Source: a virus | Direction: 5' to 3' (one strand) | DNA: 64,000 bases | IMG/VR virus record: IMGVR_UViG_3300003154_000789 | Span: 61,331 to 125,330 of that record | Shown here: piece by piece, positions 1 to 64,000 of the stretch | Numbering within the stretch: the first letter of the stretch is position 1 | Layout of the letters: each line of letters begins with the position of its first letter | Notes under the pieces: model-generated | Told to the model about the DNA's origin: nothing | Seen by the model: the letters and a program-made list of their open reading frames with translations, nothing else | The model's database searches: none | Translations under genes and position numbers: made by a program

Positions 1-394
1 ATTGAAGCGTAGCCTCAGGATCGAAATTCAAAGCCTCATCGATAGCTTTTTCCATGGCGGCAGCTGGAGTCATATTTCTCCACTCGTAGTCGTCTACGGC
101 ATTCAATAACCCACGCAGATACTTACGCTGAGTATCGTTCAGAATGCTGTTACTTTCTCCAGCATGAAATCTTCCAACACGACCACGTTTATTCCTTTTC
201 AATTCCGGTTCTTCGCCCTTATAATACATAGGCTCCCCGAAAAAAGATGAAGCTGACATACATATCAATCTCAAGAGCGGAGACTTGATATCGTAAGCTG
301 GTCCACCCATAAAGTTCATGTGGGTATCTTTAGGAATTTCCAAAACATCACTCGGTGTTGCTCTAAGCACTGTTTTCTTTTTGTTTATGCTCAT
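1..394 (-). CDS. Ro60/TROVE-domain RNA-binding protein, N-terminal part (runs off left edge)
   Basis: Manual translation from ATG at 394 (RBS GGAGG): MSINKKKTVLRATPSDVLEIPKDTHMNFMGGPAYDIKSPLLRLICMSASSFFGEPMYY..., open to position 2. The N-x-x-GG-x-AY...S-F-x-GE-x-x-YY pattern matches the TROVE N-terminus. Not in the ORF track. Confidence 0.75.
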   Translation of the reverse strand, partial: MSINKKKTVLRATPSDVLEIPKDTHMNFMGGPAYDIKSPLLRLICMSASSFFGEPMYYKGEEPELKRNKRGRVGRFHAGESNSILNDTQRKYLRGLLNAVDDYEWRNMTPAAAMEKAIDEALNFDPEATLQ

Positions 395-443
395 TGTTCA
401 CTCCTCCTTATTTAGAGAGATTACTAATTATGTACAAGATTAT

Positions 444-686
444 TTACCAAATAGATCTACATCTTCCTTCACAGGCTGAGGAAAGTTCAAAATCCTTATA
501 TGAATTATGACAACCATTGTCCCACGAAACTTCAGCAGAATTGGAACCAAAATCTTGTACTGTTCCAACACATTCCCATTTTGTTCCGACCTTAGGATTA
601 GAATCACCTATACTATACCCTCTATCTGGTTTTGTCAAGAGGACTCGCATTCCTATATCCAAATCTCTACATCTTAATGCTTCCAT
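444..686 (-). CDS. small SH3-like protein (MIB-HERC2-like motif)
   Basis: GMRV...VGTV...VSWDNGCHNSY resembles the MIB-HERC2 pattern. Confidence 0.45.
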   Translation of the reverse strand: MEALRCRDLDIGMRVLLTKPDRGYSIGDSNPKVGTKWECVGTVQDFGSNSAEVSWDNGCHNSYKDFELSSACEGRCRSIW

Positions 687-708
687 AAATCTTGCTTCCT
701 CTTTTTTG

Positions 709-783
709 AGTCCCTAGCAGGATTCGAACCTGCGACACAGAGGGTAGAAACCTCTTGCTCTTATTCCACTGAGCTATAGGGAC
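709..783 (-). tRNA. tRNA-Arg(UCU), no encoded CCA
   Basis: Acceptor GTCCCTA/TAGGGAC, D arm GCTC/GAGC, anticodon arm AGAGG-TTTCTAC-CCTCT, T arm GCAGG-TTCGAAT-CCTGC. Confidence 0.93.
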
Positions 784-794
784 TTGATTTTATA

Positions 795-1685
795 TTACGG
801 AGTTGATAAAGATCTACCGAATTCTCCAGATTTTAATATTGATTCCAGACGTTTGTTTTTCAAATTATTTCTGGATACATTATAATTGTTTGGTTTATTT
901 TTGTCCCAATAGCTTGTCATTTTTTCATGTAATGCAAAGCGAGGAAGATCGGCATCAAATTCTTTGATTTTCTTACCTTTATCACCACCATGAACAAAAC
1001 TATACAATCTAGCGGCATAAATCATATTGAAACTGTTACCGAATCCCCCACTCTTAGGCTCATTTAAAGTTTTAGGCATTTGGGAAACCATATAATTTCT
1101 GGAAAATGGTAATATATGATGCCCAGAATTTGTAGCCTGATAATAAGAGGCTAAACAGAAAGAAGTAAAGAATCCCATTTTGTGGCTATCCATCAGATAT
1201 AGCACACCCTTCACAAAGAATGGCTCTTCTTGGACATATCTGCCCGCACAAAGATAGACATAAAGCATTTCCATGGAGATGTCATCAAAGCAGATGTCAT
1301 ATATACCATTTTCTATGAAGTTCTTTCCAATGTTTTCTGGCATCAAATTATTTTTCTTACACACTTTTACCCATTCCTCGATTTCCTCTTTGTTTAAATG
1401 GGTTTCCTTTTTAGTGTGCTTATTTGCCTCACAAAATAATCGTATTCTGTTCGGTTTTACTTTTGCTGACTTAAGATAATCAAGACAACTTTCTCTGAAA
1501 TTTGCAAAGCACGCTTGACCCGTTTTGGATATAACTTTTCCACACGATTTACGAACCGCTTCTGTACTCATTTCTGAAGTATCTTTGTCGGATCTGAACA
1601 CATCATATGCTAAGCTATAATAAGAATGCTCATTACCAATCATAAATTTCTTTTCATCAAATAGCAACATCTTTGCTGCCTTCAT
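795..1685 (-). CDS. hypothetical protein
   Basis: Long ORF; likely start MKAAKM at 1685 overlaps the upstream stop (ATGA). Confidence 0.75.
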   Translation of the reverse strand: MKAAKMLLFDEKKFMIGNEHSYYSLAYDVFRSDKDTSEMSTEAVRKSCGKVISKTGQACFANFRESCLDYLKSAKVKPNRIRLFCEANKHTKKETHLNKEEIEEWVKVCKKNNLMPENIGKNFIENGIYDICFDDISMEMLYVYLCAGRYVQEEPFFVKGVLYLMDSHKMGFFTSFCLASYYQATNSGHHILPFSRNYMVSQMPKTLNEPKSGGFGNSFNMIYAARLYSFVHGGDKGKKIKEFDADLPRFALHEKMTSYWDKNKPNNYNVSRNNLKNKRLESILKSGEFGRSLSTP

Positions 1686-1954
1686 CCTGCATTCTCCTTT
1701 CCCAGAATATCCTGTTTGATTTTTGCTATTTTCTTTTCGAGTTCTTTTTGTTGAATCCTTTTTGAAATTTCCATAAGAATTGAACAAGACAACATAGTAA
1801 TAGCATTTCCCATCACATGTTCTATCTCGTGAGGAGGATATCTAAGTTTAACATATTTTTCGAAGACCGGTCTAAGTAACTTATTGACTTCTATGTCCAG
1901 CTCTCTAGCGGGATCCAGATATGAATCGTATTTCTTATGGAAGAAGCTTTTCAT
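1682..1954 (-). CDS. hypothetical protein, paralog of 1964..2167
   Basis: Shares YL-x-x-A-x-EL...P-x-F-x-x-YVKL-x-Y...I-x-HVM with its neighbour. Confidence 0.7.
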   Translation of the reverse strand: MKSFFHKKYDSYLDPARELDIEVNKLLRPVFEKYVKLRYPPHEIEHVMGNAITMLSCSILMEISKRIQQKELEKKIAKIKQDILGKENAG

Positions 1955-1963
1955 TTCACTCCT

Positions 1964-2167
1964 TTATTCTTTTCTTAAAAACATATGTGTAAGTTCACAT
2001 TGCCATACAGCAGACGCCATAACATGCGAAATTTGGCGGATGGAATAACCGAGCTTTACGTACTCATCAAAGATGGGTTGTATGGCTTCGGTTGTTTTCA
2101 TTTCCAATTCGTTAGCAGCTTCCAGATAGGTTTCATCCTTTTCACGATACAAATTTTTCATAAACAT
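1964..2167 (-). CDS. hypothetical protein, paralog of 1682..1954
   Basis: YLEAANEL...PIFDEYVKLGY...ISHVM. Confidence 0.7.
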   Translation of the reverse strand: MFMKNLYREKDETYLEAANELEMKTTEAIQPIFDEYVKLGYSIRQISHVMASAVWQCELTHMFLRKE

Positions 2168-2588
2168 ATCCTTTTTGAATTAAATAATCCATAAGAATTC
2201 GATTATGATCAAAAACCATGTCGAGCATATTACGAAAGAGCTTTACATCCAGTTCAGCAACATCTATAGACTTTACTTCTTTAGCATCATCCCCAGCAAG
2301 CAGTTCTCCGTGTCCTTCACCTGAGTAAACTACCGAAACCACATGCTGTCTTGGATCACGCTTGGGATTACTATAGACACCAACCAATCCATCGATATTG
2401 AATTTAAGCCCTGTTTCTTCCATGACTTCTCTTTTTACAGCATCCTCACAGCTTTCGCCATATTCTACAAAGCCACCAGGTAATGCTAGCCCCAATGGTT
2501 CAAATTTTCTTTCGATCAGAACTATTTTGTTATCCCTGGTTTTGATTATAGCATCAACCGCCAAGTATGGTGTTTTCAATTCCAGCAT
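2142..2588 (-). CDS. Nudix hydrolase (ADP-ribose pyrophosphatase-like)
   Basis: Nudix box GGFVEYGESCEDAVKREVMEETGL; RDPR and AGDDA motifs; RBS before ATG 2588. Confidence 0.92.
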   Translation of the reverse strand: MLELKTPYLAVDAIIKTRDNKIVLIERKFEPLGLALPGGFVEYGESCEDAVKREVMEETGLKFNIDGLVGVYSNPKRDPRQHVVSVVYSGEGHGELLAGDDAKEVKSIDVAELDVKLFRNMLDMVFDHNRILMDYLIQKGYVYEKFVS

Positions 2589-2615
2589 TTTTATTCTCCT
2601 GTTTGTGCTCAAGTA

Positions 2616-2855
2616 TTAATATAAATCCTCACTGAACAGTAATGTTGGATGCAGTTTTCCATGGAACGAAATTTGCTTGTTCTCAATGAAGTGTGCCCTT
2701 GCTGATTTTCTATCCAAGAACTCTCCCTTATCAGTAACAAATCCTTGTATTCCATCTCTTAATTTTCCATAATTGCCAGGAGCACACAGTATATCCGGAT
2801 GTCTTTTACCTGTATAAACTATACCATCTTTTAAGATAGCTGATGTAACAATCAT
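2616..2855 (-). CDS. hypothetical phage-type protein
   Basis: ORF with RH and QGF-x-T-x-x-G-x-FL-x-R pattern. Confidence 0.65.
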   Translation of the reverse strand: MIVTSAILKDGIVYTGKRHPDILCAPGNYGKLRDGIQGFVTDKGEFLDRKSARAHFIENKQISFHGKLHPTLLFSEDLY

Positions 2856-2892
2856 TTCTTTCTTTTTCCTTTTTGAATTAAATAAACTCTTG

Positions 2893-2977
2893 TAGCACGG
2901 GAGGGGGTCGAACCCTCAATCCCTTACGGGCGTCAAATTTTAAGTCTGATGCATATACCAAATTCTGCCACCGTGCC
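2893..2977 (-). tRNA. tRNA-Leu(UAA), long variable arm, no encoded CCA
   Basis: GGCACGG/CCGTGCT acceptor; TCAGA-CTTAAAA-TTTGA anticodon arm; GAGGG-TTCGACC-CCCTC T arm. Confidence 0.92.
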
Positions 2978-3071
2978 ATGTTTAAACTAACCTCTATAAT
3001 ATAGATACTTAAAATACTTTTGTAGTACTAACTTTGCCTTTACTATACTACAAAATAATTATGGAGGTTTT

Positions 3072-3554
3072 ATGAAATTACGAAAATATACACAAGAACA
3101 ATTAACGGAAGCTGTAAGAGTGTCTTTTAGCTACCGTCAAACTCTTAGCAAATTAAATGTTGTACCGGCGGGCGGCAACTATGAAATATTGAAAAGAGCT
3201 ATAAAGTACTTTAATTTAGACTCATCCCATTTTAAAGGATGCGGTTGGAATAAAGGTAATAAATTTCCTCCTAAAAGACCAATAGAGGATTACTTTACTA
3301 ACAAACAGTCAATTCTTTCCCATAAATTAAAGAATAGGATGCTTAAAGATGGAATAGTGGAGCCAGTGTGCACTATGTGTGGCTTAAGTGAATGGCTTGG
3401 ACAGCCTATTCCTTTAGAACTCCATCATATAGACGGTAGTAGTCATAACAATAATCGTGAGAATTTAAGACTACTATGTCCTAACTGTCATTCCTTTACT
3501 TCAACTTATAGGAAATCAAAAATTAGCATTATGAATAAATCAAAAGCCCTGTAA
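3072..3554 (+). CDS. HNH endonuclease (freestanding homing-type)
   Basis: CxxC...LELHHIDG...NN...NL-x-x-LCPNCH; good RBS (GGAGG); only convincing plus-strand gene in the window. Confidence 0.9.
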   Translation: MKLRKYTQEQLTEAVRVSFSYRQTLSKLNVVPAGGNYEILKRAIKYFNLDSSHFKGCGWNKGNKFPPKRPIEDYFTNKQSILSHKLKNRMLKDGIVEPVCTMCGLSEWLGQPIPLELHHIDGSSHNNNRENLRLLCPNCHSFTSTYRKSKISIMNKSKAL

Positions 3555-3565
3555 TCATTGAACCA

Positions 3566-4700
3566 TTAATTCAATGTTTGAACCTCTGGAACTGGTCGAG
3601 AATAAAATTTATAATAATGATATAGCCATGGTTCTTGCATACAGATTATACTCCCATGACCTTTCAGATTGATAGCAAAAGAATCAACATGTTGTAGCTC
3701 TTTATTCATTATCACCCAAAATAATTCGTCAACTTCCTGCATTCCACCGCAAGGTATCATATGCTCGGTAAAATATGCATCCTCCACATACACGTGAGAA
3801 TGTATCATATAATTTATATTAGGAAGCATGTTGTAGAGTGACAACTGTATTGGAGTATCAACACTTGGTTTATGCTCCCCACGATACCATACTTTTCCAT
3901 CATTCATACCGACATGAACAAAAGAATCCAAACTTATACTCGTCTTATCTACATTCCTTTTTGAAATATATATCATGCCTTCTGGAGTACGAAAGCTTGG
4001 AAAACCAGATTCACAACGAAAGGAAGCATTTCCAAGAAACCTGGTGACTTCATTCGCTGGGCGAATCAACTCACTGAATTTATTTCCTGCATCCCTTACA
4101 TTGTCAATGAACGCTTTGATCTCAACGAAAGACTCAAGCTTATCATAACTTTTCCATACATAAGGTGCTTCAGGAGATTGTGTAGTATTCATTCGTATAA
4201 TGGTAAGAAGTTGCTTTGTTCGCTTTGCTATAGCAATCCCAAGCTCTACCATATTTGAACCAGCAAACCACTGGTTTCCTAGCGGATCAAGAAGCTTCGC
4301 TTCGATCTCTTTTGTGCTACTGCTACGATTGAATTCAATTATCAGATTGCTCTTCTTTGACAAAGCATGTGCCATTATATCTTGAAAAGCATACTCATTA
4401 TCGGTATTTCTTTTGGAAGATACCACTATGGATTTCGGATACAATTCTTTTATGTTCTTAAGCTTTGGTAAATGATTCGGAACATTTGGCATCCAAATAA
4501 TTACCTGATCTTTCCTTCCTAGAAGGACAATTTCATCGGGTGTAAGAAGACTTAATTGCCCATAAGATCCTCCGTTCTCGAAATACGTTTCCCCAAATAT
4601 GCCAGATTTTACTATACCGGTATAAATAAGATCAGCAATTTTTGAAGGCTTTCCTCCTTCCATGTCCCATGTACCAGCGATTAGTGTGATAGCTTCCATG
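3566..4700 (-). CDS. class II aldolase/adducin-like domain protein
   Basis: C-terminal KPSVDT...LY...MIHSH and LKGHG motifs; start MEAITL at 4700 with RBS AGGAG. Confidence 0.6.
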
Positions 4701-4716
4701 AATTTCTCCTTTCTAG

Positions 4717-4795
4717 TACCCGCAGGGGGATTTGAACCCAAACCGACCTCCCGCTTATAAGGCAGGTGCTGCTAACCAAGCTGAGCTATGCGGGT
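4717..4795 (-). tRNA. tRNA-Ile(UAU), no encoded CCA
   Basis: ACCCGCA/TGCGGGT acceptor; CCTGC-CTTATAA-GCGGG anticodon arm; T loop TTCAAAT with about 3 extra nt in the T stem/variable region. Confidence 0.85.
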
Positions 4796-4800
4796 TTATC

Positions 4801-5046
4801 TTACTTTCGTCTCCTTTTCTTCTCTTCCTTTGCTTTTCTTTTCTTTGACTCATCTCTGAACTTGGCCGGACAAGAACCACAGTAACACTTGAAAGCATGT
4901 CGTCCTACTCCAGTCCAGTAGCTACAGTAAGCACATTCTTTCTGGAATTCTGGTTCCTTCGGCTTCTTTATCTTTTTTGACATCCGGCTGGGCATTTTAT
5001 ACATCTCACCTAATTTACTGTCCGTTATTAGTGGTGCTATTCCCAT
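4801..5046 (-). CDS. small basic Cys-containing hypothetical protein
   Basis: CAYC...CYCGSC, Lys/Arg-rich tail. Confidence 0.55.
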   Translation of the reverse strand: MGIAPLITDSKLGEMYKMPSRMSKKIKKPKEPEFQKECAYCSYWTGVGRHAFKCYCGSCPAKFRDESKKRKAKEEKKRRRK

Positions 5047-5468
5047 TATTCATCCTCCCAGCCCCTCAGCCACATTTTCCGTACATCTCTACGAGTTTCT
5101 CGGAGCATAGTAGCGTTAGTATGCTGATACCATTTCATATGCAATTCTTTTGATAATTTGTTATGTTTTTCAAGGGTTCGAAAAGCTGTTATCACATCTT
5201 TTGGTAGGATGAACTCATCAGATGTTTGATATTCAAGTTCATTCTGGAAATCATTTCGATTTCCTATAATCCAACATCCGAATCTTGTTTCTGCCCAGAA
5301 GATGTTTTTCTTGCGATCAAGATATGAACCTAATCGATTGAAAATTGGCTCTATCTTTTCTTTGTTGTTAAGCCATTCCTCATTGAAGAAATTAAAATCT
5401 TCCTTATCTTTTGTGTCCAAAATAGTAAGTAGCGAAAGGACTTTATATCTACTCATAATCGTCTCCAA
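5046..5468 (-). CDS. hypothetical protein
   Basis: ORF in co-directional gene run. Confidence 0.65.
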   Translation of the reverse strand: METIMSRYKVLSLLTILDTKDKEDFNFFNEEWLNNKEKIEPIFNRLGSYLDRKKNIFWAETRFGCWIIGNRNDFQNELEYQTSDEFILPKDVITAFRTLEKHNKLSKELHMKWYQHTNATMLRETRRDVRKMWLRGWEDE

Positions 5469-5474
5469 TGAAGA

Positions 5475-5657
5475 CTAGTATTCGATTCTGAAGTTTCCAA
5501 TAAGTTTCAGCTTATCTTCGTCTATATTGCCCATAAAATTTCCTGGCGAAAGTGCCCAACATCTTCCTGTCTCATCACGGATAACTACTGTGTTGTTGAA
5601 CTCAAACACCTCTTCCAGTTCCGAAACATCGGCATCATTATTATTTTTTGTGTCCAT
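5475..5657 (-). CDS. hypothetical protein
   Basis: ORF with RBS AGGA. Confidence 0.55.
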   Translation of the reverse strand: MDTKNNNDADVSELEEVFEFNNTVVIRDETGRCWALSPGNFMGNIDEDKLKLIGNFRIEY

Positions 5658-5669
5658 ATGTTATTTCCT

Positions 5670-5984
5670 TTAACCAGTCCAAGTTACCAGATACCCCTTG
5701 TTATTAATGTCAAATAATCGACTGATTTGATAAGTCATTTTGTACTCATCCAGGACGTTCATTACTATGCCTTGCATCCTCTGACTATTACCAGTGATGA
5801 TTTCGAGCTCTGCTTCTTCGTTCCAATGCTCTTCTATGAATCTGATTACTTCTTGCTGGACATCTTCGTGCTTTAATCTATGCAGATCTTTTTTATATAT
5901 CTTCATAAGTTCCTCCCCTGCATCTCGTTCGTCGCTCGGAATTGGACCGAGACCAGCCAGGTCTTCACTTACCGATATATTCAC
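5670..5984 (-). CDS. small Smr-like domain protein
   Basis: DLH...IITGNS pattern resembles the Smr DLHG...IIHG motifs. Confidence 0.5.
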   Translation of the reverse strand: MNISVSEDLAGLGPIPSDERDAGEELMKIYKKDLHRLKHEDVQQEVIRFIEEHWNEEAELEIITGNSQRMQGIVMNVLDEYKMTYQISRLFDINNKGYLVTWTG

Positions 5985-6049
5985 GGAGTTGAACCGTCAG
6001 GACCCGGCGTGTTCCTGACCACTGCACCAGCTGTGGGTCAAACGAATCT

Positions 6050-6358
6050 TTATTTGACAAGCATTAAAGCACCCTCACCAGCCCATCCAACACCACTTTC
6101 ACATTGCACAAGACAGTCTGTGTGTTTGATTTTACCGAGTCCAATGTCTTCGTCCGGCCATGAATCGTAGTCAATGGTTATGGTTTTGCGGTACAGAACT
6201 GTACCTACACCACTGAAGATACAAGGAATATGATAGTTCTCTTTGTATTTTCCAGTAGTAGCTTTGTGTCGCAAGCATACTCCGGCAGGAGTAACTGGTG
6301 TAACTTTACTACCAACTTTAATTCCCTCTCTCCTCAAATTCTTTTTTGAATTACACAT
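6050..6358 (-). CDS. hypothetical protein
   Basis: ORF; likely start MCNSKK with RBS GAGG. Confidence 0.55.
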   Translation of the reverse strand: MCNSKKNLRREGIKVGSKVTPVTPAGVCLRHKATTGKYKENYHIPCIFSGVGTVLYRKTITIDYDSWPDEDIGLGKIKHTDCLVQCESGVGWAGEGALMLVK

Positions 6359-6362
6359 ATTG

Positions 6363-6617
6363 TTATCCTCTTTCACAAATTTTAAGCAAAGGACAAAAGG
6401 AAAAGCTGCAATGCACTGCAAAGCCACCTCTGAAAATATGTTTGTTATTTGTGCAAGAATTCCAATCTTCACAGTCCAGTTCTTCTTCGATGATTAGTTT
6501 TCTGTATTCGCACTTTTTTGCAAATCTTTCAAACCTTTCCCTGTTACTCCTTTCTGTCAGATAAACGCGTCTTCTAGCCCTGATTAATCCTTTTAACTCT
6601 TTGTCATCTTTACACAT
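6363..6617 (-). CDS. hypothetical Cys-containing protein
   Basis: ORF with RBS AGGAG. Confidence 0.55.
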   Translation of the reverse strand: MCKDDKELKGLIRARRRVYLTERSNRERFERFAKKCEYRKLIIEEELDCEDWNSCTNNKHIFRGGFAVHCSFSFCPLLKICERG

Positions 6618-6645
6618 CTGATAACTCCTTTATTTAATTGACTTG

Positions 6646-6720
6646 TCTGGTCGGCAAGATTTGAACTTGCGATCTGATGCGTCCAAGGCACCCGCGGTAA
6701 CCAGGCTCCGCTACGACCAG
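6646..6720 (-). tRNA. tRNA-Pro(UGG), no encoded CCA
   Basis: CTGGTCG/CGACCAG acceptor; GGTGC-CTTGGAC-GCATC anticodon arm; GCAAG-TTCAAAT-CTTGC T arm. Confidence 0.92.
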
Positions 6721-6727
6721 TTTGTGC

Positions 6728-6868
6728 GTGGAGAGAATTTTTTAACAACAGTATTGTCTTATGACTCTTGCTCTACCAGCTGAGCTACATTCCTATTTAA
6801 GGAATGATGAGATTCGAACTCATGACACAGAATTTTGAATGAAGTAACTGTTATCTTCACTGCTCCAC
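6728..6868 (-). ncRNA. Y-RNA-like ncRNA 1 (YrlA-like) with circularly permuted tRNA-like module
   Basis: Terminal stem GUGGAG/CUCCAC; CAGUGAAG...GUUACUUCA motif; T arm (6807-6823) precedes a hairpin-closed acceptor-like stem (6788-6806), then a D arm (6770-6785). Confidence 0.8.
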
Positions 6869-6870
6869 TT

Positions 6871-6942
6871 TTGCGGGGGTGGGAATCGAACCCACGTATC
6901 CAGATTTATGAGACCTAGTTGGCGACCAACAGCCTCCCCGCG
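6871..6942 (-). tRNA. tRNA-Met(CAU), initiator-like but atypical
   Basis: CGCGGGG/CCCCGCA acceptor with C1:A72 mismatch as in fMet; loop CTCATAA; T arm GTGGG-TTCGATT-CCCAC; short D arm. Confidence 0.75.
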
Positions 6943-6948
6943 ATAAAA

Positions 6949-7719
6949 TTATTCTTTTTTCTCTTTTCTAAAGGAGAATTTGTCAAAGCCATGTTTGGCT
7001 ATCCGATCTTTATCTGTCACCTCAATCATAATTGGGGACTTGCCACCCATCACTCCGCCGATAAACATAGACAACTCCTGAAAAGCATTGAATGGATTCA
7101 CGATCTTATAAAAGTCTATGTCCTTTAAACATTTATTCTTGAACACTCTGCCTTTTTCTGCATAGGTATAGATAGGGTTATAAGCAATCACTATCACAGG
7201 CGAGTCGAGTTCAAAGTGAAGAGCAGCAACATCTTCTGATATAGAACCTTGTTTATCAAACAATGACTTAAATCTTTTTCTTATGGTCATGACTTTGACC
7301 TTTGCTCCACTGAATATACCACTTCTTAAATTGTTTTCGAGATTTATCTTCGAGTGTTTGGTAATTACTTTTTCAAATGCATCGAATGTGTAAATAAATT
7401 CGGTTATTGCTTTGCCAACAATGCGTTTATAGTAATCATCATATGTTTTTATAGTATACATAACCTCTATGCAGAAGTATATCTTTCCGCAGAACAGTAT
7501 GATGTGTTTTGAAACTACTTTTAAATCATCACTGTCTATTTTCTTTACTCGAAAATCAAAGATCTCGTCATTGATTTTTAACAACTTATCACGTAATTCT
7601 GGCTGCTTTTCCAATGACTCTGTTATTTCTTCTTCTTTTCTTTCATAGATTACGTTTGGATCTATACCGTAACCCAGTGCTTTGTCATAGTAATCGTGAT
7701 ACTTGCTGAAAATTCTCAC
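6949..7719 (-). CDS. hypothetical phage-type protein
   Basis: 256-aa ORF, MRIFSKYHDYYD...HGFDKFSFRK. Confidence 0.75.
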   Translation of the reverse strand: MRIFSKYHDYYDKALGYGIDPNVIYERKEEEITESLEKQPELRDKLLKINDEIFDFRVKKIDSDDLKVVSKHIILFCGKIYFCIEVMYTIKTYDDYYKRIVGKAITEFIYTFDAFEKVITKHSKINLENNLRSGIFSGAKVKVMTIRKRFKSLFDKQGSISEDVAALHFELDSPVIVIAYNPIYTYAEKGRVFKNKCLKDIDFYKIVNPFNAFQELSMFIGGVMGGKSPIMIEVTDKDRIAKHGFDKFSFRKEKKE

Positions 7720-7728
7720 GTCAACCTC

Positions 7729-7944
7729 CTATGCAAGAGGAAATTCGCTGTCAAATATGTCAAACGCATCGATTTGTTTAACAATTTCTGTTTTTTGGCT
7801 ATTCATAAAGTTGATAATATCTGTATCTGCTCCCAAGTTTACCAACTCATTGAAGCATTCATAACAAATGTAACCATGTACTGATGAAAGTCTATCACAT
7901 AAAATGTTATCACAACCTTTTCGAAAGCAAGCTTTTACACCCAT
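7729..7944 (-). CDS. small Cys-containing hypothetical protein
   Basis: C-x4-C...C...CYEC; likely start MGVKAC. Confidence 0.55.
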   Translation of the reverse strand: MGVKACFRKGCDNILCDRLSSVHGYICYECFNELVNLGADTDIINFMNSQKTEIVKQIDAFDIFDSEFPLA

Positions 7945-8210
7945 TGTTTTTTCCTCTATGAAACAAAAAACCCCCGTCAATTTTCGTTGGCGAGGGTTCA
8001 AAGAAATCAATGAATATTCAGACGCTAATCTCTTCTATTACCCCCGATGTGTATTGGGTATAAATATCCTGTTAACCTTGTGGGTATTAAGTAATATCTA
8101 TTTTCGATTTGATTAATCCGTCTTTTCATCTTTTCCTTTTAAGTTAATAAAACCAACGTGGAACGATGGTTCAACTCTTTGATCCCTTGGATCATGAGAT
8201 AAAAAAGTAA

Positions 8211-8347
8211 GTGGAGAGAACATTTGGAACAGGGTTTTTGTTTTAGCTTCCCAGGCAAGATTTTTTGGGGCCGGGGATAGGATTTGCACCTATAATCTAT
8301 TCATTATGATTGAATTGCTGAAGTATCTGTACCTTTCACTACTCCAC
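8211..8347 (-). ncRNA. Y-RNA-like ncRNA 2
   Basis: GUGGAG/CUCCAC terminal stem; UAGUGAAA...AUACUUCA motif; GGUACAG/CUGUUCC inner stem; T-arm-like AUAGG-UGCAAAU-CCUAU at 8277-8293. Confidence 0.7.
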
Positions 8348-8589
8348 TACTTGTTGGTCACTGTCGCTACGCCTTCCTCATTGCTGAGGGCATTGGGTCT
8401 CTCCCAACCACCTTTGACCTGAACTATTGAACAGGTTGTGATCAAGTTTTCCGGGTACTCCAGAGCTAACCGGGTTTATAACACTTCTGGATAGTGTCGA
8501 AGTGAGTATTCTGTCTAAGTTTTATTCCTCACATAACCTACTTACGTCAGAGCCACACTGTGGATGCTTTACACAGGTTCTAATCTTCA

Positions 8590-8790
8590 TTAAGCCTTTA
8601 CAACATTGACTGCTGCAGGACCTTTGTCGCCCTGTTCAATGTCAAAAGAAACTTTGTCGCCTTCAGCCAAGGATTTAAACCCATCAGCTTTGATAGCGGA
8701 AAAATGTACGAATACATCTTTACCATTAGCTTGTTCGATGAAGCCAAAACCCTTGCTGTCATTGAACCATTTAACGATACCGTTTGCCAT
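8590..8790 (-). CDS. cspA: cold-shock protein
   Basis: [13 protein letters not shown]...DVFVHFSAI (RNP1/RNP2); strong RBS AAGGAGG. Confidence 0.96.
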
Positions 8791-8909
8791 TTACGTATAA
8801 CACCTCCTTTTAGTTTATTTTTTGTTTCACTGCCAAGGGTGTTACATAGCGAACGGTATTGCTAGCGAACGGAACTGTATTGCCTTGTACTTATGATGAA
8901 ACTTAAAGA

Positions 8910-8979
8910 GCGGAGAGACACTTCGAATACGGTGTTGTTTTCATTTCCATTGAAGTAACCGTGTTCTTCACTGCTCCAC
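8910..8979 (-). ncRNA. Y-RNA-like ncRNA 3 (minimal copy)
   Basis: GUGGAG/CUCCGC stem; CAGUGAAG...GUUACUUCA motif; GAACACGGU/ACCGUAUUC inner stem. Confidence 0.7.
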
Positions 8980-8986
8980 TACTTAT

Positions 8987-9167
8987 GACAGAGAGATTAT
9001 TTGAAGTTCGGAGATAAACAAGTCGCGGCTTTCATGGAGAAGCCCGCAGCAACCCACGACACATATGTTTTATGTCGCAAAATTAACAGGAACAAACTCT
9101 ATTATACACCAATATACAATTTACAATTGTAGTTATATGAAGTATCCGAATATCTCACTACTCTGTC
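8987..9167 (-). ncRNA. Y-RNA-like ncRNA 4 (multi-hairpin insert)
   Basis: GACAGAG/CUCUGUC stem; UAGUGAG...AUACUUCA motif; UUCGGA/UCCGAA inner stem; internal hairpins. Confidence 0.65.
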
Positions 9168-9214
9168 TATGAATAACGTCTCTTGAAGAGACGATAATTC
9201 CTTTCATATTTTAA

Positions 9215-9242
9215 AGATAATCATTCTCTTGTATTTGTCAAG
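9215..9242 (-). promoter_or_regulatory. putative sigma70-type promoter upstream of the ncRNA/csp cluster
   Basis: TTGACA (9242-9237), 16-nt spacer, TATCTT (9220-9215) on the minus strand in AT-rich intergenic DNA. Confidence 0.45.
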
Positions 9243-9454
9243 AGGAAAAAATAATTATCCTGTATTTATTATGAGGTTAGTTTATTATCCAAGATATCCA
9301 ACATTGGATAGAAGATTTTCCACGCTTTCCGGTTGCTTGACTAGCATGCCTCGTGTAGAACGAAAAGTTTCAGAATTAATAAATCCACTTTCCCTTGCAT
9401 CAGATAAAAAATAATATAGACACGATGCGTAACTACAGTTAAATACATGTTTTA

Positions 9455-9679
9455 TTACTGTTGTTTTTCGGGCAACACGTTTCTGCATAATATTTTCCTA
9501 ATGAATTTCTCAACCATCGATGGAGTGACACCACCATCAAACAAAGTAGAAGAATACAGACCATCGATTTGTACCACTAATTTGCTTCCATTATCCAAAG
9601 AGTTGGAAGATTTCACAACATATCTGTATTCTTTTCCATCGACTATTATCTTACGTGAACCCTTCTTCGGTAATGCCAT
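9455..9679 (-). CDS. hypothetical protein
   Basis: MALPKKGSRKIIVDGKEYRY..., RBS AGGAGA. Confidence 0.65.
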   Translation of the reverse strand: MALPKKGSRKIIVDGKEYRYVVKSSNSLDNGSKLVVQIDGLYSSTLFDGGVTPSMVEKFIRKILCRNVLPEKQQ

Positions 9680-9690
9680 ACTGTCTCTCC

Positions 9691-11133
9691 TTATTCAAAC
9701 TTCCGGCAATCTTCCTCATCGCTCTCATAGCTTTGAATATTGCCGTGTAGATACTCAGTTGTGAGCTTTAATAAATCAAGCTCATTGTTCAGTTTCGGAT
9801 CATCAAGAACTCTATTAAGGAGAAATTTCAAGATATTTCCTATTTGAATTCCTGGCTTCAAATTGAAGATTTCCATGAGTTTATTCCCATTTATCTTCAA
9901 GTCTCTTATTTCGAAGCCATTGCTTTCACGATAGATCTCCAATATTTTATGCTCAAAATCTTTCTGTCTTTCTGTGACAGCGACCCCTTTAAGCCCATTA
10001 CCGAGTCTTTCAGCAGCACGTAGTTTGAACAGTGGAAAGTTACCTATCTTTCCCTCTGTCATATATTCTTTTCCTATTTCAACTCTTCGGATGAATTTAC
10101 GTATAGCTGAATCTGTCCACTCGCGTGTGAAATGAAACATGTGAAACTTAACAAGCATAAGAACCTGCTTTGTAGTTTCTGCATCATATTTTAGACGTCT
10201 AAGAAAATCTCGTGCTAACTTGGCACTAACCATCTCGTGTTTGTGAAACGTGGTTCTCTTTTCGTGATCATCTTTGGTTACTCTCCGAGTTTCTGGCTTC
10301 CCAATATCGTGTAGCAAGCCAGCCAATCTTATTACCAAATTACTTTCACAATGATCAACAGTGTAAATGAGATGGTTAAACACGTCATATTTATGATATT
10401 TGTTGTCCTGTTTGACTCCTACACAGGCATCCAATTCCGGAGATATGTATTCAAGTAACCCGACTCGTCTTAAAAATCGAAGGTATTTACTTGGTCTTTT
10501 AGACATCAGGATTTTATTGAACTCTGCTCTGATAACTTCTACCGGGCATTTGCTAATTAAAGCTGCGTTGCTTTTTATAGCGTCGATCAATTCATTGTTG
10601 ATTGTGTATTCTGTACGAGCAGAAAGTGATATTGCACGAAGCATACGAATTGGAGATTCTTTAATACGCTCATTTGGACTACCATTAGAAGACAATCTTC
10701 TATTTACAATGTCTTTTCTACCGCCAACAAGATCGATTATATCCTTTTTGGACGAAAAATTAATCGGTAAATAAAGAGCATTTATTTTAAAATCTCTGAA
10801 TCTTACATCTTGTTGCAAAGTGTTGCTTGGATCTGAGAGTTGTTTCTTACCTTTTCTTGGTAAAGTAATTTGTGCCTCTATTGGATCATCAAAAGCTTTA
10901 AACAGTATGATGTTGATTTCAAATAGATCACTGGTTCTAGCCAAACTAACCTCTTTTATGCTCCCATATTGCCGCAAGAATGTCTTTATACTCTTTAAGG
11001 ACAGATTTCTTACAACAATATCCAAATCTGAATTACTTTTGTTTCTCAAAAAATCCCGCACAAAACCACCAACAATGAATACCTCTGCTTTTGTCTCTCT
11101 ATCGAGACGCTGCAATACTTCGATGGTTTTCAT
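9691..11133 (-). CDS. CCA-adding/poly(A) polymerase-family nucleotidyltransferase with HD domain
   Basis: GGFVRD...DLDI (motif A), RDFKINAL, RMLRAI, HKYDVFNH...LLHDIGKP (HD); likely start MKTIEV at 11133. Confidence 0.9.
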   Translation of the reverse strand: MKTIEVLQRLDRETKAEVFIVGGFVRDFLRNKSNSDLDIVVRNLSLKSIKTFLRQYGSIKEVSLARTSDLFEINIILFKAFDDPIEAQITLPRKGKKQLSDPSNTLQQDVRFRDFKINALYLPINFSSKKDIIDLVGGRKDIVNRRLSSNGSPNERIKESPIRMLRAISLSARTEYTINNELIDAIKSNAALISKCPVEVIRAEFNKILMSKRPSKYLRFLRRVGLLEYISPELDACVGVKQDNKYHKYDVFNHLIYTVDHCESNLVIRLAGLLHDIGKPETRRVTKDDHEKRTTFHKHEMVSAKLARDFLRRLKYDAETTKQVLMLVKFHMFHFTREWTDSAIRKFIRRVEIGKEYMTEGKIGNFPLFKLRAAERLGNGLKGVAVTERQKDFEHKILEIYRESNGFEIRDLKINGNKLMEIFNLKPGIQIGNILKFLLNRVLDDPKLNNELDLLKLTTEYLHGNIQSYESDEEDCRKFE

Positions 11134-11161
11134 TTTATTTTTTATCTCCTTTACAGATTTA

Positions 11162-11486
11162 CGATTTCCTATTTTATTTTTTTGATGATTTTTTATCTTT
11201 CGACCACGATGATGGTCTATCCAGTGGGCATACTTCGGGATCACACGCTACGGGAAACTTGCATTTTATGAGCTTATGTTCACAAGTATCGTCTTCTTCC
11301 CCCAAAAATTCACAGTCATTTCTTAATACATCCCACAGTTTTTCGGCCTCATCGGACCTCTGGTTGAATATTTTGGATTGTTTTGTCAATATTTTCACTT
11401 CTTTCTTGAGATATTTTAGCCTTTCTATATCCATAGCGAATTCCCGTTTTATTTTTTTTGAAGATTTTTTATCCTACGACCATGAT
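11162..11486. repeat. imperfect ~50-bp direct repeat pair (about 11162-11213 and 11438-11486)
   Basis: cgatttcctattttatttttttgatgattttttatctttcgaccacgat vs cgaattcccgttttattttttttgaagattttttatcctacgaccatgat. Confidence 0.6.
11174..11434 (-). CDS. hypothetical protein
   Basis: ORF with Cys cluster CEHKLIKCKFPVACDPEVC. Confidence 0.55.
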   Translation of the reverse strand: MDIERLKYLKKEVKILTKQSKIFNQRSDEAEKLWDVLRNDCEFLGEEDDTCEHKLIKCKFPVACDPEVCPLDRPSSWSKDKKSSKK

Positions 11487-11491
11487 AACCA

Positions 11492-12385
11492 TCATAGCGT
11501 ACCCTCTTCCATCATGGAAAGAATCCTTTTCTTGAGAGCAGTTAGTTTTCCGGATACCCAACTTTTAGATTTTCCGAAAGTTGCACCAATTTCATCAAAG
11601 GATTTATCAAGCATAATCCCTTCACAAATTAAAAGTTCTTGTTCTGTCATGTATTCTTTCAGTTTTTCAACTATACAAGCAGCTTCAAGAGTTTCGGAAT
11701 TTCTTTTATGAATCTCATTTGGAACTTGTTCTACATATTCGGTATCGGTTGGTATTACCTCTATTCTTTCCACAAACTTTTCATAAGCGACCCCAGCTCT
11801 TTTCGCCGCCAAAGAAATATTCTTCGCTAAATCCAAGCACTTTTCAATGTCGCTTGAAAATATACCGCAACTTGAATACACTTCCTCAGATGTGGTTTTC
11901 TCAACGATGACGATTTTCCAATCGATATTGAGTTTCTCGCAAATCATTTTTATCTTTTTTAAATTAGAATTTGCCTTTTTGATGTAAACGGGCACAGAAA
12001 TTATTGCCGAATTGCTTCTAACGAACTCATTCAAAGTGTCGCGTATTACAAATTTAGCATATGCTTCAAAATTATCACTTCGAGTTGGATCCCAATCTCG
12101 ATATGCACGTGCTAAACCTATAAGTGATTCACCAAAAAGATCAGATTTACTCATACCGGTGGATATCGAATACGAGTATGATAGATTATTGAGTATTTTT
12201 TCAAAACGGTTATAGATGTTTTCTGCTTCTACCGGAGTGTCAGCAAGGAAATATGCTGGCATCTCTTCAGTTTTCTTTAATACTGTTTGAGTTATAACAT
12301 CAAATTTATATCCACCTTTGTTTTTGTAGCGTCCATCATCATCATTTCCATCCCAATTTATTGGTTTGTCTTTAAATGGTGTCAT
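11492..12385 (-). CDS. sigma-70-family RNA polymerase sigma factor
   Basis: Region 2 DLFGESLIGLARAYRDWDPTR..NFEAYAKFVIRDTLNEFVR; region 4 HTH SFDEIGATFGKSKSWVS; start uncertain (12385-12445). Confidence 0.85.
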   Translation of the reverse strand: MTPFKDKPINWDGNDDDGRYKNKGGYKFDVITQTVLKKTEEMPAYFLADTPVEAENIYNRFEKILNNLSYSYSISTGMSKSDLFGESLIGLARAYRDWDPTRSDNFEAYAKFVIRDTLNEFVRSNSAIISVPVYIKKANSNLKKIKMICEKLNIDWKIVIVEKTTSEEVYSSCGIFSSDIEKCLDLAKNISLAAKRAGVAYEKFVERIEVIPTDTEYVEQVPNEIHKRNSETLEAACIVEKLKEYMTEQELLICEGIMLDKSFDEIGATFGKSKSWVSGKLTALKKRILSMMEEGTL

Positions 12386-12386
12386 A

Positions 12387-13367
12387 TCATGCTCTCTCGT
12401 AATTAAAGTCAATTTCCTTTTTGATAAAACGAGTGGTTTTGCCATTGACTTTCAAGTATTGAACTCCTTTATCCGTTATAATGCGACCCTTACCACTAAT
12501 AACAATCAATCCTTTTCTGATTAGGTAAGGTTCAGCAAAATCTCGAATACTTTTACTGTCTTCCTGTAATATAATGGATAGATTATCTAATCCAACAGGA
12601 ATTCCAGTTTCGAACAGCGTCTTTAATATTCTCAATTCTAGCGTGGTAAAACCTTCTTCATCAACACCAAGTTCTTCAAAAGCCTCTTGGATTATTGGAG
12701 CAGTGGCTATTATCGCTTTTATTGAAAGCATTTTGTCACGTATTCTTTCTACAAAACCGACGGCTATTCTGGGTGTTCCCCTGCTACGTTTCGCTATTTC
12801 AAGCACTCCGGCTGGAGTGATTTTAATTTTTAATCGTGCAGCATGATAACTTACAATGTTCTCCATTTCTGGTAATTCATAAGGCTGAAAATTAAATACC
12901 AATTTGAATCTATCCCTGAATGGTTTCGATAACTTTCCAGCTAAAGTAGTTGCTCCTACCAAAGTAAAGAAAGGTACCCAGAAATATTTATTGGGTTTAT
13001 TGGCTTCAATCATGAAACGTTCCATAACTAAACCCAAGGGCTCCTGTCCTTTTATATTCAGATTATGAATTTCATCGATGAATAGAATGGTTGGTCTTAT
13101 TTTTCCGATACGATTTCCCATGTCATCATAGTTTTCATGATTAAGTTGATCTAGAACATTGAGTACATGTTCATGATCTTTAAGCTCATCTGGTACAACC
13201 GATAGAAATGGGGCTTTTGTTATTTCGGCTATATAGCGAGCCATCGTTGTTTTTCCACAACCGGCAGCACCAGAGAAAAGCATATGAGGTATTGCCATAT
13301 TACGTATGTTAGCCGCTTTGATGGATACCTCTAACTGTTTTTTAGTATTCTCATGCCCAATTACCAT
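12387..13367 (-). CDS. ruvB: Holliday junction branch migration ATPase RuvB
   Basis: GAAGCGKTT Walker A, LFIDEIH Walker B, LVGATT, PFRDRF, RGTPRIA, EPYLIRKGLI. Confidence 0.92.
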   Translation of the reverse strand: MVIGHENTKKQLEVSIKAANIRNMAIPHMLFSGAAGCGKTTMARYIAEITKAPFLSVVPDELKDHEHVLNVLDQLNHENYDDMGNRIGKIRPTILFIDEIHNLNIKGQEPLGLVMERFMIEANKPNKYFWVPFFTLVGATTLAGKLSKPFRDRFKLVFNFQPYELPEMENIVSYHAARLKIKITPAGVLEIAKRSRGTPRIAVGFVERIRDKMLSIKAIIATAPIIQEAFEELGVDEEGFTTLELRILKTLFETGIPVGLDNLSIILQEDSKSIRDFAEPYLIRKGLIVISGKGRIITDKGVQYLKVNGKTTRFIKKEIDFNYERA

Positions 13368-13376
13368 TATTATCTC

Positions 13377-14129
13377 CTAGCAGCAGAACCCCATACCATT
13401 GCGATAATAATTCTCATCGTCGATTTCATCTGCAACACCAGTACCGTCGGCGTCTTCACCCATGGTTTCTGGAAGTACGGGATTAAAAGTTCCTTCCATG
13501 ATCTGATTTATCTTCTCTTCCATTAAATCAAGAGCTGCTTTAAGGGGCTTCTTGTTTTGTGTACGACCTAATACTGCAGGCTCAGGCTCAGCCTTAACCG
13601 CTGTTTTGGTATATGTACCTGCAAAATTGTTATAACGTGTAGTCGTGTTAACGAAAGATCCAACACCAGTGGAAGTAGCACCAGTTGTACTGGTAGATTT
13701 TTCGATTGGTTTCCCCTCAGTATATTCCTTCGGGACATTGGTAAATTTTTTGATATCCAATATTCTTGGGTCGTTTTCAAGACCATAGTTATTGGTTATC
13801 ATATCTGAATAAATCTTTTCCACCATTTCTGTCGCCAGAGATTGATCGATGTCCTCGGCGGTGAGATATGTCATGTTCTTATAGTCGTCCTCAAGTTCCT
13901 CAATCGTCATAATATTGTAGAATTTAAGATTGAGAACGTTTGTAGATTCCTTAAGACCATGTAAAAGTATGAATTTTTCATCATTTTTCTCAATGATACC
14001 CTTGAACAATCCGGCAACAACATCATACTTCGAATCTTTGTTCAATATCATTTCGAGATACACATAATTTGTCTTACAGGCTGCTTGCGTAGTATTCTGG
14101 TCTACCACCATGATTCTTTCTCCTTCCAT
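13377..14129 (-). CDS. hypothetical protein
   Basis: 250-aa ORF with Thr-rich linker. Confidence 0.7.
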   Translation of the reverse strand: MEGERIMVVDQNTTQAACKTNYVYLEMILNKDSKYDVVAGLFKGIIEKNDEKFILLHGLKESTNVLNLKFYNIMTIEELEDDYKNMTYLTAEDIDQSLATEMVEKIYSDMITNNYGLENDPRILDIKKFTNVPKEYTEGKPIEKSTSTTGATSTGVGSFVNTTTRYNNFAGTYTKTAVKAEPEPAVLGRTQNKKPLKAALDLMEEKINQIMEGTFNPVLPETMGEDADGTGVADEIDDENYYRNGMGFCC

Positions 14130-14538
14130 AAGTTAATGTCCAATGGTCTCGAAACCAGTGTCTGGTTATATACTTGAATCCCAAAGACGTAGCAAGTCTT
14201 AAACTTGCTATATTATCCTCACGAATCGTCATATATACAAATTCCGTTTCAGAGTAATTTATTGCCAAGGTTGTCAGTCGTTTCGCTATACCCATTCGTT
14301 GATGCGAAGGAAGAACACAAATATGCTGAATTTTAGTCAACGTATCATATTCTTCGAAATGCGATGCACAGCCCACCACAGTCGTATTTTCCAACTCTAC
14401 GAAGTAGCGGGCTGGAGTCATTAAAAGTGACTGAGCAGAAAACTTTGTAGCCCACTTGTTATACTGATTGAGCATATTAGCTATTTGTATAGCCATACTC
14501 TGTTCTGATACAGATACGTAGAATTCTGCCATAACCAC
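14074..14538 (-). CDS. GNAT-family acetyltransferase
   Basis: ICVLPSHQRMGIAKRL (acetyl-CoA motif A); N-x-x-S-x-x-L...LGF. Confidence 0.85.
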   Translation of the reverse strand: MVMAEFYVSVSEQSMAIQIANMLNQYNKWATKFSAQSLLMTPARYFVELENTTVVGCASHFEEYDTLTKIQHICVLPSHQRMGIAKRLTTLAINYSETEFVYMTIREDNIASLRLATSLGFKYITRHWFRDHWTLTYGRRKNHGGRPEYYASSL

Positions 14539-14541
14539 CTC

Positions 14542-15648
14542 TTAACCAAACATCTTCTTGAAAATATTACCCAATACTGACGCCTCTTCCTCATCAGCGG
14601 CAGCGACCATATCGCTCATCAACTTGACTTTCTCAGCCAGGGATTTCTTCTTATCACCGGCAACCGTTTTTGCATTATCCTTTGGAATTCCAATTACGGC
14701 TTCTTTTGGGACTTCTGCCGATTTTGGCTGAAGAATGTTTGTAATATTTGTACGAAATGCTTCCACCCACGCATCAAACGTGGTTTCTTCGAGACCAGGA
14801 CCTGAATTCACCTCAATGACCCAGGGCTTTCCGGCTGCATCAATACAGCAATCCACAGCTCCAAAGTCCAGACCGATTGCTTTCAGAGCCTTGACAGCTT
14901 CTGCTTCGAGGGCTTTGTCGATGGTTTTCACACGAACGAATTTCCAACCGAGACGGTTGGACCGAATGAGCATGTTTGCACCATCCTGGGCGAACTTCTT
15001 GGCCTGCCGACGAAGAAAAACATCCATAGTTTTCTCATCCAAAGCATCTCCATTCTTGGCAGCCAGGGAAACTTGTCGATCTTTCTCATGTTTGATGTAT
15101 GCTTCTTCCATTTCTTCGGTGGTACGTTTGGTTTTCTTTACGGCGTAGATCACCTTATCACCGACTGTATGAAGACGGAATTCGTCTTTGATTTCGATAA
15201 GATTTTGAAAATACCCGGCTCCCTCATCAATTGCCGCCAGAACATGAGACATAGTAGGGCAGTTCCAGAAACCTTTTCCGCCCTGATGGAAATTTGTACG
15301 TCCTATGACCGGTAGAATAACCGCCGATTTGGGCTGGTTTATGGTCTTTGCATGTGCTGTGTCGATAAATGGTGCTACATTCACACCGGCAGCTTGCATC
15401 AGCTTCAAAGATTCCATTTTGTTCCGGTTCAACGCGATTTTATCCGGATGATTCAATACGGGAATGCCGCCTATGGCTGTTGCTTCTTTGGTTTTCACTC
15501 CCCAACCGACGATCATACACACGTCTTTTACTGCCGGTTTCTTATCACCGTGTTTCATTCCAAGAGCTTCTGCGAGCTTTTTACCCGTAACATCTGTTGC
15601 TCCGCTGTACCAAAGATAGGCATTGTTTATGTTTTTGTCAACTGGCAT
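14542..15648 (-). CDS. ATP-grasp amide ligase (RimK-like)
   Basis: NKMESL..M, EFRLH, FGAVD...PWVIEVNSGPGL. Confidence 0.88.
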   Translation of the reverse strand: MPVDKNINNAYLWYSGATDVTGKKLAEALGMKHGDKKPAVKDVCMIVGWGVKTKEATAIGGIPVLNHPDKIALNRNKMESLKLMQAAGVNVAPFIDTAHAKTINQPKSAVILPVIGRTNFHQGGKGFWNCPTMSHVLAAIDEGAGYFQNLIEIKDEFRLHTVGDKVIYAVKKTKRTTEEMEEAYIKHEKDRQVSLAAKNGDALDEKTMDVFLRRQAKKFAQDGANMLIRSNRLGWKFVRVKTIDKALEAEAVKALKAIGLDFGAVDCCIDAAGKPWVIEVNSGPGLEETTFDAWVEAFRTNITNILQPKSAEVPKEAVIGIPKDNAKTVAGDKKKSLAEKVKLMSDMVAAADEEEASVLGNIFKKMFG

Positions 15649-15672
15649 TTTAAATATTTCTCCTTTAAGGGT

Positions 15673-16968
15673 TTAGTTCAGAAATTTAGCTCCTTCAAGC
15701 CAATTTTTCTGGAGGGTTTTGTCATAGTCTTGGAATGTTTTAGTACTGTTTTTCAACACTTCATAAAGACCATCAATGTACGTCGAATACATATTGTAGG
15801 TGGTTAGCTTTTTCATACGTCCCCACCAGGCTTTGAGAAACTTTGTAGAAATTCTGTTAACGTCTGATTTGTGAAGAAGTTCTATCATACTCTTTGACGA
15901 TAGGTTGCATCCTATATCGTTTACCAGGGGAATTTCTCCCCAATGATTGAAGTCCTCTTCCCATATATGGGCATTTCGCAATTTAGTTGGGTACATATAT
16001 TCGAGATCGAAGTTCTTATCCGCAACATGTCGATAGACCTCGTCAATAATCGCTTTGGCAGTGCCCAGGACAAGCGTAGAAAGGACTGGATGCATCAACC
16101 ACATACCACTCAACGTCCTGTGCTCCAATCTTCCATTGCACAACCTGAACTCACCAAAGTAACCATATTTACCCATAGTACATTCTGTGCGTCTTGCCCT
16201 ACCAGAAGCTGTACCATCAATTTTAATCATGGGAACAGACAGCAATTCATCCAGAATCTTGTTGAAGCTTCTGAAGAAATCTTCTCTTCTTCCGCCCTCA
16301 ATTCTGGCAACTTGAATTGGGTTTCCGATATGAATATGACCGCCGATTGGATAATCCCGATTTACATCCTTGTAATAGCAGCCAGCCACCCAACGATAAG
16401 GCTTTATGCTATTTACATGTTTGTTATCAGCCAAAAGAACCCTGATATTTTCAACGAGTTCTTCTGGTGAGATCGCCGGTTTTGGTCTTATCTCCGCCAT
16501 GGCTCCATCGCAGCCTATAGGACCATTAAAGCTGAGAACATTATTGGCTCTTACGATATTGTTGTCATTGTCAAACAAAATGAACTCGGGATCAGCTCCG
16601 ATAACCGTATCGTTTACATCTTTGGTTATCCAGATGCTTTTATATGGATTCTTATCTCCACTCCCCGTTATCTTTTGGAAAGTTTTGGTAGTGACGAAGC
16701 CTGCTCTGCTCAATTCTTCTTCGCTAATTCCATTGGCACGAGCTTTCTTTATATCTTCCGAAAATGCTTGGAAAATATTCAAAAGCATAGCCCCTCCCAG
16801 CCTTTTTTCTGTACTTTTGGTATCTGGGTATATCTCTACATTTTCATCGAAACCCAGAGTTTCACGAGCGGTCTTACTCATACGAACAAGACCGTGCTCA
16901 TTCCTACCCTCTTTCTTATTTTGATCCATTTTTTCGGATGGAATGAGCGTTAGTCTTTCACGAGCCAT
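15673..16968 (-). CDS. phiEco32-like COOH-NH2 ligase #1 with N-terminal accessory domain
   Basis: IGADPEF, GCDG..AEIRP, GGHIHIG, GYFGEFR, LEHRTLSG-x-W. Confidence 0.85.
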   Translation of the reverse strand: MARERLTLIPSEKMDQNKKEGRNEHGLVRMSKTARETLGFDENVEIYPDTKSTEKRLGGAMLLNIFQAFSEDIKKARANGISEEELSRAGFVTTKTFQKITGSGDKNPYKSIWITKDVNDTVIGADPEFILFDNDNNIVRANNVLSFNGPIGCDGAMAEIRPKPAISPEELVENIRVLLADNKHVNSIKPYRWVAGCYYKDVNRDYPIGGHIHIGNPIQVARIEGGRREDFFRSFNKILDELLSVPMIKIDGTASGRARRTECTMGKYGYFGEFRLCNGRLEHRTLSGMWLMHPVLSTLVLGTAKAIIDEVYRHVADKNFDLEYMYPTKLRNAHIWEEDFNHWGEIPLVNDIGCNLSSKSMIELLHKSDVNRISTKFLKAWWGRMKKLTTYNMYSTYIDGLYEVLKNSTKTFQDYDKTLQKNWLEGAKFLN

Positions 16969-16979
16969 TTATGTACCTC

Positions 16980-19049
16980 CTACTTGTTTTCTTTGTTTGC
17001 AACAGAAGCCACAATCTTACTCAATATGGGCATTTCCTGAAAATCACCAGGTCTAAACGCTTTTCCTAAAATTTCAGATTTAAGATCTTCTCCTTTCTCG
17101 AAAGTTTCATTTACGGCTCTATCTACAGCAGCATCATGTGTTGATTCCTCTGTTCCATTTTTCAAGATGTTCCAGAGTACACGTGTCATTGATTTCATGT
17201 TACGAATGGTGGCTTGGGCAGACCGCTGTTTATTCTGTGTCCTGATCAGAAGGCTTCTTGCATTTTTGTTTTCGTCAAAACTGCCTTCTTCATTCAATCT
17301 TGCAATATAACCGGAGTACCAAGCACGTTTGAAGAAAAAGCCTTTAATACGATTTGCCAACGAATACAATTCCATGTTTTTCATGGCGTCGATATTGGAG
17401 ATTTCCAGAGCATTCGCCAATTCTGAATTTGAACTGAAGTTTGGATGTTCACGCGTGATTTTTACAGCAGTTTCCAATACATCTGGATGAGTTCCCAAAT
17501 CGACTTCAATTTTTACAGTCTTCTCTGCAATTTCTGACTCATCTGTTTTCAGATGTTCTAAGAACTCATCGCACGGATCAGCGGTTTTATTGCGTTTATA
17601 AATAGCGATGACAGGATCTTCAGTCTTACTGCGGTCACTATTGGGATTTGACACTTCGATTTCGCTAATTCTCGCTGGATCAGAAATGAGATCGTCAACT
17701 GGTTTGTCAGATTCTTCAAGGATAAAATTCGGTTTTGTTTCGACATCATCGGTGTTAGTAATCGTAGAACTTTTTTTGACCTCTTTTTCTTCACCAACAA
17801 CGATGATATCTTGCGTTTTAATATCTATGACTCTTCCACTATCACAATCGATTTCAATGTTGCCATGTTTTTTTGTCTCCTCAACACCTACCATAGACTC
17901 ATACTGGGAAGAGGATCTGTTCCAAACCATGCAACTTCTTTGATCTACCTTACCACTCTCTGTGGAGGTAGTTGTCGGGATCGTGGGGGTTGTGGACTGG
18001 GGGCCAACTGCTTTTGACACAACCGTTGAAGGCATATTGGTCGCTGTTACTTCCGTTTTTTTTACCCCATTGTGATAATGGCAACCATGTGTAGCATTCC
18101 AATTCGGATTTGTGGTATGCGTGGTCACACCGGATCCAACTTTTGTACTTACCCAAATCTTACCGGTTCTCGGAATCTTTTCCGTCACATACAGATCTTT
18201 TATTTTAGTATCTGCAGTTATCTCTTTTCTTACATCAAAAAGAAATACGGAATCATCCGCGAGAGTTTCCACATCCACATCGCTTTTCTTCAATGGAATG
18301 AATCTCATTGGACCGGTTTGATACAAATTCGCCATCTTGTTGTAGCGAAATATCGCCATTTTGAGAAAATCCTTTTCACTTGCCACCAGAAGCAGTTTCA
18401 TTGGGCGGATAATAGCAATCTCAAGGGGTCTGCTGTCCCTGAAAGCAGCCATCTGAAATGGATTGTTACCACTGAATGCCATAACAGCGTAAGATCCGGA
18501 AATTCTCTTACAGGTCTCCTGAATGGCTTGTGTGGTGAAAGGTTCGGTACCATTGTTGGTATAGTGATGAAGTAATCGAAAAATTGCTTCACTGTCCACG
18601 TTACCATCCCTCTTGCAGCCGAGGTTGGTAAAAATCTTTTCATGGTTTGTCAGCGTGCCATTATGTACGCCAACAATGTCCCCAATTTTGATTGGGTGAT
18701 TGTTTTTGTTGTTTTCGGGTCCTGAGGCACCACCGGTAGACGGTTTGCGACAATGTCCGATCGATATCTTTGCAGGACGAACTTTCTTTCTCCAGATTTT
18801 GAGGTAGCCCTCATAATCTTCTTCCGTATCTCCAAATCTTGCGATAAACTCCTGGGCTGAGATACCCATTTTCAATCCCATATAATCGCAATCAGCGAAC
18901 ATTGTAGCGACACCGGTGGCGTCCTTTCCACGAGTCTGTGTGAGTGTGAGTAGTTCTGTTGTCAGAAAAATCATAGATTCCTGCCGAATTCTTTCCAACC
19001 TTTTCTCTTGAAATTCGCCACAGGCGAGAGCTCCGACCAGTCCGCACAT
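16980..19049 (-). CDS. class II (Ntn) glutamine amidotransferase #1 with long C-terminal extension
   Basis: MCGLVG, RGKDATG, GHCR, NNHP, HNG, DSE. Confidence 0.88.
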   Translation of the reverse strand: MCGLVGALACGEFQEKRLERIRQESMIFLTTELLTLTQTRGKDATGVATMFADCDYMGLKMGISAQEFIARFGDTEEDYEGYLKIWRKKVRPAKISIGHCRKPSTGGASGPENNKNNHPIKIGDIVGVHNGTLTNHEKIFTNLGCKRDGNVDSEAIFRLLHHYTNNGTEPFTTQAIQETCKRISGSYAVMAFSGNNPFQMAAFRDSRPLEIAIIRPMKLLLVASEKDFLKMAIFRYNKMANLYQTGPMRFIPLKKSDVDVETLADDSVFLFDVRKEITADTKIKDLYVTEKIPRTGKIWVSTKVGSGVTTHTTNPNWNATHGCHYHNGVKKTEVTATNMPSTVVSKAVGPQSTTPTIPTTTSTESGKVDQRSCMVWNRSSSQYESMVGVEETKKHGNIEIDCDSGRVIDIKTQDIIVVGEEKEVKKSSTITNTDDVETKPNFILEESDKPVDDLISDPARISEIEVSNPNSDRSKTEDPVIAIYKRNKTADPCDEFLEHLKTDESEIAEKTVKIEVDLGTHPDVLETAVKITREHPNFSSNSELANALEISNIDAMKNMELYSLANRIKGFFFKRAWYSGYIARLNEEGSFDENKNARSLLIRTQNKQRSAQATIRNMKSMTRVLWNILKNGTEESTHDAAVDRAVNETFEKGEDLKSEILGKAFRPGDFQEMPILSKIVASVANKENK

Positions 19050-19082
19050 ATTTCCTCCTAGTTTTAAAAGATTATATGAAAT

Positions 19083-19865
19083 TTAACTCTTATTTGTTTT
19101 TAACTTCAATGACTCTATTTTGCGTCGTTCTATTTCATTGTTCATCCTATCTATACAGTGAGATATATACATACTCCCTATAAAAGATTTTTCACGAACA
19201 TTGACTCCGTCAACGAATAGTATATTATCAGGATAGGAATTTACAATAAAATGCATCTCATTGAGAAATGACATTCTACGAAGTTTTTCGCTACTTTTTT
19301 GCCACATCAATGTTACATCTATCGCCATCCCATCAGCTTTTTTCTTGTTGTATATAGGGATAGCATACTGAAGATCATACATTGTTACAACAAGAGATAA
19401 TATATCCCCATTAACCGAGGGGCCTTTATTACTTCCGGAGTTATTATTACCACAGAACGAAGTACAAGGAAACTCCTTTTTGAAATAACCTAAACCTTTG
19501 ATGAACTCTATCGCCGCCAGAGGCTCTTCTATTACGAAAGTTATAGCCCCATCAGCACGAATAAACTCCTGAATTTTTCTTACTTTCTTATATTCAAATT
19601 CATCTATGGTTTTTACACGCCTGTTTTTGATAATTTTCTTTGGTTGCAAAGGCAGGATAGACTTCTCACTTATGTGTATGTAACTTCTGCAATGATGACC
19701 TATCGAGGACGGGAAATATATGGTGCCTCTGACAACATATGGATCAACTCTTTCAGCGATTATTGGCGTGAGTAAGGGAACACCTTGTCCCTCATCATAT
19801 GCTACTATGGCAGTATAAGCGGATTCCTTATCCGCTATACCTAGTAAGATTTCAACTAATTCCAT
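19083..19865 (-). CDS. hypothetical protein
   Basis: 260-aa ORF within the amidoligase cluster. Confidence 0.7.
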   Translation of the reverse strand: MELVEILLGIADKESAYTAIVAYDEGQGVPLLTPIIAERVDPYVVRGTIYFPSSIGHHCRSYIHISEKSILPLQPKKIIKNRRVKTIDEFEYKKVRKIQEFIRADGAITFVIEEPLAAIEFIKGLGYFKKEFPCTSFCGNNNSGSNKGPSVNGDILSLVVTMYDLQYAIPIYNKKKADGMAIDVTLMWQKSSEKLRRMSFLNEMHFIVNSYPDNILFVDGVNVREKSFIGSMYISHCIDRMNNEIERRKIESLKLKTNKS

Positions 19866-19886
19866 ACGATTCCTCCCAGAATCAAG

Positions 19887-20675
19887 TTAATACATTGTGT
19901 AATGTTTAGGCTCTTCAAGGGTAAATCGATGTATTTTATTTCTGTAAAGATCTATACCGATTCCAGAATTCTGCTCAAGTTTAATTATTTTGCCTTCTTC
20001 AAGAAAGCCGCTTACTGAAGTTTTGATATAGCTTTTTTCAGATGCCCAGGAAAGTAGACCAACATCTTCGAATAGCACCACATCGCACGGATTGTAACGA
20101 CGAAAGAGCCATATAACATGAGGCTGTAACCTGTGTACCATTGCACAGGCAAAACTTCCATGGGTTATAACTGACATTTTTTGAATGGCTTCGTGGATTT
20201 TGCATTCTTTTGCGAAATAACTTATTAAAGAAAAGATTATCTCACTATCCACTTCACCATTTCGTTTGAAAGAACGAGAGTACATACCAAATAACTCGTC
20301 ATCATTGGATATACAACCATTATGCACACCCACAACATCATTACATATGATTGGGTGGTTATTGATGTTATTTGTTTCAGTACCCTTTGTTTTTAGACGA
20401 CAATGCCCTATAACAGATAGTGGACGGCTTTTTGAAGTATCAAAAGTCATACAATCAGTTTCAGCTTTGTCATATTCTGGTAGATTTATAAAGGTTTGAG
20501 CGGGCACATTTTTCTTGATAACCTTAATGCCGTCGTAAGAAACATAGGCGAGACCGGAAGCTGTCCGACCTCGCACCATATTCTGTATGAATAACGCCCT
20601 TATTAAGTTTTGAATCAAGCTCCCATTACGCATTGTATGCCCGTGCAAAAATCCTAACCCGAAAATTGCACACAT
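19887..20675 (-). CDS. class II (Ntn) glutamine amidotransferase #2
   Basis: MCAIFG, RGRTASG, GHCR, NNHP, GVHNG, VDSE. Confidence 0.88.
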   Translation of the reverse strand: MCAIFGLGFLHGHTMRNGSLIQNLIRALFIQNMVRGRTASGLAYVSYDGIKVIKKNVPAQTFINLPEYDKAETDCMTFDTSKSRPLSVIGHCRLKTKGTETNNINNHPIICNDVVGVHNGCISNDDELFGMYSRSFKRNGEVDSEIIFSLISYFAKECKIHEAIQKMSVITHGSFACAMVHRLQPHVIWLFRRYNPCDVVLFEDVGLLSWASEKSYIKTSVSGFLEEGKIIKLEQNSGIGIDLYRNKIHRFTLEEPKHYTMY

Positions 20676-20688
20676 CCGTGAGACCTCC

Positions 20689-22377
20689 TTATATCATAAT
20701 GGGTGATCCAATTCTGTTAGACCACACCAGTTTTCCGTCTTCACGATTCTTGTCTACAAATACTCGAATCGTATCTTCTATTACAGCGTTATCAACATCT
20801 ATTTCAAGATTAGGATCTTTACGCAAAATTTGACCGGTTACTTGAATCCATTCATCGAGGTCTTTGCATTCAGACACCTGGTTGAGTGTGACAATTTCAG
20901 ACAACGCAACATCCAATCGCCCCTCTTCGTTCATAATCACTTCGAGCGACGCTTCAATGTCTTCCCAACTTTGACCCTCACATCTTCGAAGGGCACAAGG
21001 ACGTTCGGCAAGTTTCTCCAGAACCTCATATGCCGGACCGATGTTTATCAATATGGATTTTAATTGCCGTACCAAATCAAGAGATTCCCCAATGAGAACA
21101 TCATAGTACTTGTGAAGTTCCCTGGTATCCGAAAATCTGTCACCATCTTGATAACCCTTCATATTGTTGAGAAGAGCACCTTTTATTTCCATGGTCTGTT
21201 CGAGCCACGCCTGATCTCCAATTTCGACAACGCCATAGCGGCTGATTTCGACGGCTTTGATTACAAGAGCATAATACATACAGGCAATTGCAGCAATAGC
21301 ACTTGGGCTCATAATTCCGTCAGCGGCTCTGAATTCAACGTGAAATCTTCGTATATCGCCGGAACTTGCGAACTCTATCTGATTATAGTTGATCCAGCCA
21401 TATTTATTGCCGCCAGAATTGGCAGAAACTTTTTCCTGTACTTCACGCATTTGATGCATGACTGCACTGACGGGAAGCACGCTCACTCTGAACTTTTCCC
21501 ACCGAGTCATCTGTTTTGGATTATCCAAACCCATCACCATCCAGGTCATAGCATTCTGATAACGCCTAACCAACTGATGAAGATTGGCAAGAATTATTTC
21601 TGGCATATCTCTTTCCATCTCATTGACTTTGTTGGGAATACCCATTTTCTCCTGACCTGGTACAACTTTTCCGTAATAACTCGCCAGAGCATGCATATGG
21701 GTACTACATCTTTCATTCAGATATGCTCCACGGTTACTTGCCAGAGTGATGATGTTCTTAGCCATCTTATAAAATTCCCAATAGTCCACACGTCTTCCAA
21801 CGGTGATGATCTCTGCACCCTTCTTACCAAGTAAAGAGCCATCAGTTGTGATGCTATGGACGCCGGTAGAACTCACCTGACCATAGGAATTATTCGGTTT
21901 CAGCTCGTTTTGCAACTGCAATCTGATGCTGTCAGGATTTTTATCCGGATCATATCTATATTTGCAGTTCTTACAGTCGGTCTGGAAATCACTGCATACA
22001 TAACAAAAGCTGATGAAATTGGGGCAATAGATGCCAGTACATTTTGGGGTAAAGAATTTGCAGGCTGCACAATCTGCATCCTCGCACGTATTTGTGGATT
22101 TTTCGCAGAATTCAACTGCACGAACGATGGCTTTACAACCACTTTTATTTATACACTGTTGCCAGCACGCATTGGCGGCAGACAAATTTATACAGGGACA
22201 AGTGCTACTGTCTCCTTTACAAGAACCATTCTTCTTTTCCGGAAGATTATATTCAAACTCCATCCCTATTTTCATAATCTTCTTAAGCGTGTTTTTCCAA
22301 TACGCAACGTCTTCTGCCGACAAGTCGGGCCTGGAAGGAAGGTTATAAAACGACCATTTGTGCTTGCTGTTTTTCAT
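20689..22377 (-). CDS. putative amidoligase (COOH-NH2 ligase fold) with Cys-rich insert
   Basis: IGMEFE, DGSL...AEI, CSTHMH, KY..IN, VEFR; 16 Cys inserted after the first Glu motif. Confidence 0.78.
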   Translation of the reverse strand: MKNSKHKWSFYNLPSRPDLSAEDVAYWKNTLKKIMKIGMEFEYNLPEKKNGSCKGDSSTCPCINLSAANACWQQCINKSGCKAIVRAVEFCEKSTNTCEDADCAACKFFTPKCTGIYCPNFISFCYVCSDFQTDCKNCKYRYDPDKNPDSIRLQLQNELKPNNSYGQVSSTGVHSITTDGSLLGKKGAEIITVGRRVDYWEFYKMAKNIITLASNRGAYLNERCSTHMHALASYYGKVVPGQEKMGIPNKVNEMERDMPEIILANLHQLVRRYQNAMTWMVMGLDNPKQMTRWEKFRVSVLPVSAVMHQMREVQEKVSANSGGNKYGWINYNQIEFASSGDIRRFHVEFRAADGIMSPSAIAAIACMYYALVIKAVEISRYGVVEIGDQAWLEQTMEIKGALLNNMKGYQDGDRFSDTRELHKYYDVLIGESLDLVRQLKSILINIGPAYEVLEKLAERPCALRRCEGQSWEDIEASLEVIMNEEGRLDVALSEIVTLNQVSECKDLDEWIQVTGQILRKDPNLEIDVDNAVIEDTIRVFVDKNREDGKLVWSNRIGSPIMI

Positions 22378-23530
22378 TGTAAAAATCTCCCCAGTTTTGT
22401 TCTATATTGTTTCCGAATTGAACATCTTTTTCAATGCATTCAAAATATGATTCGACGGCTTCAGCCCTCTGTGCGTAACCGACCATTTGTCGCACATCAC
22501 TTTTTATTGTTCGAAAATGATTTCTTGCTGCAGTTATATCAGGATTACATATAATCCCATAAAATGTATGGATATCAGGTAGATTTGGATATAGTGCTCT
22601 TAGATCCATCTCGGATAATATCCCATTTAAGTCCATGAAATTATCTGTGCATGTATTTATTCTGCTGGCTACATCTTCTGCAACAACAGCTCCGAGTGCT
22701 AATAGCCCTCTTGTAAGCAATGGATGCTTGAGATTGATTCCGCCTGGCATTCTGAATTCGAAAGTTCGATTATCCAAACGATATCCACCAGGTTTTCCAT
22801 ATTCCACAAATTTGGTGGTACGTCTAGCTATATCGGTATTTCCTTCTGGAATTATAGAGGGAACACCAACATAGTAATCAAAAGCAGTGGTCATAAGTTT
22901 TGCTACAGTGTTTACGTTGGGTCGCTGACCAAGAAGTCCTTTTGGCATGCCATAATGTAAATGGAATCCGGCGGTAAGTCCATTCCAAGAAGAACCAGCA
23001 ACCATAGCAATCCTATTTCCCTCGGAGAAGGCATTTAACATATGTCTAGCTTTCTTAACAAGATACCATAGGTTATTGCATACTTCTTCTGCGTACAGAC
23101 TAGGATTTGGTCTGAATTCTAAAAGCATCCCGTCATGCCCTACATCACCATATTTTTTCATAAATCTGTGGGCAGCTACCACATTCCCAGTCATCTTATC
23201 AATTATAAATAATTCAGGGTCGCACCCCAAAGTAATGTTTGTGACTCTTGAAACCTCACCAAGTGAGCGGTCCTTTATGCATAGCTCATGATCTACTTCC
23301 GTGGTAACATAAGCACAGTACTGGTCTCTGTTAACATCCTCTTTGAAAGCTTCTGCAATCTGAAACATTTTTAGACCGTTGGTCTTTGTTCGAAGGTATA
23401 GAAAATCTCCAATGTTTAAATTGTTCTTTTCTCGATAAGCCTGAGGAATTCTGACTATTCGATGCTCATACTTATCATTCCAGTCGGTTTCCTTATCCAT
23501 AGTGGGTGATATGTTTATATTTAATTCCAT
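22343..23530 (-). CDS. phiEco32-like COOH-NH2 ligase #2 with N-terminal accessory domain
   Basis: LGCDPELF, GHDG..LEFRP, AGFHLHYG, YGKPGGYR, FEFR; start MELNIN with RBS AAGGAG. Confidence 0.85.
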   Translation of the reverse strand: MELNINISPTMDKETDWNDKYEHRIVRIPQAYREKNNLNIGDFLYLRTKTNGLKMFQIAEAFKEDVNRDQYCAYVTTEVDHELCIKDRSLGEVSRVTNITLGCDPELFIIDKMTGNVVAAHRFMKKYGDVGHDGMLLEFRPNPSLYAEEVCNNLWYLVKKARHMLNAFSEGNRIAMVAGSSWNGLTAGFHLHYGMPKGLLGQRPNVNTVAKLMTTAFDYYVGVPSIIPEGNTDIARRTTKFVEYGKPGGYRLDNRTFEFRMPGGINLKHPLLTRGLLALGAVVAEDVASRINTCTDNFMDLNGILSEMDLRALYPNLPDIHTFYGIICNPDITAARNHFRTIKSDVRQMVGYAQRAEAVESYFECIEKDVQFGNNIEQNWGDFYNEKQQAQMVVL

Positions 23531-23543
23531 ATTTCTCCTTAAA

Positions 23544-24944
23544 TTAGTGTGCTTCGACAACTACTCCAAGTCTCATGTAGGTACGATATCTACAAGATTT
23601 ACTCTTGTTATAGTATTGATTTTTTACAACGCCGATATCTTCATCAACATAATCATATACTATAGCATCCTTTTTACCTGGAAAGGAACGCTGTATCCTT
23701 CCTATCAACTGCTCTGCCTTAGCCTCTGCTCTAAATGGCATGGATATGAATGCACGATCGAGAAATGGTACATCGAAACCTTCACCAAGTAAGGAAAAAG
23801 TAGCTATGAGAACAGTTATCCTGCCATCATTAAATGCTGCCACCTGTTCTTGAACATATTTTTTACTGTATTTTCCGGTTGCAATCCCTGTTTTTTCCCA
23901 TCCGATAGATATTTGTTTATAAAGCATTTCACAATGCTCTCGTCTGTCACTTATTACTATACAAAAATGACCAGCTTTAGCTTCATGAAGTACATCTTCC
24001 ACAATTATAGATGTCCGTTTAGGATTGTGCACAATGCATTTGTCAAGAATTGCTTGAATATCGTTTCCTTCCACAGCTTTGGAACGAATAGTCCTTTGCC
24101 ATACTACTGGCATTATAATTCCACCATATTTTTCCACATTTTTTATGGGAATAGTGGTTGTTGTTACACCAATTGTCTGAAACATCAGTTGTTCTAGATT
24201 GTCCCTCCTATATGGTGTAGCTGTGAGTCCGTACATATAGTAAGGATTTAAATGACAAAGAACATCTAAAAAAGTTCGGGCTGGACAATGGTGAGCTTCG
24301 TCTAAAACAACGAGTCCGAATGTCTCCCGTAGTTTTATCAACTCATCAGCATTTCGAACCAAAGTTTGTATCATCCCTATGGTAAGAACTTTACCGATAT
24401 TCCATTTTCCAGCCCCGATTGCTCCTATTTCTCCAATATCCGGTAAGAAAACTTTAGCCCTTTCTACCACCTGATCTGCAAGAGGTCCTGTGTGGGTAAG
24501 CCATAGAGTTGGCTGTCCTAATAATGGAATTATACTCAATCCCATGATTGTTTTCCCACTGCCAGCTGGAGCCACCAATACTCCTTCTGGAGCATCGGAT
24601 ATCATTTTTAGAACAGCATCAAATTGATATGGACGATACTTTATCATGGAGGAATCGATTTCGATATGATCAAATTTAGTACGTTTATCCGTCAATACAA
24701 AATCTATGCCAAATTCTTTTATTTTAAGCATTAGCCAGGATCTCAATCCTCTTGGTATTAGTAAACTATCATCCGGTAATACCATAAAGTTGACTATGAA
24801 AGGATCTACTCCCCACGTACTACGCCCAGAAGCTTGGGCTTCAGCATATTTAGGATTTGGTATACGAAGTTGTTCAACCAGAAGATGTTTTAGAATATCT
24901 GGTGGATTCTTAATCCTTATCCTGTTCTCGATAATTATCTCCAT
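23544..24944 (-). CDS. superfamily 2 DNA/RNA helicase
   Basis: APAGSGKT, DEAH, GLTATP, LGEGFDVP, QLIGRIQR. Confidence 0.92.
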   Translation of the reverse strand: MEIIIENRIRIKNPPDILKHLLVEQLRIPNPKYAEAQASGRSTWGVDPFIVNFMVLPDDSLLIPRGLRSWLMLKIKEFGIDFVLTDKRTKFDHIEIDSSMIKYRPYQFDAVLKMISDAPEGVLVAPAGSGKTIMGLSIIPLLGQPTLWLTHTGPLADQVVERAKVFLPDIGEIGAIGAGKWNIGKVLTIGMIQTLVRNADELIKLRETFGLVVLDEAHHCPARTFLDVLCHLNPYYMYGLTATPYRRDNLEQLMFQTIGVTTTTIPIKNVEKYGGIIMPVVWQRTIRSKAVEGNDIQAILDKCIVHNPKRTSIIVEDVLHEAKAGHFCIVISDRREHCEMLYKQISIGWEKTGIATGKYSKKYVQEQVAAFNDGRITVLIATFSLLGEGFDVPFLDRAFISMPFRAEAKAEQLIGRIQRSFPGKKDAIVYDYVDEDIGVVKNQYYNKSKSCRYRTYMRLGVVVEAH

Positions 24945-25515
24945 CCAGAATTTCTCCTATCTCCTTTTTAAAACTTTCATTGCAGAAGAAAGTAGGTGTT
25001 CGTGGTTGTTGAACAACGTACTTATATTTCTGCTTCTGTTTTTTCTTATTTTTGAAGTCTTGATAATTGATAATATTATTGTTAGGTACAAAGATATTGC
25101 CGAGAATATTATTACAAGTACCATCGAATATAGCCAGGTTTTTATCAAGCCCTTTTATTTGTCTCCGAAAAGTATGAAGACATCCAGCAATGGCTTTACA
25201 CGACTGACCTTCTTCTGGTAATTTTCCACAAAAATCAGAGCTACAGAACACTGTCTGAAGCAGATATTGAATCCAATCATCTGGACATGTTGTTATACTT
25301 GTATGACCAGCGTTTGTCAACCAATGTCTTACATTGAGAAGTTGTTCTAAGATCATTTTAGTGAACTTTTTAGGGTTGTCCTTATATACACCCTCGTAAC
25401 AAAATTCTGGAGTTATCGGAGATTTGCACAAACCACACTTTTCACAAATAGCTTGAATAAATTCGTGTTTCGTGTATTGGTACTTTTTTCGCTTGAGCTT
25501 ACTCTTCTTACTCAT
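24910..25515 (-). CDS. Cys-rich hypothetical protein
   Basis: CEKCGLC...C...C...FC...C...C. Confidence 0.65.
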   Translation of the reverse strand: MSKKSKLKRKKYQYTKHEFIQAICEKCGLCKSPITPEFCYEGVYKDNPKKFTKMILEQLLNVRHWLTNAGHTSITTCPDDWIQYLLQTVFCSSDFCGKLPEEGQSCKAIAGCLHTFRRQIKGLDKNLAIFDGTCNNILGNIFVPNNNIINYQDFKNKKKQKQKYKYVVQQPRTPTFFCNESFKKEIGEILDGDNYREQDKD

Positions 25516-25521
25516 TGTATT

Positions 25522-25947
25522 TTACCTTTTTCCGAAAACCTCTTTTATTGTCCGACCATCAGGCAGCTTCCAGTATGTCCAACCACTTCTTCTAACACCG
25601 CTAACAGTTTCGGCGGCGGCAGACAAAGAATCATACTTTGTTATACCTATGTAATAACCATCTGCATTAACAGTCAGTACATGAATTCCACCCTTTACAG
25701 ATGTCCCCATTAAGCTCAAGCCGATTGGTACGCCGTCTTTATTAGCGTTAGCAAAACAAGGATTATCATATACTTCCTGTTGTCTTTTATCTTTCACTCG
25801 GATGCTACTTATAACATGAAAGGCTTTTATCAAGTCCTCCACTTGCTTCTGTAGAGCCTCGACTCTTTCTTCAATAGTTGTAGGCTCACTTACAATTGCG
25901 ACGCCACTACCTGCCATCGCTGTACCTAATGCAATCTTTTCTCCCAT
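25522..25947 (-). CDS. RAMA/DUF4357-like DNA-binding domain protein
   Basis: C-terminal SLSAAA...SGWTYWK motif. Confidence 0.6.
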   Translation of the reverse strand: MGEKIALGTAMAGSGVAIVSEPTTIEERVEALQKQVEDLIKAFHVISSIRVKDKRQQEVYDNPCFANANKDGVPIGLSLMGTSVKGGIHVLTVNADGYYIGITKYDSLSAAAETVSGVRRSGWTYWKLPDGRTIKEVFGKR

Positions 25948-26022
25948 GAGTTTCCTCCTAAGCATGTTGTTTCCAGTTGAAAGGTTTGTTATACTGAAGG
26001 CCGGGCTAGCCGACCTTCAATA

Positions 26023-26403
26023 TCAACTGGGTAAAGGAGGCGTATTTCCGGTTGCCGGACCATCGTATGGTTTGTCACCTAGATCAAATTTGCGAACCAC
26101 AAAGGCATGTTGCAAAGAACCCTGGGCTTGCCAACTTTTGTAATGACACACAGCATGAAGTTTTCTACCAGCTTTTATATGGCTTTTGACCACATTTACT
26201 GGTCCTCCAGGCTCAACCATCAGAGGTATATCTTGATCAAGTTCCGTGATCTGGCCATTTGGGTCACGCTGAACTACAACTGTTCGTAATGTGAGAAATG
26301 CATAATCACCATTAAATACGGGATCTGCTATAATCTCTCCTTGAAATGTTGCGGCGTTTATCTGAATTCCACGCCAGGTTTTCTTTTCTGCCATTTGTAA
26401 CAT
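26023..26403 (-). CDS. single-stranded DNA-binding protein (OB fold)
   Basis: N..TFQGEIIADP...IKAGRKL..V...SW pattern; acidic/Pro tail; next to helicase. Confidence 0.6.
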   Translation of the reverse strand: MLQMAEKKTWRGIQINAATFQGEIIADPVFNGDYAFLTLRTVVVQRDPNGQITELDQDIPLMVEPGGPVNVVKSHIKAGRKLHAVCHYKSWQAQGSLQHAFVVRKFDLGDKPYDGPATGNTPPLPS

Positions 26404-26414
26404 CTCCTTATATT

Positions 26415-27371
26415 TTAAGATTCATCATAAAAATCTGGTTCTTCTCCAAAATCAATGTAACCGCTAGGAACTATTTCAGAACCTTCTTCCCCAACAGTCT
26501 CTATGGATTCAAAGGTTTTGCTTCTTTGTGGTGCTGGGACCAGATGTTCCTTTTTCCATTCACTGCTGGAAACATAGTATTTTTCTGCTGGGTGCCCTAT
26601 TTCATCCACTCTCCATAAGTCTTTAGCAGCTCTTTCCCAATCGACACTAGCAGCGTCAGAAAGTACAGGTTGATCTAACCATCTTCCAGCTTTAGGTTCA
26701 GCATTCTTTGGGGGTTTGGCTACCACATCCGGTTTATCAATCACCTTCTTTTTTGCCTTAGCTTTTTTTTCTTCGAACTCTTCCATATTTTCCAACAATA
26801 TAGAAGGAAGGACTACACAATGTCCTGATTTTCCAAGACCGTCAGCACTCCCTCCTCCCACATTTTCATTAAATTCCACGAAACATTGTCCCTGTCGATG
26901 ATTCTGGTACAACACTTTGCATTTCATCCCTTTGAGACTTCTCTTTTTGAAATAATAATCGGTGGTAACAATCTTATCACGATAAATCAAATCAAAGAAG
27001 TTGAAAAGTCCTTCAGCATCCTGCCATACTCCATGATATGAGTTAACAGCACCATCCAGACTTCCCCAGGATCTGTGTTTATTTTCACTGTAGAGGCCAA
27101 CATAAGAACGATCCTCTGTTTTTATTGCTTTGACCTCTACAATTTCATCACAAGGACAGATGCCACGTACTTCTGCATTTTTGTTAGCCCGCAGTTTGTT
27201 CCCGAGGTGTATCGTTGTCTCCCCTATAGTAATGGATTTTTGCAAAGCCGTAACCTCCTTCCGAAGAATGCGTAGGTGTTGGTGAAATATTTTCCGCACC
27301 ATCGCACGATTTATCGAACATTTTATCAATAAGCTCGCATAAGGAACCACAAGCTCCACGAAGTTTTTCAT
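26415..27371 (-). CDS. hypothetical protein (true start probably further downstream)
   Basis: Long ORF overlapping the RNAP C-terminus; GGAGG followed by TTG near 27243 is a plausible start. Confidence 0.6.
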   Translation of the reverse strand: MKNFVELVVPYASLLIKCSINRAMVRKIFHQHLRILRKEVTALQKSITIGETTIHLGNKLRANKNAEVRGICPCDEIVEVKAIKTEDRSYVGLYSENKHRSWGSLDGAVNSYHGVWQDAEGLFNFFDLIYRDKIVTTDYYFKKRSLKGMKCKVLYQNHRQGQCFVEFNENVGGGSADGLGKSGHCVVLPSILLENMEEFEEKKAKAKKKVIDKPDVVAKPPKNAEPKAGRWLDQPVLSDAASVDWERAAKDLWRVDEIGHPAEKYYVSSSEWKKEHLVPAPQRSKTFESIETVGEEGSEIVPSGYIDFGEEPDFYDES

Positions 27372-30300
27372 TTCTGATCAGTTGCATCTGCTCTCCTTCC
27401 GACATCTTTTCAAGGACCGTGTGAGAACGCTCTGCTTTACCAGACATAACCCATTTATACATACGACTGGGGATATCGGTAGCTGGGGCTTCAAGGGCTT
27501 TCAACAGAGCTATACCCTCAAGTTGTGAACGGCTTGCAAAATAAATACGATTTTGAGCACGAACAATGGTGCTTATCAGGTTACTTCCACCAGCTTCTTT
27601 CATTTTCTCATGGTATACCACCAGGTCGAAAATTCCAAGACCATTGGCACGATTGATGATCAGTGCACACAGCTTTTCTGTGGTACCACGCTTAAAGCCT
27701 ACTTCCACCAGCATTTCTACATTTGCAGTACAGACGCCTTCAATCACTATTTCGTATAGAGACTTTCCGCCATGTTTCTGTTCAAACACTGACTGAGCAG
27801 CCTTTTCAAGAAACATTTCTATTGCCACCTTCATTTTCTGGTCTTTGGCAAGTTCGGAATTCTCTACAATTCTCATGATATTGTACGTCAAAGCAATTAC
27901 TGGTCCAGTCTGAGCTTTTACCCCAGTGTTCTTTTCCACGATGGAGGCGTGCTCTTTGCAGGTCAAGATGTTAAATGGCTTTATGTTGAAGTCTGACAAA
28001 CCAAATTCCTTTATATGGGGAGCTCCTTTTCGCTCATTGAGTTTCTGGATTTCCGAATAACAGGTTGTGTTTGGATTCGTCCATTCTTTAAGAAGAGCCA
28101 TTCTAGCTTCTGGAGTATGGAAAGCTGCCAGGTACAAAACATCGCCATCAAAATCGAGGTTTTGAGATACCAAGCTATTCCCACTTGCACGGATAACATA
28201 CTTACACATCGGATCGTCAGTAACCCTAACTTTCTGTGGACGAACAGACATGAATCCAAGACAGGGAAATCTCTCAGCCAAAACCACATCTCCATCATTG
28301 ACTTTGATAGAACGTGCCATATCCCGGTGTATTTCCACAGTATTCTTGGGAATGGTGGTACTTAAACAGGCAACAGCCTTAACTGAGAATGGATATCTAA
28401 CTGACATTGCATATGTAGCTATTTCTCCATTCTTAGTACCCATCATCTTCGACAGTCTATCAAAATACGAATAGATAGAATTGTAATACAATCTATGATT
28501 AATGGGGTTATTTGGATCTGCAACCAATCTGTGGGACATAACCACCACGTTGTTTACCAATACACCGATTTCACTCAAGCCATATTTACCAGCATCGTGT
28601 CTCCAACACTTACGCAGTATACCATCTGGGAAATACAGATAATCGGTAGCATATGCTTCCTTTACTTTAGCCTTTTGCTCTGGCGAAAGTTGTTCATATA
28701 CAATCGGAGAACCCTCATGGAGAATCTCACCATCTTCATCGACCAGACTCTGATATTGTATGGGAAGCCTGAACAAAAATCCATCAGGATAGAAATACTC
28801 ATCTACCACTGTTCCACCGATGTACTGTCCAGAAACTATCGTTCCAGCAGCTTGATCAATCGGTCTTACCTGTTCCACTCCCAATACAGGACGTTTGGGA
28901 TACTCACCTATCTTGGAACGCAGCATTTCGAGCATTTGATGAATGTTTTCGGATCCCTGTGCATAGCTCATTATCTCGTCCAATATCGGATTGTCAACAC
29001 CAAAACGAGTTTCTATGGCACGGAACTCCACATGAGAGAATTTCAAGCCTGCTGTACGTACTTCTTTGCCATTTCTAGCAGTGGTAACTCCTGATTTCCA
29101 GATCTGATCTTCAGGAGTTTTTATACATCCCCAGAAGACTTTTCCACAGACAGCCTTGACTTTTCCAACGTAGGTATCACAGTCCCATGTACCATCTCTT
29201 CTGAACCCACGCTTTTCAAGCCCTGCTTCAACCTGGTCCATCGGCTGTGTCCAATCATCACTGATAATCAGGGGGGCATCTTGACTCGGATCGAAAACAC
29301 AGCTCGCAAGAGCTTCCATTATCTGCCCATAGTTACCTCTTTTTCCGGTAGTTTTTGCCCCCACAATAATATCTATTTTGCGTTTCTCTCCGGTACGCGG
29401 ATCAAAAGCATAACCAAGATCCATCATGCGAACAATACCTTTGTTTCCGTGAAGATTGGTAACCTTGAAACCATCACGAAAGAGTCTCCGATACGTGATT
29501 ATAACATTAAACACCTTGGTAGCAACGCCACCAATAGACATAACCGCTTCGGAGATTTTGCTTACCTTAGCTGAATCACAATAAGCCTCGAATATGATAG
29601 CTTCTTGATCTGGAGCTATTCCGATGACGTCGCCGGTTTTGATAGACTTACCTTCATCTACACGCAAGGATCCAAAGATTTGATAACGTCGGTCATATTC
29701 TACGAATTTGTTTGCATGAGATTTGTCGATCATTATCTGATCTTCAAATACATCCGGGATATCCACAAATGCTGTAAACAAATTCCAACCCTTACGAACG
29801 ATTCCAGTATCAGCCAAATCCTGCATGGATTGACTACGAATTGCGGGAAGTTCATCACCTTTCATTCCCAAAGTTGAATACAAATTACGTTGGGGATTGT
29901 GGTAACAAGATGCAAATGGAGATATCTTTCGCAGATCAATTTTCAGGATGTAATTCTTATCTGCTAATCCTCCATCGGCAAGCCCTATCGAAGTCCAACC
30001 CTTATCAAAATATTTCACCGATTTTGCCACCTGATAAGCAAGACGAGATTCAGGGGAACGCAGTTCATTGAAATCAGGATCGATTATTATCAACCGATTG
30101 TTCATTACGAAACTGTTCATAACGGTTTCATGCAGCGGCATTTTGTTTATAACCTCATTAATAGCTCGCTGAAGGCGATAAATTATAATAGAGGCATTGC
30201 CATTCTTGAAACCGTAAATTATTTGCTGAAGATAAGGGGTCGCTTTTATGAGTTCTTCAGAGACAAAACCACTCGGTACATCCATAATAATATAATACAT

Positions 30301-30603
30301 GGCTGACAAGTAGTCAAGTTCTCTTTGGTCTTTTTCCATCCAAAAAGAGCACACTGCTCGTGTCACTTCTTTCTGTTCAATCAAGGTGACACCATCCATG
30401 TCGAACGGTAATGGAATGGTGACGTTGTGTCTTTCAGTATCTTTGGCAAAGGATAACCAGAGTACATTGCTTTTGTCGATTGTAACATCTAAGGAGATTC
30501 CGTAATCAACTCCATGTTTACGACCTTCGGTTTCTGTTCTTGCTTTAAATTGAGTAACAATAGTATTTACCAGATGCTGGGCTCTTGCTAAATCAACTTT
30601 CAT
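27184..30603 (-). CDS. single-chain two-barrel (beta/beta-prime-like) DNA-directed RNA polymerase
   Basis: Beta-like KVTNLHGNKGIV, DIIV...KRGNYGQIME, GLKFSHVE; beta-prime-like GTKNG...MSVRYPFS, ERFPCL, NLDFDGD. Confidence 0.88.
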   Translation of the reverse strand: MKVDLARAQHLVNTIVTQFKARTETEGRKHGVDYGISLDVTIDKSNVLWLSFAKDTERHNVTIPLPFDMDGVTLIEQKEVTRAVCSFWMEKDQRELDYLSAMYYIIMDVPSGFVSEELIKATPYLQQIIYGFKNGNASIIIYRLQRAINEVINKMPLHETVMNSFVMNNRLIIIDPDFNELRSPESRLAYQVAKSVKYFDKGWTSIGLADGGLADKNYILKIDLRKISPFASCYHNPQRNLYSTLGMKGDELPAIRSQSMQDLADTGIVRKGWNLFTAFVDIPDVFEDQIMIDKSHANKFVEYDRRYQIFGSLRVDEGKSIKTGDVIGIAPDQEAIIFEAYCDSAKVSKISEAVMSIGGVATKVFNVIITYRRLFRDGFKVTNLHGNKGIVRMMDLGYAFDPRTGEKRKIDIIVGAKTTGKRGNYGQIMEALASCVFDPSQDAPLIISDDWTQPMDQVEAGLEKRGFRRDGTWDCDTYVGKVKAVCGKVFWGCIKTPEDQIWKSGVTTARNGKEVRTAGLKFSHVEFRAIETRFGVDNPILDEIMSYAQGSENIHQMLEMLRSKIGEYPKRPVLGVEQVRPIDQAAGTIVSGQYIGGTVVDEYFYPDGFLFRLPIQYQSLVDEDGEILHEGSPIVYEQLSPEQKAKVKEAYATDYLYFPDGILRKCWRHDAGKYGLSEIGVLVNNVVVMSHRLVADPNNPINHRLYYNSIYSYFDRLSKMMGTKNGEIATYAMSVRYPFSVKAVACLSTTIPKNTVEIHRDMARSIKVNDGDVVLAERFPCLGFMSVRPQKVRVTDDPMCKYVIRASGNSLVSQNLDFDGDVLYLAAFHTPEARMALLKEWTNPNTTCYSEIQKLNERKGAPHIKEFGLSDFNIKPFNILTCKEHASIVEKNTGVKAQTGPVIALTYNIMRIVENSELAKDQKMKVAIEMFLEKAAQSVFEQKHGGKSLYEIVIEGVCTANVEMLVEVGFKRGTTEKLCALIINRANGLGIFDLVVYHEKMKEAGGSNLISTIVRAQNRIYFASRSQLEGIALLKALEAPATDIPSRMYKWVMSGKAERSHTVLEKMSEGEQMQLIRNEKLRGACGSLCELIDKMFDKSCDGAENISPTPTHSSEGGYGFAKIHYYRGDNDTPREQTAG

Positions 30604-30616
30604 GCAACATGCTCCT

Positions 30617-31603
30617 TTATTTAGAAATCAGTGACGTGTAGCCAAAACCATTGTTGGTCTTCAACATACTATCGGAGAGTGCTGTACATTCCGATATTAT
30701 TGCTTCGATTTCTCTAATCGTAGCGGTTATCTCCGGCACATTAAAATTGTAGCAGAGTTTTGTAAATATAGACATTACCAACTTGTTATGCATGTATGGA
30801 CAGATTGTGTTGTAGATGATAGATACATAGTCATGCATATCTATATTGTGTATATTGTTAATATCCTCCATTGCCTTTTTCATAAAAGAGCGTGATTGAA
30901 CTGCCACAATCTTCCTGATGAGAGAGATGCTTTTTGCTCGGGTTTCTGCACTAGAAGCCCATCTATCTACACAATCTCTCCTGTATGATCTATCATCTAT
31001 TAAAAGTTGCAGTTCGTCCCAGGTTTCTTTTGAACTAAGCTCGTTATCATTGCTTTTGGAAAAATGACCTGATTGCCTTGTTCCTCTGATCAATTTTGAC
31101 ATGATGGCATTGGTCATATATGAGAGAATCCAGGCTCTGAATTCGATGTCATCACACATTGTTAAATCAGTGTTGTCATAATTTAATGGAGAAGCTACCA
31201 CGATTGGTACGTTCGGTGAAGTTTCATAATTTGCCTTTATGTTCTCCCATAAATATGAATCCTTTTGGGAGGTTATCAATTGGCAAAGATTTGCCATAGG
31301 TCTCGTAATGCTTGGCTCATTTTCTTTATTCTTCGCCTTTTTAATGTCTCCGTTTCTAAACATTGGAAATAAAGCTATGATTGTTTTCCTCTCCATTCTT
31401 CCACGCTCTTCGAATCCAAAACGTATGAATAATACTTCACAGAGAGAAGCAATCACGCTCACATAATCAAATCCTTCCTTAATGAGGTTAAAAGTACGAG
31501 TATCATAGCAGTTGGAAATGTATCCTATGCTGCCTTTTCTAGGTCCCACTGTTTTGTGGAGTGAACTTTCGACCAAGATGATCTTTGTTCCAGGGTCAAA
31601 CAT
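30617..31603 (-). CDS. hypothetical protein, paralog of 31636..32427
   Basis: FDPGTK...GP..GSIGYIS; DDIEFRAW. Confidence 0.7.
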   Translation of the reverse strand: MFDPGTKIILVESSLHKTVGPRKGSIGYISNCYDTRTFNLIKEGFDYVSVIASLCEVLFIRFGFEERGRMERKTIIALFPMFRNGDIKKAKNKENEPSITRPMANLCQLITSQKDSYLWENIKANYETSPNVPIVVASPLNYDNTDLTMCDDIEFRAWILSYMTNAIMSKLIRGTRQSGHFSKSNDNELSSKETWDELQLLIDDRSYRRDCVDRWASSAETRAKSISLIRKIVAVQSRSFMKKAMEDINNIHNIDMHDYVSIIYNTICPYMHNKLVMSIFTKLCYNFNVPEITATIREIEAIISECTALSDSMLKTNNGFGYTSLISK

Positions 31604-31635
31604 ACTACCTCCAAGTTTGGTTTTCGATTAGAGAG

Positions 31636-32427
31636 CTACAACCAGGCCATACCATTTGTAGCTTCTTTAACAGCGTTAGCCATCTCTTTTTTGCCATGGC
31701 CCAATGCCAGGGTCTGTAAAGCATTTAGCTTTTTCGTGAATGTTAACAAAGTTTCCTGCATCACGTCAGGATTACCTATATTCAATCCTTCTGAACATAG
31801 ATCTGAAATCGCTCTTCTTTCTATGTCAGCTACCTTGATCATGTATGACAGAGCACACTTTACCAACGTTGATTCCAACATCCGAATACTTTTTGCGAAT
31901 TTCTCTCTAAATGCAGGATTGAACAATTCGTCTCCCAAATCTTCACTGTAATATTCATTGATGGTAAGTATTCGATTTAAAAAGTGATCCAGATCTCCTG
32001 GCCAAGAGCTTATGTGCTTTGCTCTTGTACTTAGCTTGTGAATATACATGGTCTGAGAATGTGCCCATCCTAGAAAGTCTATATCTGACATATTCTGTAT
32101 CGTGTCTTCACAAGGCAATATTGGTTCGATGTGCACGTAATACCTTCGTTTCTCTTCGGGCATAACTTTATGGATATTTTCATCTTTGAGATCGAATATT
32201 GGAGTTGATAGCTCGCTGTTATCTAATCTCCTTTTACCAGTTTTACCTCTTTTCAAAACGACAGCATGCAGATAAATAACATTTGAATAGTCTTGATCAT
32301 GTCCTTTCACATACGATACAAAACCTGTTGTTCCTGGACCAAATGTGCTATCTTTTGTATCATCGGTCACCACAAATTTCGTACCAGTGTTGAAAATTTG
32401 ACTGGTTATGGGTATAATTTTTGACAT
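31636..32427 (-). CDS. hypothetical protein, paralog of 30617..31603
   Basis: FNTGTK...GPGTTGFVSYV; SDIDFLGW. Confidence 0.7.
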   Translation of the reverse strand: MSKIIPITSQIFNTGTKFVVTDDTKDSTFGPGTTGFVSYVKGHDQDYSNVIYLHAVVLKRGKTGKRRLDNSELSTPIFDLKDENIHKVMPEEKRRYYVHIEPILPCEDTIQNMSDIDFLGWAHSQTMYIHKLSTRAKHISSWPGDLDHFLNRILTINEYYSEDLGDELFNPAFREKFAKSIRMLESTLVKCALSYMIKVADIERRAISDLCSEGLNIGNPDVMQETLLTFTKKLNALQTLALGHGKKEMANAVKEATNGMAWL

Positions 32428-32796
32428 TTACGCATCTACCTCCGCAGCAATGAAATACGACTTTGCACTAACGAATGACACTTCGGACGATGAAACATAT
32501 GAACTCACATGTTCCAATGGCTCAGATATGAAAACGAGTTTACCGGGGATAACCTCGTCATTGCGTTTTTTGACAGTCATAGCAATACGAAAGCCATCAA
32601 CTTTCTCCATCTCGCCAATAACATTTAGAGGTGTTGTTTCTACAGTGGTAATTTTGTTTTTAAGTTCAGGTTTTACGAAGAGTGCATCATATTCTTTCGG
32701 AGACAATAATCCAAGCAACCGTCCAATATACGTAGTTTCGGTACCTTCTCCAAAGACTTGTAACTCGATGTTCTTTTTCTTTAACGTGTCTGCCAT
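32428..32796 (-). CDS. hypothetical protein
   Basis: ORF with RBS GGAGG. Confidence 0.65.
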   Translation of the reverse strand: MADTLKKKNIELQVFGEGTETTYIGRLLGLLSPKEYDALFVKPELKNKITTVETTPLNVIGEMEKVDGFRIAMTVKKRNDEVIPGKLVFISEPLEHVSSYVSSSEVSFVSAKSYFIAAEVDA

Positions 32797-32804
32797 ACCA
32801 CCTC

Positions 32805-33341
32805 CTATGTATTTTCAACCATTATTTTAATTATTTCAAGTTCGTCAGCGATATCTTTACACGTTGCTATGACCTCATCATCCAAATCCTCGTCATTTAC
32901 AGATAAACATGTTTCGAGCTGATATCCGTATAGAACATAAATATCGTCGATATCTGTCTTCATATCGGATAGTGGTCCTCCAAGCCTCATAACTTCACTT
33001 ATTTCCTCAGCCAAACCTTCTGGACATTCACTGCTAGATTCAGCTATGCTACCCTTTGAAGTTTCATACGGATCAAGACACACAACGTAGGCGGATTTTC
33101 CATGAAATGAGCTCGGTAAGATTTCTCCAGTTGCAAGAACCCCATGAAATATTCTTGTTTCTGGATCGGCTGTCGGGGTCAATGTTTTGAGATGCTCTAT
33201 CAAATCTCCCCAGGTTTCAAAAATATTTATATCGTTTGCGTCTTCATCATCTTCGCTCCCGACTACCAGGAATACCTCTTTTCCAACATATTGTTCCGCT
33301 GTTTGATTCTTTTCAACATATCGCTTTAGTGGATGGTTCAT
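32805..33341 (-). CDS. acidic hypothetical protein
   Basis: 178-aa ORF. Confidence 0.7.
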   Translation of the reverse strand: MNHPLKRYVEKNQTAEQYVGKEVFLVVGSEDDEDANDINIFETWGDLIEHLKTLTPTADPETRIFHGVLATGEILPSSFHGKSAYVVCLDPYETSKGSIAESSSECPEGLAEEISEVMRLGGPLSDMKTDIDDIYVLYGYQLETCLSVNDEDLDDEVIATCKDIADELEIIKIMVENT

Positions 33342-33344
33342 TTA

Positions 33345-33794
33345 TCAAAATACCTCCTTGATGTGTAACTCACGCGAAATTGTGACAGCATTTGGGGTGT
33401 GCTTTGGAAGACAATTATATTCAGCGTAGACAGAATTGGTCATAATGTCTTTCAGAAGAGTACTCCAAGGCATCGCCATAAATTGATCGTTTGGTTTGGC
33501 TTGAAATGCTATCGCAGACTTCAATTTTGCGATGTATATGATGATGTTCTTATCTTCTATCCCCTTTGTTGGTGGATACCTTTTTATTTCGGCAAAATCA
33601 TCATTGTAGTTGAATGGATTTATTCCGAATAAGTTTAGAAGAATATCATTCACACAATCTAGAGGTGCTTCTGTAGCCTTGATGTAACGCTCAATGGTAA
33701 TGCACCACTGAGCGTTATTTGTCAGCTTATGAAGTAAGATTCGTTTATCCGGCAGCTGTACTGCCATATTCACACATCGCAAGCCGTTCATCAT
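33345..33794 (-). CDS. hypothetical protein (possible Nudix-like fold, no Nudix box)
   Basis: ILL.K...W.I.......EAPLDCV layout; catalytic REUxEE absent. Confidence 0.45.
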   Translation of the reverse strand: MMNGLRCVNMAVQLPDKRILLHKLTNNAQWCITIERYIKATEAPLDCVNDILLNLFGINPFNYNDDFAEIKRYPPTKGIEDKNIIIYIAKLKSAIAFQAKPNDQFMAMPWSTLLKDIMTNSVYAEYNCLPKHTPNAVTISRELHIKEVF

Positions 33795-34470
33795 TGTCTG
33801 TTCCCCTGGTATAAGCTGCAATGAATTCTTCCCATGGAAGTTCCAAAGCATCAATAATCATGTTTCTGTAATAATTAAAGCCTGCTGTGGTCTCAGCCAT
33901 AGCTTCAGGATGATATTGAACACCGAAAGCTTTTATTTTTGGGAAAATAACAGCTTCATTTTCTTTTCCGCGATAATCAACTTTCAGATCTGCATTGCCG
34001 ATGTACGATATCGAAAGGCTCTTTGCCGCCCAACCGATAACCTTTGCTCCTACGGGAGGAAGAATCATTTGATGATGATAACTGTTCACTATGAGTCTGT
34101 TACCAGCAGCCGTTTCCATAAGATGATCACGTCCAGCATGTCCGGTTACGTCATGCATCATACGTCCACCAGCCATAACGTTAAGGAACTGAACCCCTCT
34201 GCAGATGCCGGTCATCTTTATCCCATGTTCGAGGGCTTTCTCATAAATGGCAATTTCAAATTTATCTCTTTCCATAGAGTAGTGACAAATACCTTTTGGA
34301 CTTGTATCACCATAAAGCATCGGAGTAATATCTTCCCCACCAGTGAACAACACCAGTTTGAATTCACGTGGGTTTTCCAGAAATTCTCTTGATCTAACAG
34401 TCACATCCCCTAAACCTTCGACAGGACTTCTGTAACTGCTACCATTTAATACCAAAATCTTGTTGGGCAT
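33745..34470 (-). CDS. class I glutamine amidotransferase / peptidase C26 #1
   Basis: FTGGEDI, GICRG, NSYHHQ, GVQYHPE. Confidence 0.9.
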   Translation of the reverse strand: MPNKILVLNGSSYRSPVEGLGDVTVRSREFLENPREFKLVLFTGGEDITPMLYGDTSPKGICHYSMERDKFEIAIYEKALEHGIKMTGICRGVQFLNVMAGGRMMHDVTGHAGRDHLMETAAGNRLIVNSYHHQMILPPVGAKVIGWAAKSLSISYIGNADLKVDYRGKENEAVIFPKIKAFGVQYHPEAMAETTAGFNYYRNMIIDALELPWEEFIAAYTRGTDNDERLAMCEYGSTAAG

Positions 34471-34481
34471 TACTTTCTCCT

Positions 34482-34784
34482 TTATGCGGGCAGGTCGATA
34501 TTTGCTTCTGATTTGGCGGCGTCATCTTTCTTGCCTTTGGTAGGTTCATCTGGTAATATAGCCATGTCAAAGACTTCCGTCTCCGGGATCACTCGTACTT
34601 CAGGCGTGTCGATGAATTTGATGACATATGATGGACGTCTTCCTTTGGCTCCGGAACTGTAGCCATCACGACAATATAGAATTTCGGAAACAGTATGTCC
34701 GCCTTCAACTACGGGATCACCAACGCGGAAGATGATAGGAAGTGCCAGATTTCTTGCATCACGAACGATCTCTACGATTTTCAT
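34482..34784 (-). CDS. hypothetical protein
   Basis: ORF with RBS AGGAG. Confidence 0.6.
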   Translation of the reverse strand: MKIVEIVRDARNLALPIIFRVGDPVVEGGHTVSEILYCRDGYSSGAKGRRPSYVIKFIDTPEVRVIPETEVFDMAILPDEPTKGKKDDAAKSEANIDLPA

Positions 34785-34811
34785 GTATCTTATCTCCTTG
34801 ATAAATGTTTG

Positions 34812-35201
34812 TTATTTTGGCAAAGGCCAGCAGCCAGATTCAATCTTTTTTGCATGCTTTGGAACCTTGAAATTGAATACGTAGATATTTGCTTCCTTTA
34901 TTTCCCCGGCTTCGGTTTTGACTTGGACGCGTCTTCTCAAATACATACCATCCCTCAATTCGGGCTGATATCCTTCAATCATATCCATCGAGTGTGTAAC
35001 TTTCTCGGGATCTTTGTATTCATGAAGCTCACCCACAACTTTACCGGTTCCCGGTTTTATTCCAGGAAAAGAACCAAGATCAAATAGGTCGAATTTCTCG
35101 ACTTCAGCCTTTACGGAATTCAACCTGGCGGAATCAAATTGCTTTGCAAATCGTCCACCTACCTTAAGTGTACCATACACAAAGAACAAATCAGTTTTCA
35201 T
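34812..35201 (-). CDS. gamma-glutamylcyclotransferase (AIG2-like)
   Basis: FVYGTLK, FPG, V.GEL, D.IEG...Y.R. Confidence 0.92.
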   Translation of the reverse strand: MKTDLFFVYGTLKVGGRFAKQFDSARLNSVKAEVEKFDLFDLGSFPGIKPGTGKVVGELHEYKDPEKVTHSMDMIEGYQPELRDGMYLRRRVQVKTEAGEIKEANIYVFNFKVPKHAKKIESGCWPLPK

Positions 35202-35219
35202 TAGGTATTTCCTTTCATG

Positions 35220-36479
35220 TTAATATCGATATGCGGAACTCGATGTTGTTGAGATAGTATACATAGTGGTGCCCGTTGTGGTTCCCCAAGACGATGATAA
35301 ATTGCCCGCCGATCCATGTGTTGAGGTATCAACTGGAATAGCCATAGTTGCGTTACTGAAGGGATTTTCCAGCTTGGCTTCTAACTTTTTAAATGTTGGC
35401 TCAAAACGCTTGGGTTTGTTTCCTAAAGATTTTTTTTCATAATACTGTCGTAGTTTTCTTTCGATATCATGAGCCTGCCCGCTGTTGGCTGTTTCATAAT
35501 AGATATTACCAATTGGGGTCTGTTTTACTCTTAAATTTATACCTGATTTCGAAGCAAATAATTCAAGTAGACTAAGACATTCATTGATGTTTCCAGAAAA
35601 GAATGTTTCTATCTGATGTTTGGAGATCTCCTGCATATATCCGCCGGAAAATAAACTTTCCTTAGGGCCACCATGCATGAAATTATACTCTTTCAATTCT
35701 TCACTACGTGGAATGCCACTTTTTTTGTTTCTCAATTCTCTTAACCGTAGTTCTTTTTTCTTAGCCCTCTCCCTGGAGTCCTCAATTTCTTTTATCACTT
35801 TGTTTACGTTTATTGTGTTCTTCCAACCACGGGAAACCAATTTTTCAACGCGGGCTCCCAGAGCATCAAGGTATATAGTATCGGAACTTTTGTTTATACG
35901 AAGAACACCCTCCATACAATCCTGATATGCTCCTGGGACAGCTTCAAAGATACGCCCATCACAAAGCATTATCATGCCGCAACAGACAATGTCCACCATG
36001 CGTGCAACGTAGATAGCACTTTGCAAGGGGTCTCTGTCTTGATATTTGGATGTTATGAGTTGTACTACTTTTCCGCCCATAGTTACGAATGAGGAAATGG
36101 ATGACATCGGAGCAAACTTTTTAGCCATGTCACCAGAGTTTTTTATTTTCAATACTGGAGCTTTGGCTACCGGCTGTGCTACTTCATCTTCATCGTCTGA
36201 ATTTATGGAAAAGATTTCCATGGCGGAGGAATTAAATGGAATCCATTTTGGATTAGTCTGAAAAGCTTCAGAGATTTTATGGAAATCATCCTGAGGAACC
36301 GCAAAATCAAGATCGCCAACCAATTCCTTATTGGCTATGCAATCTCTAACGGCACCCCCATATATGATTGAATGCGGTGTCATAAATTCCAGAGCATTAT
36401 CAAACCGCTCCATGATGATTTCCTGTACCCATCCGACATCTTCTATCTCTTTCAAATATCCCGATATTTCAGGTTTCAT
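35220..36479 (-). CDS. second polymerase-beta-superfamily nucleotidyltransferase
   Basis: IYGGAVRD...DLDFAV motif A; divergent remainder. Confidence 0.65.
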   Translation of the reverse strand: MKPEISGYLKEIEDVGWVQEIIMERFDNALEFMTPHSIIYGGAVRDCIANKELVGDLDFAVPQDDFHKISEAFQTNPKWIPFNSSAMEIFSINSDDEDEVAQPVAKAPVLKIKNSGDMAKKFAPMSSISSFVTMGGKVVQLITSKYQDRDPLQSAIYVARMVDIVCCGMIMLCDGRIFEAVPGAYQDCMEGVLRINKSSDTIYLDALGARVEKLVSRGWKNTINVNKVIKEIEDSRERAKKKELRLRELRNKKSGIPRSEELKEYNFMHGGPKESLFSGGYMQEISKHQIETFFSGNINECLSLLELFASKSGINLRVKQTPIGNIYYETANSGQAHDIERKLRQYYEKKSLGNKPKRFEPTFKKLEAKLENPFSNATMAIPVDTSTHGSAGNLSSSWGTTTGTTMYTISTTSSSAYRY

Positions 36480-36712
36480 GCTATCGTTTTCTCCTGTATC
36501 TCAATGCATTTTATAGAGACAGTACTTGTGTCTGAAACAGCGTCTTCGAAAGCCATAGCTAACAACCAAGGGGTTATAGGCATCGACTTGATGTACGTTA
36601 TCGTAGAATCTCTTTCCTTCATTCTACGAAAATGTCGCACAATGTGCCGAAGCCTATAAACCACTTCAAGTATCGTGTCGTCCTCATATGTTATTTTTAC
36701 ATTAAATGCCAT
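36476..36712 (-). CDS. hypothetical protein
   Basis: Likely start MAFNVK at 36712. Confidence 0.5.
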   Translation of the reverse strand: MAFNVKITYEDDTILEVVYRLRHIVRHFRRMKERDSTITYIKSMPITPWLLAMAFEDAVSDTSTVSIKCIEIQEKTIA

Positions 36713-36720
36713 TACTTCTC

Positions 36721-37503
36721 CTACACAGCTTCGAAATGTTGTTGAAGCCCTGTTTCCTGATTGAGAAAGAAATTGCGAAGAAGATTGATATCTCGCAATT
36801 CTTCTGGATGCCACTGAACAGCAAGAATGGGACTGCCCCATTTCAATATTCGGAAGGCTTCACAAACAACTTCGGTACTTACTTTGTTTTTAGCCAATTT
36901 CAATCCACGCTGCGTCCATGCAGCCATACGGAAAGCTCTAGCTCCGAGAACATTCTTTTGCTTAAAATCGGCAACCAAGCATTGATGGTGCATACTGTTT
37001 ACCGGCATATGATGTGGCAGAGCCGAATCAGGTTTGATACCATACAGCGTATTTGGGGCATACTCAACATAATGTTGACAAATGTTTCTGGATAGTTGTT
37101 GATTATCAACCTGATTGTGCTCGCTGATGTGTTCACAGAAATATAGGAATTCATCCATCTTGTTGTCGGCAAGCATGTATTCTCTTGCAATCAACTGAAA
37201 ACCGCGGCAGATGCCAAATATTGGGAGGCCACGTTCTCTGGACATATGAAAAAGATTTCGTTCGAATGTATCTTTTTCCGGGTCAACGGCAAAAGATGAA
37301 CTGTTGTCTTCTCCGTAATAAATGGGATCCAAATCAATTCCTCCTGGAAGTACCAAACCTTCGATCATGCCGAGTACCATTTCGGTTGGCATTTCAGGTG
37401 TGATAAGAATTGGAGTCAGCCCAGCTTCTGCTACGTATTGGACATAAGCTTGGTTGATGAAGTATTGTGTCTTGCTTGAGGATGCTACTATTCCGATTTT
37501 CAT
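36721..37503 (-). CDS. class I glutamine amidotransferase / peptidase C26 #2
   Basis: LPGGIDLDP, GICRGFQ, VNSMHHQ, AVQWHPE. Confidence 0.9.
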   Translation of the reverse strand: MKIGIVASSSKTQYFINQAYVQYVAEAGLTPILITPEMPTEMVLGMIEGLVLPGGIDLDPIYYGEDNSSSFAVDPEKDTFERNLFHMSRERGLPIFGICRGFQLIAREYMLADNKMDEFLYFCEHISEHNQVDNQQLSRNICQHYVEYAPNTLYGIKPDSALPHHMPVNSMHHQCLVADFKQKNVLGARAFRMAAWTQRGLKLAKNKVSTEVVCEAFRILKWGSPILAVQWHPEELRDINLLRNFFLNQETGLQQHFEAV

Positions 37504-38420
37504 GCAGCCTTCTCCTTTCCGTAGAGATTCCATTCAGCATGGAAGTTCATATCATTGGCTTTCACTTTTGCCAATGCTTCGTTGAAATAAAATATGGAGT
37601 CATTGCTCAGTCGCGGAATCAACGAGACCTCAATCATTTTCATGGCGACTGCAGCATCACCATTGGAAATGGTATTCCGCACCTGATTCTCATCCATTTC
37701 TTCAATGAGTTCATCTGCCTTGCCATTACGAACAATGGACAGGGCATCCTGAGTTAAGGAATACATCATCATCACTGTGATCGGGCTTTTGAGCCAGTAG
37801 TTGGAAAGCACCCGGTATTCTACACCATATTCTTTGGGTCGGTGGGCACCAGGTTTGCCATAAAGCTGCCGCCGATCAATGGCTTCTTTGTTGGAGTCAA
37901 GTACCGAAGAGATGATGCCATGAATACAGTCCATAATCTTCACCATCTGCAGCTTTCCCTCAAAGTCGAGCAAGAAGACATTTTCATCTTTTCCGTCGGT
38001 TCCCACATGGATATGAGCCCCGCAAGAGCGGAAAGTGTTGTCCACTGCACAAGGTTTGTCATTTTCTTTTACTTCCCAGGCATCGAAATCCGGGTTACAG
38101 CCAAATGCTTGTGCTTCAGGATGGGTAAGCTGATCAGGATCGAAGCTTGCAGAAGGTGCCGCCACTATTTCGGTATCGCTGGGCAAGGTCTTGATGGCTT
38201 CCGTTAGTGTGTTTCGAATGTTACTTACAAAACTTTCCACACTGTCTGCAGGATCTGTGGCTATTTCCATCGCCACGTTATCTCTCTGGATATTTCCACC
38301 GAGTGGAAGCCTGAAAGGCATGTCTTTTGTTCCGGTAATGAATGGGATTGCAGAAATCAACTTTCCACTTTTACGCTCTTTCAAAAAGAATTCGGGATCA
38401 CACCCAATAGTCATTGTCAT
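37500..38420 (-). CDS. phiEco32-like COOH-NH2 ligase #3
   Basis: IGCDPEFF, DNVAMEI, GCNPDF, GAHIHVG, RRQLYGKPG..R.KEYGVEYRVLSNYW. Confidence 0.92.
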   Translation of the reverse strand: MTMTIGCDPEFFLKERKSGKLISAIPFITGTKDMPFRLPLGGNIQRDNVAMEIATDPADSVESFVSNIRNTLTEAIKTLPSDTEIVAAPSASFDPDQLTHPEAQAFGCNPDFDAWEVKENDKPCAVDNTFRSCGAHIHVGTDGKDENVFLLDFEGKLQMVKIMDCIHGIISSVLDSNKEAIDRRQLYGKPGAHRPKEYGVEYRVLSNYWLKSPITVMMMYSLTQDALSIVRNGKADELIEEMDENQVRNTISNGDAAVAMKMIEVSLIPRLSNDSIFYFNEALAKVKANDMNFHAEWNLYGKEKAA

Positions 38421-38422
38421 TC

Positions 38423-39247
38423 TTACTTTCCTCCTTTAATGAGTTCATTTTTTCGCGGGAGATATTTCCCACACAGTTCACGGAACCTTTTTTGAGCCGA
38501 AGCAACATAATTGGTATAGTCTACGGTTTCATCCACAAATGAAAGCATTCCGCCATTAATGTGAACGTATTCGTGTTTTCCAGGCTCGGGCCAGGCAGTT
38601 TTGATATCGACATTTTTGAAAATTTCCTGATAATATTTCAGAATGATGTACATTTTATCCCAGAAACTCTGTAGATATGAAAGATTATCAGTAGTTACAC
38701 CATCATTACTTCTGCGTACCTTTTCCTTGATGTTATACAAACTGGCTTCCAGAGCATCATAACTGTCAGTGTTTAGTGGACCACTGATAGCAGCTAATCT
38801 CAAAATCCATGTAGCCAGGGAAAGCAGTTGTGGTTGTGATAACCATTCAGCCGGACCAGTAAGCAGCCATGCATTATCATAACATGGGTGTTTTACTGTG
38901 GTAATACTGCTCGGTTCCCAATTGTTGATCTTTTCCAAAATATTTAGAGCGGCTTTTCCACTGAATAGCTTACGACGGAAGTCCGCAAAATCTGCGGGGT
39001 CGTGGATAATCAAAAGTCTCAATTTTGAAAAATCAAAAGGAGGTAGGGAATCGTTTTGGTCATAATCATTTGCTGCATGCCAGACCTTCTTCAGAGCATT
39101 TTCTCGGCAGGTCATAGTACTGGTTAGCTGGGTCCTACCTGTTGCCGGGCTTGAAATGTAGGCAAAGTTGATAGACCCCATTCTGTAATGTACCTTTTCC
39201 GAACCAGGCAAGCCTTTGACTTGAATTAACTGCTTTTTTGCTGTCAT
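38423..39247 (-). CDS. CR[DE]-family unknown protein, paralog 1
   Basis: TCRE, KLRLLI, NILE, W..QPQLLSL..WILRL, GGMLSF. Confidence 0.7.
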   Translation of the reverse strand: MTAKKQLIQVKGLPGSEKVHYRMGSINFAYISSPATGRTQLTSTMTCRENALKKVWHAANDYDQNDSLPPFDFSKLRLLIIHDPADFADFRRKLFSGKAALNILEKINNWEPSSITTVKHPCYDNAWLLTGPAEWLSQPQLLSLATWILRLAAISGPLNTDSYDALEASLYNIKEKVRRSNDGVTTDNLSYLQSFWDKMYIILKYYQEIFKNVDIKTAWPEPGKHEYVHINGGMLSFVDETVDYTNYVASAQKRFRELCGKYLPRKNELIKGGK

Positions 39248-40044
39248 TATTTTGTAAGCTCCATTATGCGGTTATTGAGATCACTATCTGGTGTTTGACA
39301 TGAAGACAGACTCCATATTCCTCCACCGTTGTGAAAACTGTTGATGTTGTATGGACCATGAAATATGTCATGTACTCCAGCTTTTTTAGGAAAAAGTTTT
39401 GTTCTGTTCTTAATGATAAGATGCATTTTATCCCAACTTTTTCCAAGATAATTTGCATCGTTGTCTTGTATCTTCCCTCCTTTATGTTCATCGTTCAAGC
39501 CCTTGAACTTTTGTACCAATTCGTCGCCATCTTTGAACACAATCTCTTTGTCTCCAAGACGGATCAAGAAGGTATACATAGAAATCAAGAACGGAGATGT
39601 CATCCACATTTGTGGACCAACAAATGAGTAGACTGCTTTCTTATTGGAGCCTTTTGGGTCTACCTCCTCCAACTTTGACAAGGATACTTTTGCATGCGAT
39701 TCGAAATGATTTACCAGAGCAAGCCCGGCTTCCATCTTTTTCTTGAAACCAGCAACATTATCTTCTTTGAGACCATCCTTCGATATAAGCATTCTCATCT
39801 TTTTCAAATCAATGTTTGGGTTCGTAGAGGAATTAAAGGTAAACCCATAGATAGCACAAGGTGTATTTGTGATCTGGGCACGCACAGCATCATGGAGAAA
39901 ATCTCTGCATTTGACCCATTCGTGACACACTTTGGATCCTTTCTCTGGAGATGATACAAATGCAAAGAGCATTCCTGTTTGCTGATAAATTTCGTTTAAA
40001 CTTTTTGGGGCTTTAAACCACTCTACGGTAGTCTGTTTAGGCAT
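39247..40044 (-). CDS. CR[DE]-family unknown protein, paralog 2
   Basis: KCRD, KMRMLI, NHFE, W..SPFLISMY..LIRL, GGIWSL. Confidence 0.7.
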   Translation of the reverse strand: MPKQTTVEWFKAPKSLNEIYQQTGMLFAFVSSPEKGSKVCHEWVKCRDFLHDAVRAQITNTPCAIYGFTFNSSTNPNIDLKKMRMLISKDGLKEDNVAGFKKKMEAGLALVNHFESHAKVSLSKLEEVDPKGSNKKAVYSFVGPQMWMTSPFLISMYTFLIRLGDKEIVFKDGDELVQKFKGLNDEHKGGKIQDNDANYLGKSWDKMHLIIKNRTKLFPKKAGVHDIFHGPYNINSFHNGGGIWSLSSCQTPDSDLNNRIMELTK

Positions 40045-40059
40045 TAACGTTGTTTCCTC

Positions 40060-40572
40060 CTATAAATGTTTATTTGTATCGGTAATAAGAATACCTTTGT
40101 TGTGATCAATTTCATGTTGAATTGTGCTACCACCCTCTGCTATGGTGAAGCGTGTTTGAACGTGCTTTCCCTCGATATTGTAATAGGATACTTCAACCCA
40201 CTCTCGACGTGTAACTGAAACTTTTTCAGTAAGACATAACGAGCCACAATTCGATTGCACTATACGAGTTTGTTTGGACATTCTAACTATGGTTGGGTTG
40301 AGCATATGAGTCACGATATCATTCTTTAATATAGTGATTATGTTGAAAGGAATTCCTACATTGGCTCCAGACAGACCGGAAAGTTTTGGATAGTCTTCAT
40401 ACTTTTGAACAAATACCCACTCCATATACTCACAGATGTTCAGGATTACTGCTCGATATTCCTTATTACCCGTGAACAATCTTATGTTTATGTTGAACAA
40501 TGGGCGACGAAGGCAGTCGTTTTCGCTTTCCGAGTTTTGGACTAGATTGCTTTTTATCTTTATTTGGTCCAT
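40060..40572 (-). CDS. divergent peptide deformylase-like protein
   Basis: GLSGANVG, NCGSL (in place of EGCLS), QHEIDH. Confidence 0.7.
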   Translation of the reverse strand: MDQIKIKSNLVQNSESENDCLRRPLFNINIRLFTGNKEYRAVILNICEYMEWVFVQKYEDYPKLSGLSGANVGIPFNIITILKNDIVTHMLNPTIVRMSKQTRIVQSNCGSLCLTEKVSVTRREWVEVSYYNIEGKHVQTRFTIAEGGSTIQHEIDHNKGILITDTNKHL

Positions 40573-41290
40573 TGATTTTTGCCTTTGCAGTATTGGGTTT
40601 TGTCATTTCTTGCGTGCATACATTCTTTTCATTTACACTGCTATTTTCATAAGCATGACGAAACGAATTGAATTTTTTAACTGCTTGGTGTACTTTATTT
40701 GGAAACTCTTTACCACAAGTGCCATTATAGTTCTGAAGAGCCTTTGTTATATTTCCTTCGTTCTGATCAATATAATATTTCAGTATTCCAATTCCAAGAT
40801 TGAGGTTTACCTTTATTCTATATAGATCCTTTCTTTGTTTTATGCCTAGCTTAGATCCCCACACTTTATATCTTATTTGCATAAGACCATGAGAGTCTTT
40901 GCTACTTTTGGCAAATTTATTATAAGAAGACTCGACATCAATCAATCCGGCAATTAATGAGAATGCTATCCCATGTTTAAGGCATTGTTTGCTTATTTCA
41001 GTAGCTATGATATCAATATCTCTTTCCAAGACTTTTGGAAATTGAGTTGTTATATAATCCCGTAAATCTTCTGTGTCTTTAGCTTCTTTTGTTGGTGGGT
41101 TTATGGGCTTATTTATACTTACAACTATTTCCTTTTCGATCACTGAGGTTTTTTCCATTATTTTAGCCATGTTGGCTTCGTAATTTTTACTCAAAACATA
41201 AAAGCACCACATGTTGCTTAAAATAATTAATGCAAGTATCACATTGATATTGTTGGAAACCCTTGATAAACTTTCGTAATGATCCTCCAT
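40466..41290 (-). CDS. lytic transglycosylase (SLT-like) with N-terminal membrane anchor
   Basis: LIDVES, GLMQI, N...G..IL, AL..YNG. Confidence 0.85.
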   Translation of the reverse strand: MEDHYESLSRVSNNINVILALIILSNMWCFYVLSKNYEANMAKIMEKTSVIEKEIVVSINKPINPPTKEAKDTEDLRDYITTQFPKVLERDIDIIATEISKQCLKHGIAFSLIAGLIDVESSYNKFAKSSKDSHGLMQIRYKVWGSKLGIKQRKDLYRIKVNLNLGIGILKYYIDQNEGNITKALQNYNGTCGKEFPNKVHQAVKKFNSFRHAYENSSVNEKNVCTQEMTKPNTAKAKINGPNKDKKQSSPKLGKRKRLPSSPIVQHKHKIVHG

Positions 41291-41323
41291 TGTTTGTTTT
41301 CTCTCTTTTTTAGTTGAAAATTT

Positions 41324-41689
41324 TTACCGGTTGTAGTAGCAATTAAAATGCCTGCAATATTGCCTGTCCTTTGGCCACTTGAATTCCGGTATCATTTGAC
41401 ATGTTAAAGTGCCATAATATCTAAGAGTTATGAATTCCTTAAATACTGGGCTTATAATGTTATTGGTGAAAATCCTATGGGTGAAGACCTTAAAGCCGCA
41501 ACCTTCAAAGAATTTAAGATCCCTATCTATATATGTCCTCTTATTTGGATCAAACAAGCTGTTATTTGTCCAGTGCTTGGTAAGAAGAAGTGTTGGTGGT
41601 TTTATTTTGATATAACAATTTTCACAAAATCTTTTTCTGCCTTGCAATATTGCATAGGGTATGACAAAACCACAAGAATCACAAACCAT
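41324..41689 (-). CDS. hypothetical Zn-finger protein
   Basis: CDSC...CENC. Confidence 0.5.
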   Translation of the reverse strand: MVCDSCGFVIPYAILQGRKRFCENCYIKIKPPTLLLTKHWTNNSLFDPNKRTYIDRDLKFFEGCGFKVFTHRIFTNNIISPVFKEFITLRYYGTLTCQMIPEFKWPKDRQYCRHFNCYYNR

Positions 41690-41794
41690 AATATCTCCAT
41701 TTCAACAAGATTATTGTTATGATTATATTGAACCATTCAATAATAATTTAAATGCTAAAACTACTATTGAATGGTATGTTGGCAGGGTGAGATG

Positions 41795-42340
41795 TTACTT
41801 TATTTTTAATCCGGTAACGGGTGTCACAGCAGGAATTGTTTCAAACGTGGCTTTTATCGTGTGGCTTGTACTAACATTTGTAAATGCATAAGTTGTTACT
41901 TTTCCTACAGATATTCCATCTACTGCAACATCTTTTATTTGATTTCCAGCATTTGGAGTAATGGTAAACGTAAGAGGTGTTACCGAACTGACCACTTTAG
42001 TCATTGCCGGAGTAATAGTACCAGAACCAACAACGGATGGAATTAAGGTCCAACAAGGCAGCTCGATAGAAAAATCGCTCTCCAAATTATCTGTCCCATC
42101 GACTGCAGTCACGGCAAAAAATACATTTTTGCCTTCAGCAATACCGGTAAGAGTGAATTGTGTTACTTTTCCAGTGTCCACACCCGGTCCATACACTCTA
42201 GAAGCTGTACCATAATACAACTTATAACTGGTAACTCTTGGGTCTGTATTTGCATCCCACGCAAGAGTAACCTCCGCAGCATGAATAGATGAGATGCTCA
42301 TCAAAAATAATACAGTAATCGCTAATAATTTTCTGATCAT
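41795..42340 (-). CDS. secreted fibronectin type III plus beta-repeat protein
   Basis: Signal peptide; VTLAWD...YKLYYG...FAVTA (FN3); V.VDG..VG...Y.F.NV...HTI.ATF repeat. Confidence 0.8.
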   Translation of the reverse strand: MIRKLLAITVLFLMSISSIHAAEVTLAWDANTDPRVTSYKLYYGTASRVYGPGVDTGKVTQFTLTGIAEGKNVFFAVTAVDGTDNLESDFSIELPCWTLIPSVVGSGTITPAMTKVVSSVTPLTFTITPNAGNQIKDVAVDGISVGKVTTYAFTNVSTSHTIKATFETIPAVTPVTGLKIK

Positions 42341-42364
42341 ATATTTTCTTTATTTATCTCCTTT

Positions 42365-43204
42365 TCATTTTGGAATTTCTGCCGCTACTTTTTTCCAGTT
42401 GGCTCTAAGATCATTATCACCATAACCATCGATTAGGTATTTAATACCACTAGAGCCGGAATTTGCTCTGAAGTTTTCTTCAAGGCTTTTATTAAAGAAT
42501 AAAACATTGTGATTGTTGAGAATAGGCATCCAATACTTCCAGGTTTGTTTCAGCCATGAAATATCGGTCACATTTGATTCACTTTTGGTTTTTAATACTG
42601 CTTTGGTTACTGTCTCAAGATCTTCAGTTTTCTTAAACTTCGAGAAATCTCTCCAGAAACGACCCAGTCTTACGATGAGTAGATACAATGAAAGAAGCTG
42701 TGGTGCTTGCATCCATTTGACAGAGCCTACAAAAACGAATACGTTAAAACAATTCTTATGTAAGTTCGCATCTTCACACATAGAAACACGTGTCAAAGCC
42801 CAGCCCTGGGTTTTTTCGAAGATATTTAACAGACGAGCTGCACATCTCATCCATTTTAGATCATCTTTAGTATTCTCTTCAAACAGACTCTTACTGTGCT
42901 TACGAACGACAGCTATTCTTGTCTTTTTGAAATCCAATTGTCTTTCATACACCCATCTTGGTGGTTTTGTGGTGCTAACGAATTTGCATATTTCTCCAGC
43001 AAAAGTTTCCCTGCAGCCATGCCAATTTGTTACCTGAGAAAACATTCCTTTTTCGGGACCAGGAGCCATCCATGAGAATTTCACTCCAGTATTTTCATAT
43101 ATGGTGTTTATCGGGCTAAGTTTACCAGACCAATCTATTTTTACTTTTTTCATACTGTAAAATCTCCAGATATCATAAATTTTATGTAGCATATTAAATT
43201 CCAA
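42365..43204 (-). CDS. CR[DE]-family unknown protein, paralog 3
   Basis: GCRE, KTRIAV, NIFE, W..APQLLSLY..IVRL, SGIKYL. Confidence 0.7.
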   Translation of the reverse strand: MEFNMLHKIYDIWRFYSMKKVKIDWSGKLSPINTIYENTGVKFSWMAPGPEKGMFSQVTNWHGCRETFAGEICKFVSTTKPPRWVYERQLDFKKTRIAVVRKHSKSLFEENTKDDLKWMRCAARLLNIFEKTQGWALTRVSMCEDANLHKNCFNVFVFVGSVKWMQAPQLLSLYLLIVRLGRFWRDFSKFKKTEDLETVTKAVLKTKSESNVTDISWLKQTWKYWMPILNNHNVLFFNKSLEENFRANSGSSGIKYLIDGYGDNDLRANWKKVAAEIPK

Positions 43205-43640
43205 AAATTTTCAATCCACTATAACCATTCTTGCCCCCATCACCCAACGGTCTTATATCGTAATCATGTTCTATGAACCATTCAGTACAATGGGGAAGTT
43301 TGGTTTGGATAAGCACATGCTTCTTTCCTAAGCTTCTTGCCCATTTTGGAGCATCCTCTATTACCCACCCCAGAAACAAATGAAGAGATTGTTCACTTAA
43401 TGGAGAAACTCCTCTAGTTCTTAGGGTCAAATCTTCAAGCATCAAGCATTTAAGCATCCGTGTAACTAAGCAACGAAAAATGGAACTGGGGTAGCAATCC
43501 AATTGGCTGTTACGATAAACAATGACATGTTCCATCTTATCTGTTTCTCTTTCAAAGTCTATAAATGGATTCACTTGAAGATTTAGTTGTCCTGTTTGTT
43601 TAATCACCTCTTCTTCATCTATTGTCATTTGTGAAAACAT
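43194..43640 (-). CDS. hypothetical protein
   Basis: 148-aa ORF. Confidence 0.6.
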   Translation of the reverse strand: MFSQMTIDEEEVIKQTGQLNLQVNPFIDFERETDKMEHVIVYRNSQLDCYPSSIFRCLVTRMLKCLMLEDLTLRTRGVSPLSEQSLHLFLGWVIEDAPKWARSLGKKHVLIQTKLPHCTEWFIEHDYDIRPLGDGGKNGYSGLKIFGI

Positions 43641-43655
43641 ATCAATTACCTCGCA

Positions 43656-43862
43656 TTACATCTTTGTTACTTGCAGCTTGAAAGATGTACCGTCCGACAT
43701 TTCGACAAGCACGCAATTTCCTTCTATACTTGTCAATACAGGAAATACTCTTTCGAACAGATCATTGTTAAAAGGCAGTTGAAAAAGCTCTTCATGTAAG
43801 GAATTGATAACATTTTGTCGTGTTAACTCCACATTTATCTCTTGCTGTACTACACGTGCCAT
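43656..43862 (-). CDS. hypothetical protein
   Basis: ORF in gene run. Confidence 0.55.
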   Translation of the reverse strand: MARVVQQEINVELTRQNVINSLHEELFQLPFNNDLFERVFPVLTSIEGNCVLVEMSDGTSFKLQVTKM

Positions 43863-43866
43863 GATT

Positions 43867-44373
43867 TTATCTCCTTGACGCCCAGTGCGTCTCTAAGCAG
43901 TTAATGATATACTCCTTATCTACATTTGGAGCATACTCTTCTCTAATCATTTTTGCAATCCAATCAAAATCTTTTGGTGATTTAGCCATCAGTATGTAAG
44001 CTTCAGCTTCAACATCAGCTAAATATTTTTGTGAGAAAAGAGATGCCCAACAACTAAACGAAAGAGTGCGATAATATCTTTTTACATGGATAAGTTCGTG
44101 TTGGATTATTTCTTCATCATCGAATTGTGAAGGGGATATAAATATAAACACCCCTCGTTGCATGGCTGCAGAACCACCTGTAAGGATGCTTGAATTTGAG
44201 CCAATAAAAACAGGTAAAATGTTATAAACATGCCTTACTTCCATTCTCGAAGATAGCATAGTGATCATGGAAAAAACAAACGGTAGAATCAGGATAGCCA
44301 GAATAAATCTGTATCTTATTCCTATAATCTTCATACTGTTTCCTTTATATCCTATCAGAATTGAGTAGTTCAA
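43867..44373 (-). CDS. membrane-anchored putative zinc metallopeptidase
   Basis: N-terminal TM segment; HELIH (HExxH) and downstream EAEAY. Confidence 0.55.
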   Translation of the reverse strand: MNYSILIGYKGNSMKIIGIRYRFILAILILPFVFSMITMLSSRMEVRHVYNILPVFIGSNSSILTGGSAAMQRGVFIFISPSQFDDEEIIQHELIHVKRYYRTLSFSCWASLFSQKYLADVEAEAYILMAKSPKDFDWIAKMIREEYAPNVDKEYIINCLETHWASRR

Positions 44374-44596
44374 ATCTGTTTACCTCATTTAGTACAACGG
44401 GTTTTATCACCATACGTCCAACATCTTCTTTTCTTGAATCTTCGAAAACTTTTTCGATAACCCCTGAAAGATTGAGAGCAGTCATGCTTGTACCGATATA
44501 CTTTCCACCTTTAACGATGTACTCGACGTTAAATTTTGTCGGTTGTTGATTTCCAGGAATGCCAAGCTTGTTTACCAGCCATGTAGCACAGTCCAA
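44345..44596 (-). CDS. hypothetical protein
   Basis: ORF in gene run. Confidence 0.5.
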   Translation of the reverse strand: MDCATWLVNKLGIPGNQQPTKFNVEYIVKGGKYIGTSMTALNLSGVIEKVFEDSRKEDVGRMVIKPVVLNEVNRFELLNSDRI

Positions 44597-44693
44597 TTTA
44601 AAATCCTCCTTATGAAGAAATGCTCACCCATGCAAATAGAACCCCTAGCCAGGATATGGATCATGGTTCTATACGCAATGGGTGAACAAGGCA

Positions 44694-45005
44694 CTACTTC
44701 TTTTTCTTCTGTTTCTGCTGACCGACACGTGCTTTCTTCGCGTCTTTCGTAGCCAGATCAGGTCGATAATGTTCCCCAAGAGGACATCGAAAATCTGGTC
44801 GCCACCAATTTGAAGGATTGACATATGCTGTACAACGACAGGCAGCGTCTGTGAAAGACTTACCTCCTTCAATATCAATCGGCTCGATGCGTTTGCAACG
44901 CTCGGATACAATAAATTTTTGCTCAATTTCGGAAAAGCCTTCGCCACGACACTTTGGATGTACTGGCAATCGCTCTTTCATAAGTTGTTCCGTAATTTTG
45001 TCCAT
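44694..45005 (-). CDS. hypothetical Cys-containing basic protein
   Basis: ORF with RBS AGGAG. Confidence 0.6.
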   Translation of the reverse strand: MDKITEQLMKERLPVHPKCRGEGFSEIEQKFIVSERCKRIEPIDIEGGKSFTDAACRCTAYVNPSNWWRPDFRCPLGEHYRPDLATKDAKKARVGQQKQKKKK

Positions 45006-45025
45006 GAATACTCCTTTATGATAAA

Positions 45026-45214
45026 TTAATCTGGTTGTAAGATATATCTTGGTTTAAGAACAAACATCTCAATTTTACCTGCTCCCCAGGGTTTGAAATA
45101 TTCTATCGCTGCGTCAATGGCATCACTGAGTCTGTGCTTATTGAGCTGCTGATTATGAATTTGATTAGGAAGATGAGCTTCCAATCCAAATCCATCTATA
45201 TAAACATTGGTCAT
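45026..45214 (-). CDS. hypothetical protein
   Basis: ORF in gene run. Confidence 0.5.
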   Translation of the reverse strand: MTNVYIDGFGLEAHLPNQIHNQQLNKHRLSDAIDAAIEYFKPWGAGKIEMFVLKPRYILQPD

Positions 45215-45405
45215 ATTGACTTACTCTCCTTATATTCAATGTTGATGCTCTTCACAAGACCCTTTTTGCATTGGATTATATAGTCTATCACCTTTGACAG
45301 TTGCCTGTTTCCAGGAAATTCATCTCTGTACATGACATATCCTCTACAAAACTCATTTGCCATTGTTGTTTCGGTTACTATAGTTTGTTGCGATATCATG
45401 ATCAA
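45211..45405 (-). CDS. hypothetical protein
   Basis: ORF in gene run. Confidence 0.5.
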   Translation of the reverse strand: MIMISQQTIVTETTMANEFCRGYVMYRDEFPGNRQLSKVIDYIIQCKKGLVKSINIEYKESKSI

Positions 45406-45662
45406 TGAAGCACCTCAGTTATTATTTTCTTTAAAACATCTCCAAACAACATGATCAGACTGAAAAAGATGCCTAACAAGAAACCCCCAACAAGCCTCAA
45501 CGCGAGATCTGCACTACGACTTTCTTTTTTATCCGAAAGTTTCTTTTCCAGATAATTATAGGCGGCATCTATACCCATGAGTCTATTGGTATGAAATGAT
45601 TTTTCAATCTTCTCTGACCAACCAGCTGTAATCTCTGATAATCCTTCTACTTGTTTTTCCAT
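45402..45662 (-). CDS. hypothetical membrane protein
   Basis: C-terminal hydrophobic helix. Confidence 0.55.
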   Translation of the reverse strand: MEKQVEGLSEITAGWSEKIEKSFHTNRLMGIDAAYNYLEKKLSDKKESRSADLALRLVGGFLLGIFFSLIMLFGDVLKKIITEVLH

Positions 45663-45726
45663 TCAAATCTCCTTCTTCCATCGCAAAGCGGGCCAGAGAG
45701 CTCCAGAAACCAGAAAACCAAAACAA

Positions 45727-46530
45727 TTATTGTTTCTGCCATTTCTCCCATGCTTTTCTCATAAGATCATCAATGTCTTTAACATCAGTTTCGTACCGAC
45801 ACAGACTGACTATTCCTCCGCAACTGTGCCAACTTGTTACTTTTCGAAGAGGATACCAGAAAGCATTCGTTTTTGAACCAAACAAATCATCATAATATTC
45901 CATCAACATACGAAATCTTTCCCATGAGTTTGTCAGGTAATGACCACAGTCATTGTATCTCCCACTATTCTTTTCACACAATTCCTTGAATCTTTGTTCG
46001 ACTTCCTTTACGTTTCTAAGCTGCTCAAAGCCGCCTGATTCAACAACGATCCTGAAAATCAAGGTAATCATAGACACGAGGTGAGATGATTTTAGCCATT
46101 CAGGAGGGCTTATTACTACCCAGCAGAACTTTATATTCGGGTTTGAATGCTCTACACGTTTAATGACACTTCTCTTCTTAAAACCAGCGATGTTCTCATA
46201 CATGTTTATAATGTTTTTGGCCGCCCGAAGTTTCCTGTGAAGATCTTCCCTTGTTTCACCCATCGAAAGATCTTTTGCAATGAGAAGTCTAAGGCGAGCT
46301 GTATCAACCGGTACCATGCCTTTTTTCCAGTGACTTGATCCAACATTTCCAGCTGTCACATTGAAAAAGGAGATAAGGCAATCGTTAATGTAATCACGGC
46401 AGGTATCAAAGCAAAGAATCTGCTTACGTCCATCTTTTAGAGAGGAGAGAAGGGAAAATGATATTCTAGAGCCAATACCGTAGCAAGCCTTGCCATTTCC
46501 ACCAACCTTGATTACGTTAGTATTCTTCAT
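45727..46530 (-). CDS. CR[DE]-family unknown protein, paralog 4
   Basis: TCRD, RLRLLI, NMYE, W..SSHLVSM..LIFRI, GGIVSL. Confidence 0.7.
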   Translation of the reverse strand: MKNTNVIKVGGNGKACYGIGSRISFSLLSSLKDGRKQILCFDTCRDYINDCLISFFNVTAGNVGSSHWKKGMVPVDTARLRLLIAKDLSMGETREDLHRKLRAAKNIINMYENIAGFKKRSVIKRVEHSNPNIKFCWVVISPPEWLKSSHLVSMITLIFRIVVESGGFEQLRNVKEVEQRFKELCEKNSGRYNDCGHYLTNSWERFRMLMEYYDDLFGSKTNAFWYPLRKVTSWHSCGGIVSLCRYETDVKDIDDLMRKAWEKWQKQ

Positions 46531-46546
46531 TTAAAATTCCTTTCTA

Positions 46547-47101
46547 TTATATGGTTTTGAATTGATGAATTCCATATTCCTTCAACAGCAGTAGTATTTC
46601 ATTAAAAGAAACTGGTTTTTCCCATACATCTACACCGACGTTTACGATGCGTTTTTCAGGAAGTAGATGTTTGAATAAGTTATGAATGTGACCGCATAAC
46701 ATGATGGCTTTAGGATCATTTTGAATGATTGTGTATTTTGCGGGGTCATGTATCAAATAGAAGGTAAATCCTTCATGTTGAAACCAATAGGCAGTATGTA
46801 CTGTCCAGAAACCAGCACTTTCATAAGAGTGGGCACGCCATTCATCGTGGTTTCCCAATACTAAATGCTTTATACCATTGAACTTTGATATTTCCTTTGA
46901 AACTTTTCTGGCATATTCAGACGAAAGCATTGTAACATCACCAATATTCCAGACCTCATTTTTGACAGAAACCACTTGATTATGTTTGAATTGCAACATC
47001 TTATGCATCTGGTTGATGTCTTTATACGGTCTGCTACAATATTCTCGTATGTTATCATGAAATAAATGCCAATCTGCTACAAAGTAGGTGTTTAGAAGCA
47101 T
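46547..47101 (-). CDS. calcineurin-like metallophosphoesterase
   Basis: DWH, GD, GNHD, H, GHIH motifs. Confidence 0.9.
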   Translation of the reverse strand: MLLNTYFVADWHLFHDNIREYCSRPYKDINQMHKMLQFKHNQVVSVKNEVWNIGDVTMLSSEYARKVSKEISKFNGIKHLVLGNHDEWRAHSYESAGFWTVHTAYWFQHEGFTFYLIHDPAKYTIIQNDPKAIMLCGHIHNLFKHLLPEKRIVNVGVDVWEKPVSFNEILLLLKEYGIHQFKTI

Positions 47102-47263
47102 GCTTACTCCTGCGTGGCAAAGATATGGCACCTTTCATTTGCCGCGACGAAAATATTTGATTGCTGCCATATGCCATTTTCTTTTATCAATGTGGATATC
47201 GGTGAGCATTCTCCAACAATACGAGCTATTGTTGACATGTCATCGCTGTTTAATTTTTCTTTC

Positions 47264-47488
47264 TTACTTTCTGATTTCAATTATTTCTCCCTTTTTGTGA
47301 TATTCTTTTCTGATATTTATATCGTCCATTAATGCTGTTACATTTCCCCAGTGGAATCCACATCCTGTACAGGTTCTAAGAAGAAAATTATAAAACCAAT
47401 CTTTCTTGAGACATTGTGGACATATCATAAAGTTCTTGGGTGTACCACAAAAGGACGAAGCTCTTATTTCCGAAATGATTTGTATCAT
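47264..47488 (-). CDS. small Zn-ribbon protein
   Basis: CPQC...CTGC. Confidence 0.55.
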   Translation of the reverse strand: MIQIISEIRASSFCGTPKNFMICPQCLKKDWFYNFLLRTCTGCGFHWGNVTALMDDINIRKEYHKKGEIIEIRK

Positions 47489-47721
47489 AACTTCCCTTCA
47501 GCATAAAATTTTACTCTGGAATCCTGATGCTTATCACCATATAGTTTATCAATGTCTGGAACTTCTTCATTACATTCCGTATTCTGACATCTAACTGGTG
47601 AGCAGTACTCAAATTTTTGGACATGTCCACACTTTGGATTCACAAAGATGGTTTCGTTTTTATACTCAGTGATAGGTTTTACCTTACATTGAATCATTTT
47701 TGTTTCCTTATAGAGTGACAT
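47485..47721 (-). CDS. Zn-ribbon array member 1
   Basis: PKC...CQNTEC...SRVKFY. Confidence 0.6.
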   Translation of the reverse strand: MSLYKETKMIQCKVKPITEYKNETIFVNPKCGHVQKFEYCSPVRCQNTECNEEVPDIDKLYGDKHQDSRVKFYAEGKL

Positions 47722-47964
47722 TCAGTATATTCCTGAAACAACTGAACGTGTTATAGTTGGAAAATGGTATTGTATTCTGTCAAATCGGTGATGAACAAGA
47801 TCTAACAAAGCCGGTTGTTTTTTCGAACAGAACCAGCATGTTTTTTCATGTAGTTCTCTTGTTATACTAACACCAAAACAGCGTACATTTATTCTACCAC
47901 ATTGCTCACATGCGTATTCGATTGTTCTAGCTCCGCTGTGACTTGTAATTTTGCATCGGATCAT
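47722..47964 (-). CDS. Zn-ribbon array member 2
   Basis: CEQC...CWFC...DRIQYH. Confidence 0.6.
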   Translation of the reverse strand: MIRCKITSHSGARTIEYACEQCGRINVRCFGVSITRELHEKTCWFCSKKQPALLDLVHHRFDRIQYHFPTITRSVVSGIY

Positions 47965-47967
47965 GAT

Positions 47968-48180
47968 CTATCCTTCACAGATTATTCTTGTTTTTATTTT
48001 AAAATGGTAGTACTTTCTTTCAGAGATAAGCTCTACCAGCCTCGTTATGAAAAAATCGTATTTAAACCCACATCTGTAGCAACTTTGGGGCATTTTGATA
48101 TAAGCAACATCTTCCTGTTTACATCCAGGACATAAAAACGTTACCACATCATCGTTCTTCTTTATTTTTGCTTTAATCAT
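47968..48180 (-). CDS. Zn-ribbon array member 3
   Basis: CPGC...CYRC...ERKYYH. Confidence 0.6.
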   Translation of the reverse strand: MIKAKIKKNDDVVTFLCPGCKQEDVAYIKMPQSCYRCGFKYDFFITRLVELISERKYYHFKIKTRIICEG

Positions 48181-48682
48181 TGATTTTATCTGCCTTCTTC
48201 TGATTACATTTATAGCACATAGGTTGATAATTTGAAAGTTTGTTCTCCCCACCTTTGGATCTTGGTAGGATATGATCTTTTGTTATCATGATTTCATTTC
48301 CATTCTCATCTTTTCCATAAAGATTTAAATGAAACTTTGTTGGATTATCATTGACACCCCTCTCAAGAGCGAAGTATGTGCCCTCAGTGCCACAATGTAC
48401 ACACTTGATGCCTTTTGTAGCAAAGAGTTGATATCTATGTGAGCCCATAGGCACTGTGATGGCTCTTGGCACACCATTGATCTTTACAAAGTATGTACGT
48501 AGTGCTGCATTTTTCCATTCTGCACTGTTATACGAGAATCCCTTTGAGCTAAGCTTGTGCCTTACATCCCTTGTGAAGATAAAAGGTAGAACTGCTTCTA
48601 CAGGAATCTTTGCTACTCTTACATATCTTACTCTTTTCTCAGTCCTCCGCCTCGTTGTCATTAAGATGCTCCTTTCTATCAA
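48173..48682 (-). CDS. HNH endonuclease
   Basis: CVHC...TKDHILPRSKGG...NYQPMCYKCN. Confidence 0.85.
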   Translation of the reverse strand: MIERSILMTTRRRTEKRVRYVRVAKIPVEAVLPFIFTRDVRHKLSSKGFSYNSAEWKNAALRTYFVKINGVPRAITVPMGSHRYQLFATKGIKCVHCGTEGTYFALERGVNDNPTKFHLNLYGKDENGNEIMITKDHILPRSKGGENKLSNYQPMCYKCNQKKADKIND

Positions 48683-48872
48683 CCATAAAGTGATAACCTA
48701 TACGATATAATCGATTGTGAAAAATATGAAAAGGGCTTGGCTTTAATACCTTGTGGCATTTGAGACAATGAATTATTGGTAGTATGTCAGTATAGCATGT
48801 TTGCTCCTCACCGCAAGCTGCACATTTAAATAATAATTCATCTATAACACTATCTTGAACCACTTTAAACAT
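48639..48872 (-). CDS. Zn-ribbon array member 4
   Basis: CAAC...CLKC...YRIGYH. Confidence 0.6.
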   Translation of the reverse strand: MFKVVQDSVIDELLFKCAACGEEQTCYTDILPIIHCLKCHKVLKPSPFHIFHNRLYRIGYHFMVDRKEHLNDNEAED

Positions 48873-48882
48873 TTTTGTTCTC

Positions 48883-49095
48883 CTATTGTTCTGCCCCCAA
48901 TTCCCAGGTGTCACCCAATATGTAATACACTTTCCTCTCATCAATATCATCCATAAGCCTGGAGTAATTTGACAATTCTTCACCACATTTGGTGCAATAT
49001 ACTGGTGAACTTAGACTAAAAATAATTAAGTTGAAACAGAAGGGGCAAGATACAAACCATCTATCGGCTGATCTGCTTTTATGTAGTTTGAGCAT
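48883..49095 (-). CDS. Zn-ribbon array member 5
   Basis: CPFC...CTKC...ERKVYY. Confidence 0.6.
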   Translation of the reverse strand: MLKLHKSRSADRWFVSCPFCFNLIIFSLSSPVYCTKCGEELSNYSRLMDDIDERKVYYILGDTWELGAEQ

Positions 49096-49294
49096 TTAAC
49101 GTATCCTTATGCCAAATGGCTCTATACTTTACCCTTAATTTTAATGCCCGAATGTCTGGAAAAGAGAGGGTGCAATGTGAGCACATCTTTGGTGATATTG
49201 AATAAAATGTTGTTCTTCCACCACAATGGGGACAAAATACATACGTCTCCCCCATATACCCATCCTTTGGTTGAGCTATTTTTATGTTGATCAT
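49079..49294 (-). CDS. Zn-ribbon array member 6
   Basis: CPHC...CSHC...YRAIWH. Confidence 0.6.
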   Translation of the reverse strand: MINIKIAQPKDGYMGETYVFCPHCGGRTTFYSISPKMCSHCTLSFPDIRALKLRVKYRAIWHKDTLNAQTT

Positions 49295-49310
49295 TGTTAT
49301 ACCTTTTTAT

Positions 49311-49721
49311 CTATCTAAATTTCTTTTTAGGCAGGGCTATGGGTTTTAATGAAGATAATGGTAGCTGTTCCCAGATTGTTTTACATCTTCCCTTCTCTGG
49401 ATCTAGTGCTCTTATTGTCAAGTGTTCCTTCCCCACTTTGCAATTTGGACATTCCTGAATTGCATTGTCCGATTTCATCCACTTTAATCCACGATGTTCA
49501 CATTCCCCACAAAACCAGCTGTATCTATTGTGAGTATCTGACGATGCATCAGGTGAATCATCGATATAGTGCTGTACTCTTGTACCAAATCTATGACCAC
49601 ACAGTCTACATCTTTTAGTTGTTGGGTCTTCACCTCGTTTACATAATAAATCCTTGCCGCAGATTTTACAGGTCACATGAATCGAATCAGTAATTGGATC
49701 ATGTAGGTAATAATTTGACAT
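49311..49721 (-). CDS. double Zn-ribbon protein
   Basis: CKIC, CRLC, CGEC, CPNC. Confidence 0.6.
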   Translation of the reverse strand: MSNYYLHDPITDSIHVTCKICGKDLLCKRGEDPTTKRCRLCGHRFGTRVQHYIDDSPDASSDTHNRYSWFCGECEHRGLKWMKSDNAIQECPNCKVGKEHLTIRALDPEKGRCKTIWEQLPLSSLKPIALPKKKFR

Positions 49722-49747
49722 TTCTTCTCCTAGGCAACAAAGCCTCA

Positions 49748-50209
49748 TTATTTCTTTTCGTAGCGAACTATTATTGCATCAGGTACTGCATCCCGAATTA
49801 TTCCTTCGACAATTGTCCAATCTCCTCCAGCAAGTCCACAACCAATACCATGAGGAAGATATATGGGGAAGTCGTCAGCCTTGAACATTGTTTTCCAACG
49901 CTGTAGATTTCGTAGAGCCATGCCGAGAGCATTGTAATCAGTGTTGACAACATTCCTGGGACGATAATCGAATTGACCAAAGAGATTGGCGAAGTACAAT
50001 TTTCTTGAAATCTCTACTATCTGGCATCGTCCTAGTCTTGCGTTTATTGGAGCTCTACCCATCATTGTTATGTATTCCTCATACACTTTTGGGTATTTAC
50101 TTCTGATTTGTTTTGCCAAACCAGCACCCATCACCATTTGACAATTTACTTGATGCCCAATTATTCCTTCTGTGGCATCCAGAATGTCACCTTTAACAAA
50201 TTTCAACAT
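49748..50209 (-). CDS. macro domain protein (ADP-ribose processing)
   Basis: GDI..., HQVNC, MGAGLAKQI, PHGIGCGLAGGDW. Confidence 0.92.
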   Translation of the reverse strand: MLKFVKGDILDATEGIIGHQVNCQMVMGAGLAKQIRSKYPKVYEEYITMMGRAPINARLGRCQIVEISRKLYFANLFGQFDYRPRNVVNTDYNALGMALRNLQRWKTMFKADDFPIYLPHGIGCGLAGGDWTIVEGIIRDAVPDAIIVRYEKK

Positions 50210-50635
50210 TTAGAACCTCCAGACGTCACTTGGACGGTTGACTGCACGTCTTTCACGTTTCACAGGATCTACATAGTAACGCAACTTGTTTATATGGACT
50301 ATTGGAAGTGTCTTTAAATACTCTAAATCTACTTCCTCTTCGACGTGATCCAAAACGGCAAGCTTTTTCTTCGGCGGCTTCAAAATTCTTTCTCGTATCT
50401 TATCCAGTTCTTCCCATGGTATAGTTACTCCATCACGAAGTACAGAATATTTAAAATCTCCTTGAAACCCTGTATAATAAGCATTGAGTACCATACCATC
50501 TTCAGTTACATCAACAAACATTCCACTTGTTGGGCTGCCAGCTATTAAACGTTCACACTTTTTAGTACTTTGTGGGGTATCTTCAAGTGTGAACATTGGA
50601 CGAGCTGGACCAATATAATCTCCATCGCTGCTCAT
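50210..50635 (-). CDS. hypothetical protein
   Basis: 141-aa ORF. Confidence 0.65.
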   Translation of the reverse strand: MSSDGDYIGPARPMFTLEDTPQSTKKCERLIAGSPTSGMFVDVTEDGMVLNAYYTGFQGDFKYSVLRDGVTIPWEELDKIRERILKPPKKKLAVLDHVEEEVDLEYLKTLPIVHINKLRYYVDPVKRERRAVNRPSDVWRF

Positions 50636-51996
50636 GTGTCTCTCCTAGATTTATTTTGGGCTGATTTGCCAGTATCGTTGCTATCAAGTCCAAAAGAACG
50701 CAACACACCCTTCAATTTTTCCTCATAACGCTGTTCTTCCGCCTCCAAATTTCCAATGAGATTGAGTGTTGCTTGTTTGGGATTCCACCATTTTATGAAA
50801 TCAGAAACTCCTGGCATTACAACACGCACAACAGGGAAATTAAACACCGGATGAGTATGGTTGACAAAAATAAGATCGGTATTGAGTTTCTTGGCTATCT
50901 CTATACACTGATCGATCTCTATTTTGGTCCCATCTACAGATTTAGGAATAAATTTTACGGTATCAGTTCGTGTGTATACTCTAAGATCTAATGGACAAAT
51001 CCCTTTAAAAAATATTGGTATATATTTATCAGGATTTGGATCTTGAGGAATCATGCCTTGTCCAGCTTCGTAATCAAAGTGTGTTCCCTGCATTCTTTCA
51101 GTAAAGCACCTTGTTACCGCTTCAATAGAATTAAATGAGCTCCCTGCTTTAACTATATTGTATCCAACATGATTTGTCGTGAGGGATTTGTTGAATGTCA
51201 TTATAGCGTGTACAGGATATACACCTTGACCAATGTCTTTTATCACAACTTCTATATTGTTATCTTCGAAATACCTGAGAATGTCTTGAATAGTTTCATC
51301 CTCTATAGAGGCGATATCAATATTTGGACAAGGTTGTTTGTTAAGGAAACGTAGATTTTTTATTAGAGCGTCACGTTCAAATATTTCACAGGCTCCTTGA
51401 ACTATTGCCTCTTCTAAAGTGTTTCCGGCAGCAAGACCATTAGTCGATGATATCCATTTAACAAAAAGTATCGGTACATATACCTCTTTATCCTGTACGA
51501 GTGAATATCCAGGTACCCAATGCCTTAACAACTCGCTTGAGAACTTAAGATGTTCGTATTGAGCTGGAACGAATCTGTAATCTTTTAAAAAGCTTTCTGC
51601 TCGAACGGCATCTTGAATGCTATCTTGATGCGACCATCTGTATCCTTTCATATATTTGTATAGAGAAACCTCAGAAAGTAGGTTCCCTAGCTCGCCATGA
51701 AGTTGTCTGAACTCCCCTATTCTTATTCCTGTCTCCATCCCAGCAGACAATCTTTCTACAATTTCGGCATAAGCTGAAGCAAGAGCAGTAGTTTCTGAAG
51801 TTCCCTTTCCATTTGCCATGGCTCTTATTTCTGGTATCTCGATGTTGACAGACCACAAATTATCACAACTCTTTAGGGTCTTGATTGTTTCCTGAAGATC
51901 CAGTTTTTTAAGCCCCCTTCTTAGAAATGAAATGGTTTCTGAAGGAGTACATATTGTTTTTCCAAATTCATTCCTTTTATAATCATTTATTACCAT
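50632..51996 (-). CDS. YcaO-family ATP-dependent amide-activating enzyme
   Basis: NGKG...ALASAYAEIVER, STNGLAAGN..EEA...G..EIFERD, R..TE..Q, PVVRVVMPG; no C-terminal PxP. Confidence 0.88.
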   Translation of the reverse strand: MVINDYKRNEFGKTICTPSETISFLRRGLKKLDLQETIKTLKSCDNLWSVNIEIPEIRAMANGKGTSETTALASAYAEIVERLSAGMETGIRIGEFRQLHGELGNLLSEVSLYKYMKGYRWSHQDSIQDAVRAESFLKDYRFVPAQYEHLKFSSELLRHWVPGYSLVQDKEVYVPILFVKWISSTNGLAAGNTLEEAIVQGACEIFERDALIKNLRFLNKQPCPNIDIASIEDETIQDILRYFEDNNIEVVIKDIGQGVYPVHAIMTFNKSLTTNHVGYNIVKAGSSFNSIEAVTRCFTERMQGTHFDYEAGQGMIPQDPNPDKYIPIFFKGICPLDLRVYTRTDTVKFIPKSVDGTKIEIDQCIEIAKKLNTDLIFVNHTHPVFNFPVVRVVMPGVSDFIKWWNPKQATLNLIGNLEAEEQRYEEKLKGVLRSFGLDSNDTGKSAQNKSRRDT

Positions 51997-52019
51997 GTTT
52001 ATACCACCTTTAAATCGAA

Positions 52020-52481
52020 TTACTTCCTTGGTCTTCCGCTATCGCAAATCAATTTCCCATGAAGATGGTCGATCTCATGCTGAATGGCGATGTTTACCAG
52101 TTTCTTTCTCTGTTTCAGTGTTTGTAGCTTCCCATCACGATCAAAGTATTTCACCGTAACTTCACGCATACGTTTAACATCATAGCGTTCTCCGCTGTCT
52201 ATAGACAAACAGCCTTCTGCATAAGAGGTTATTTTCCCGCTACTTCCAACAATAGTAGGATTAATACAGACTGTTCCATCATCAAGAACAAATATCTGTT
52301 TGTTGACCCCAACTTGTGGTGCCGCTAGACCGATGGCTCCAAGAGAAGATACTGTTTCGAGCATATAGTTAATGAAGTCCTGGAGCTTAGGGATCTCCTC
52401 TAAATCGACTCGTTCAGAAATCTTTCGAAGAACTCCTACTTCATCATTATTTAATGTTACAATACCACCAAATTCGTTCAT
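52020..52481 (-). CDS. def: peptide deformylase
   Basis: GLAAPQVG, EGCLS, QHEIDHLHG. Confidence 0.95.
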   Translation of the reverse strand: MNEFGGIVTLNNDEVGVLRKISERVDLEEIPKLQDFINYMLETVSSLGAIGLAAPQVGVNKQIFVLDDGTVCINPTIVGSSGKITSYAEGCLSIDSGERYDVKRMREVTVKYFDRDGKLQTLKQRKKLVNIAIQHEIDHLHGKLICDSGRPRK

Positions 52482-52483
52482 AG

Positions 52484-52699
52484 TTACTCCTTTGATTCTA
52501 AATCATCTATTAGTTTATGTAGAACATCCACAAGTGTAGGTATTATTAACACTACTAAAGTTGTACATATTACTACAATAGCTATAGTGATTAAATTCTC
52601 ATTGTTGTTTCTAACAATCAAGGAAGAGCTGGAAATTATGATTATAATCAAAATCCATGCTAATACATGTAGTTTGTAAAATCTTTTGTTTCTCGACAT
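52484..52699 (-). CDS. small membrane protein
   Basis: Two hydrophobic helices. Confidence 0.55.
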   Translation of the reverse strand: MSRNKRFYKLHVLAWILIIIIISSSSLIVRNNNENLITIAIVVICTTLVVLIIPTLVDVLHKLIDDLESKE

Positions 52700-52758
52700 T
52701 TTCTACCTCGTTTATAACCTTATGAAGGGCTACCACCTTCAAGTGATAGCCCTCCAGT

Positions 52759-53157
52759 TTACTGTATCAAACAATCTTTGCAATTTAACAATAGTACGGT
52801 ACTTCCTGGAATATAGACAAGCTGATAGTTACCATAGAAGAAGTTCCCAAGACCAACAATTTTAATGAGATCCCCGCTACTGTTAAAATCATATGTGTCT
52901 ATAAAGACTCCAGACTGAGTCAAGTCAGCCTCACCCATTGGTCCGGGGCCAAAAGGTCCCTGTCTAAAAGATAAATCATAAATTGCCTCATCGATAACCA
53001 CCGTATAGGTATGTCCAGTAATATCTGTCTTGATGTCACTGGCTAATGATGGATTGACGAAAATACCTACTGATAACATTGCAAACAAAGTAAAACAAAG
53101 TCCGAAAATTTTTAATGGTTTCATAATAATGTGTCTCCTCTTGTCAATTTTAAACAA
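52759..53157 (-). CDS. putative secreted protein
   Basis: Signal-peptide-like N-terminus. Confidence 0.6.
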   Translation of the reverse strand: MFKIDKRRHIIMKPLKIFGLCFTLFAMLSVGIFVNPSLASDIKTDITGHTYTVVIDEAIYDLSFRQGPFGPGPMGEADLTQSGVFIDTYDFNSSGDLIKIVGLGNFFYGNYQLVYIPGSTVLLLNCKDCLIQ

Positions 53158-53310
53158 TTTTCCCTACTTTCTTTAATTTATCTTTTCCGCCTCACCCCCT
53201 TGTCGAATTTGTCTTTTCTACGCTCCAAATCTCGTTGACGTTTCTCACGTCTACGAAGTTTGTCGTTGTCAAAATCAACAGTTTTAATTTTTTCTTTTTC
53301 TTGTGCCATG

Positions 53311-54027
53311 TTACACCCCTTTTTCTTTCGATATGGTTTTTATTTTATCGATGGCAGATTTGACTGCAGTTTCAACTTCTTCGTTACTTAAAGGGGTCAT
53401 TGTTTTGACCTCCTCTGCATATTCTACGGTAGGCGGAACGAAGTTATTGATGTATTTTTCCATTATACTTGCAGCGGCATTAAGAGACATGCTCTTTTCT
53501 CCAAAAGAAATAGTGACGTAATCACGGAGCATTGCGTCTTGGCTGTTAATTCTCCCTGTCGTGGTACCAGATATTTTGGATTCAACATCTGCACGGAATC
53601 CCATAGTAAAGTCGCCAGCACCGAAAGCAAAAATCCTATCTTCTGATCGTTTAAGTCCAAGAGGTGGTGCTTTAAATGACCTGACAGGTAATGTCCCACC
53701 ACTTCTCTTTCTGAAAGTACGTTTTGGCTGAGACTCCTCTTCCCATAGATCAATACATTTTCCTACTGATTCCACCTTTAAACCTTCATATTCATCAGAT
53801 TCAGGATATGGTATTGGTAGCACATTCTCGATGGTTACTTCCGGAATTCCCATGCTGTTTAAAACCTTATTACCAGCAACCACTATACGCAGGGCGTCTT
53901 TTTCGTATAGATTTTCAAAATTGCCTGGATATGTTTTTAAAACCTCTCGCATAAGATCTTCTTCTGTTTCCCACGCTCCTCTCATCATCATTTCATGTAA
54001 AGCATCTAATATTCCTCTATGTAACAT
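53311..54027 (-). CDS. hypothetical protein
   Basis: 238-aa ORF. Confidence 0.7.
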   Translation of the reverse strand: MLHRGILDALHEMMMRGAWETEEDLMREVLKTYPGNFENLYEKDALRIVVAGNKVLNSMGIPEVTIENVLPIPYPESDEYEGLKVESVGKCIDLWEEESQPKRTFRKRSGGTLPVRSFKAPPLGLKRSEDRIFAFGAGDFTMGFRADVESKISGTTTGRINSQDAMLRDYVTISFGEKSMSLNAAASIMEKYINNFVPPTVEYAEEVKTMTPLSNEEVETAVKSAIDKIKTISKEKGV

Positions 54028-54029
54028 TA

Positions 54030-54329
54030 TTACCAGTCTCCATCTCTCCAGAAGTCATAACATGCTCCTGGAGAAGTCTCATTTTGAGTATTTTCCTTTT
54101 TATCGAATAGCTCCTTCATGCCCTTTGTCGATATGAATTCGTCGATCCATTTCTGAGTTGTAGGGCTAAGAGGAACACTACGCAACTCAATTCTGTCATG
54201 AACTTCTGACATTGGCACTTCATCACAAGGATTTTGAATGTTGACTCCAATACCTTGTAGCTGAACTTCAACCATTTTTTGTATTTTAGAAGGTGCCTTC
54301 TTCTTTTTGCCGTTTAACATTCTTCCCAT
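54030..54329 (-). CDS. hypothetical protein
   Basis: ORF in gene run. Confidence 0.6.
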   Translation of the reverse strand: MGRMLNGKKKKAPSKIQKMVEVQLQGIGVNIQNPCDEVPMSEVHDRIELRSVPLSPTTQKWIDEFISTKGMKELFDKKENTQNETSPGACYDFWRDGDW

Positions 54330-54702
54330 AATCTTCCTCTCTTACATCTCTTAATATCGGATAAATATTACCTGACCAACCCTTTCTTAAGGAAGGTAAC
54401 ACACAATTTCGACCAAGTTCCTCTTCTGGTAGAGGTTCTTCCTTCCCTAGAAGACCGATAGTTTTGAGATACACAAAAATGCTGCGAATAACTGCAGGAT
54501 GCACACATAATTCACAGCTAACATTCTCCAGAGCCACTTCCTTACCACACCGCTGTGTAATACGTTCAATTACCTCAACTACTTCTGGTAGAACATAAAC
54601 GAATTTCCTTTTCTTTAATGCTACCATCATGTTGTCTTCTCTGGCAATAAATGAAATTTTACATCCATGTGAGTCAAAGTAATGTAATGATTTGTTATCC
54701 AT
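54286..54702 (-). CDS. hypothetical protein
   Basis: ORF in gene run. Confidence 0.6.
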   Translation of the reverse strand: MDNKSLHYFDSHGCKISFIAREDNMMVALKKRKFVYVLPEVVEVIERITQRCGKEVALENVSCELCVHPAVIRSIFVYLKTIGLLGKEEPLPEEELGRNCVLPSLRKGWSGNIYPILRDVREEDYGKNVKRQKEEGTF

Positions 54703-54713
54703 AGCCTTATCCT

Positions 54714-55121
54714 TTATCTTAAACTTGAATCAGTTTCCATGGCAGCTACCAGGGATAGTGTTGGATGACTCAGCCCAGGTTGTTCTTTAAGAGTATCCAC
54801 ATGCATCCATTTTCCTTTGCTATATCTATCTTTGCAACTCTCTGGACATCCAGGATGCACCTTACCACGATATTTTATATCGTATACGATACTGTGCCTG
54901 ACGTCACCACTTTCTGCCTGGTCCACATAGTCTACCATACTGATGGCTGATACAAGTTCGAATTCTCCATCAACCTGTTTCAATAGATCGTCTATATGGT
55001 GCATAGGATCATCACCATTTGGTATGATCTTCATAGGCAATGTCCATACCCCGTTTTCAAATTGTCGCATCATGATGCAGGATCGCGTAGAATTGTGTAC
55101 GCATATTGCGAGCATTGTCAT
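54714..55121 (-). CDS. hypothetical protein (possible Nudix-like fold, no Nudix box)
   Basis: ORF; G.W.LP followed by a degenerate box. Confidence 0.45.
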   Translation of the reverse strand: MTMLAICVHNSTRSCIMMRQFENGVWTLPMKIIPNGDDPMHHIDDLLKQVDGEFELVSAISMVDYVDQAESGDVRHSIVYDIKYRGKVHPGCPESCKDRYSKGKWMHVDTLKEQPGLSHPTLSLVAAMETDSSLR

Positions 55122-55288
55122 TTTTCCTCTCCATTTCGGTAATAGATGTGGCTATCATAAAAATGCCTACCGCCATCATAACAATAAAAAACAAAAGACA
55201 CAAGAAGTATCTACAGTTATGTGTTGGTATAGTAGATAACAACCAATCTGAGTGATTAATTTCTTTCATTTGACTTTATCCTTTCAGA

Positions 55289-55759
55289 TTATAATAGAAG
55301 ATATTGTCTCATACGTTCAAGCTGTTCAGGTAAACCAAGGTTTATAACCTCAATATTATGGTTACGTGCAAGAACAATAGCAGTACGAGTGCCTCCAACA
55401 TCTGCTCCATTCAATGTCCAGCACACAAGAAACGACGATGGAGTATCCAGATTAATACCCAGAACTTGAAAGCAGTTCCTAGCATGCAGCTGTTTAGCAA
55501 AATGGGAACATCTATGCCATGCTGGATGAATTGCTGCCGCCATATCCAAAGCTCTCTTATTTACATGACTAGGACGGTATATCTCTTTTGTGCCTCCAAC
55601 CAGGGAAGCACCATATTCAAAAGCTGAATCAGCACCTGCTGCACCCCCAGAACGTAGTGTCCAACCATCAAGAGCCAATTTCTTTGCCAAAGTTGTCATT
55701 ATTTCCAGAATGTGTGCTGGAGTAGATCGTGAACCAACACCAGTATAGAATTTACTCAT
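55289..55759 (-). CDS. SLOG-superfamily (DprA/Smf-like) protein
   Basis: YTGVGSRSTP, LRSGGAAGADSAFE, GGT..A. Confidence 0.8.
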   Translation of the reverse strand: MSKFYTGVGSRSTPAHILEIMTTLAKKLALDGWTLRSGGAAGADSAFEYGASLVGGTKEIYRPSHVNKRALDMAAAIHPAWHRCSHFAKQLHARNCFQVLGINLDTPSSFLVCWTLNGADVGGTRTAIVLARNHNIEVINLGLPEQLERMRQYLLL

Positions 55760-55771
55760 AAAAGTTTTCTC

Positions 55772-55957
55772 CTATTGGTCTTTACAGTATTGACTACAGC
55801 GTAAAAGATCATCCTCAACTTTGATAAGTGTTATCTCTTCTTTCAAAGGATATATACACTTGTTATCGATGTTCATCTGACAATCAGTTAATTGGCAAAG
55901 CAAATTTCTGGAAATATCTCCATAATGTACTCGTGAGAAATTAGGAAAATTATTCAT
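55772..55957 (-). CDS. hypothetical protein
   Basis: ORF with RBS GGAGAG. Confidence 0.45.
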   Translation of the reverse strand: MNNFPNFSRVHYGDISRNLLCQLTDCQMNIDNKCIYPLKEEITLIKVEDDLLRCSQYCKDQ

Positions 55958-55967
55958 TTAATCTCTC

Positions 55968-56171
55968 CTATTCTTCTTGATAAATTCTCACCCATTCAGC
56001 GTCATTGTCCTTCGACATTGGCAGAGAAAATATCTGCTTTTCTTTTCTTGTAAATCTTGTGGCAGAGGTATAGTCGCTCCAACCATCTTCATTATCCCAA
56101 TACATTACCCCACCAGGAATTTCCGATTCACTACGTGAAAAAATAACATAACGTTCTTTTCGTCCTTTCAT
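55968..56171 (-). CDS. hypothetical protein
   Basis: ORF with RBS GGAGG. Confidence 0.55.
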   Translation of the reverse strand: MKGRKERYVIFSRSESEIPGGVMYWDNEDGWSDYTSATRFTRKEKQIFSLPMSKDNDAEWVRIYQEE

Positions 56172-56299
56172 ATTACCTCCTATCCCCAGAATAAATATTT
56201 TATTGCTGCAGCAGGGATTGAGATGATAAGGGCTCCCACTATAATATATCCAATTATTAATAAGACTGCTTTCATCCCGTTACTCATGTTTGAATTCCT

Positions 56300-56566
56300 T
56301 TATGATTTTGTTGCCCCCATGATCGCTTGAACGATAGGAAATTTTTCATCATGACTTATATCACGTTTCGTTTCCTTATCCTTCATCAGCATGAAAAGAT
56401 GTTTTTCCTCTTGCATTGGATATTCTATGACCATATCTTTTCTTCCACCATTACCATCTGAAACATCCAAGCTGACTATGGCTTTGCATTGGTTGTAATA
56501 AGCACCAGAGATGGTCTCTATCCTTTTGACAAATGGATCCATATTTTTGTCTTTGTATAACGTCAT
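56300..56566 (-). CDS. hypothetical protein
   Basis: ORF with RBS GGAGG. Confidence 0.55.
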   Translation of the reverse strand: MTLYKDKNMDPFVKRIETISGAYYNQCKAIVSLDVSDGNGGRKDMVIEYPMQEEKHLFMLMKDKETKRDISHDEKFPIVQAIMGATKS

Positions 56567-56581
56567 ATTTTCCTCCCCATG

Positions 56582-56836
56582 CTAAAAGAATAAGTACTTA
56601 ACTGCCCAAATTATAGCTGGAACAGACATACCAGCTATTACGAGCATGATATCACGAACATAATTTGTTGTGCGTTGTCCTTTTGTTTGTGAATCGACGG
56701 TTATCTGCATTTTATTTTCGTTACTCTTTTTCAAGGGCTGACCTGGAATATACTTCTCTAATGGTTCCCCAGCTATATAGTCATTGGTTTTTGGTCTAAG
56801 ACCAGGTACTTTAGGCTTTTTGATACTATTTATCAT
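56582..56836 (-). CDS. hypothetical membrane protein
   Basis: C-terminal TM helix. Confidence 0.55.
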   Translation of the reverse strand: MINSIKKPKVPGLRPKTNDYIAGEPLEKYIPGQPLKKSNENKMQITVDSQTKGQRTTNYVRDIMLVIAGMSVPAIIWAVKYLFF

Positions 56837-56857
56837 CTTACATCTCCTTTAATAAAT

Positions 56858-57424
56858 CTATGTGAAAAATATTTCATGTTCAAGAGCCGGAAATTTAGGA
56901 TTCAATTCCCTGATAGATTTCAAAGAATAATAACCTTTTCCAGTTTCTTCGGATCTCTTTTTTATTACGCTGATGAATGTGATGGGAGCTTTACATCTTG
57001 GAGAAATTGATCCGGTGATGTTAGCTGCAAGAGGTGTTGGTCGATGTTTCTTAGGCACATGGTCATAGCATGCATGATAAGCTTTCATAATTTCAGGGAA
57101 AACATTGTGAAAACCATCAGATCTCCAACATGAATCATGATTAGATGTGTTATCCCATTCTTTAAGAGGAATATTTCTCCAATCAGACATATTGGAAATA
57201 GCAACAAAGACCGAATGTTCTTTTACGACAATATAGTGCAAATACTTCAGATAGCGTGCTCTCCAACTCTTGTGAAAAGTGTTGCCATCTCTTTCGTAGC
57301 CGTGATTTTCAGCACATATTTCGAGCGTCATAAGAATACCAGCGTTTGGAATAATATTTTTGTTATGGACAACGAATTGAGAAGCAAGAGCTTGCATAAT
57401 ACTTTCTGGGCGAATGATATCCAT
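56858..57424 (-). CDS. hypothetical protein
   Basis: 188-aa ORF. Confidence 0.65.
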   Translation of the reverse strand: MDIIRPESIMQALASQFVVHNKNIIPNAGILMTLEICAENHGYERDGNTFHKSWRARYLKYLHYIVVKEHSVFVAISNMSDWRNIPLKEWDNTSNHDSCWRSDGFHNVFPEIMKAYHACYDHVPKKHRPTPLAANITGSISPRCKAPITFISVIKKRSEETGKGYYSLKSIRELNPKFPALEHEIFFT

Positions 57425-57622
57425 AATTTTATTTCCTTTCTATTTATAGAATAGATACTTTATTCCGGACCTGACCTGAGGAATAGATAAAATGACGAAA
57501 ATGATGAAGGCATAAAAACCCAATTTAAGAACAAACGCTAATACATAAAGTGCTGCTACAACTCCTACACAGATCAGTAATGGCACGATGAGGTTCATTT
57601 ACACGACTCCTTGTTAAATATT

Positions 57623-58084
57623 TTAATGCAATTGTCCGGAGGATGTGGTATAGCACACATTGACGGGCTCATCTGGATACTCATGACCCCTACGTACTAA
57701 AAGTGAGACAGTTTTTATTGGATCATTTTCACTTTTAATAGCGTCTTTGACGCTAAGAAGGACATCTTCTCCAAGATCCAGCTCCCCAACCCATTCCATG
57801 CCCTCGTGTTTTATCTTTACTTCGATGACTACAGACTCCTCTGGAAGCTGGGCTATCAATGGCTCAATTCCATACCAATAACCCTCGAAAAATGTGTCAA
57901 CATCCTTTTCAGACATGCGACCAGCCTCAGCTTCGGCTATAAGTAAGTTCTGGACGGCTCGATTATTATCTCCTAGTACTATCCTGGTATTTCTACCCCA
58001 GGCGTAATAATCGGTGTCTTTGTTAGAAATTGGCACCACTTTAGACGTTAAAAGTTCTCTCTGTCTTTCCGTAATACGCAACAT
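57623..58084 (-). CDS. hypothetical protein
   Basis: 153-aa ORF with RBS AGGAG. Confidence 0.65.
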   Translation of the reverse strand: MLRITERQRELLTSKVVPISNKDTDYYAWGRNTRIVLGDNNRAVQNLLIAEAEAGRMSEKDVDTFFEGYWYGIEPLIAQLPEESVVIEVKIKHEGMEWVGELDLGEDVLLSVKDAIKSENDPIKTVSLLVRRGHEYPDEPVNVCYTTSSGQLH

Positions 58085-58106
58085 AATTTGCTCCTTATTT
58101 TATGAG

Positions 58107-58421
58107 TTATAGATTCTCTTTTGCTTCTTCTGTCAGATGCTCAAGAACATTGCCCCAATAAAATGGGTAAGGAACTATTCTGTCCGTAGCCTCTCCAACA
58201 ATGTTTTTATAATGCACGTAAGCTATGTCCCCATTGTTTGAACGGCTAGAGTCTTTGATAATTGTTGCGATACTTTCACTAAAGGAGGGATTTTTAATTG
58301 TACCTGTTCTCCACAATTCAAACGGCTCAGATTTAAAAACCACCCTTACTCCTTTTTTCAACCACTTGAAATCTCTCATTGGCATCCCTCCTTTAGAGCA
58401 ATTTTGATTTATTTCAATCAC
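58107..58421 (-). CDS. hypothetical protein
   Basis: ORF in gene run. Confidence 0.55.
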   Translation of the reverse strand: MIEINQNCSKGGMPMRDFKWLKKGVRVVFKSEPFELWRTGTIKNPSFSESIATIIKDSSRSNNGDIAYVHYKNIVGEATDRIVPYPFYWGNVLEHLTEEAKENL

Positions 58422-58687
58422 AATCCCTTGACATCTTCGTATGCAATAATATCTTTGCCTCGATTTCTGATTGATAACATACGATAGCGTGCGTAATCGA
58501 TTCTGTATTCTATTGCTTCCAGCTCTTCTCGAAGTGTTTTGTCCTTAACTTCTTCTTTAAGTGCTTCACACTTACTTAAAGCGTCTTCAAGCTTACATTC
58601 TAAAGAGCTGACCTGGCAAAAGAAATTCGAAATCTTTACTATCTTCATCAACCATTTGAACGCACGTTTAATATAGTTAGTCATCAC
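58418..58687 (-). CDS. hypothetical coiled-coil protein
   Basis: ORF with RBS GGAGG. Confidence 0.55.
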   Translation of the reverse strand: MMTNYIKRAFKWLMKIVKISNFFCQVSSLECKLEDALSKCEALKEEVKDKTLREELEAIEYRIDYARYRMLSIRNRGKDIIAYEDVKGL

Positions 58688-58693
58688 CCCTCC

Positions 58694-59164
58694 TTATGTT
58701 GTGGTCTGCCAAATATCGTTTGGACCTTTCTTTTTCTTATGACGTTTAGCTTTCTTCTTGGATGTTGAGTCGTTGATGACATTTGTGGTGGCAACCACTT
58801 TTGGGATAAGAGACGTATCTTCTTCCGGAAGTTCCCAATAGAAAAAATCTTTACTTTTGTTTGTGCCAGCATGGAAAGCTTTCGCAATGGCAACAAATTT
58901 TTCATACTCATTATTCGGTAGCGATTTGAACACTTCCTGTCCCGGCCATGGAAAGATGCGTAGCACATTTTTACTTACCTGTACCTGAAATTTGGATTCT
59001 TCTGCAGGATTTGGTTGGAGCCCATATAAAACAGATCTTTTTACCCTTGCGGTACAATCCCCATTTTCATCATTTACTTTCCAATCAAATTCATACCTGA
59101 TACTTGGCATAATTTTCTCCTTATAATCCAAAACGATGTTTAGTTGGGCGATGGAAGTTTTCAT
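58694..59164 (-). CDS. hypothetical protein
   Basis: 156-aa ORF. Confidence 0.6.
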   Translation of the reverse strand: MKTSIAQLNIVLDYKEKIMPSIRYEFDWKVNDENGDCTARVKRSVLYGLQPNPAEESKFQVQVSKNVLRIFPWPGQEVFKSLPNNEYEKFVAIAKAFHAGTNKSKDFFYWELPEEDTSLIPKVVATTNVINDSTSKKKAKRHKKKKGPNDIWQTTT

Positions 59165-59465
59165 TTTCGGCTATATCAAGAATATGATCCAGAAAATTAA
59201 TCAGTCCATCATATAACTCTTTATCATCTTTGCCATGATCATCATCACTCCACCTGTCCAACTCATCAATAAGCATATTTCTTTGCTTCTTGAGTAGTAC
59301 TATATCAACAGGTTTGTTTATTGATAAACTTTCAACGATCTGATGATTGGTCTTCTTCTTTACATTTTTTGACATTTTCCTCCTTTTGTTCCCATAGTCT
59401 GCCTCTTCTTCCACACTCTCCAAACCACCTTTTACTTCTTTCAATGTCACAAGAGACCCCTTCAT
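59121..59465 (-). CDS. hypothetical protein
   Basis: ORF in gene run. Confidence 0.5.
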   Translation of the reverse strand: MKGSLVTLKEVKGGLESVEEEADYGNKRRKMSKNVKKKTNHQIVESLSINKPVDIVLLKKQRNMLIDELDRWSDDDHGKDDKELYDGLINFLDHILDIAENENFHRPTKHRFGL

Positions 59466-59601
59466 AGACTCTAGTGGTAGTTCCTAATGCGAAGCCATCA
59501 ACATTGCATACCAATGGGTGTTTACACTCTAGAAGAATCGTTCCTGGTTTTTGTACAGACCATTTACAATCGTCGCAGAAACAAGGATATGGTTTTTCCA
59601 T
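59332..59601 (-). CDS. small Cys-rich protein, paralog of 59638..59856
   Basis: MEKPYPCFCDDCKWS...C..P...SC..ER...CG.RG.LWE. Confidence 0.65.
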   Translation of the reverse strand: MEKPYPCFCDDCKWSVQKPGTILLECKHPLVCNVDGFALGTTTRVYEGVSCDIERSKRWFGECGRRGRLWEQKEENVKKCKEEDQSSDR

Positions 59602-59637
59602 AGTATTTTCCTTTGTTTATGATGTGATAAATTCATT

Positions 59638-59856
59638 TTATTTTGTTTCCCAAAGCTTTCCTCTCATTCCACATAGACCAAGAAATATCTTTTCTCTTTC
59701 ATCCTTACAACTGATTCCGGGGGTTATACTTGATAGTGAATCAGAATCTGCAGCGTTCAGAGTCGGTTGCTGGCATGAAAGACTTTTGCTGCGTGCGTTG
59801 GAAATTTCTTTAGACCATTTACAATCTTTGCAGTAGAGCGGATATGGTTTTTCCAT
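59638..59856 (-). CDS. small Cys-rich protein, paralog of 59332..59601
   Basis: MEKPYPLYCKDCKWS...C..P...SC..ER...CG.RG.LWE. Confidence 0.65.
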   Translation of the reverse strand: MEKPYPLYCKDCKWSKEISNARSKSLSCQQPTLNAADSDSLSSITPGISCKDEREKIFLGLCGMRGKLWETK

Positions 59857-59874
59857 GTTTTTATTTCTCCTGTT

Positions 59875-61454
59875 TTAATCTTCCGAATCGCCCGCTTTTA
59901 AGTTCATTATTGGTTTGACTCGATGAAGGATCTTTGCCGTTGGTGAAATAGCTGCCTCAATGATCTCAGCTGGCTTGTACGCCCCTTTAAGTTCATCGGT
60001 TGGCAATACACTTGTGTAGATACCCTTGGCTGCCATAGAGGCTCTGGCTTCCTCTAAGTTCAACTTTTCCTTGGCAATAGTTCTTGAATACAGACGACCC
60101 GCACCATGAGGAGCAGAAAAGTTCCACTCGGAGTTTCCCTTACCCTCACAGACCAGAATACCATCTTCCATATTGAAGGGAAGGATAAATTTTTCTCCGG
60201 CGTAAGCAGAGACAGCACCTTTGCGGATGATGAAATCTTTGTAATTGATACAGTTATGAACTGTAGTTATCCTTTCGAAGATGTGATCCTCTCGTACACG
60301 CAGTTCTTCAAGGATAGCCTTCATCATAACTTGATGACTCATGTACGCATACCAATTAGCGAAGATAGTATCAATGAGGTACCCATACATGTGCTCACCG
60401 TGTAGAGGTTCAAGACCCTTAGGTGTCTTTGGTACCATATCACGGACACCTTGAAACATTTCCTGCCACTTTTCCTTGGGCTGTTTCTCTTTGATTAAAT
60501 CAAACATCTCGGTCATTGCAACGGACTTCTTGTTTTTCAGGTCTTTTACTGCAATGTCTTGCCAGTATGTGGCGATACGCAGACCTAGATTACGAGAGCC
60601 GGAATGGGTGGTTATACAAGGATAGCTTCTCTCGTCTATGCCGATTTCAATGAAATGATTCAGTTGTTTGTTACTACTATTCGATTCGAATAGCGGATAG
60701 GTCATTTCTGCCTATCTCTCCGGCTTCATTTTATTATCCCGGAGGTCGGACTGTCGCTTATCTTTCGATCTTCTTCACTCAGTCTCTCACGGCACATGCA
60801 TGCATGTTTCCGCCCTGTCGTCCATTTTTATAGGACTTCCAAGTCAATCAGAAGAAGTTTCGGTATTAAACACAAACACTTTGGACCCGGAGGCAATCAT
60901 TTACCACCACCCAAGGTGCCGATAGAATTGATAACATACTGAGCGAAGTCCTTCTTCTTCTTTCTGATGGATACCCTTTCACAGAGTGAAAGAAACCAAT
61001 CAAGATCGATTTTTGGACAACGGTGCTTGCTGCCATATCGTTTGTTGAACGCCAACGTAAACTCGACAGCTTCTTTCTGTACTGTTGCCCAGGGAAAATC
61101 GTTCTTCATGTCGAGCTGTGGTTTGGGATGTACTTCTCCACCCATTGGTATCCTGGCACGTATTCTCTGGTCAAGTTTGTCAAAATCAATACCGCTTAAG
61201 ACGATTGGATCCAATCGCACCATATGCATTTGGCAATAAAGATCAACGCCAACAACATTTGGAATTACATTATCCCCCATAGGCATAGTAAAACCGATGA
61301 CAGCACCTTTGCCAGCATGAGTATCAGGCATGATTTTGATAGGATTGATAAATGAATAGTTGTTTATAAACGCATAAATCTGGCTGGTTGTTGTCTCATC
61401 TATATTATCAATCATTACATCTGCTGTTGTGTACTTTCCTTTGAAGGTGAGCAT
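59875..61454 (-). CDS. rtcB: RtcB 3'-phosphate RNA ligase, two exons (61454-60903 and 60660-59875; 445 aa spliced)
   Basis: MPDTHAGKG, VGVDLYC, GTLGGG|NHFIE, THSGSR, HN, RKGA, SAPHGAGR, DE...AYK. Confidence 0.93.
60661..60902 (-). ncRNA. group I self-splicing intron (242 nt, no ORF) in rtcB
   Basis: Exon ends in U, intron ends in G; P1 with U.G wobble; 6-bp P10 (AUGAUU/AAUCAU); P3 CUUCUUC/GAAGAAG; P7 GACUG/CAGUC; P8 and P9 hairpins; removal restores the frame and GGGNH. Confidence 0.92.
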
Positions 61455-61606
61455 TTACATATTCTCCTATGTTGTAGAGCTTCTGTTATAAGCATCCTTA
61501 CCATATTTGACAGTGGTCTTTGGTCTTTTTCTGAAAGAGTATACAACTCTTGGAACATTTCATCGGTTACACGTGTTGAAATTCCTTTTGAAAAATCTTG
61601 TTTCAT
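61415..61606 (-). CDS. ribbon-helix-helix-like DNA-binding protein
   Basis: ISTRVTDEMFQELYTLSEKDQRPLSNMVRMLITEAL. Confidence 0.6.
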   Translation of the reverse strand: MKQDFSKGISTRVTDEMFQELYTLSEKDQRPLSNMVRMLITEALQHRRICKCSPSKESTQQQM

Positions 61607-61609
61607 GAA

Positions 61610-61876
61610 CTACTTCTCCTTGAATCTTTGTTCATCATTTAATTTATGCTTTATCTTACGCGAATATTCCTTGGGGCTTTTATGCACGTTTCCAGGTCTA
61701 GGAATAGGAATTCTTCCGAGCCTTGGCTTCCTGGTTTTCGCTTTTACAGATGACAGTAATACTGCCCTACTTAAACATACTTCACAACCAATCCATGGAT
61801 GGACAAATTCTTCCTTGTTAAAAGCATGTTTAGTTATATGATTGCACGCTGAGCACTTATATTTATAGATAGCCAT
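61610..61876 (-). CDS. FmdB-like Zn-ribbon protein
   Basis: MAIYKYKCSAC...CEVC. Confidence 0.65.
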   Translation of the reverse strand: MAIYKYKCSACNHITKHAFNKEEFVHPWIGCEVCLSRAVLLSSVKAKTRKPRLGRIPIPRPGNVHKSPKEYSRKIKHKLNDEQRFKEK

Positions 61877-61930
61877 TTTATCTCCAACTTGTGCCCGGCC
61901 ATATTTCAGACCGGGCTGTCTATCTTTTTG

Positions 61931-62923
61931 TTATTCGGTAATGATTGCAAGCTGCCCGCAGGCCGCTCCGGCTTCCACTTCAGCCTTGGTGGCAATGGCG
62001 ACTGCATAATCGAATCCGGAATTGTCAAGCTGTTTCTTAATGGTCTCTTCTACATTGTTTTCCATATCTTTTCTCCTTATTATACTGCCGTTAAAGTTGG
62101 TTCTCAAATTTTGTCCGTCAAATACCAGATTGCTTTTTGAATCAGTGGTGGGTTTACATCTAAATCTGGTATACAACTTGACTACCTTTTTTCCCCTTTT
62201 AGGAAGGAATAAATAGTTAGCACACCGACAAATGTCGTCATTGCTCCACACTTTGTTTTTGACAAGCCTTTCGTTGAATAGCTTGTCGTCTGGAAACTCA
62301 ACAAAATGTTTCAGGCAAAAATCGTTTGTGGGCATCAGAGAAACGAAACCAACATCATGTATGCCTACAGCACTAGCCCACTCCAGATAATTGGTAATAG
62401 ACTTGTAGTCATGGACTTTCCCTTTTATCATGGTGCACGACAAATGCATTTTATCATTAGCCATAGACCACAAATAGTTAGCCATAGGTACAAGTTTAGT
62501 TCCAAATATCTTCTGATTTTCAATGTCATTGAAATGGTGTCTGGATATGGCTATATTATCCAAATCTTTTATTGCAGCTATTTCTAGCAAACCGTAACCA
62601 TTTGTGTTGACAACTGTAAATGTGTCTTTATTAAATGATTTCACAATTTGCACACATTCTCTTACCAAACCTGGGGCAAATGATGGCTCGCCGACGGTAA
62701 AAGATACTTTAGTAACTGTTACGTGTTTACTCAATAAGGATAAAACTTTTTCAAACTTTTTGATATCGAATTGAAAACCATTATTCTTATTGGCAAAAGT
62801 GCAGAAAGGGCATTTTGCTTGACAAATATCAGTTACTTTTACGTATAGAGATGTATATGGACCATCTACTGGTTGTGGTGCATTTCCATTTAGGGCACAA
62901 TAAACATCACGAAATAGTTCCAT
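61931..62923 (-). CDS. radical SAM protein; the last 44 aa are an RlmN-like C-terminal peptide with its own RBS/ATG (61931..62065)
   Basis: CQAKCPFC (CxxxCxxC); tail MENNVEE...GAACGQL preceded by AAGGAG. Confidence 0.8.
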   Translation of the reverse strand: MELFRDVYCALNGNAPQPVDGPYTSLYVKVTDICQAKCPFCTFANKNNGFQFDIKKFEKVLSLLSKHVTVTKVSFTVGEPSFAPGLVRECVQIVKSFNKDTFTVVNTNGYGLLEIAAIKDLDNIAISRHHFNDIENQKIFGTKLVPMANYLWSMANDKMHLSCTMIKGKVHDYKSITNYLEWASAVGIHDVGFVSLMPTNDFCLKHFVEFPDDKLFNERLVKNKVWSNDDICRCANYLFLPKRGKKVVKLYTRFRCKPTTDSKSNLVFDGQNLRTNFNGSIIRRKDMENNVEETIKKQLDNSGFDYAVAIATKAEVEAGAACGQLAIITE

Positions 62924-62944
62924 ATTATTGTTCCTTTCAGAATA

Positions 62945-63250
62945 TCAACAAGGATTTCCTCTATATCCTCCACCATGACCACATGGATCCGGCGTGCTTT
63001 CTTTTGGAGGTTTCGGCATTTTACTTACCTTTGTCTTTACTAACCTGCGTCCAGCACACGTATCTTCCAGAATTTCAGCAACTGTCTTTACTCGACCCGA
63101 AAAAGGTTTCATCACTTCTTCATAAGCCAGCTCAGTGATTAAACCTTCTTTACGCATATCGTTGATAGCGTCCTTATAATCGGTAACGCTTCTAAATCTT
63201 CTCTGAAGAAGTTTAAGAAATGTTACCTCTTTTGCTATTTTTGGCTGCAT
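62945..63250 (-). CDS. hypothetical protein
   Basis: ORF with RBS GGAGG. Confidence 0.6.
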   Translation of the reverse strand: MQPKIAKEVTFLKLLQRRFRSVTDYKDAINDMRKEGLITELAYEEVMKPFSGRVKTVAEILEDTCAGRRLVKTKVSKMPKPPKESTPDPCGHGGGYRGNPC

Positions 63251-63260
63251 TTATTACCTC

Positions 63261-64000
63261 CTATGCAATGTTGGCTTGGTGTATTATACCTTCGCCAAGA
63301 TCATTTGATTTTGATACGACATTCTCATTGATTGGGCTGATTTTGATGAAAAACTTATCTTTGTCAAACAATGCGGATAGTTTCTCCATTGAAAAATCTT
63401 CAGCCCTTGCCATAGTCAAATTCAGAGTAGTCTTGAGGCGGCTAGCCGTTCTGATCTTGCCCATCTCCTCAAGAGTAATTTTGTGTTTGTATGGGATAAG
63501 CCAATTGCGATAGTTCTCATCAAATGAATGGACACTGAACTGGAGTGTCATATTTGGTCTGATCCAGGAGTAGTCAGCCCCTTGGATGCCAATAGTTGAG
63601 ATGTAATGGTGGATACTTGGATTGTAATGATACAATATGTTGATGGCTTCTTTGACATTTTTAAAATTAAGAAATGGTTCTCCCATCCTGGTATAGTTTA
63701 TCTTGAATTCTTTTGCCCCATCTACCCAGGTACCAATATTCTTATCCATAACAAATTGAACTTGTTGCACGATTTCATCGACTGTAAGATTCCGGAAACG
63801 TTTCATATTTCCTGTAGCACAGAACTTGCATCCTACAGGACAACCGGACATTACAGAAACTCCGACCATCCATCGTTCCAAGCGGGATCCAAGATCACCA
63901 CTTTTGAGGACGTTCTGTTTTGGGCCAATAGCATCCTTTGTATAATAGGGCAAAAAGGTGTCGGTAACTTCGATTGGATAACCATCTTCAGTATGTAATA
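63261..64000 (-). CDS. RlmN/Cfr-like radical SAM protein lacking the C-terminal AACGQL (5' end off the window)
   Basis: Frame open to the edge (..LHTEDGYPIEVTDTFLPYY..); VSVMSGCPVGCKFCATG, RNLTVDEIVQQV, MGEPFLN, QFSVHS. Confidence 0.8.
   Translation of the reverse strand, partial: LHTEDGYPIEVTDTFLPYYTKDAIGPKQNVLKSGDLGSRLERWMVGVSVMSGCPVGCKFCATGNMKRFRNLTVDEIVQQVQFVMDKNIGTWVDGAKEFKINYTRMGEPFLNFKNVKEAINILYHYNPSIHHYISTIGIQGADYSWIRPNMTLQFSVHSFDENYRNWLIPYKHKITLEEMGKIRTASRLKTTLNLTMARAEDFSMEKLSALFDKDKFFIKISPINENVVSKSNDLGEGIIHQANIA

What the first reader, a model, noticed from the sequence alone, without database searches (positions are those of the whole stretch)
14074..38420. Strongly expanded phage amide-ligase / peptide-modification system
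Seen: consecutive GNAT, ATP-grasp, COOH-NH2 ligase #1, Ntn GATase #1, an unknown, Ntn GATase #2, a Cys-rich amidoligase and ligase #2 (14074-23530). A second block holds class I GATase, GGCT, a nucleotidyltransferase, a second class I GATase and ligase #3 (33745-38420). Known: phiEco32-type phages encode a small cluster of COOH-NH2 ligase, ATP-grasp, GATase and GGCT, predicted to make or attach glutamate-containing peptides. Inference: four ligases and four ammonia-donor enzymes imply a multi-step assembly line for an unknown product. Candidates include a peptide-like metabolite, a protein tag, a cell-wall/receptor modification or a nucleic-acid hypermodification.
Basis: partly seen in the sequence, partly recalled or inferred. 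Interest (0 to 1): 0.87.

Follow-up and report, generated by a model that had tools for sequence, protein, structure and literature searches.

The report
Expanded amide-ligase cassette of huge phages
An uncultivated giant groundwater phage carries, as core genes, an enlarged two-part version of a phage gene cassette known since 2009, with five amide-bond-forming enzymes plus enzymes that split glutamine or remove glutamyl groups; what the cassette makes or modifies is still unknown.

Summary
On the minus strand, 14074-23560 encodes GNAT, ATP-grasp, COOH-NH2 ligase, long Ntn GATase, an unknown, short Ntn GATase, a Cys-rich ligase and a second COOH-NH2 ligase. 33745-38420 encodes two C26/class-I GATase proteins, GGACT, an NTase-like protein and a third ligase. 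A confident model confirms the Cys-rich protein as a GCS2/PafA-type ligase (Z 19). Gene-by-gene comparison shows an expanded, split version of the phiEco32/LUZ24/RIO-1 cassette. Ligase 3, C26a, GGACT, ATP-grasp, an Ntn GATase and the Amidoligase_2-like protein match the classical set. Ligases 1 and 2, C26b, the second Ntn GATase and GNAT are additions. Both blocks are syntenic in a clade of 230-330 kb uncultivated phages and as conserved as the RNAP and helicase.

Corrections:
- The C26 proteins resemble gamma-glutamyl-amine hydrolases, not ammonia donors.
- The NTase is Gad2/PolyA-pol-like and absent from two near-complete relatives.
- The roughly 10 kb between the blocks is unrelated.

New here: ligases 1 and 2 carry an N-terminal Cdc48/VAT-N-like double-psi barrel, hinting at a macromolecular substrate. 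Known DNA-hypermodification entry enzymes were not found. The product remains unknown. The scan found this cassette before on other DNA (e1-4506500, e1-4597624). Verdict: new variant of a known kind.

The parts
14074..14538 (-). GNAT acetyltransferase (154 aa); an addition relative to the classical cassette
   Evidence: Pfam Acetyltransf_1 E 3.5e-13. NCBIfam best match is RimI, E 1.8e-10, below cut-off. An R-x-x-G-x-A CoA motif is visible by eye. Present in all 11 block-1 loci.
14542..15648 (-). RimK-like ATP-grasp ligase (368 aa); counterpart of tf_24 / Af_39
   Evidence: Pfam RimK E 1.3e-5. PHROG 2599 E 3.6e-30. NCBIfam RimK family E 3.8e-11. BLASTP to the classical ATP-grasp proteins E 1e-13.
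15673..16968 (-). Ligase 1 (431 aa): N-terminal double-psi beta-barrel (residues 1-117) plus a GCS2/PafA-type COOH-NH2 ligase (118-431)
   Evidence: Pfam PF14395 E 1.1e-30. AF2 pLDDT 92. VIA Z 16.6 to YbdK, 14.2-14.6 to PafA/Dop, and 8.4-9.8 to DPBB/Cdc48-N/VAT-N domains. 404 relatives at E <= 0.001.
16980..19049 (-). Long Ntn (class II) GATase (689 aa): GATase domain of ~270 aa, a Ser/Thr-rich linker and a C-terminal domain of unknown fold
   Evidence: Pfam GATase_6 and GATase_7. PHROG 4736 E 6e-23. The MCGLVG start and the GlmS-type Arg, Asn-Gly and Asp are visible by eye. BLASTP to Af_40/tf_22 E 1e-17.
19083..19865 (-). Unknown 260-aa protein lying between the two Ntn GATases; fast-evolving
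   Evidence: No Pfam, PHROG or Atlas signal. tblastn detects it in 6 of the 11 block-1 loci, at 26-36% identity.
19887..20675 (-). Short stand-alone Ntn GATase (262 aa)
   Evidence: Pfam GATase_6 E 1.4e-10. Nearest solved structure is the GlmS glutaminase domain, E 1e-7. Starts MCAIFG. Seven of eight orthologues keep the Cys.
20689..22377 (-). Cys-rich GS-fold ligase (562 aa), Amidoligase_2-like, with a ~85-aa insert holding 16 Cys
   Evidence: No Pfam hit. AF2 pLDDT 91. VIA Z 19.1 to GCL, 17.8-18.5 to YbdK, about 16 to Dop/PafA. Invariant catalytic set in the alignment. HHalign to tf_21/Af_41: 88.5% probability, E 2.7e-6.
22343..23560 (-). Ligase 2 (395-405 aa): N-terminal DPBB-like domain plus COOH-NH2 ligase; likely start is the ATG at 23530
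   Evidence: Pfam PF14395 E 1.1e-19, with a weak MazE/AbrB hit at residues 35-63. Its N-terminus is homologous to the ligase 1 DPBB (HHalign 77%, E 2e-5).
33745..34470 (-). C26a: Peptidase_C26 / class-I GATase-fold protein (241 aa); counterpart of the classical cassette's class-I protein
   Evidence: Pfam C26 E 2.4e-22. PHROG 7218 E 5e-37. 35% identical to Af_45, E 4e-28. Nearest solved structures: Lin1909, 7d4r-type and PuuD.
34482..34784 (-). Small 100-aa ORF of unknown function; poorly conserved
   Evidence: No family hit. Only a weak match to the L005 counterpart, E 0.05.
34812..35201 (-). GGACT / AIG2-like gamma-glutamyl(amine) cyclotransferase (129 aa)
   Evidence: Pfam GGACT E 3.2e-18. 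PHROG 2520 E 1e-16. One copy in each of G000-G003. Missing from locus L005.
35220..36479 (-). Pol-beta-type nucleotidyltransferase-like protein (419 aa), Gad2/PolyA_pol-head-like; a lineage-specific insertion rather than a core cassette member
   Evidence: No Pfam or PDB sequence hit. Atlas feature score 0.93 to Gad2 clusters, structural TM 0.76 by target over residues 14-223. Only 37 relatives. Absent from G002, G003 and G004.
36476..36712 (-). Small ORF of ~78 aa (the listed 121-aa frame probably starts at its internal Met); not conserved in sequence
   Evidence: A 78-86-aa ORF sits at the same position in relatives. No BLAST match to the L005 counterpart.
36721..37533 (-). C26b: a second, divergent Peptidase_C26 protein (270 aa)
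   Evidence: Pfam C26 E 2e-29. Nearest solved structures: Lin1909 E 1.6e-12 and PuuD E 3.6e-9. NCBIfam PuuD-type E 9e-11, below cut-off.
37500..38420 (-). Ligase 3 (306 aa): classical phiEco32/LUZ24-type COOH-NH2 ligase without an N-terminal domain
   Evidence: PHROG 3815 E 2e-61 over its full length. tblastn finds 319 phage records at 34-40% identity. BLASTP to tf_19/Af_43 E 1e-40 to 1e-53.
38423..40044 (-). Two tandem ~270-aa paralogs directly upstream of ligase 3; syntenic in relatives; function unknown; membership of the system is only positional
   Evidence: They form a paralog family with 42365-43204 and 45727-46530 (BLASTP E 1e-8 to 1e-21). Syntenic. No relation to tf_17/tf_18 detected.

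Best explanation
This is an expanded, two-block version of the phiEco32/LUZ24/RIO-1-type phage amidoligase cassette. It is fixed as a core gene set in a clade of uncultivated ~230-330 kb phages; this one comes from groundwater.

It encodes five ATP-dependent amide-bond formers: three PF14395 ligases, one Cys-rich Amidoligase_2-like ligase and one RimK-like ATP-grasp enzyme. It also encodes a GNAT, two Ntn glutaminase-type domains and three gamma-glutamyl-bond-cleaving enzymes (two PuuD-like C26 hydrolases and GGACT).

Working model (inferred): in the cytoplasm of the infected cell, the ligases activate carboxylates as acyl-phosphates. They build a short glutamate-containing (gamma- or alpha-glutamyl) amide-linked modification on an amine-bearing acceptor. 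That acceptor is most likely a protein or peptide, recognised by the Cdc48/VAT-N-like barrel on ligases 1 and 2. The Ntn domains supply ammonia to amidate a carboxylate, or trim gamma-glutamyl amides. The GNAT caps a free amine. The C26 hydrolases and GGACT remove gamma-glutamyl groups, either as erasers or as protecting-group removal.

Shown: folds, catalytic motifs, homology to the classical cassette, synteny and core-gene status. Inferred: the chemistry, the order of steps and the acceptor.
For: - Family and fold assignments.
- One-to-one matches to the classical cassette of phage tf and Alcaligenes phage QDWS535.
- Block 1 is syntenic in 11 loci. The Cys-rich ligase is 45-74% identical and ligase 1 38-68%, comparable to the helicase, RuvB-like ATPase and RNAP. 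Block 2 is syntenic.
- G000-G003 each hold three PF14395 genes, two C26 genes and one GGACT gene.
- Gamma-glutamyl-amine chemistry: the C26 proteins are nearest to PuuD, to 7d4r-type proteins and to gamma-glutamyl-CDP-amidate hydrolase. GGACT belongs to PF06094. A Cys-less relative of the Cys-rich ligase sits next to two GGACT genes.
- Protein or peptide acceptor: the DPBB N-domain is nearest to AAA+ N-domains (Z 8.4-9.0, rmsd 2.3-3.1 A), against expansins at rmsd 3.3-4.2 A. The ligase domains are as close to PafA/Dop as to GCL. The adjacent ATP-grasp and GNAT best match RimK and RimI, which modify ribosomal proteins.
Against: - No substrate was identified. The small ORFs and the tail of u250 are not conserved, so there is no Pup-like tag candidate.
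- The DPBB fold also occurs in glycan-binding proteins (expansins, Z 7.4-8.3) and in many other contexts, so the fold alone does not prove protein binding.
- The ligase domains are equally close to small-molecule ligases (YbdK, GCL).
- The NCBIfam matches to RimI, RimK and PuuD are all far below their curated cut-offs.
- There is no expression data or biochemistry. The complex prediction for the Cys-rich ligase with the short Ntn GATase gave no verdict.
- Even the classical cassette has never been characterised experimentally in the literature I could search.
Confidence: 0.42

Rival explanations
1. Modification of cell-wall precursors. The cassette rebuilds or alters the peptidoglycan stem peptide on cytoplasmic precursors (UDP-MurNAc-peptide or lipid II). 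The stem has gamma-linked D-Glu, amidated carboxylates and D-Ala-D-Ala-type bonds. The proposed purpose is to change the cell surface, for example to exclude superinfecting phages or to control lysis. This is the published hypothesis for the classical cassette.
For: - PMC5498523 (section 'Peptidoglycan Modification Cassette', citing Hardies 2013 and Iyer) proposes exactly this for RIO-1, phiEco32, LUZ24, tf and others.
- The ATP-grasp enzyme also matches D-Ala-D-Ala ligases.
- A ligase paired with a glutaminase recalls MurT/GatD and AsnB-type amidation of stem peptides (established knowledge).
- DPBB domains of expansin type bind glycan; matches at Z 7.4-8.3.
- An SLT transglycosylase gene lies just upstream of block 2.
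Against: - No Mur-ligase, Fem-type or transpeptidase genes lie in the blocks.
- I saw no obvious signal peptides in the printed sequences; this was by eye and not formally tested.
- The DPBB is structurally closer to AAA+ N-domains than to expansins.
- The hypothesis has never been tested.
- It is unclear why a surface change would need four GS-fold ligases and be as conserved as the RNAP.
Confidence: 0.2
2. Small-molecule metabolism. The enzymes make and recycle gamma-glutamyl conjugates of small amines such as polyamines (Puu/Pau-like logic) or a glutathione-like peptide. Alternatively they act as auxiliary nitrogen-metabolism genes.
For: - A GS-fold ligase paired with a C26 hydrolase is the signature of the PuuA/PuuD gamma-glutamyl-polyamine pathway, and PuuD is among the nearest solved relatives of both C26 proteins.
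- GNAT (like SpeG), ATP-grasp (like glutathionylspermidine synthetase) and GGACT all have polyamine-related analogues (established knowledge).
- The ligase domains are nearest to YbdK and GCL, which are small-molecule ligases.
- PMC10945688 reads the classical cassette of phage ZRK32 as nitrogen-metabolism AMGs.
Against: - The ligases belong to PF14395 or are Amidoligase_2-like. They are not Gln-synt_C (PuuA-type).
- AMG-type genes are usually sporadic, whereas this set is core and as conserved as the replication and transcription genes.
- The DPBB N-domains and the Zn-type Cys insert are unusual for enzymes acting on small metabolites.
- The eLife interpretation rests on growth effects, not enzymology.
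Confidence: 0.2
3. Nucleic-acid hypermodification. The ligases, amidotransferases and GNAT decorate a DNA base (as in amino-acid-derived thymidine hypermodifications) or an RNA or tRNA nucleoside.
For: - Lee et al. (PMC8989533) report amidoligase and amidotransferase genes co-located with 5-HMUDK/AADT thymidine-hypermodification genes in viral metagenomes, and a GNAT that acetylates 5-NmdU in DNA.
- The blocks lie among replication and transcription genes.
- The genome is rich in RNA-repair and tRNA genes.
- The Cys-rich insert and an AbrB-like barrel could bind nucleic acid.
Against: - No thymidylate-synthase-family hydroxymethylase in G000, G002, G004 or the 100%-complete relative G001; the positive controls rang.
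- No TGT/DpdA in G000-G003; the controls rang.
- No AADT or TET/JBP hits. These two searches had no positive control, so they count as weak negatives.
- The classical cassette occurs in LUZ24-like and phiEco32-like phages, which to my knowledge are not reported to have hypermodified DNA.
Confidence: 0.1
4. The two blocks are not one system. Block 2 is the classical cassette core, and block 1 is an independent pathway that merely uses related enzyme families.
For: - The blocks are about 10 kb apart, separated by RNAP, helicase and unknown genes.
- In G002, GGACT lies a further ~10 kb away.
Against: - In classical phages, the counterparts of genes from both blocks are contiguous in one cassette: COOH-NH2 ligase, Amidoligase_2, Ntn GATase, ATP-grasp, GGCT.
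- Both blocks co-occur in every near-complete relative examined.
Confidence: 0.08

Closest known systems
phiEco32 / LUZ24 / PaP3 / tf / RIO-1-type phage amidoligase cassette, also called the 'peptidoglycan modification cassette' (Iyer et al. 2009; Hardies et al. 2013; PMC5498523)
   Same: It has the same enzyme families, and the genes are detectably homologous: COOH-NH2 ligase (ligase 3, 34-40% identity), Amidoligase_2-like ligase, Ntn GATase, RimK-like ATP-grasp, GGCT/GGACT and a class-I GATase/C26 protein. It is likewise embedded among replication and transcription genes, and its product is likewise unknown.
   Different: - It is split into two blocks about 10 kb apart.
- It has two extra PF14395 ligases carrying an N-terminal double-psi barrel, a second Ntn GATase, a second C26 protein, a GNAT and several unknowns.
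- The Amidoligase_2 homologue has a 16-Cys insert and falls outside the Pfam model.
- It sits in ~250-kb phages with their own RNAP and sigma factor, not in 40-80 kb podophages.
- It behaves as a strongly conserved core gene set.
Pup ligase PafA and depupylase Dop (prokaryotic ubiquitin-like tagging)
   Same: GS-fold carboxylate-amine ligase domains (Z 14-16.5 to PafA/Dop). The predicted chemistry, a gamma-glutamyl-amine isopeptide, matches what GGACT-type enzymes cleave. Dedicated removal enzymes are present.
   Different: No Pup-like tag gene was found. No proteasome was looked for. The N-terminal DPBB domain is not found in PafA. Similarity to YbdK and GCL is equal or higher.
PuuA/PuuD and P. 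aeruginosa PauA/SpuA gamma-glutamyl-polyamine pathways
   Same: They pair GS-fold ligases with Peptidase_C26 gamma-glutamyl-amine hydrolases, and PuuD is among the nearest solved relatives of both C26 proteins.
   Different: The ligases here are PF14395 or Amidoligase_2-like, not Gln-synt_C. The oxidase and dehydrogenase steps of the Puu pathway are absent. The context is a phage core region.
RimK / RimI ribosomal-protein modification enzymes
   Same: The adjacent ATP-grasp and GNAT genes best match the RimK family and RimI in NCBIfam and PHROGs.
   Different: Scores are far below the equivalog cut-offs, so these are family-level resemblances only. The target was not tested.
Gad2 (Gabija anti-defence 2) / PolyA_pol-head nucleotidyltransferases
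   Same: The N-terminal ~225 aa of the 419-aa protein resemble these families, by Atlas features (0.93) and predicted structure (TM 0.76 by target).
   Different: No HMM-level hit here. The C-terminal half is unrelated. Anti-Gabija activity is untested. The gene is not conserved with the cassette.

Membership tests
phiEco32/LUZ24/RIO-1-type phage amidoligase cassette | A phiEco32-like COOH-NH2 ligase type 2 (PF14395 / phrog_3815) | tested here: met
   Ligase 3: phrog_3815 E 2e-61 over its full length, and 34-40% identity to 319 phage records. Ligases 1 and 2 also hit PF14395.
phiEco32/LUZ24/RIO-1-type phage amidoligase cassette | A second amidoligase of the Amidoligase_2 (PF12224) type | tested here: inconclusive
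   The Pfam model does not detect the Cys-rich ligase. However, its family profile hits tf_21 (hmmsearch E 1.8e-6; HHalign 88.5%, E 2.7e-6) over the catalytic core, and its fold is GS/GCS2.
phiEco32/LUZ24/RIO-1-type phage amidoligase cassette | A class II (Ntn) glutamine amidotransferase next to the amidoligase | tested here: met
   The short Ntn GATase lies directly downstream of the Cys-rich ligase. The long one matches Af_40/tf_22 at E 1e-17.
phiEco32/LUZ24/RIO-1-type phage amidoligase cassette | A RimK-like ATP-grasp enzyme | tested here: met
   phrog_2599 E 3.6e-30. BLASTP to Af_39/tf_24 E 1e-13 and 4e-7.
phiEco32/LUZ24/RIO-1-type phage amidoligase cassette | A gamma-glutamyl cyclotransferase (AIG2/GGACT-like) | tested here: met
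   PF06094 E 3.2e-18. phrog_2520 E 1e-16. BLASTP to tf_25 E 8e-8.
phiEco32/LUZ24/RIO-1-type phage amidoligase cassette | One contiguous cassette of about seven genes | tested here: not met
   There are two blocks, 14074-23560 and 33745-38420, about 10 kb apart with RNAP, helicase and unknown genes between them. The same split is seen in G001-G003.
Pupylation system (PafA/Dop/Pup) | GS-fold ligase or deamidase of the PafA/Dop type | tested here: inconclusive
   Z 14.2-16.5 to PafA/Dop, but equal or higher to YbdK and GCL.
Pupylation system (PafA/Dop/Pup) | A small tag protein with a conserved C-terminal Gln or Glu | tested here: not met
   The small ORFs (78 aa and 100 aa) and the tail of u250 are not conserved among relatives. 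Only ORFs in and around the blocks were examined.
Thymidine hypermodification clusters (5-HMUDK / AADT) | A dUMP/dCMP hydroxymethylase of the thymidylate-synthase family (PF00303) | tested here: not met
   Absent from G000, G002, G004 and the 100%-complete G001; present only in G003. The controls rang in 10 of 14 genomes.
Thymidine hypermodification clusters (5-HMUDK / AADT) | An amino-acid:DNA transferase (PF18724) or a TET/JBP dioxygenase (PF12851) | tested here: inconclusive
   No hits in G000-G003, but no control genome rang, so the negatives are weak.
7-deazaguanine DNA modification (DpdA/TGT) | A TGT-family transglycosylase (PF01702) | tested here: not met
   No hit in G000-G003; the controls rang in 14 of 14 genomes.
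Class I glutamine amidotransferase acting as an ammonia donor | A Cys-His-Glu triad | tested here: met
   GICRG plus HPE in both proteins, read from the sequences.
Class I glutamine amidotransferase acting as an ammonia donor | Fusion to, or tight pairing with, a synthase or acceptor domain, and closest similarity to amidotransferase subunits | tested here: not met
   Both are stand-alone proteins. Their best families are Peptidase_C26, PuuD and gamma-glutamyl-CDP-amidate hydrolase, ahead of the GuaA and CarA glutaminase domains.
Gad2 anti-Gabija nucleotidyltransferase | Membership of PF26128 and a pol-beta NTase active site | tested here: inconclusive
   Atlas features 0.93 and structural TM 0.76 by target. 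A GG-x-VRD...D-L-D motif is visible by eye. No hit in the local Pfam copy, and I did not check whether that copy holds PF26128.

The most novel reading that the evidence does not exclude
A virus-encoded protein- or peptide-tagging system with ubiquitin/Pup-like logic. PafA-like ligases fused to a Cdc48/VAT-N-type substrate-recognition barrel write glutamate-based isopeptide tags on host or phage proteins, and dedicated gamma-glutamyl hydrolases and a cyclotransferase erase them. The system would be essential to a whole clade of huge phages.
Probability: 0.15. Interest if true: 0.9.

Novelty: new variant of a known kind. Interest (0 to 1): 0.6.

Why it matters
The classical amidoligase cassette was predicted in 2009. 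It occurs in hundreds of cultured phages, including LUZ24-like therapeutic candidates, yet I found no experimental account of its product in the literature I could search.

In this huge-phage lineage the cassette is doubled in size and as conserved as the RNA polymerase. That argues it does something central to infection rather than being an optional metabolic extra.

The barrel-fused ligases give a concrete handle: a candidate substrate-binding domain that can be used for pull-downs. The reassignment of the C26 proteins as gamma-glutamyl hydrolases reframes the system as write-and-erase or protecting-group chemistry, which narrows what to look for by mass spectrometry.

Solving it would explain a widespread phage function. 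It could also reveal a new post-translational or cell-envelope modification.

Tried and rejected
- Near-identical and protein-level searches of GenBank phages with block 1, ligase 1 and the RNAP found nothing. A single-sequence IMG/VR search also failed; the alignment-based search worked.
- PDB sequence searches for the Cys-rich ligase and the NTase gave nothing useful.
- Pfam on ten Cys-less relatives of the Cys-rich ligase gave no family.
- The Atlas was uninformative for the 274-aa paralog and the 260-aa unknown; its own models of both are poor.
- HHalign of the ~270-aa paralog family against tf_17, tf_18, tf_20 and the Alcaligenes-phage unknowns showed no relation.
- u250 as a substrate or tag: its C-terminus is not conserved.
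- The small ORFs as conserved peptide substrates: not conserved.
- Complex prediction for the Cys-rich ligase with the short Ntn GATase returned 'no answer' (score 0.00), which is evidence neither for nor against binding.
- Sigma-70 promoter counts were at chance level. Terminator-like sites were somewhat above the shuffle mean in the first scan (21 against 13.3, sd 3.5), but those I checked lie inside coding sequence. No operon boundaries could be drawn.
- The genome search could not reach the metagenome records behind L001-L004.
- Iyer et al. 2009 (PMC3268129) is not held. What I say about its content rests on citing papers and my own knowledge.
- No RNA run holds the stretch, so there is no expression evidence.
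- I considered whether the neighbouring RuvB-like AAA+ could be an Mpa-like unfoldase. I rejected this because it hits all three RuvB-specific Pfam domains.

Full report
WHAT IS THERE

The window lies in a 141.5-kb IMG/VR virus record with 37% GC. CheckV rates it about 54% complete, so the full genome is probably about 250 kb. Near-identical DNA occurs in groundwater metagenomes.

All long ORFs between 11.5 and 41 kb are on the minus strand and tightly packed.

Block 1, in transcription order:
- SF2 helicase (23544-24944)
- ligase 2 (22343-23560; the likely start is the ATG at 23530)
- a 562-aa Cys-rich protein (20689-22377)
- a short Ntn GATase (19887-20675)
- a 260-aa unknown (19083-19865)
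- a 689-aa Ntn GATase (16980-19049)
- ligase 1 (15673-16968)
- an ATP-grasp enzyme (14542-15648)
- a GNAT (14074-14538)
- then a 250-aa unknown, a RuvB-like AAA+ ATPase, a sigma-70-like factor and a canonical CCA-adding enzyme

Block 2, in transcription order:
- two ~270-aa paralogs (38423-40044)
- ligase 3 (37500-38420)
- C26b (36721-37533)
- a ~78-aa ORF
- an NTase-like protein (35220-36479)
- GGACT (34812-35201)
- a 100-aa ORF
- C26a (33745-34470)

The roughly 10 kb between the blocks encodes a 1139-aa fused beta/beta-prime RNAP, a DUF4357/RAMA-like protein and unknowns. It is not part of the enzyme set.

TESTING THE TWO UNSUPPORTED CALLS

The Cys-rich protein has no Pfam, PHROG or PDB sequence hit. 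An exhaustive search found 208 representative relatives, none with a Pfam family. In a 60-sequence alignment the invariant residues are E40, E42, E189, H227, N265, R292, E348, R350 and D353, and H229 is nearly invariant.

The AF2 model has pLDDT 91 and pTM 0.83. By Foldseek it matches only the glutamine-synthetase / carboxylate-amine-ligase superfamily. By VIA-align it scores Z 19.1 to plant glutamate-cysteine ligase, 17.8-18.5 to YbdK and about 16 to Dop/PafA. Its family profile also recognises the Amidoligase_2 protein of phage tf (HHalign 88.5%, E 2.7e-6) over the DGSL...G-E...CS-H-H core.

The 'nucleotidyltransferase' has no HMM hit. The Atlas places its first ~225 residues with Gad2 / PolyA_pol-head nucleotidyltransferases (feature score 0.93; TM 0.76 by target).

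RELATION TO THE KNOWN CASSETTE

Ligase 3 finds 319 GenBank phages (LUZ24, PaP3, tf, phiEco32-like and others) at 34-40% identity. Ligase 1 finds none.

The annotated cassettes of phage tf and Alcaligenes phage QDWS535 contain a COOH-NH2 ligase, Amidoligase_2, a ~500-aa Ntn GATase, a RimK-like ATP-grasp enzyme and GGCT. The Alcaligenes phage also has a class-I 'peptidase'.

Pairwise and profile comparisons give one-to-one counterparts:
- ligase 3 with tf_19 (E 1e-40)
- C26a with Af_45 (35% identity, E 4e-28)
- ATP-grasp with Af_39/tf_24
- long Ntn GATase with Af_40/tf_22
- GGACT with tf_25
- Cys-rich ligase with tf_21

Ligases 1 and 2, C26b, the short Ntn GATase, the GNAT and the unknowns are additions or divergent duplicates. 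Their PHROG hits are only partial.

The literature calls the classical set a 'peptidoglycan modification cassette', thought to block superinfection (PMC5498523), or nitrogen-metabolism AMGs (PMC10945688). I found no experimental test of either idea.

CONSERVATION

Ligase 1 has 404 relatives at E <= 0.001, many on contigs of 200-330 kb. Block 1 is syntenic in all 11 loci examined. Identities are 45-74% for the Cys-rich ligase and 38-68% for ligase 1, similar to the helicase, the RuvB-like ATPase and the RNAP. Block 2 is syntenic in two further places.

Four virus records each hold three PF14395 genes, two C26 genes and one GGACT gene. One of them is rated 100% complete (268.8 kb). These are core genes of a huge-phage clade.

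The NTase is different. It has only 37 relatives and is absent from G002, G003 and G004. It is a lineage-specific insertion, perhaps a counter-defence gene.

WHAT THE ENZYMES SUGGEST

Both C26 proteins keep the Cys-His-Glu triad but are stand-alone. They score best as Peptidase_C26. Their nearest characterised relatives are PuuD and gamma-glutamyl-CDP-amidate hydrolase. From memory, the 7d4r-type hits are SpuA. All of these enzymes hydrolyse gamma-glutamyl-X amides rather than feeding ammonia to a synthase. GGACT-family enzymes cleave gamma-glutamyl-amines. A Cys-less relative of the Cys-rich ligase sits beside two GGACT genes. Three of the 'accessory' enzymes therefore point to gamma-glutamyl-amine bonds being made and later removed.

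The two Ntn domains keep Cys1 and the GlmS-type glutamine-binding residues. They could donate ammonia, or they could act like EgtC amidohydrolases. In one lineage the short one has lost its Cys.

The adjacent ATP-grasp and GNAT best match RimK and RimI, at family level only.

The ligase 1 model (pLDDT 92) shows a feature not reported for the classical cassette. Residues 1-117 form a double-psi beta-barrel. Matches are Z 9.8 (rmsd 2.2 A, 83 aligned) to a VAT-derived designed DPBB, and Z 8.4-9.0 to the N-domains of MSMEG_0858, CDC48, PEX1 and VAT. Expansin-type barrels are somewhat worse (Z 7.4-8.3, rmsd 3.3-4.2 A). The N-terminus of ligase 2 is homologous to it. Ligase 3 and the classical ligases lack it. 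In AAA+ ATPases this domain recognises substrates and adaptors, so I read it as a hint of a macromolecular acceptor.

TARGET

Tests for known DNA-hypermodification entry points were negative. There is no TS-family hydroxymethylase in G000, G001, G002 or G004, and no TGT; both searches had working controls. There is also no AADT or TET/JBP, but those searches had no control.

No conserved tag-like small protein was found.

My ranking of the readings:
- protein- or peptide-directed glutamyl-type writer/eraser system: about 0.4
- cell-wall precursor modification: about 0.2
- small-molecule gamma-glutamyl or polyamine-type metabolism: about 0.2
- nucleic-acid modification: about 0.1

None of these is demonstrated.

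PRIOR NOTES

The scan met the same cassette on other DNA (e1-4506500, e1-4597624), with the same verdict. I re-derived that verdict independently. I also added the DPBB domains, the C26 reassignment, the non-core status of the NTase and the negative DNA-modification markers.

VERDICT

This is a new variant of a known, still unsolved, kind of system.

Noticed in passing
window 27184-30603 (-): A 1139-aa single polypeptide has Pfam hits to RNA_pol_Rpb2_6 (residues 253-472) and RNA_pol_Rpb1_2 (756-834), so it looks like a fused minimal beta/beta-prime RNAP. It is conserved at 52-61% identity in relatives. A sigma-70-like gene lies at 11492-12445.
   Followed up: partly
window 50632-51996 (-): A YcaO-family gene (Pfam E 1.6e-50) sits in a phage genome, upstream of the cassette. 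Its partner and substrate were not examined.
   Followed up: no
window 38423-39247, 39247-40044, 42365-43204, 45727-46530 (-): Four dispersed ~270-aa paralogs (pairwise BLASTP E 1e-8 to 1e-21) have orthologues in L005 and L012. There is no Pfam, PHROG or Atlas signal, and no relation to the hypotheticals upstream of the classical ligase.
   Followed up: partly
window 40060-40572 and 40466-41290 (-): A peptide deformylase and an SLT lytic transglycosylase lie directly upstream of block 2. Both are syntenic in relatives.
   Followed up: no
L007:5912-6703 (same in L010): In this lineage the short Ntn GATase orthologue starts MGSIFG. The nucleophile Cys is replaced by Gly, so the enzyme is probably inactive there while the rest of block 1 is kept.
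   Followed up: no
L005:20842-21209 onward: The orthologue of the helicase upstream of block 1 is 774 aa and carries a LAGLIDADG_3 hit. This suggests an intein or homing-endonuclease insertion.
   Followed up: no
L016:458-3145: A 429-aa relative of the Cys-rich ligase that lacks the Cys insert is followed directly by two GGACT-family genes on a short metagenome contig.
   Followed up: partly
window 16980-19049, 13377-14129, 35220-36479 (-): Three proteins in or next to the cassette carry long Ser/Thr-rich low-complexity segments: the linker of the long Ntn GATase, the middle of u250 and the tail of the NTase. Their meaning is unknown.
   Followed up: no
window 2142-2612 and 3566-4741 (-): A NUDIX hydrolase (E 3.6e-19) and a 391-aa protein with a class II aldolase/adducin domain (E 2.5e-9) lie in the tRNA and RNA-repair part of the window.
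   Followed up: no
G003:C1:120269-121126 (L013): Of the five related records searched, only G003 encodes a thymidylate-synthase-family protein (E 3.7e-91).
   Followed up: no
window 25522-25965 (-): A 147-aa protein has sub-threshold DUF4357, DUF2924 and RAMA hits. It is conserved just upstream of the helicase in all relatives.
   Followed up: no

What the first reader, a model, noticed from the sequence alone, without database searches (positions are those of the whole stretch)
27184..30603. Single-polypeptide RNA polymerase fusing beta C-terminal and beta-prime catalytic motifs
Seen, in order within 1139 aa: FKVTNLHGNKGIV (beta GDK..RHGNKG), DIIV...KRGNYGQIME (beta DI.LNP...SRMN.GQ..E), GLKFSHVE (beta GQRFGEME), GTKNG...MSVRYPFS (beta-prime GK.G...LGKRVDYS), ERFPCL (NRxPTL) and NLDFDGD (NADFDGD). 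Known: cellular and phiKZ/AR9 RNAPs distribute these motifs over separate subunits, whereas YonO- and crAss-type enzymes are single-chain. Inference: a compact single-chain two-barrel RNAP that keeps recognisable cellular-type motifs, possibly a distinct lineage.
Basis: partly seen in the sequence, partly recalled or inferred. Interest (0 to 1): 0.8.

Follow-up and report, generated by a model that had tools for sequence, protein, structure and literature searches.

The report
Single-chain mini RNA polymerase, jumbo phage
One 1139-residue gene of an uncultured groundwater jumbo phage encodes cut-down versions of both catalytic subunits of cellular RNA polymerase joined in one chain, with every catalytic residue kept. 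It belongs to a large phage family that I found in no paper searched, and it always travels with its own sigma-like factor.

Summary
Window 27184-30603 (minus strand) is one 1139-aa ORF, and all six quoted motifs are present in the stated order.

**What it is**
- AlphaFold models are confident: whole chain pLDDT 85, pTM 0.80.
- Residues 2-550 are a miniature but complete second-largest subunit (beta/Rpb2). About 500 residues align at Z about 21.
- Residues 562-1052 are a miniature largest subunit (beta-prime/Rpb1). About 410 residues align at Z 12.6-15.7, running from the N-terminus almost to the C-terminus of the targets.
- All eight universal two-barrel catalytic residues are invariant in 34 homologues.

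**Which lineage**
- A flap (SBHM) insert, the extra Mg-B glutamate, the switch-2 lysine, the funnel arginine and a bridge helix place it with cellular-type polymerases.
- It does not group with YonO, crAss or QDE-1 enzymes.
- The closest described architecture is the yeast killer-plasmid polymerase (pGKL2 ORF6, Foldseek E 4e-23). The phage enzyme differs in keeping a clamp and the beta-prime C-terminus in the same chain.

**Context**
- The family has at least 373 members at 90% clustering, on contigs up to 330 kb. All that carry a name in the protein collection are called "hypothetical", though one UniProt member is auto-named "DNA-directed RNA polymerase".
- There was no match in GenBank phages.
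- A clade-specific sigma-70-like gene co-occurs in 5 of 6 genomes checked.
- Related genomes also carry a giant protein (up to 7674 aa) with a second DFDGD module.

The same scan already met this family on other DNA. Verdict: a real, probably active enzyme and a new variant of a known kind.

The parts
27184..30603 (-). Gene for the 1139-aa single-chain two-barrel RNA polymerase (P0001)
   Evidence: ORF list and translation; Pfam Rpb2_6 plus Rpb1_2; AF2 model pLDDT 85, pTM 0.80
30124..30600 (-). Residues 2-160: beta1/protrusion-like N-terminal domain. No separate match to the beta2 lobe was seen.
   Evidence: VIA matches to Thermus beta1 (3mlq_A, Z 7.8, residues 2-160) and Mtb beta B1/B2 (4kbj_A, Z 6.5, residues 4-152). 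Whole-half alignments start at about residue 40 of Rpb2.
29704..29931 (-). Residues 225-300: hybrid-binding region with NPQRNL (236-241, matching E. coli beta NMQRQA 684-689) and FEDQI (286-290, matching beta FEDSI 812-816, the Mg-B carboxylates E813/D814)
   Evidence: Local alignment to E. coli RpoB. N236, P237, R239, D288, Q289 and I290 are invariant; E287 is at least 90% conserved.
29482..29703 (-). Residues 301-374: all-beta SBHM 'flap' insert in the beta-type barrel
   Evidence: VIA matches to the E. coli beta-flap (3tbi_B, Z 7.3), the Thermus beta-flap (3woe_A, Z 7.0) and NusG SBHM domain 2 (2xhc_A, Z 8.0). DSSP shows strands only and no tip helix.
29299..29481 (-). Residues 375-435: catalytic loop of the beta-type DPBB. 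K380 and K388 correspond to E. coli beta K1065 and K1073; R422 corresponds to beta R1106.
   Evidence: phmmer, hmmsearch and hhalign alignments to bacterial beta; local alignment; invariant columns
29026..29049 (-). Residues 519-526: GLKFSHVE, matching beta GQRFGEME 1267-1274
   Evidence: Local alignment. G519, L520, K521, S523 and E526 are invariant.
28441..28920 (-). Residues 562-721: beta-prime N-terminal clamp core plus a two-helix hairpin (678-695 and 700-721) at the position of the clamp coiled-coil
   Evidence: VIA match to the archaeal clamp domain (3qqc_A, Z 8.7-9.0). Largest-subunit alignments start at target residues 13-21. Helices from DSSP.
28363..28440 (-). Residues 722-747: switch-2 motif. 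K724 and R736 correspond to E. coli beta-prime K334 and R346.
   Evidence: Local alignment. K724, G726, R736, Y737 and P738 are invariant.
28114..28362 (-). Residues 748-830: beta-prime-type DPBB with R778/P780 (NRxPTL) and the Mg-binding D817/D819/D821 (NLDFDGD)
   Evidence: Pfam Rpb1_2. VIA matches to isolated DPBB domains (7dww_A, Z 11.0, rmsd 1.9). Invariant columns.
27862..27960 (-). Residues 882-914: bridge helix (TGVKAQTGPVIALTYNIMRIVE)
   Evidence: A 33-residue helix in both models. Local alignment to beta-prime 785-802. T893, G894, V895, K896, T899, G900, P901, Y907, N908, R911 and E914 are invariant.
27724..27840 (-). Residues 922-960: shortened trigger-loop region (AAQSVFEQKHGG, compared with beta-prime [21 protein letters not shown])
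   Evidence: Local alignment of AAQS (weak). Q942, K943, H944 and G945 are invariant. The assignment is inferred.
27187..27309 (-). Residues 1099-1139: disordered, poorly conserved C-terminal tail
   Evidence: pLDDT below 50 in both models; no consensus in A1
11492..12445 (-). Clade-specific sigma-70-family gene (297 aa from the start called by the source), a candidate specificity factor
   Evidence: Pfam Sigma70_r2, E 4e-7. PHROG 351 sigma factor over residues 88-314. 78 homologues on the same contigs as the polymerase homologues. Present in 5 of 6 genomes.
23544..24944 (-). SF2 (ResIII/DEAD) helicase. It is a conserved downstream neighbour and a possible transcription-associated helicase (inference only).
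   Evidence: Pfam. Same relative position in L007 and L009.

Best explanation
P0001 is a catalytically competent, DNA-dependent, single-chain RNA polymerase of the cellular (beta/beta-prime) type, made by an uncultured jumbo tailed phage.

The two barrels sit in one polypeptide in the order beta then beta-prime. The beta-type barrel supplies the two lysines (K380, K388) and the Mg-B carboxylates (E287, D288). The beta-prime-type barrel supplies R778 and the D817/D819/D821 triad. A bridge helix and a shortened trigger loop drive the nucleotide-addition cycle. A reduced clamp and a flap remain.

Inferred steps:
- The enzyme is made after infection and is not carried in the virion. It transcribes phage genes independently of the host polymerase.
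- Related genomes carry a second, paralogous DFDGD module inside a giant protein, which is the likelier injected enzyme.
- Promoter choice is probably given by a separate factor. The best candidate is the clade-specific sigma-70-like protein encoded about 15 kb away.
For: **Shown**
- An intact 1139-aa ORF.
- Confident models of the whole chain and of the beta-prime half.
- Residues 2-550 align about 500 residues to Rpb2/beta of eukaryotes, archaea, bacteria and ASFV at Z 20-22.
- The beta-prime half aligns 373-435 residues to full-length largest subunits at Z 12.6-15.7, spanning target residues from about 14 to about 1256 in Mtb beta-prime and 19 to 1704 in human A190.
- Foldseek on the beta-prime half returns bacterial beta-prime chains and AR9 nvRNAP beta-prime.
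- All eight universal catalytic residues listed in PMC2919709 are invariant in 34 homologues. So are the switch-2 lysine and the funnel arginine, which that paper ties to DNA-dependent enzymes.
- The family is large and length-conserved: 373 hits of about 1100-1170 aa.
- In complete relatives it is the only Rpb2_6 hit.

**Supporting the inferred steps**
- The sigma gene is present in 5 of 6 genomes at a conserved distance. Its homologues lie on the same contigs as the polymerase homologues.
- Giant ORFs of 7488, 7674, 4651 and more than 3325 aa carry VRFPFTG and KLDFDGD in 4 of 5 large relatives. They align to the mini-enzyme from DFDGD through the bridge helix to the KHxG motif (hhalign E 1.6e-4).
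Against: - There is no biochemical evidence.
- Sequence similarity to cellular subunits is limited to motifs.
- The trigger-loop assignment rests on a 4-residue anchor plus invariant QKHG.
- The flap shows no tip helix, so canonical sigma region 4 docking is not evident. Phage sigma factors usually serve the host polymerase (PMC13282480).
- The complex prediction gave no verdict.
- No conserved promoter motif was found.
- The giant DFDGD protein was not found in the window's own record, which is only 54% complete, nor in complete genome G004.
- Evidence of transcription is a single 230-nt contig in one RNA library.
Confidence: 0.72

Rival explanations
1. The enzyme is active, but the phage sigma-70-like factor works with the host RNA polymerase. 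This is the case for T4 gp55, SPO1 gp28 and the sigma factors of RNAP-less jumbo phages. The mini-polymerase would then recognise promoters by itself or with an unidentified neighbour protein.
For: The review PMC13282480 says jumbo-phage sigma homologues likely bind host RNAP. The flap lacks a tip helix. Complex prediction gave no support (no verdict). Five conserved small upstream genes and two downstream genes of unknown function sit next to the polymerase gene. phiKZ and AR9 nvRNAPs use non-sigma-like fifth subunits.
Against: The sigma family is restricted to this phage clade (78 hits, no cellular sigma at E 1e-5) and shares contigs with the polymerase family. A two-helix hairpin stands where sigma region 2 docks on beta-prime.
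Confidence: 0.4
2. It is the virion-packaged early polymerase that is injected with the DNA, not a post-infection enzyme.
For: Many phage two-barrel RNAPs are virion enzymes: crAss gp66, P23-45 gp96 and phiKZ vRNAP. G004 (complete) and the window's own record show no giant DFDGD protein.
Against: The gene lies among metabolic and nucleic-acid genes (amidoligases, helicase, sigma, RuvB), not structural genes. 4 of 5 large relatives have a separate giant DFDGD protein of the kind that is injected in crAss-like and P23-45-like phages.
Confidence: 0.12
3. It is an RNA-dependent or dual-template polymerase of the YonO/QDE-1/crAss lineage. In that case the cellular-type motifs would be convergent or ancestral remnants.
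For: QDE-1 and RDR2 align across both halves (Z 12.7 and 12.3, about 455 residues). All known single-chain two-barrel enzymes share the beta-then-beta-prime order.
Against: Each half scores higher against cellular subunits (Z about 21 and up to 15.7) than against QDE-1, RDR2, gp62 or gp96 (9.3-10.5 on the beta-prime half). YonO is not among the top 30 Swiss-Prot models. It has the SBHM flap and the extra glutamate, which RdRPs and YonO lack. It also has Pfam Rpb2_6 and Rpb1_2 hits, which crAss and RdRP proteins do not give.
Confidence: 0.05
4. It is an inactive or repurposed polymerase-like protein, for example a structural or regulatory protein.
For: None specific, beyond the lack of direct activity data.
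Against: All catalytic residues are invariant across 34 sequences down to 52% identity, and they are kept in members at 37-44% identity and in the split relatives.
Confidence: 0.04

Closest known systems
Yeast cytoplasmic linear-plasmid (VLE, 'killer plasmid') RNA polymerase K2ORF6p of pGKL2 (P05472), with small subunit K2ORF7p
   Same: It is a single chain of about 1000 aa carrying a shortened Rpb2/beta followed by a shortened Rpb1/beta-prime. It has cellular-type motifs, a flap-type insert and no lid or rudder. It is the top hit among 550,129 Swiss-Prot models, covering both halves (E 4.2e-23, query 39-897 against hit 97-965). That is 10 orders of magnitude better than the next hit.
   Different: Identity is only 12%, TM is 0.38/0.43 and rmsd is 17 A. 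The VLE enzyme lacks almost the whole clamp and keeps the beta-prime C-terminal regions on a separate 132-aa subunit (PMC6211774). The phage enzyme aligns from residue about 14 of beta-prime, has a clamp core and helical hairpin, and carries the C-terminal regions in the same chain. The VLE enzyme works with a capping enzyme and has a proposed poxvirus-like origin. The phage enzyme travels with a sigma-70-like factor.
Split multisubunit RNAPs of phiKZ/AR9-type jumbo phages (nvRNAP, PDB 7OGP, 7S00/7S01)
   Same: These are phage-encoded cellular-type beta/beta-prime homologues without alpha or omega. The DPBB cores match well (7s00_C Z 18.6, rmsd 3.5; 7ogp_C Z 16.2; 7s00_d Z 11.7; Foldseek 7s01_d E 1.9e-9). 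There are weak PHROG hits to their beta subunits.
   Different: Those enzymes have four or five polypeptides, no sigma-70 homologue, and a phage-specific fifth subunit for promoter recognition. This enzyme is one chain of about half the total mass.
Single-chain YonO, crAss gp66, P23-45 gp64/gp96 and eukaryotic QDE-1/RDR polymerases
   Same: They are one polypeptide with two DPBBs in the same order. In P23-45 there is a pairing of a giant virion-protein-embedded polymerase with a small non-virion one.
   Different: Structural scores are lower (QDE-1 12.7, gp62 10.0, gp96 9.0 on the whole chain; 9.3-10.5 on the beta-prime half). They have no flap insert and lack the extra Mg-B glutamate. They have no Pfam Rpb hits.
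mReC phages (Weinheimer and Aylward 2020, PMC7481178)
   Same: They are uncultured, often jumbo, tailed phages with deep-branching cellular-type RNAP genes.
   Different: mReC were defined by separate beta and beta-prime genes of at least 800 aa each, scores of at least 80 to COG0085/COG0086, and an NADxDGD motif. This protein is fused, has halves of about 550 and 590 aa, has NLDFDGD, and scores 23-28 bits against Pfam.

Membership tests
Two-barrel (double-psi beta-barrel) RNA polymerase superfamily | Eight invariant catalytic residues: DxDxD triad, Rpb1 R446/P448, Rpb2 K979/K987, Rpb2 D837 (PMC2919709) | tested here: met
   D817/D819/D821, R778/P780, K380/K388 and D288 are all invariant in 34 homologues.
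Two-barrel (double-psi beta-barrel) RNA polymerase superfamily | Two DPBB folds facing one active site | tested here: met
   Beta-type barrel within residues 222-502 (7s00_C Z 18.6, rmsd 3.5). Beta-prime-type barrel at residues 739-830 (7dww_A Z 8.9-11.0, rmsd 1.9). The mutual orientation is a prediction only.
Cellular-type (beta/beta-prime) clade, including fused derivatives | SBHM 'flap' insert in the beta barrel, which is absent from RdRP and YonO-type enzymes (PMC7824862) | tested here: met
   Residues 301-374 match the beta-flap structures 3tbi_B (Z 7.3) and 3woe_A (Z 7.0), and the NusG SBHM (Z 8.0).
Cellular-type (beta/beta-prime) clade, including fused derivatives | Fifth carboxylate (Rpb2 E836), switch-2 lysine (Rpb1 K332) and funnel arginine (Rpb2 R1020) | tested here: met
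   E287 (at least 90% conserved), K724 and R422 (both invariant) align to E. coli beta E813, beta-prime K334 and beta R1106.
Cellular-type (beta/beta-prime) clade, including fused derivatives | Bridge helix and trigger loop | tested here: inconclusive
   The bridge helix is clear (helix 882-914, invariant motif). The trigger loop is inferred from AAQS plus invariant QKHG, and is about 9 residues shorter than in E. coli.
Cellular-type (beta/beta-prime) clade, including fused derivatives | Pfam RNA_pol_Rpb2_6 and RNA_pol_Rpb1_2 above gathering score | tested here: inconclusive
   Rpb2_6 scores 28.1 against a cutoff of 23.4, so it is met. Rpb1_2 scores 23.4 against 25.3, so it is not met for this protein. 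It is met in 4 of 5 related genomes and in many precomputed homologues.
Yeast VLE (killer-plasmid) ORF6-type RNAP | Rpb2::Rpb1 fusion in one chain of about 1000 aa | tested here: met
   Collinear Foldseek alignment, query 39-897 against P05472 97-965, E 4.2e-23.
Yeast VLE (killer-plasmid) ORF6-type RNAP | Almost no clamp, and beta-prime C-terminal regions on a separate small subunit (K2ORF7p) | tested here: not met
   The beta-prime half aligns from target residue about 14 to about 1256 of Mtb beta-prime, and includes a clamp-domain match (3qqc_A, Z 9.0). For the VLE features see PMC6211774.
Yeast VLE (killer-plasmid) ORF6-type RNAP | Specific sequence kinship (ORF6 profile) | not testable with these tools
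   No ORF6 sequence or profile could be handed to the comparison tools. Identity in the structural alignment is 12%.
YonO / crAss gp66 / QDE-1 clade | No flap insert, no Rpb2-E836 equivalent, and a QDE-1-type connector | tested here: not met
   The flap and E287 are present. YonO is absent from the top 30 Swiss-Prot hits. QDE-1 scores Z 9.3 on the beta-prime half, against 12.6-15.7 for cellular subunits.
mReC phage RNAP | Separate beta and beta-prime of at least 800 aa each, NADxDGD, and at least 80 bits to COG0085/COG0086 | tested here: not met
   This is one fused ORF with NLDFDGD and Pfam scores of 23-28 bits.
phiKZ/AR9-type split msRNAP | Beta and beta-prime each split into two or more polypeptides; no sigma homologue | tested here: not met
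   It is a single chain. In complete relatives it is the only Rpb2_6 hit. A sigma-70-family gene is present.

The most novel reading that the evidence does not exclude
The 125-kDa chain plus the clade-specific 297-aa sigma-70-like protein form a complete two-polypeptide holoenzyme. This would be the smallest sigma-dependent cellular-type RNA polymerase. It would be one arm of a two-polymerase programme in which a paralogous module inside a roughly 7500-aa injected protein starts infection. If so, this phage lineage gives a minimal model for sigma-dependent initiation. It could also be a prokaryotic-virus source for the fused mini-polymerases of eukaryotic cytoplasmic plasmids and giant viruses.
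Probability: 0.25. Interest if true: 0.85.

Novelty: new variant of a known kind. Interest (0 to 1): 0.62.

Why it matters
Cellular-type RNA polymerases are normally 400-kDa assemblies. A natural 125-kDa single chain that keeps the flap, a clamp, the bridge helix and all catalytic residues shows how far the machine can be trimmed. It would be an easy target for expression, structure determination and engineering.

It also changes how such jumbo phages are read. The 2026 review (PMC13282480) treats sigma-encoding jumbo phages as dependent on the host polymerase. This widespread environmental clade carries both a sigma factor and its own polymerase, and its relatives carry a second polymerase module in a giant protein.

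The split relatives and the likeness to killer-plasmid enzymes bear on how fused and split two-barrel polymerases evolved.

Tried and rejected
- **Complex prediction.** Complex prediction of residues 280-900 with the phage sigma scored 0.00, no verdict. It is not evidence either way.
- **Sequence comparison to E. coli.** hhalign of the family profile against single E. coli RpoB found only the K1065 region (E 5e-5). Against RpoC it found nothing meaningful. Sequence alone cannot map the beta-prime half.
- **GenBank phages.** tblastn against 50,697 records gave no match, so no cultured relative is available. Records close to the window's genome may be hidden by the tool.
- **Promoter search.** Intergenic k-mer enrichment returned only tRNA and ribosome-binding-site words. 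Sigma-70-type promoter-like sites numbered 58 against 54.7 +/- 6.3 expected, and terminator-like sites 15 against 14.5. No signal.
- **Conserved neighbours.** The genes of 328, 263, 122, 178, 169 and up to 318 aa have no Pfam or PHROG family. The Atlas look-ups gave nothing usable. Whether any of them is an extra subunit is open.
- **Expression.** One 230-nt identical contig was found in a wastewater metatranscriptome, plus short contigs in two 'RNA?' libraries that may be DNA. Inconclusive.
- **mReC membership** was rejected on that paper's own criteria.
- **Published survey.** The survey table of PMC10770324 (Supplementary Data 4) covers GenBank viruses. In the first of its ten parts and in term searches of it, I found no entry for this clade.
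- **P0229.** This 2278-aa protein has Rpb2_6 and Rpb1_2 hits but sits beside a TraG/TrwB coupling protein. It belongs to a different, mobile-element lineage.

Full report
**1. Observation.**
The window's coordinates 27184-30603 hold one ATG-started ORF on the minus strand, 1139 aa long (P0001). Almost all genes of the window lie on that strand.

| String | Residues |
|---|---|
| FKVTNLHGNKGIV | 379-391 |
| DIIV ... KRGNYGQIME | 411-430 |
| GLKFSHVE | 519-526 |
| GTKNG ... MSVRYPFS | 722-740 |
| ERFPCL | 777-782 |
| NLDFDGD | 815-821 |

Pfam gives RNA_pol_Rpb2_6 on residues 253-472 (E 1.5e-6, above the cutoff). It gives RNA_pol_Rpb1_2 on residues 756-834 (E 7.8e-5, just below the cutoff). PHROGs gives two weak hits to 'RNA polymerase beta subunit' families. 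The PDB sequence search finds only the K1065 region of bacterial beta.

**2. Genomic setting.**
The window is part of a 141.5-kb IMG/VR virus record that is 54% complete. A 247-kb contig carrying the same protein is on record. Near-identical DNA occurs in groundwater and freshwater metagenomes from several studies.

The record encodes a baseplate wedge protein, DNA polymerase, clamp loader, ribonucleotide reductase and ligase. In the window it also encodes:
- five tRNAs and a CCA-adding enzyme;
- a RuvB-like ATPase and a YcaO protein;
- a large set of COOH-NH2 ligases, glutamine amidotransferases and gamma-glutamyl peptidases.

It is a large tailed phage. The gene order around the polymerase is kept in relatives at 54% and 69% identity. 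That order includes five small unknown genes upstream, two downstream, a DUF4357 protein and an SF2 helicase.

**3. The family.**
The word-indexed search found 373 homologues. Of these, 120 are listed, at 51-84% identity, nearly all 1100-1170 aa long, on contigs up to 330 kb. Every one that carries a name is called 'hypothetical'. The exhaustive search of 50% cluster representatives found 113 clusters, about 25 of them full-length, down to 37% identity. GenBank phages hold no match. One metagenomic member in AlphaFold DB (A0A0F9QJZ1, 36% identity, TM 0.83/0.89) is auto-named 'DNA-directed RNA polymerase'. The family is therefore in public databases, but I found no paper that describes it.

The same scan had already met this family on other DNA (e1-4506503, e1-4597629, e1-5363431).

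**4. Structure.**
With a 34-sequence alignment, AlphaFold2 gives pLDDT 85 and pTM 0.80. Only residues 1099-1139 are disordered.

*Beta half.* Residues 2-550 align about 500 residues to second-largest subunits of Pol I, II, III and IV, archaeal and bacterial RNAP, and ASFV. Z is 20-22, and the alignments run from about residue 40 to about residue 1110 of the targets. The half includes:
- a beta1/protrusion-like domain (2-160);
- an all-beta flap (301-374) that matches solved beta-flap domains;
- the catalytic barrel.

*Beta-prime half.* Folded alone (pLDDT 85), it aligns 373-435 residues to full-length largest subunits at Z 12.6-15.7, from their N-terminus almost to their C-terminus. Foldseek returns bacterial beta-prime chains and AR9 nvRNAP beta-prime. 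It contains:
- a clamp core;
- a two-helix hairpin where the clamp coiled-coil stands;
- switch 2;
- the DFDGD barrel;
- a 33-residue bridge helix;
- a short trigger-loop-like segment.

The single-chain phage and RNAi enzymes score lower: gp96 10.5, gp62 9.7, RDR2 9.6 and QDE-1 9.3.

**5. Catalytic residues.**
Local alignments to E. coli RpoB and RpoC, together with the invariant columns of the family alignment, give these correspondences:

| P0001 | E. coli equivalent |
|---|---|
| N236 / R239 | beta N684 / R687 |
| E287 / D288 | beta E813 / D814 |
| K380 / K388 | beta K1065 / K1073 |
| R422 | beta R1106 |
| G519-E526 | beta 1267-1274 |
| K724 / R736 | beta-prime K334 / R346 |
| R778 / P780 | beta-prime R425 / P427 |
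| D817 / D819 / D821 | beta-prime D460 / D462 / D464 |

These include all eight residues that PMC2919709 lists as universal in two-barrel RNAPs. They also include the extra glutamate, the switch-2 lysine and the funnel arginine, which that paper ties to cellular-type, DNA-dependent enzymes. The conservation argues for an active enzyme.

**6. Which lineage.**
[quoted passage not shown] They place it outside the YonO/crAss/QDE-1 clade.
- *Killer-plasmid ORF6.* Among 550,129 Swiss-Prot models, the top hit by ten orders of magnitude is the pGKL2 ORF6 polymerase (E 4.2e-23, covering both halves). YonO is not in the top 30. This reproduces the lead from the earlier scan note. The likeness may owe much to the shared fused layout: identity is 12% and TM is about 0.4. 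The VLE enzyme lacks most of the clamp and keeps its beta-prime C-terminal regions on a second small subunit. The phage enzyme does neither. I therefore treat ORF6 as the closest described architecture, not as the same family.
- *mReC.* Membership is excluded by that study's own filters.

**7. Does it need other large subunits?**
In three complete relatives of 269-298 kb, plus one 86%-complete relative and the window's own record, Pfam Rpb2_6 finds only this gene. Rpb1_2 finds this gene plus, in three of the five relatives searched, a weak hit inside a giant open frame. Small accessory subunits among the conserved unknown neighbours cannot be excluded.

**8. Sigma factor.**
A 297-aa sigma-70-family protein is encoded at 11492-12445 on the minus strand. 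It has Pfam region 2, and PHROG 351 covers it through to the C-terminal helix-turn-helix. Its 78 homologues at E up to 1e-5 all come from metagenome contigs like those of this clade. Many lie on the very contigs that carry polymerase homologues. A sigma gene lies 15-18 kb from the polymerase gene in 5 of 6 genomes examined, including all three complete ones.

This fits a dedicated specificity factor, but it does not prove one:
- phage sigma factors usually redirect the host enzyme;
- the flap has no tip helix;
- the one complex prediction gave no verdict.

I put the partnership at about 40%.

**9. A second polymerase module.**
In four of five large relatives, a giant open frame (7488 aa, 7674 aa, 4651 aa, and more than 3325 aa at a contig end) carries 'ESVRFPFTG' and 'KLDFDGD' or 'KLDYDGD'. 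The beta-prime-half profile aligns to it over 134 columns, from DFDGD through the family-specific bridge-helix motif (K-x-[QH]-TGP ... Y ... R) to a KHxG motif (hhalign E 1.6e-4). This suggests a paralogue.

By analogy with crAss gp66 and the tape-measure-fused gp96 of P23-45, this is the likelier injected enzyme. That would make the 1139-aa protein the post-infection polymerase. The giant gene is not in the window's incomplete record, so for this phage the point is inferred.

**10. Split relatives.**
Two divergent contigs from different samples carry the mini-enzyme as two overlapping genes:
- a beta-like gene of 506 aa (P0206, 24% identity to P0001);
- a beta-prime-like gene of 537 aa (P0204, 25% identity to P0001).

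The break is near residue 500-526 of P0001. That is before the GQRFGEME-type motif, not at the canonical beta/beta-prime border.

**11. Verdict.**
It is most likely an active, cellular-type, single-chain RNA polymerase of an uncultured jumbo-phage clade. It is a new variant of a known kind (fused mini two-barrel RNAPs), undescribed in the literature I could search, and already noted by this scan on other genomes. Promoter recognition, timing of expression and partnership with the sigma factor remain inferences.

Noticed in passing
Related genomes: L032 (G002:187267-187359), L034 (G005:155558-155629), L033 (G001 contig end), G003:260486-260857: Giant open frames of 7488, 7674, more than 3325 and 4651 aa carry a second two-barrel catalytic module (VRFPFTG ... 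KLDFDGD/KLDYDGD). It aligns to the mini-polymerase through the bridge helix (hhalign E 1.6e-4). It is probably an injected virion polymerase. It was not found in complete genome G004 or in the window's 54%-complete record.
   Followed up: partly
L010:281-2169 and L011:1-2356: Divergent relatives carry the mini-polymerase as two overlapping genes: beta-like (506 aa) and beta-prime-like (537 aa). The break is before the GQRFGEME-type motif, not at the canonical subunit border.
   Followed up: partly
window 11492-12445 (-): A sigma-70-family gene whose 78 homologues all come from metagenome contigs like those of this clade. It is syntenic with the polymerase (15-18 kb away) in 5 of 6 genomes.
   Followed up: yes
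window 14542-23560 and 33745-38420 (-): A dense set of amidoligase and gamma-glutamyl genes: at least three COOH-NH2 ligases, an RimK/S6-glutaminyl-transferase-like protein, GATase/GlmS-like proteins and two Peptidase_C26 genes. Relatives also have GGACT. The set is conserved on both sides of the polymerase gene, which suggests a peptide or metabolite modification system.
   Followed up: no
window 50632-51996 (-): A YcaO cyclodehydratase-family gene (Pfam E 1.6e-50) in a phage genome.
   Followed up: no
window 708-6943 (-) and 9691-11244 (-): Five tRNA genes (Arg-tct, Leu-taa, Ile-tat, Pro-tgg, Met-cat) and a CCA-adding tRNA nucleotidyltransferase.
   Followed up: no
window 23544-24944 (-): An SF2 (ResIII/DEAD/Helicase_C) helicase held at the same place downstream of the polymerase in relatives. 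It recalls the helicases linked to VLE, poxvirus and phiKZ-type polymerases.
   Followed up: no
window 26415-27371 (-): The longest reading of the downstream ORF overlaps the last 188 bases of the polymerase gene. Relatives have a gene of 159-173 aa there, so the true start is probably further downstream.
   Followed up: no
L036:8001-14837: A 2278-aa protein (P0229) with Rpb2_6 and Rpb1_2 hits sits next to a TraG/TrwB coupling protein. This is another fused two-barrel polymerase lineage, on a conjugative-element-like contig.
   Followed up: partly
AlphaFold DB cluster A0A3D6D8Z9 (no locus): A 1262-aa protein named 'DNA-directed RNA polymerase' aligns over the whole chain (E 7e-26, 12% identity). 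It is a further, distant single-chain family.
   Followed up: no
window 29280-29509: A 230-nt contig identical to the gene occurs in a wastewater metatranscriptome library (run X20). This hints at transcription, but DNA carry-over is not excluded.
   Followed up: partly

Follow-up and report, generated by a model that had tools for sequence, protein, structure and literature searches.

An unnamed phage protein family with a predicted amidoligase-like fold is linked to a phiEco32-type COOH-NH2 ligase

Four paralogous genes at an amidoligase locus

Phage amidoligase cassettes have been known through comparative genomics since 2009 and occur in hundreds of cultured phages. The analyzed stretch of viral DNA (64,000 nucleotides, hereafter the window) encodes an ATP-grasp enzyme, three ligases of the PF14395 family, glutamine amidotransferases (GATases) of the Ntn and class-I types, and a GGACT. 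This is the whole enzyme set of the "amidoligase" or "peptidoglycan modification" cassette of phages of the phiEco32 and LUZ24-PaP3-tf type (Iyer et al. 2009 Mol Biosyst, as cited in PMC2938197; Duhaime et al. 2017, PMC5498523). The locus also contains four related genes to which the first-pass annotation could assign no family. What are the encoded proteins, and what could they do beside the ligase?

All four open reading frames are located on the minus strand (Table 1). They are true paralogs, as the first-pass annotation had proposed, since their similarity is far above that expected by chance (BLASTP E values of 4e-22 for P0001/P0004 and 7e-17 for P0002/P0003). Pairwise identity among them is 21%–28% over the full length. 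The shared motifs listed earlier, F-[AS], G, C-R-[DE], [KR]-x-R-[LMI], N-x-x-E, and [GS]-G-[IM], as well as W-x-x-x-[PS]-x-L-[LIV]-S-[LM]...R-[LI], were recovered in all four proteins. The alignment suggests that P0003 probably starts at the ATG at position 43153 rather than at the TTG of the maximal ORF. The stop codon of P0002 overlaps the start of P0001 by 1 nt, and a gap of 2 nt separates the end of P0001 from the start of ligase #3; these two genes are indeed the members reported to lie immediately upstream of this ligase. The viral record from which the window was taken (141.5 kb, about 54% complete) carries exactly four copies of the family. A 419-aa gene at 35220-36479 was considered as a fifth member and rejected.

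Table 1. Family members and neighboring genes of the ligase module in the window
Feature	Positions	Strand	Basis
Family member P0002, subfamily A ("distal" of the pair), 265 aa	39247..40044	-	BLASTP, tree
Family member P0001, subfamily B ("proximal"), 274 aa	38423..39247	-	BLASTP, AF2 model, tree
Family member P0003, subfamily C, 279 aa from TTG	42365..43204	-	BLASTP, tree
Family member P0004, subfamily D, 267 aa	45727..46530	-	BLASTP, tree
phiEco32-type COOH-NH2 ligase #3 (P0007, PF14395), 306 aa, true GS-fold amidoligase	37500..38420	-	Gene to which the family is linked
Class-I glutamine amidotransferase / gamma-glutamyl hydrolase-like (Peptidase_C26), always 3' of the ligase	36721..37533	-	E 2e-29; synteny
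GGACT / AIG2-like gamma-glutamyl cyclotransferase of the module	34812..35201	-	E 3e-18; synteny
Second Peptidase_C26 / GATase of the module	33745..34470	-	E 2e-22; synteny

Extent, conservation, and subfamilies of the family

The four proteins are members of a large family that is confined to phages and has no name in databases. It comprises 1,432 clusters at 50% identity, all from metagenomic or phage sources, with two to five copies per genome and an average identity across members of about 28%. Pfam contained no match to the four proteins at E ≤ 10 and none to 98 members at E ≤ 0.1. Profiles built from 4 and from 98 sequences had no match in Pfam, PHROGs, NCBIfam, or the sequences of PDB, and comparison with PF14395 (COOH-NH2_lig) gave no profile match above the gathering threshold. 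Megablast and tblastn searches of 50,697 phage records returned no match, and a peptide-pattern search of IMG/VR found three loci for the ligase and none for P0001. The aGPT-Pplase enzymes of DNA thymidine hypermodification were rejected as relatives, there being no Pfam match and a fold search that points elsewhere.

Conservation was counted over 112 unique full-length sequences of the family, all from loci other than this one. The C-R-[DE] set, noticed at first in only four sequences, proved to be a family-wide feature: C47 was kept in 111/112 members, R48 in 109/112, and D/E49 in 112/112. E105 was present in 106/112 members, W135 in 112/112, S143 in 107/112, R150 in 109/112 (lysine in the other 3), D187 in 100/112, and G233 in 112/112. 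About ten near-invariant polar residues are thus spread along the chain of about 270 aa. The best reading of this pattern is that the Cys/Arg/acid set represents a new putative site gained by the family. Among 98 members, no histidine was invariant or near-invariant; one was conserved within subfamily A only. The lack, in these members, of an invariant His partner for the cysteine speaks against a Cys-His(-Asp/Glu) hydrolase, a transglutaminase-like enzyme, or an enzyme like the class-I GATases.

At least four old subfamilies are distinguished, designated A, B, C, and D, the last of which (P0004) is the sister group of B. In other phages, the pair of genes is fused to encode a single protein. 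The A clade (64 rows, support 100) contains the N-terminal halves of all 18 fused forms, along with P0002, and the C-terminal halves of 15 of these 18 cluster with P0003 of subfamily C. An A-type member partners one of type B or C; the two are encoded by neighboring translationally coupled genes or joined in one fused chain.

Linkage to the ligase

Gene linkage was assessed in 44 related ligase loci with at least 1.8 kb of upstream DNA, in which the ligases were 45%–83% identical. A family member was found within 2.1 kb upstream of the ligase and on the same strand in all 44 loci; it directly adjoined the ligase in 41, and a tandem pair was present in 28. The order of family member(s), ligase, and Peptidase_C26 is conserved in all 44 of these loci and also in five independent long contigs. 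Co-occurrence with the ligases had been proposed as a check, and these data strongly support the suggested tie to the amidoligase system. The ligase is very conserved, while the adjoining family members evolve fast.

Predicted fold and comparison with GS-fold ligases

The AF2 model of P0001 was obtained with a pLDDT of 95 and a pTM of 0.92. In a structure search of 48,161 chains with the family model, all 19 representatives of the glutamine synthetase (GS) fold ranked within the top 29, and 16 of them occupied ranks 1–16. The models of the family and of the ligase matched the same GS-fold PDB chains. Judging from the model, the family can be assigned to a strongly diverged GS-like amidoligase fold, which makes the family and the neighboring ligase members of one superfamily. 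The initial failure to assign a family thus holds for sequence libraries but not for the fold. Other structural searches were less informative. Foldseek against PDB gave a best E value of 0.03 with a TM score of 0.16, and the results from the ESM Atlas (TM < 0.4 by shape, scores < 0.8 by features) were noise.

The adjacent PF14395 ligase is of similar size (about 300 aa, against about 270 aa in the family), belongs to the same operon, and shares with the family a hairpin / Trp-helix / Pro-helix signature. However, the ligase has about 10 short strands and the family 4 main strands, and the family has no conserved equivalent of the ligase-invariant residues D8-x-E10, E52, H136-x-H138, R183/R184, and E201-x-R203. 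Conversely, the invariant C-R-[DE], E105, and R150 are the family's own. Alignment of the two profiles by hhalign gave a probability of about 4% over 14–15 columns only. Strand 1 of the family reads F-[AS]-[FLW]-[VCL]-[ST]; its equivalence to ligase strand 1 was derived from VIA ranges and the order of secondary structure elements, not from superposition. At family positions 26–32, taken to match the acidic pair D8-x-E10, Asp or Glu occurs in only 0–2 of 112 members. With the hairpin register set by W135/P139 of the family and W209/P213 of the ligase, all 112 members have W/Y/F127 and F/L/I/V129 in place of E201-x-R203. The family model contains no strand matching the H-x-H strand at ligase residues 130–140. 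Since the Mg/ATP-binding residues of the ligase are lost by this register, the members are probably not canonical ligases.

Between 155 and 195 residues of the family align with PafA/Dop (Pup ligase and depupylase), YbdK/GCS2, GshA/GshF, and glutamine synthetase, at 4.3–5.5 Å rmsd and 4%–10% identity. These enzymes are 350–730 aa long and have kept their metal and ATP residues, whereas the family has no recognizable ATP-binding signature.

Possible role

The combination of a ligase shape lacking the catalytic residues with a position before the true ligase gene makes a partner subunit the most likely role. We propose, with a probability of about 0.5 for the explanation as a whole, that the family descends from GS-like carboxylate-amine ligases, or at least has their fold, and that the pair of an A-type and a B- or C-type member forms a degenerate ligase-fold accessory subunit of the downstream ligase-GATase unit. 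Through its own site (Cys47-Arg48-[Asp/Glu]49, Glu105, Arg150, and Asp187), the pair would bind the substrate, present it, or carry it transiently; the true ligase would perform ATP-dependent activation, and the GATase would supply or remove the amide nitrogen. We infer the physical complex, the non-ligase role, and the use of the cysteine site; complex prediction placed the interaction in the "weak support" class only.

Less probably, the members would be independent enzymes that have acquired a new active site while retaining the old ligase scaffold. Cys47, located where helix 1 begins, could then act as the nucleophile, forming a thioester with, or cleaving or transferring, a gamma-glutamyl-type amide made by the ligase, and the paralogs could differ in substrate. 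The retention of Cys47, Arg48, Asp/Glu49, Glu105, and Arg150 despite the low mean identity is in line with this, as is a neighborhood wholly devoted to amide-bond chemistry (ligases, C26 hydrolase-type GATases, and GGACT). In the AF2 model, the cysteine lies beside an arginine at the helix N-terminus, a setting known from enzymes in general to lower the thiol pKa. On the other hand, the missing invariant histidine speaks against such an enzyme; sequence-library and structure searches revealed no match to any family or fold of Cys-dependent hydrolases or transferases, and obligatory A:B pairing or fusion with strict ligase adjacency also fits a subunit. It is rather unlikely that the A:B pair is a new GS-fold enzyme taking an acyl-phosphate or gamma-glutamyl intermediate from the ligase as a Cys thioester and passing it to acceptors chosen by the fast-evolving paralogs. 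If it were, large phages would possess a two-step E1/E2-like amide-tagging system acting on host or phage targets.

The first-pass annotation had considered both accessory enzymes and carrier or substrate proteins, and the second part of this suggestion has become improbable. Several fast-evolving copies per genome beside a very conserved ligase could be protein substrates or carriers that it modifies, perhaps at the invariant Glu or Cys, by analogy with the targets or carriers of peptide tagging. However, a carrier or tag is usually a small protein with a single conserved site of attachment, whereas these proteins are of 270 aa, with a confidently predicted enzyme-like globular fold and near-invariant polar residues along the chain, and the A-B fusions point to a structural pair. 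Even less credible is a coincidental likeness of fold in a family outside amide chemistry, such as a host-takeover or anti-defense protein sharing an early/middle operon, given the ranking of all GS-fold representatives near the top of the structure search and the constant association with one ligase subfamily across a wide range of ligase identity.

The family adds to the cassette a large component (>1,400 clusters at 50% identity) that is named in no database, is locked to one ligase subfamily, and combines the ligase fold without ligase residues with its own near-invariant Cys-Arg-acid site. If the members determine which substrate is chosen, or carry out a second step of chemistry, they offer the handle for identifying the product of the cassette. 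They would then also illustrate clearly how, in viruses, a pseudo-enzyme or neo-enzyme evolves next to its parent enzyme.

Comparison with cassettes of cultured phages

Directly upstream of the ligase, in the position of the family, the Pseudomonas phages tf, PaP3, UFV-P2, SCYZ1, and Rembedalsseter encode a pair of hypothetical proteins, each about 290–325 aa long. Zobellviridae-type cassettes have no such pair. Profile comparisons gave no evidence of homology between the family and the proteins tf_17/tf_18, PaP3 orf50/orf49, and their equivalents. Suggestive motif overlaps seen in single-sequence hhalign comparisons vanished with five-sequence profiles, for which the probability was <1%. The candidate cysteine of tf_18 is not conserved among the proteins of the tf_18 family, and a database search with tf_18 retrieved only itself. 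The 307-aa protein of phage tf showed a weak Foldseek match to the family. A search of BFVD found one uncharacterized phage protein, A0A6J5LH58 (E 3.5e-5, TM 0.49/0.57), and weaker matches to proteins of cassette-bearing phages (tf I2FLN9, PaP4, and CW02), all of which are regarded as leads only.

Four paralogs and their genomic layout

The first-pass annotation had proposed four dispersed paralogs, P0001-P0004, and this proposal held: all four open reading frames (ORFs) are translated without stops, the proteins align over their full length at 21%-28% identity, and BLASTP linked P0001 to P0004 (E 4e-22) and P0002 to P0003 (E 7e-17). Every motif listed in that annotation was found in all four proteins. 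The genes in this region are all encoded on the minus strand. The source IMG/VR record (141.5 kb, about 54% complete) contained exactly these four family copies and three PF14395 ligases. The ORF of P0003 is the maximal one, beginning at a TTG and overlapping the upstream gene; since relatives align with it only from Met18 onward, translation more likely starts at the ATG at 43153.

Coordinates of the features in the window and in related phage contigs
Feature	Location	Strand	Remarks
RimK-like ATP-grasp	14542-15648		amidoligase set
Ligase #1	15673-16968		amidoligase set
Ntn-type GATase	16980-19049		amidoligase set
Ntn-type GATase	19887-20675		amidoligase set
562-aa gene	20689-22377		within amidoligase set; no Pfam match
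Ligase #2	22343-23560		amidoligase set
419-aa gene	35220-36479	-	between C26 GATase and GGACT
Small ORF, about 78 aa	36476-36709	-	from internal Met, inside ORF 36476-36841; no Pfam match
Peptidase_C26-type glutamine amidotransferase (GATase)	36721-37533	-	next after P0007
P0007, PF14395 COOH-NH2 ligase (#3)	37500-38420	-	followed by C26-type GATase
P0001 (subfamily B)	38423-39247	-	ends 2 nt before P0007
P0002 (subfamily A)	39247-40044	-	1-base overlap with P0001
P0003 (subfamily C)	42365-43204	-	maximal ORF
P0004 (subfamily D)	45727-46530	-	
TnpB-like gene (OrfB_IS605 / Cas12f-like)	L001:4315-5382		related phage contig
T4 Rnl1-type RNA ligase	L001:8762-9976		related phage contig
Diverged extra family member, 267 aa	L006:11405-12208		distant phage
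tf_17/tf_18	L093:3184-4997		phage tf
orf50/orf49	L095:1042-2972		phage PaP3

Family size and distribution

When a profile built from the four proteins was run against 1.84 billion cluster representatives, 1,432 proteins matched at E<=1e-3, 245 of them at E<=1e-30. Most were 250-300 aa long, and some proteins of 525-560 aa comprised two domain copies. Matches in a word-indexed search, on contigs of up to 313 kb, were all unnamed or "hypothetical" metagenome proteins. The earlier failure to assign a family was borne out at the sequence level: no Pfam model matched any of 98 aligned members, no PHROG or NCBIfam model matched the four window proteins, and neither the 4-sequence nor the 98-sequence profile found anything in the PDB. 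In a collection of 50,697 phage records, no cultured phage had a detectable member. Among prokaryotes, scanned at one genome per species, only five loci were found, each on a MAG contig (labeled Parcubacteria, Patescibacteria, Woesearchaeota, Stahlbacteria, and Arcobacteraceae); phage DNA was probably binned by mistake with cellular genomes here, or the labels hint at hosts.

Linkage to the ligase

On long contigs with distant members a single gene order was observed: a pair of family members, the PF14395 ligase, a Peptidase_C26 GATase, GGACT, a second C26 GATase, and a fused RNA polymerase. One fused 543-aa protein may take the place of the pair, and an SLT transglycosylase and/or peptide deformylase is often encoded upstream. 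The proposed link to the ligase system was checked on 83 loci fetched by the ligase alone (42%-83% identity), whose six-frame ORFs were searched with the family HMM. Wherever 1.8 kb or more of upstream sequence was available (44 loci), a same-strand member was present within 2.1 kb upstream of the ligase; it was directly adjacent (gap <150 bp) in 41 and part of a tandem pair in 28. An adjacent member was also present in 14 of the 15 loci with 0.9-1.8 kb upstream, and most long loci contained two to four members. The ligase is much better conserved than the family: on shared contigs, identity to the window protein was 53%-93% for the ligase and 20%-73% for the family.

In one distant phage (L006), a very diverged extra member, matching the family HMM at E 1e-13, follows downstream of the ligase and GATase genes, in the slot of the window's nucleotidyltransferase-like gene. 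On the related contig L001, the TnpB-like gene lies among small early genes and the RNA ligase directly upstream of the family pair.

Predicted fold and conserved residues

The AlphaFold2 model of P0001, built from the 98-row alignment, was confident (pLDDT 95, pTM 0.92); its main strands are four in number and antiparallel, and its C-terminal half is helical. Foldseek against the PDB and a search of the ESM Atlas found nothing with P0001, but in an exhaustive alignment against 48,161 PDB representatives ranks 1-16 were all glutamine synthetase (GS)-fold carboxylate-amine ligases. The leading matches included PafA (4bjr_A; score 7.2, 188 residues, 4.3 A), Dop (9cku_G; 6.5, 192, 4.5 A), GshF (3ln7_B; 6.2, 187, 4.6 A), a YbdK-like protein (1tt4_A; 5.7, 173, 4.7 A), E. 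coli GS (8pvg_A; 5.6, 164, 5.4 A), and GshA (3nzt_A; 5.4, 186, 4.4 A). The family and ligase models share a strand hairpin, a four-residue Trp helix, a two-residue linker, and a Pro-initiated long helix (AEWL-SQ-P in the family, NYWL-KS-P in the ligase). This element was the sole segment aligned by hhalign, at a probability of only about 4%, so structure and context, rather than sequence, are the grounds for inferring homology with the ligase. On the basis of the model, the family can be assigned, at the level of fold, to the GS-fold carboxylate-amine ligase superfamily.

Four residues were invariant in the 98-sequence alignment (C47, E105, R150, and G233, P0001 numbering; mean column identity 28%), and Y21, F28, R48, D72, R77, W135, S143, and D187 were at least 90% conserved. 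In 112 unique full-length domains from loci fetched via the ligase, not via the family, conservation was complete for D/E49, W135, and G233 and high for C47 (111), R48 (109), R150 (109, plus 3 K), S143 (107), E105 (106), D187 (100), and N102 (97). The C-R-[DE] motif was therefore correctly described as invariant, being one part of a wider signature. Subfamily A (alignment A6) additionally carries C40-H41 ahead of the invariant C46, an invariant H238, and frequently a Cys about 10 residues further on (FHN..GI.SLC); these may form a metal site missing from the other subfamilies.

The ligase alignment has a different invariant set (D8-x-E10, D47/N48/E52, H136-x-H138, R183/R184, H193/R194, and E201-x-R203), which are the residues for metal, ATP, and substrate that established work on GS, GCS2, and PafA leads one to expect in the superfamily. 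In the register set by the Trp/Pro element, the family positions equivalent to E201 and R203 are 127 and 129, occupied by W/Y/F and F/L/I/V in 112/112 members. Acidic residues are virtually absent from strand 1 of the family, unlike D8-x-E10 of the ligase, and the H-x-H strand has no counterpart in the family model; these equivalences are based on secondary-structure order and aligner-reported ranges rather than direct superposition. The family members are not canonical ligases.

Subfamilies and pairing

In a tree of 143 domains, clade A (64 rows, support 100) united P0002 with the "distal" genes from other loci and with the N-terminal halves of all 18 fusions. P0001 ("proximal") and P0004 formed separate sub-clades, B and D, of a clade of 57 rows (support 97), and group C included P0003, three extra L001 copies, and 15 of the 18 C-terminal fusion halves. 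The four window genes thus represent old, distinct lineages, not recent duplicates. The fusion order was always A, then B or C, which argues that A-type and B/C-type subunits act as a pair. When a P0002-P0001-ligase complex was predicted and scored for the ligase as partner, the ipSAE was 0.38 (runs 0.24, 0.39, and 0.38; contact agreement between runs at least 42%, partner pLDDT at least 86), compared with 0.00 in all three controls, one with P0001 replaced. In the tool's calibration, 58 of 80 solved complexes and 2 of 110 mismatches cleared the mark. Scores up to 0.60 included only 7 of the solved complexes and both passing mismatches; the predicted complex is weakly supported and serves only as a hint.

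Possible role of the family

The reading we prefer, with a probability of about one half, is that these proteins are degenerate ligase-fold subunits, paired as A with B or C, which would bind or handle the substrate through their own putative Cys/Arg/Glu site while working with the ligase-GATase unit. Autonomous enzymes of the same pathway with Cys47 as nucleophile are the main, though rather unlikely, alternative; what chiefly separates the two readings is a catalytic or non-catalytic role for the conserved site. That the members are protein substrates or carriers, as the first-pass annotation also considered, is improbable given a confident fold of 270 aa, about ten near-invariant polar residues, and the fused forms. 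A coincidental fold similarity with an unrelated function appears slightly more improbable still, with a member upstream of the ligase in all 44 loci of sufficient length. The original interpretation is partly supported: the link to the ligase system stands, a fold is assigned, and a catalytic role of the site is putative. The family is new and unnamed in databases, its fold superfamily is known, and the phage cassette is known but unexplained.

Cassette context and other phages

The window carries the full phage "amidoligase" enzyme set, the second block of which is the module of the family pair, ligase #3, two C26 GATases, and GGACT. PMC5498523, with reference to Iyer et al. 2009 and Hardies et al. 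2013, applies the name "peptidoglycan modification cassette" to the set purely by inference.

Immediately upstream of their ligase genes, Pseudomonas phages tf, PaP3, UFV-P2, SCYZ1, and Rembedalsseter each encode two hypothetical proteins (282-326 aa). These pairs of cultured podophages (tf_17/tf_18, PaP3 orf50/orf49, and those of L098, L099, and L100) are fast-evolving and are placed just as the family pair is. In BFVD, Foldseek returned a weak match to a 307-aa phage tf protein. Sequence homology of the pairs with the family was undetectable, and profile comparisons did not support it; they are therefore reported as positional analogues only.

The 419-aa gene has a Ser/Thr-rich C-terminal tail and a Pol-beta nucleotidyltransferase signature (IIYGGAVRD...GDLDFAV) like the heads of CCA-adding enzymes and poly(A) polymerases, with a below-threshold match to Pfam PolyA_pol (E 0.039); related phages have a gene of 346-422 aa in this slot. 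The small ORF (MAFNVKITYED...), directly after the GATase, could encode a small protein that partners with the module or is its target, and L001 and L003 have genes of 74-77 aa at its position.
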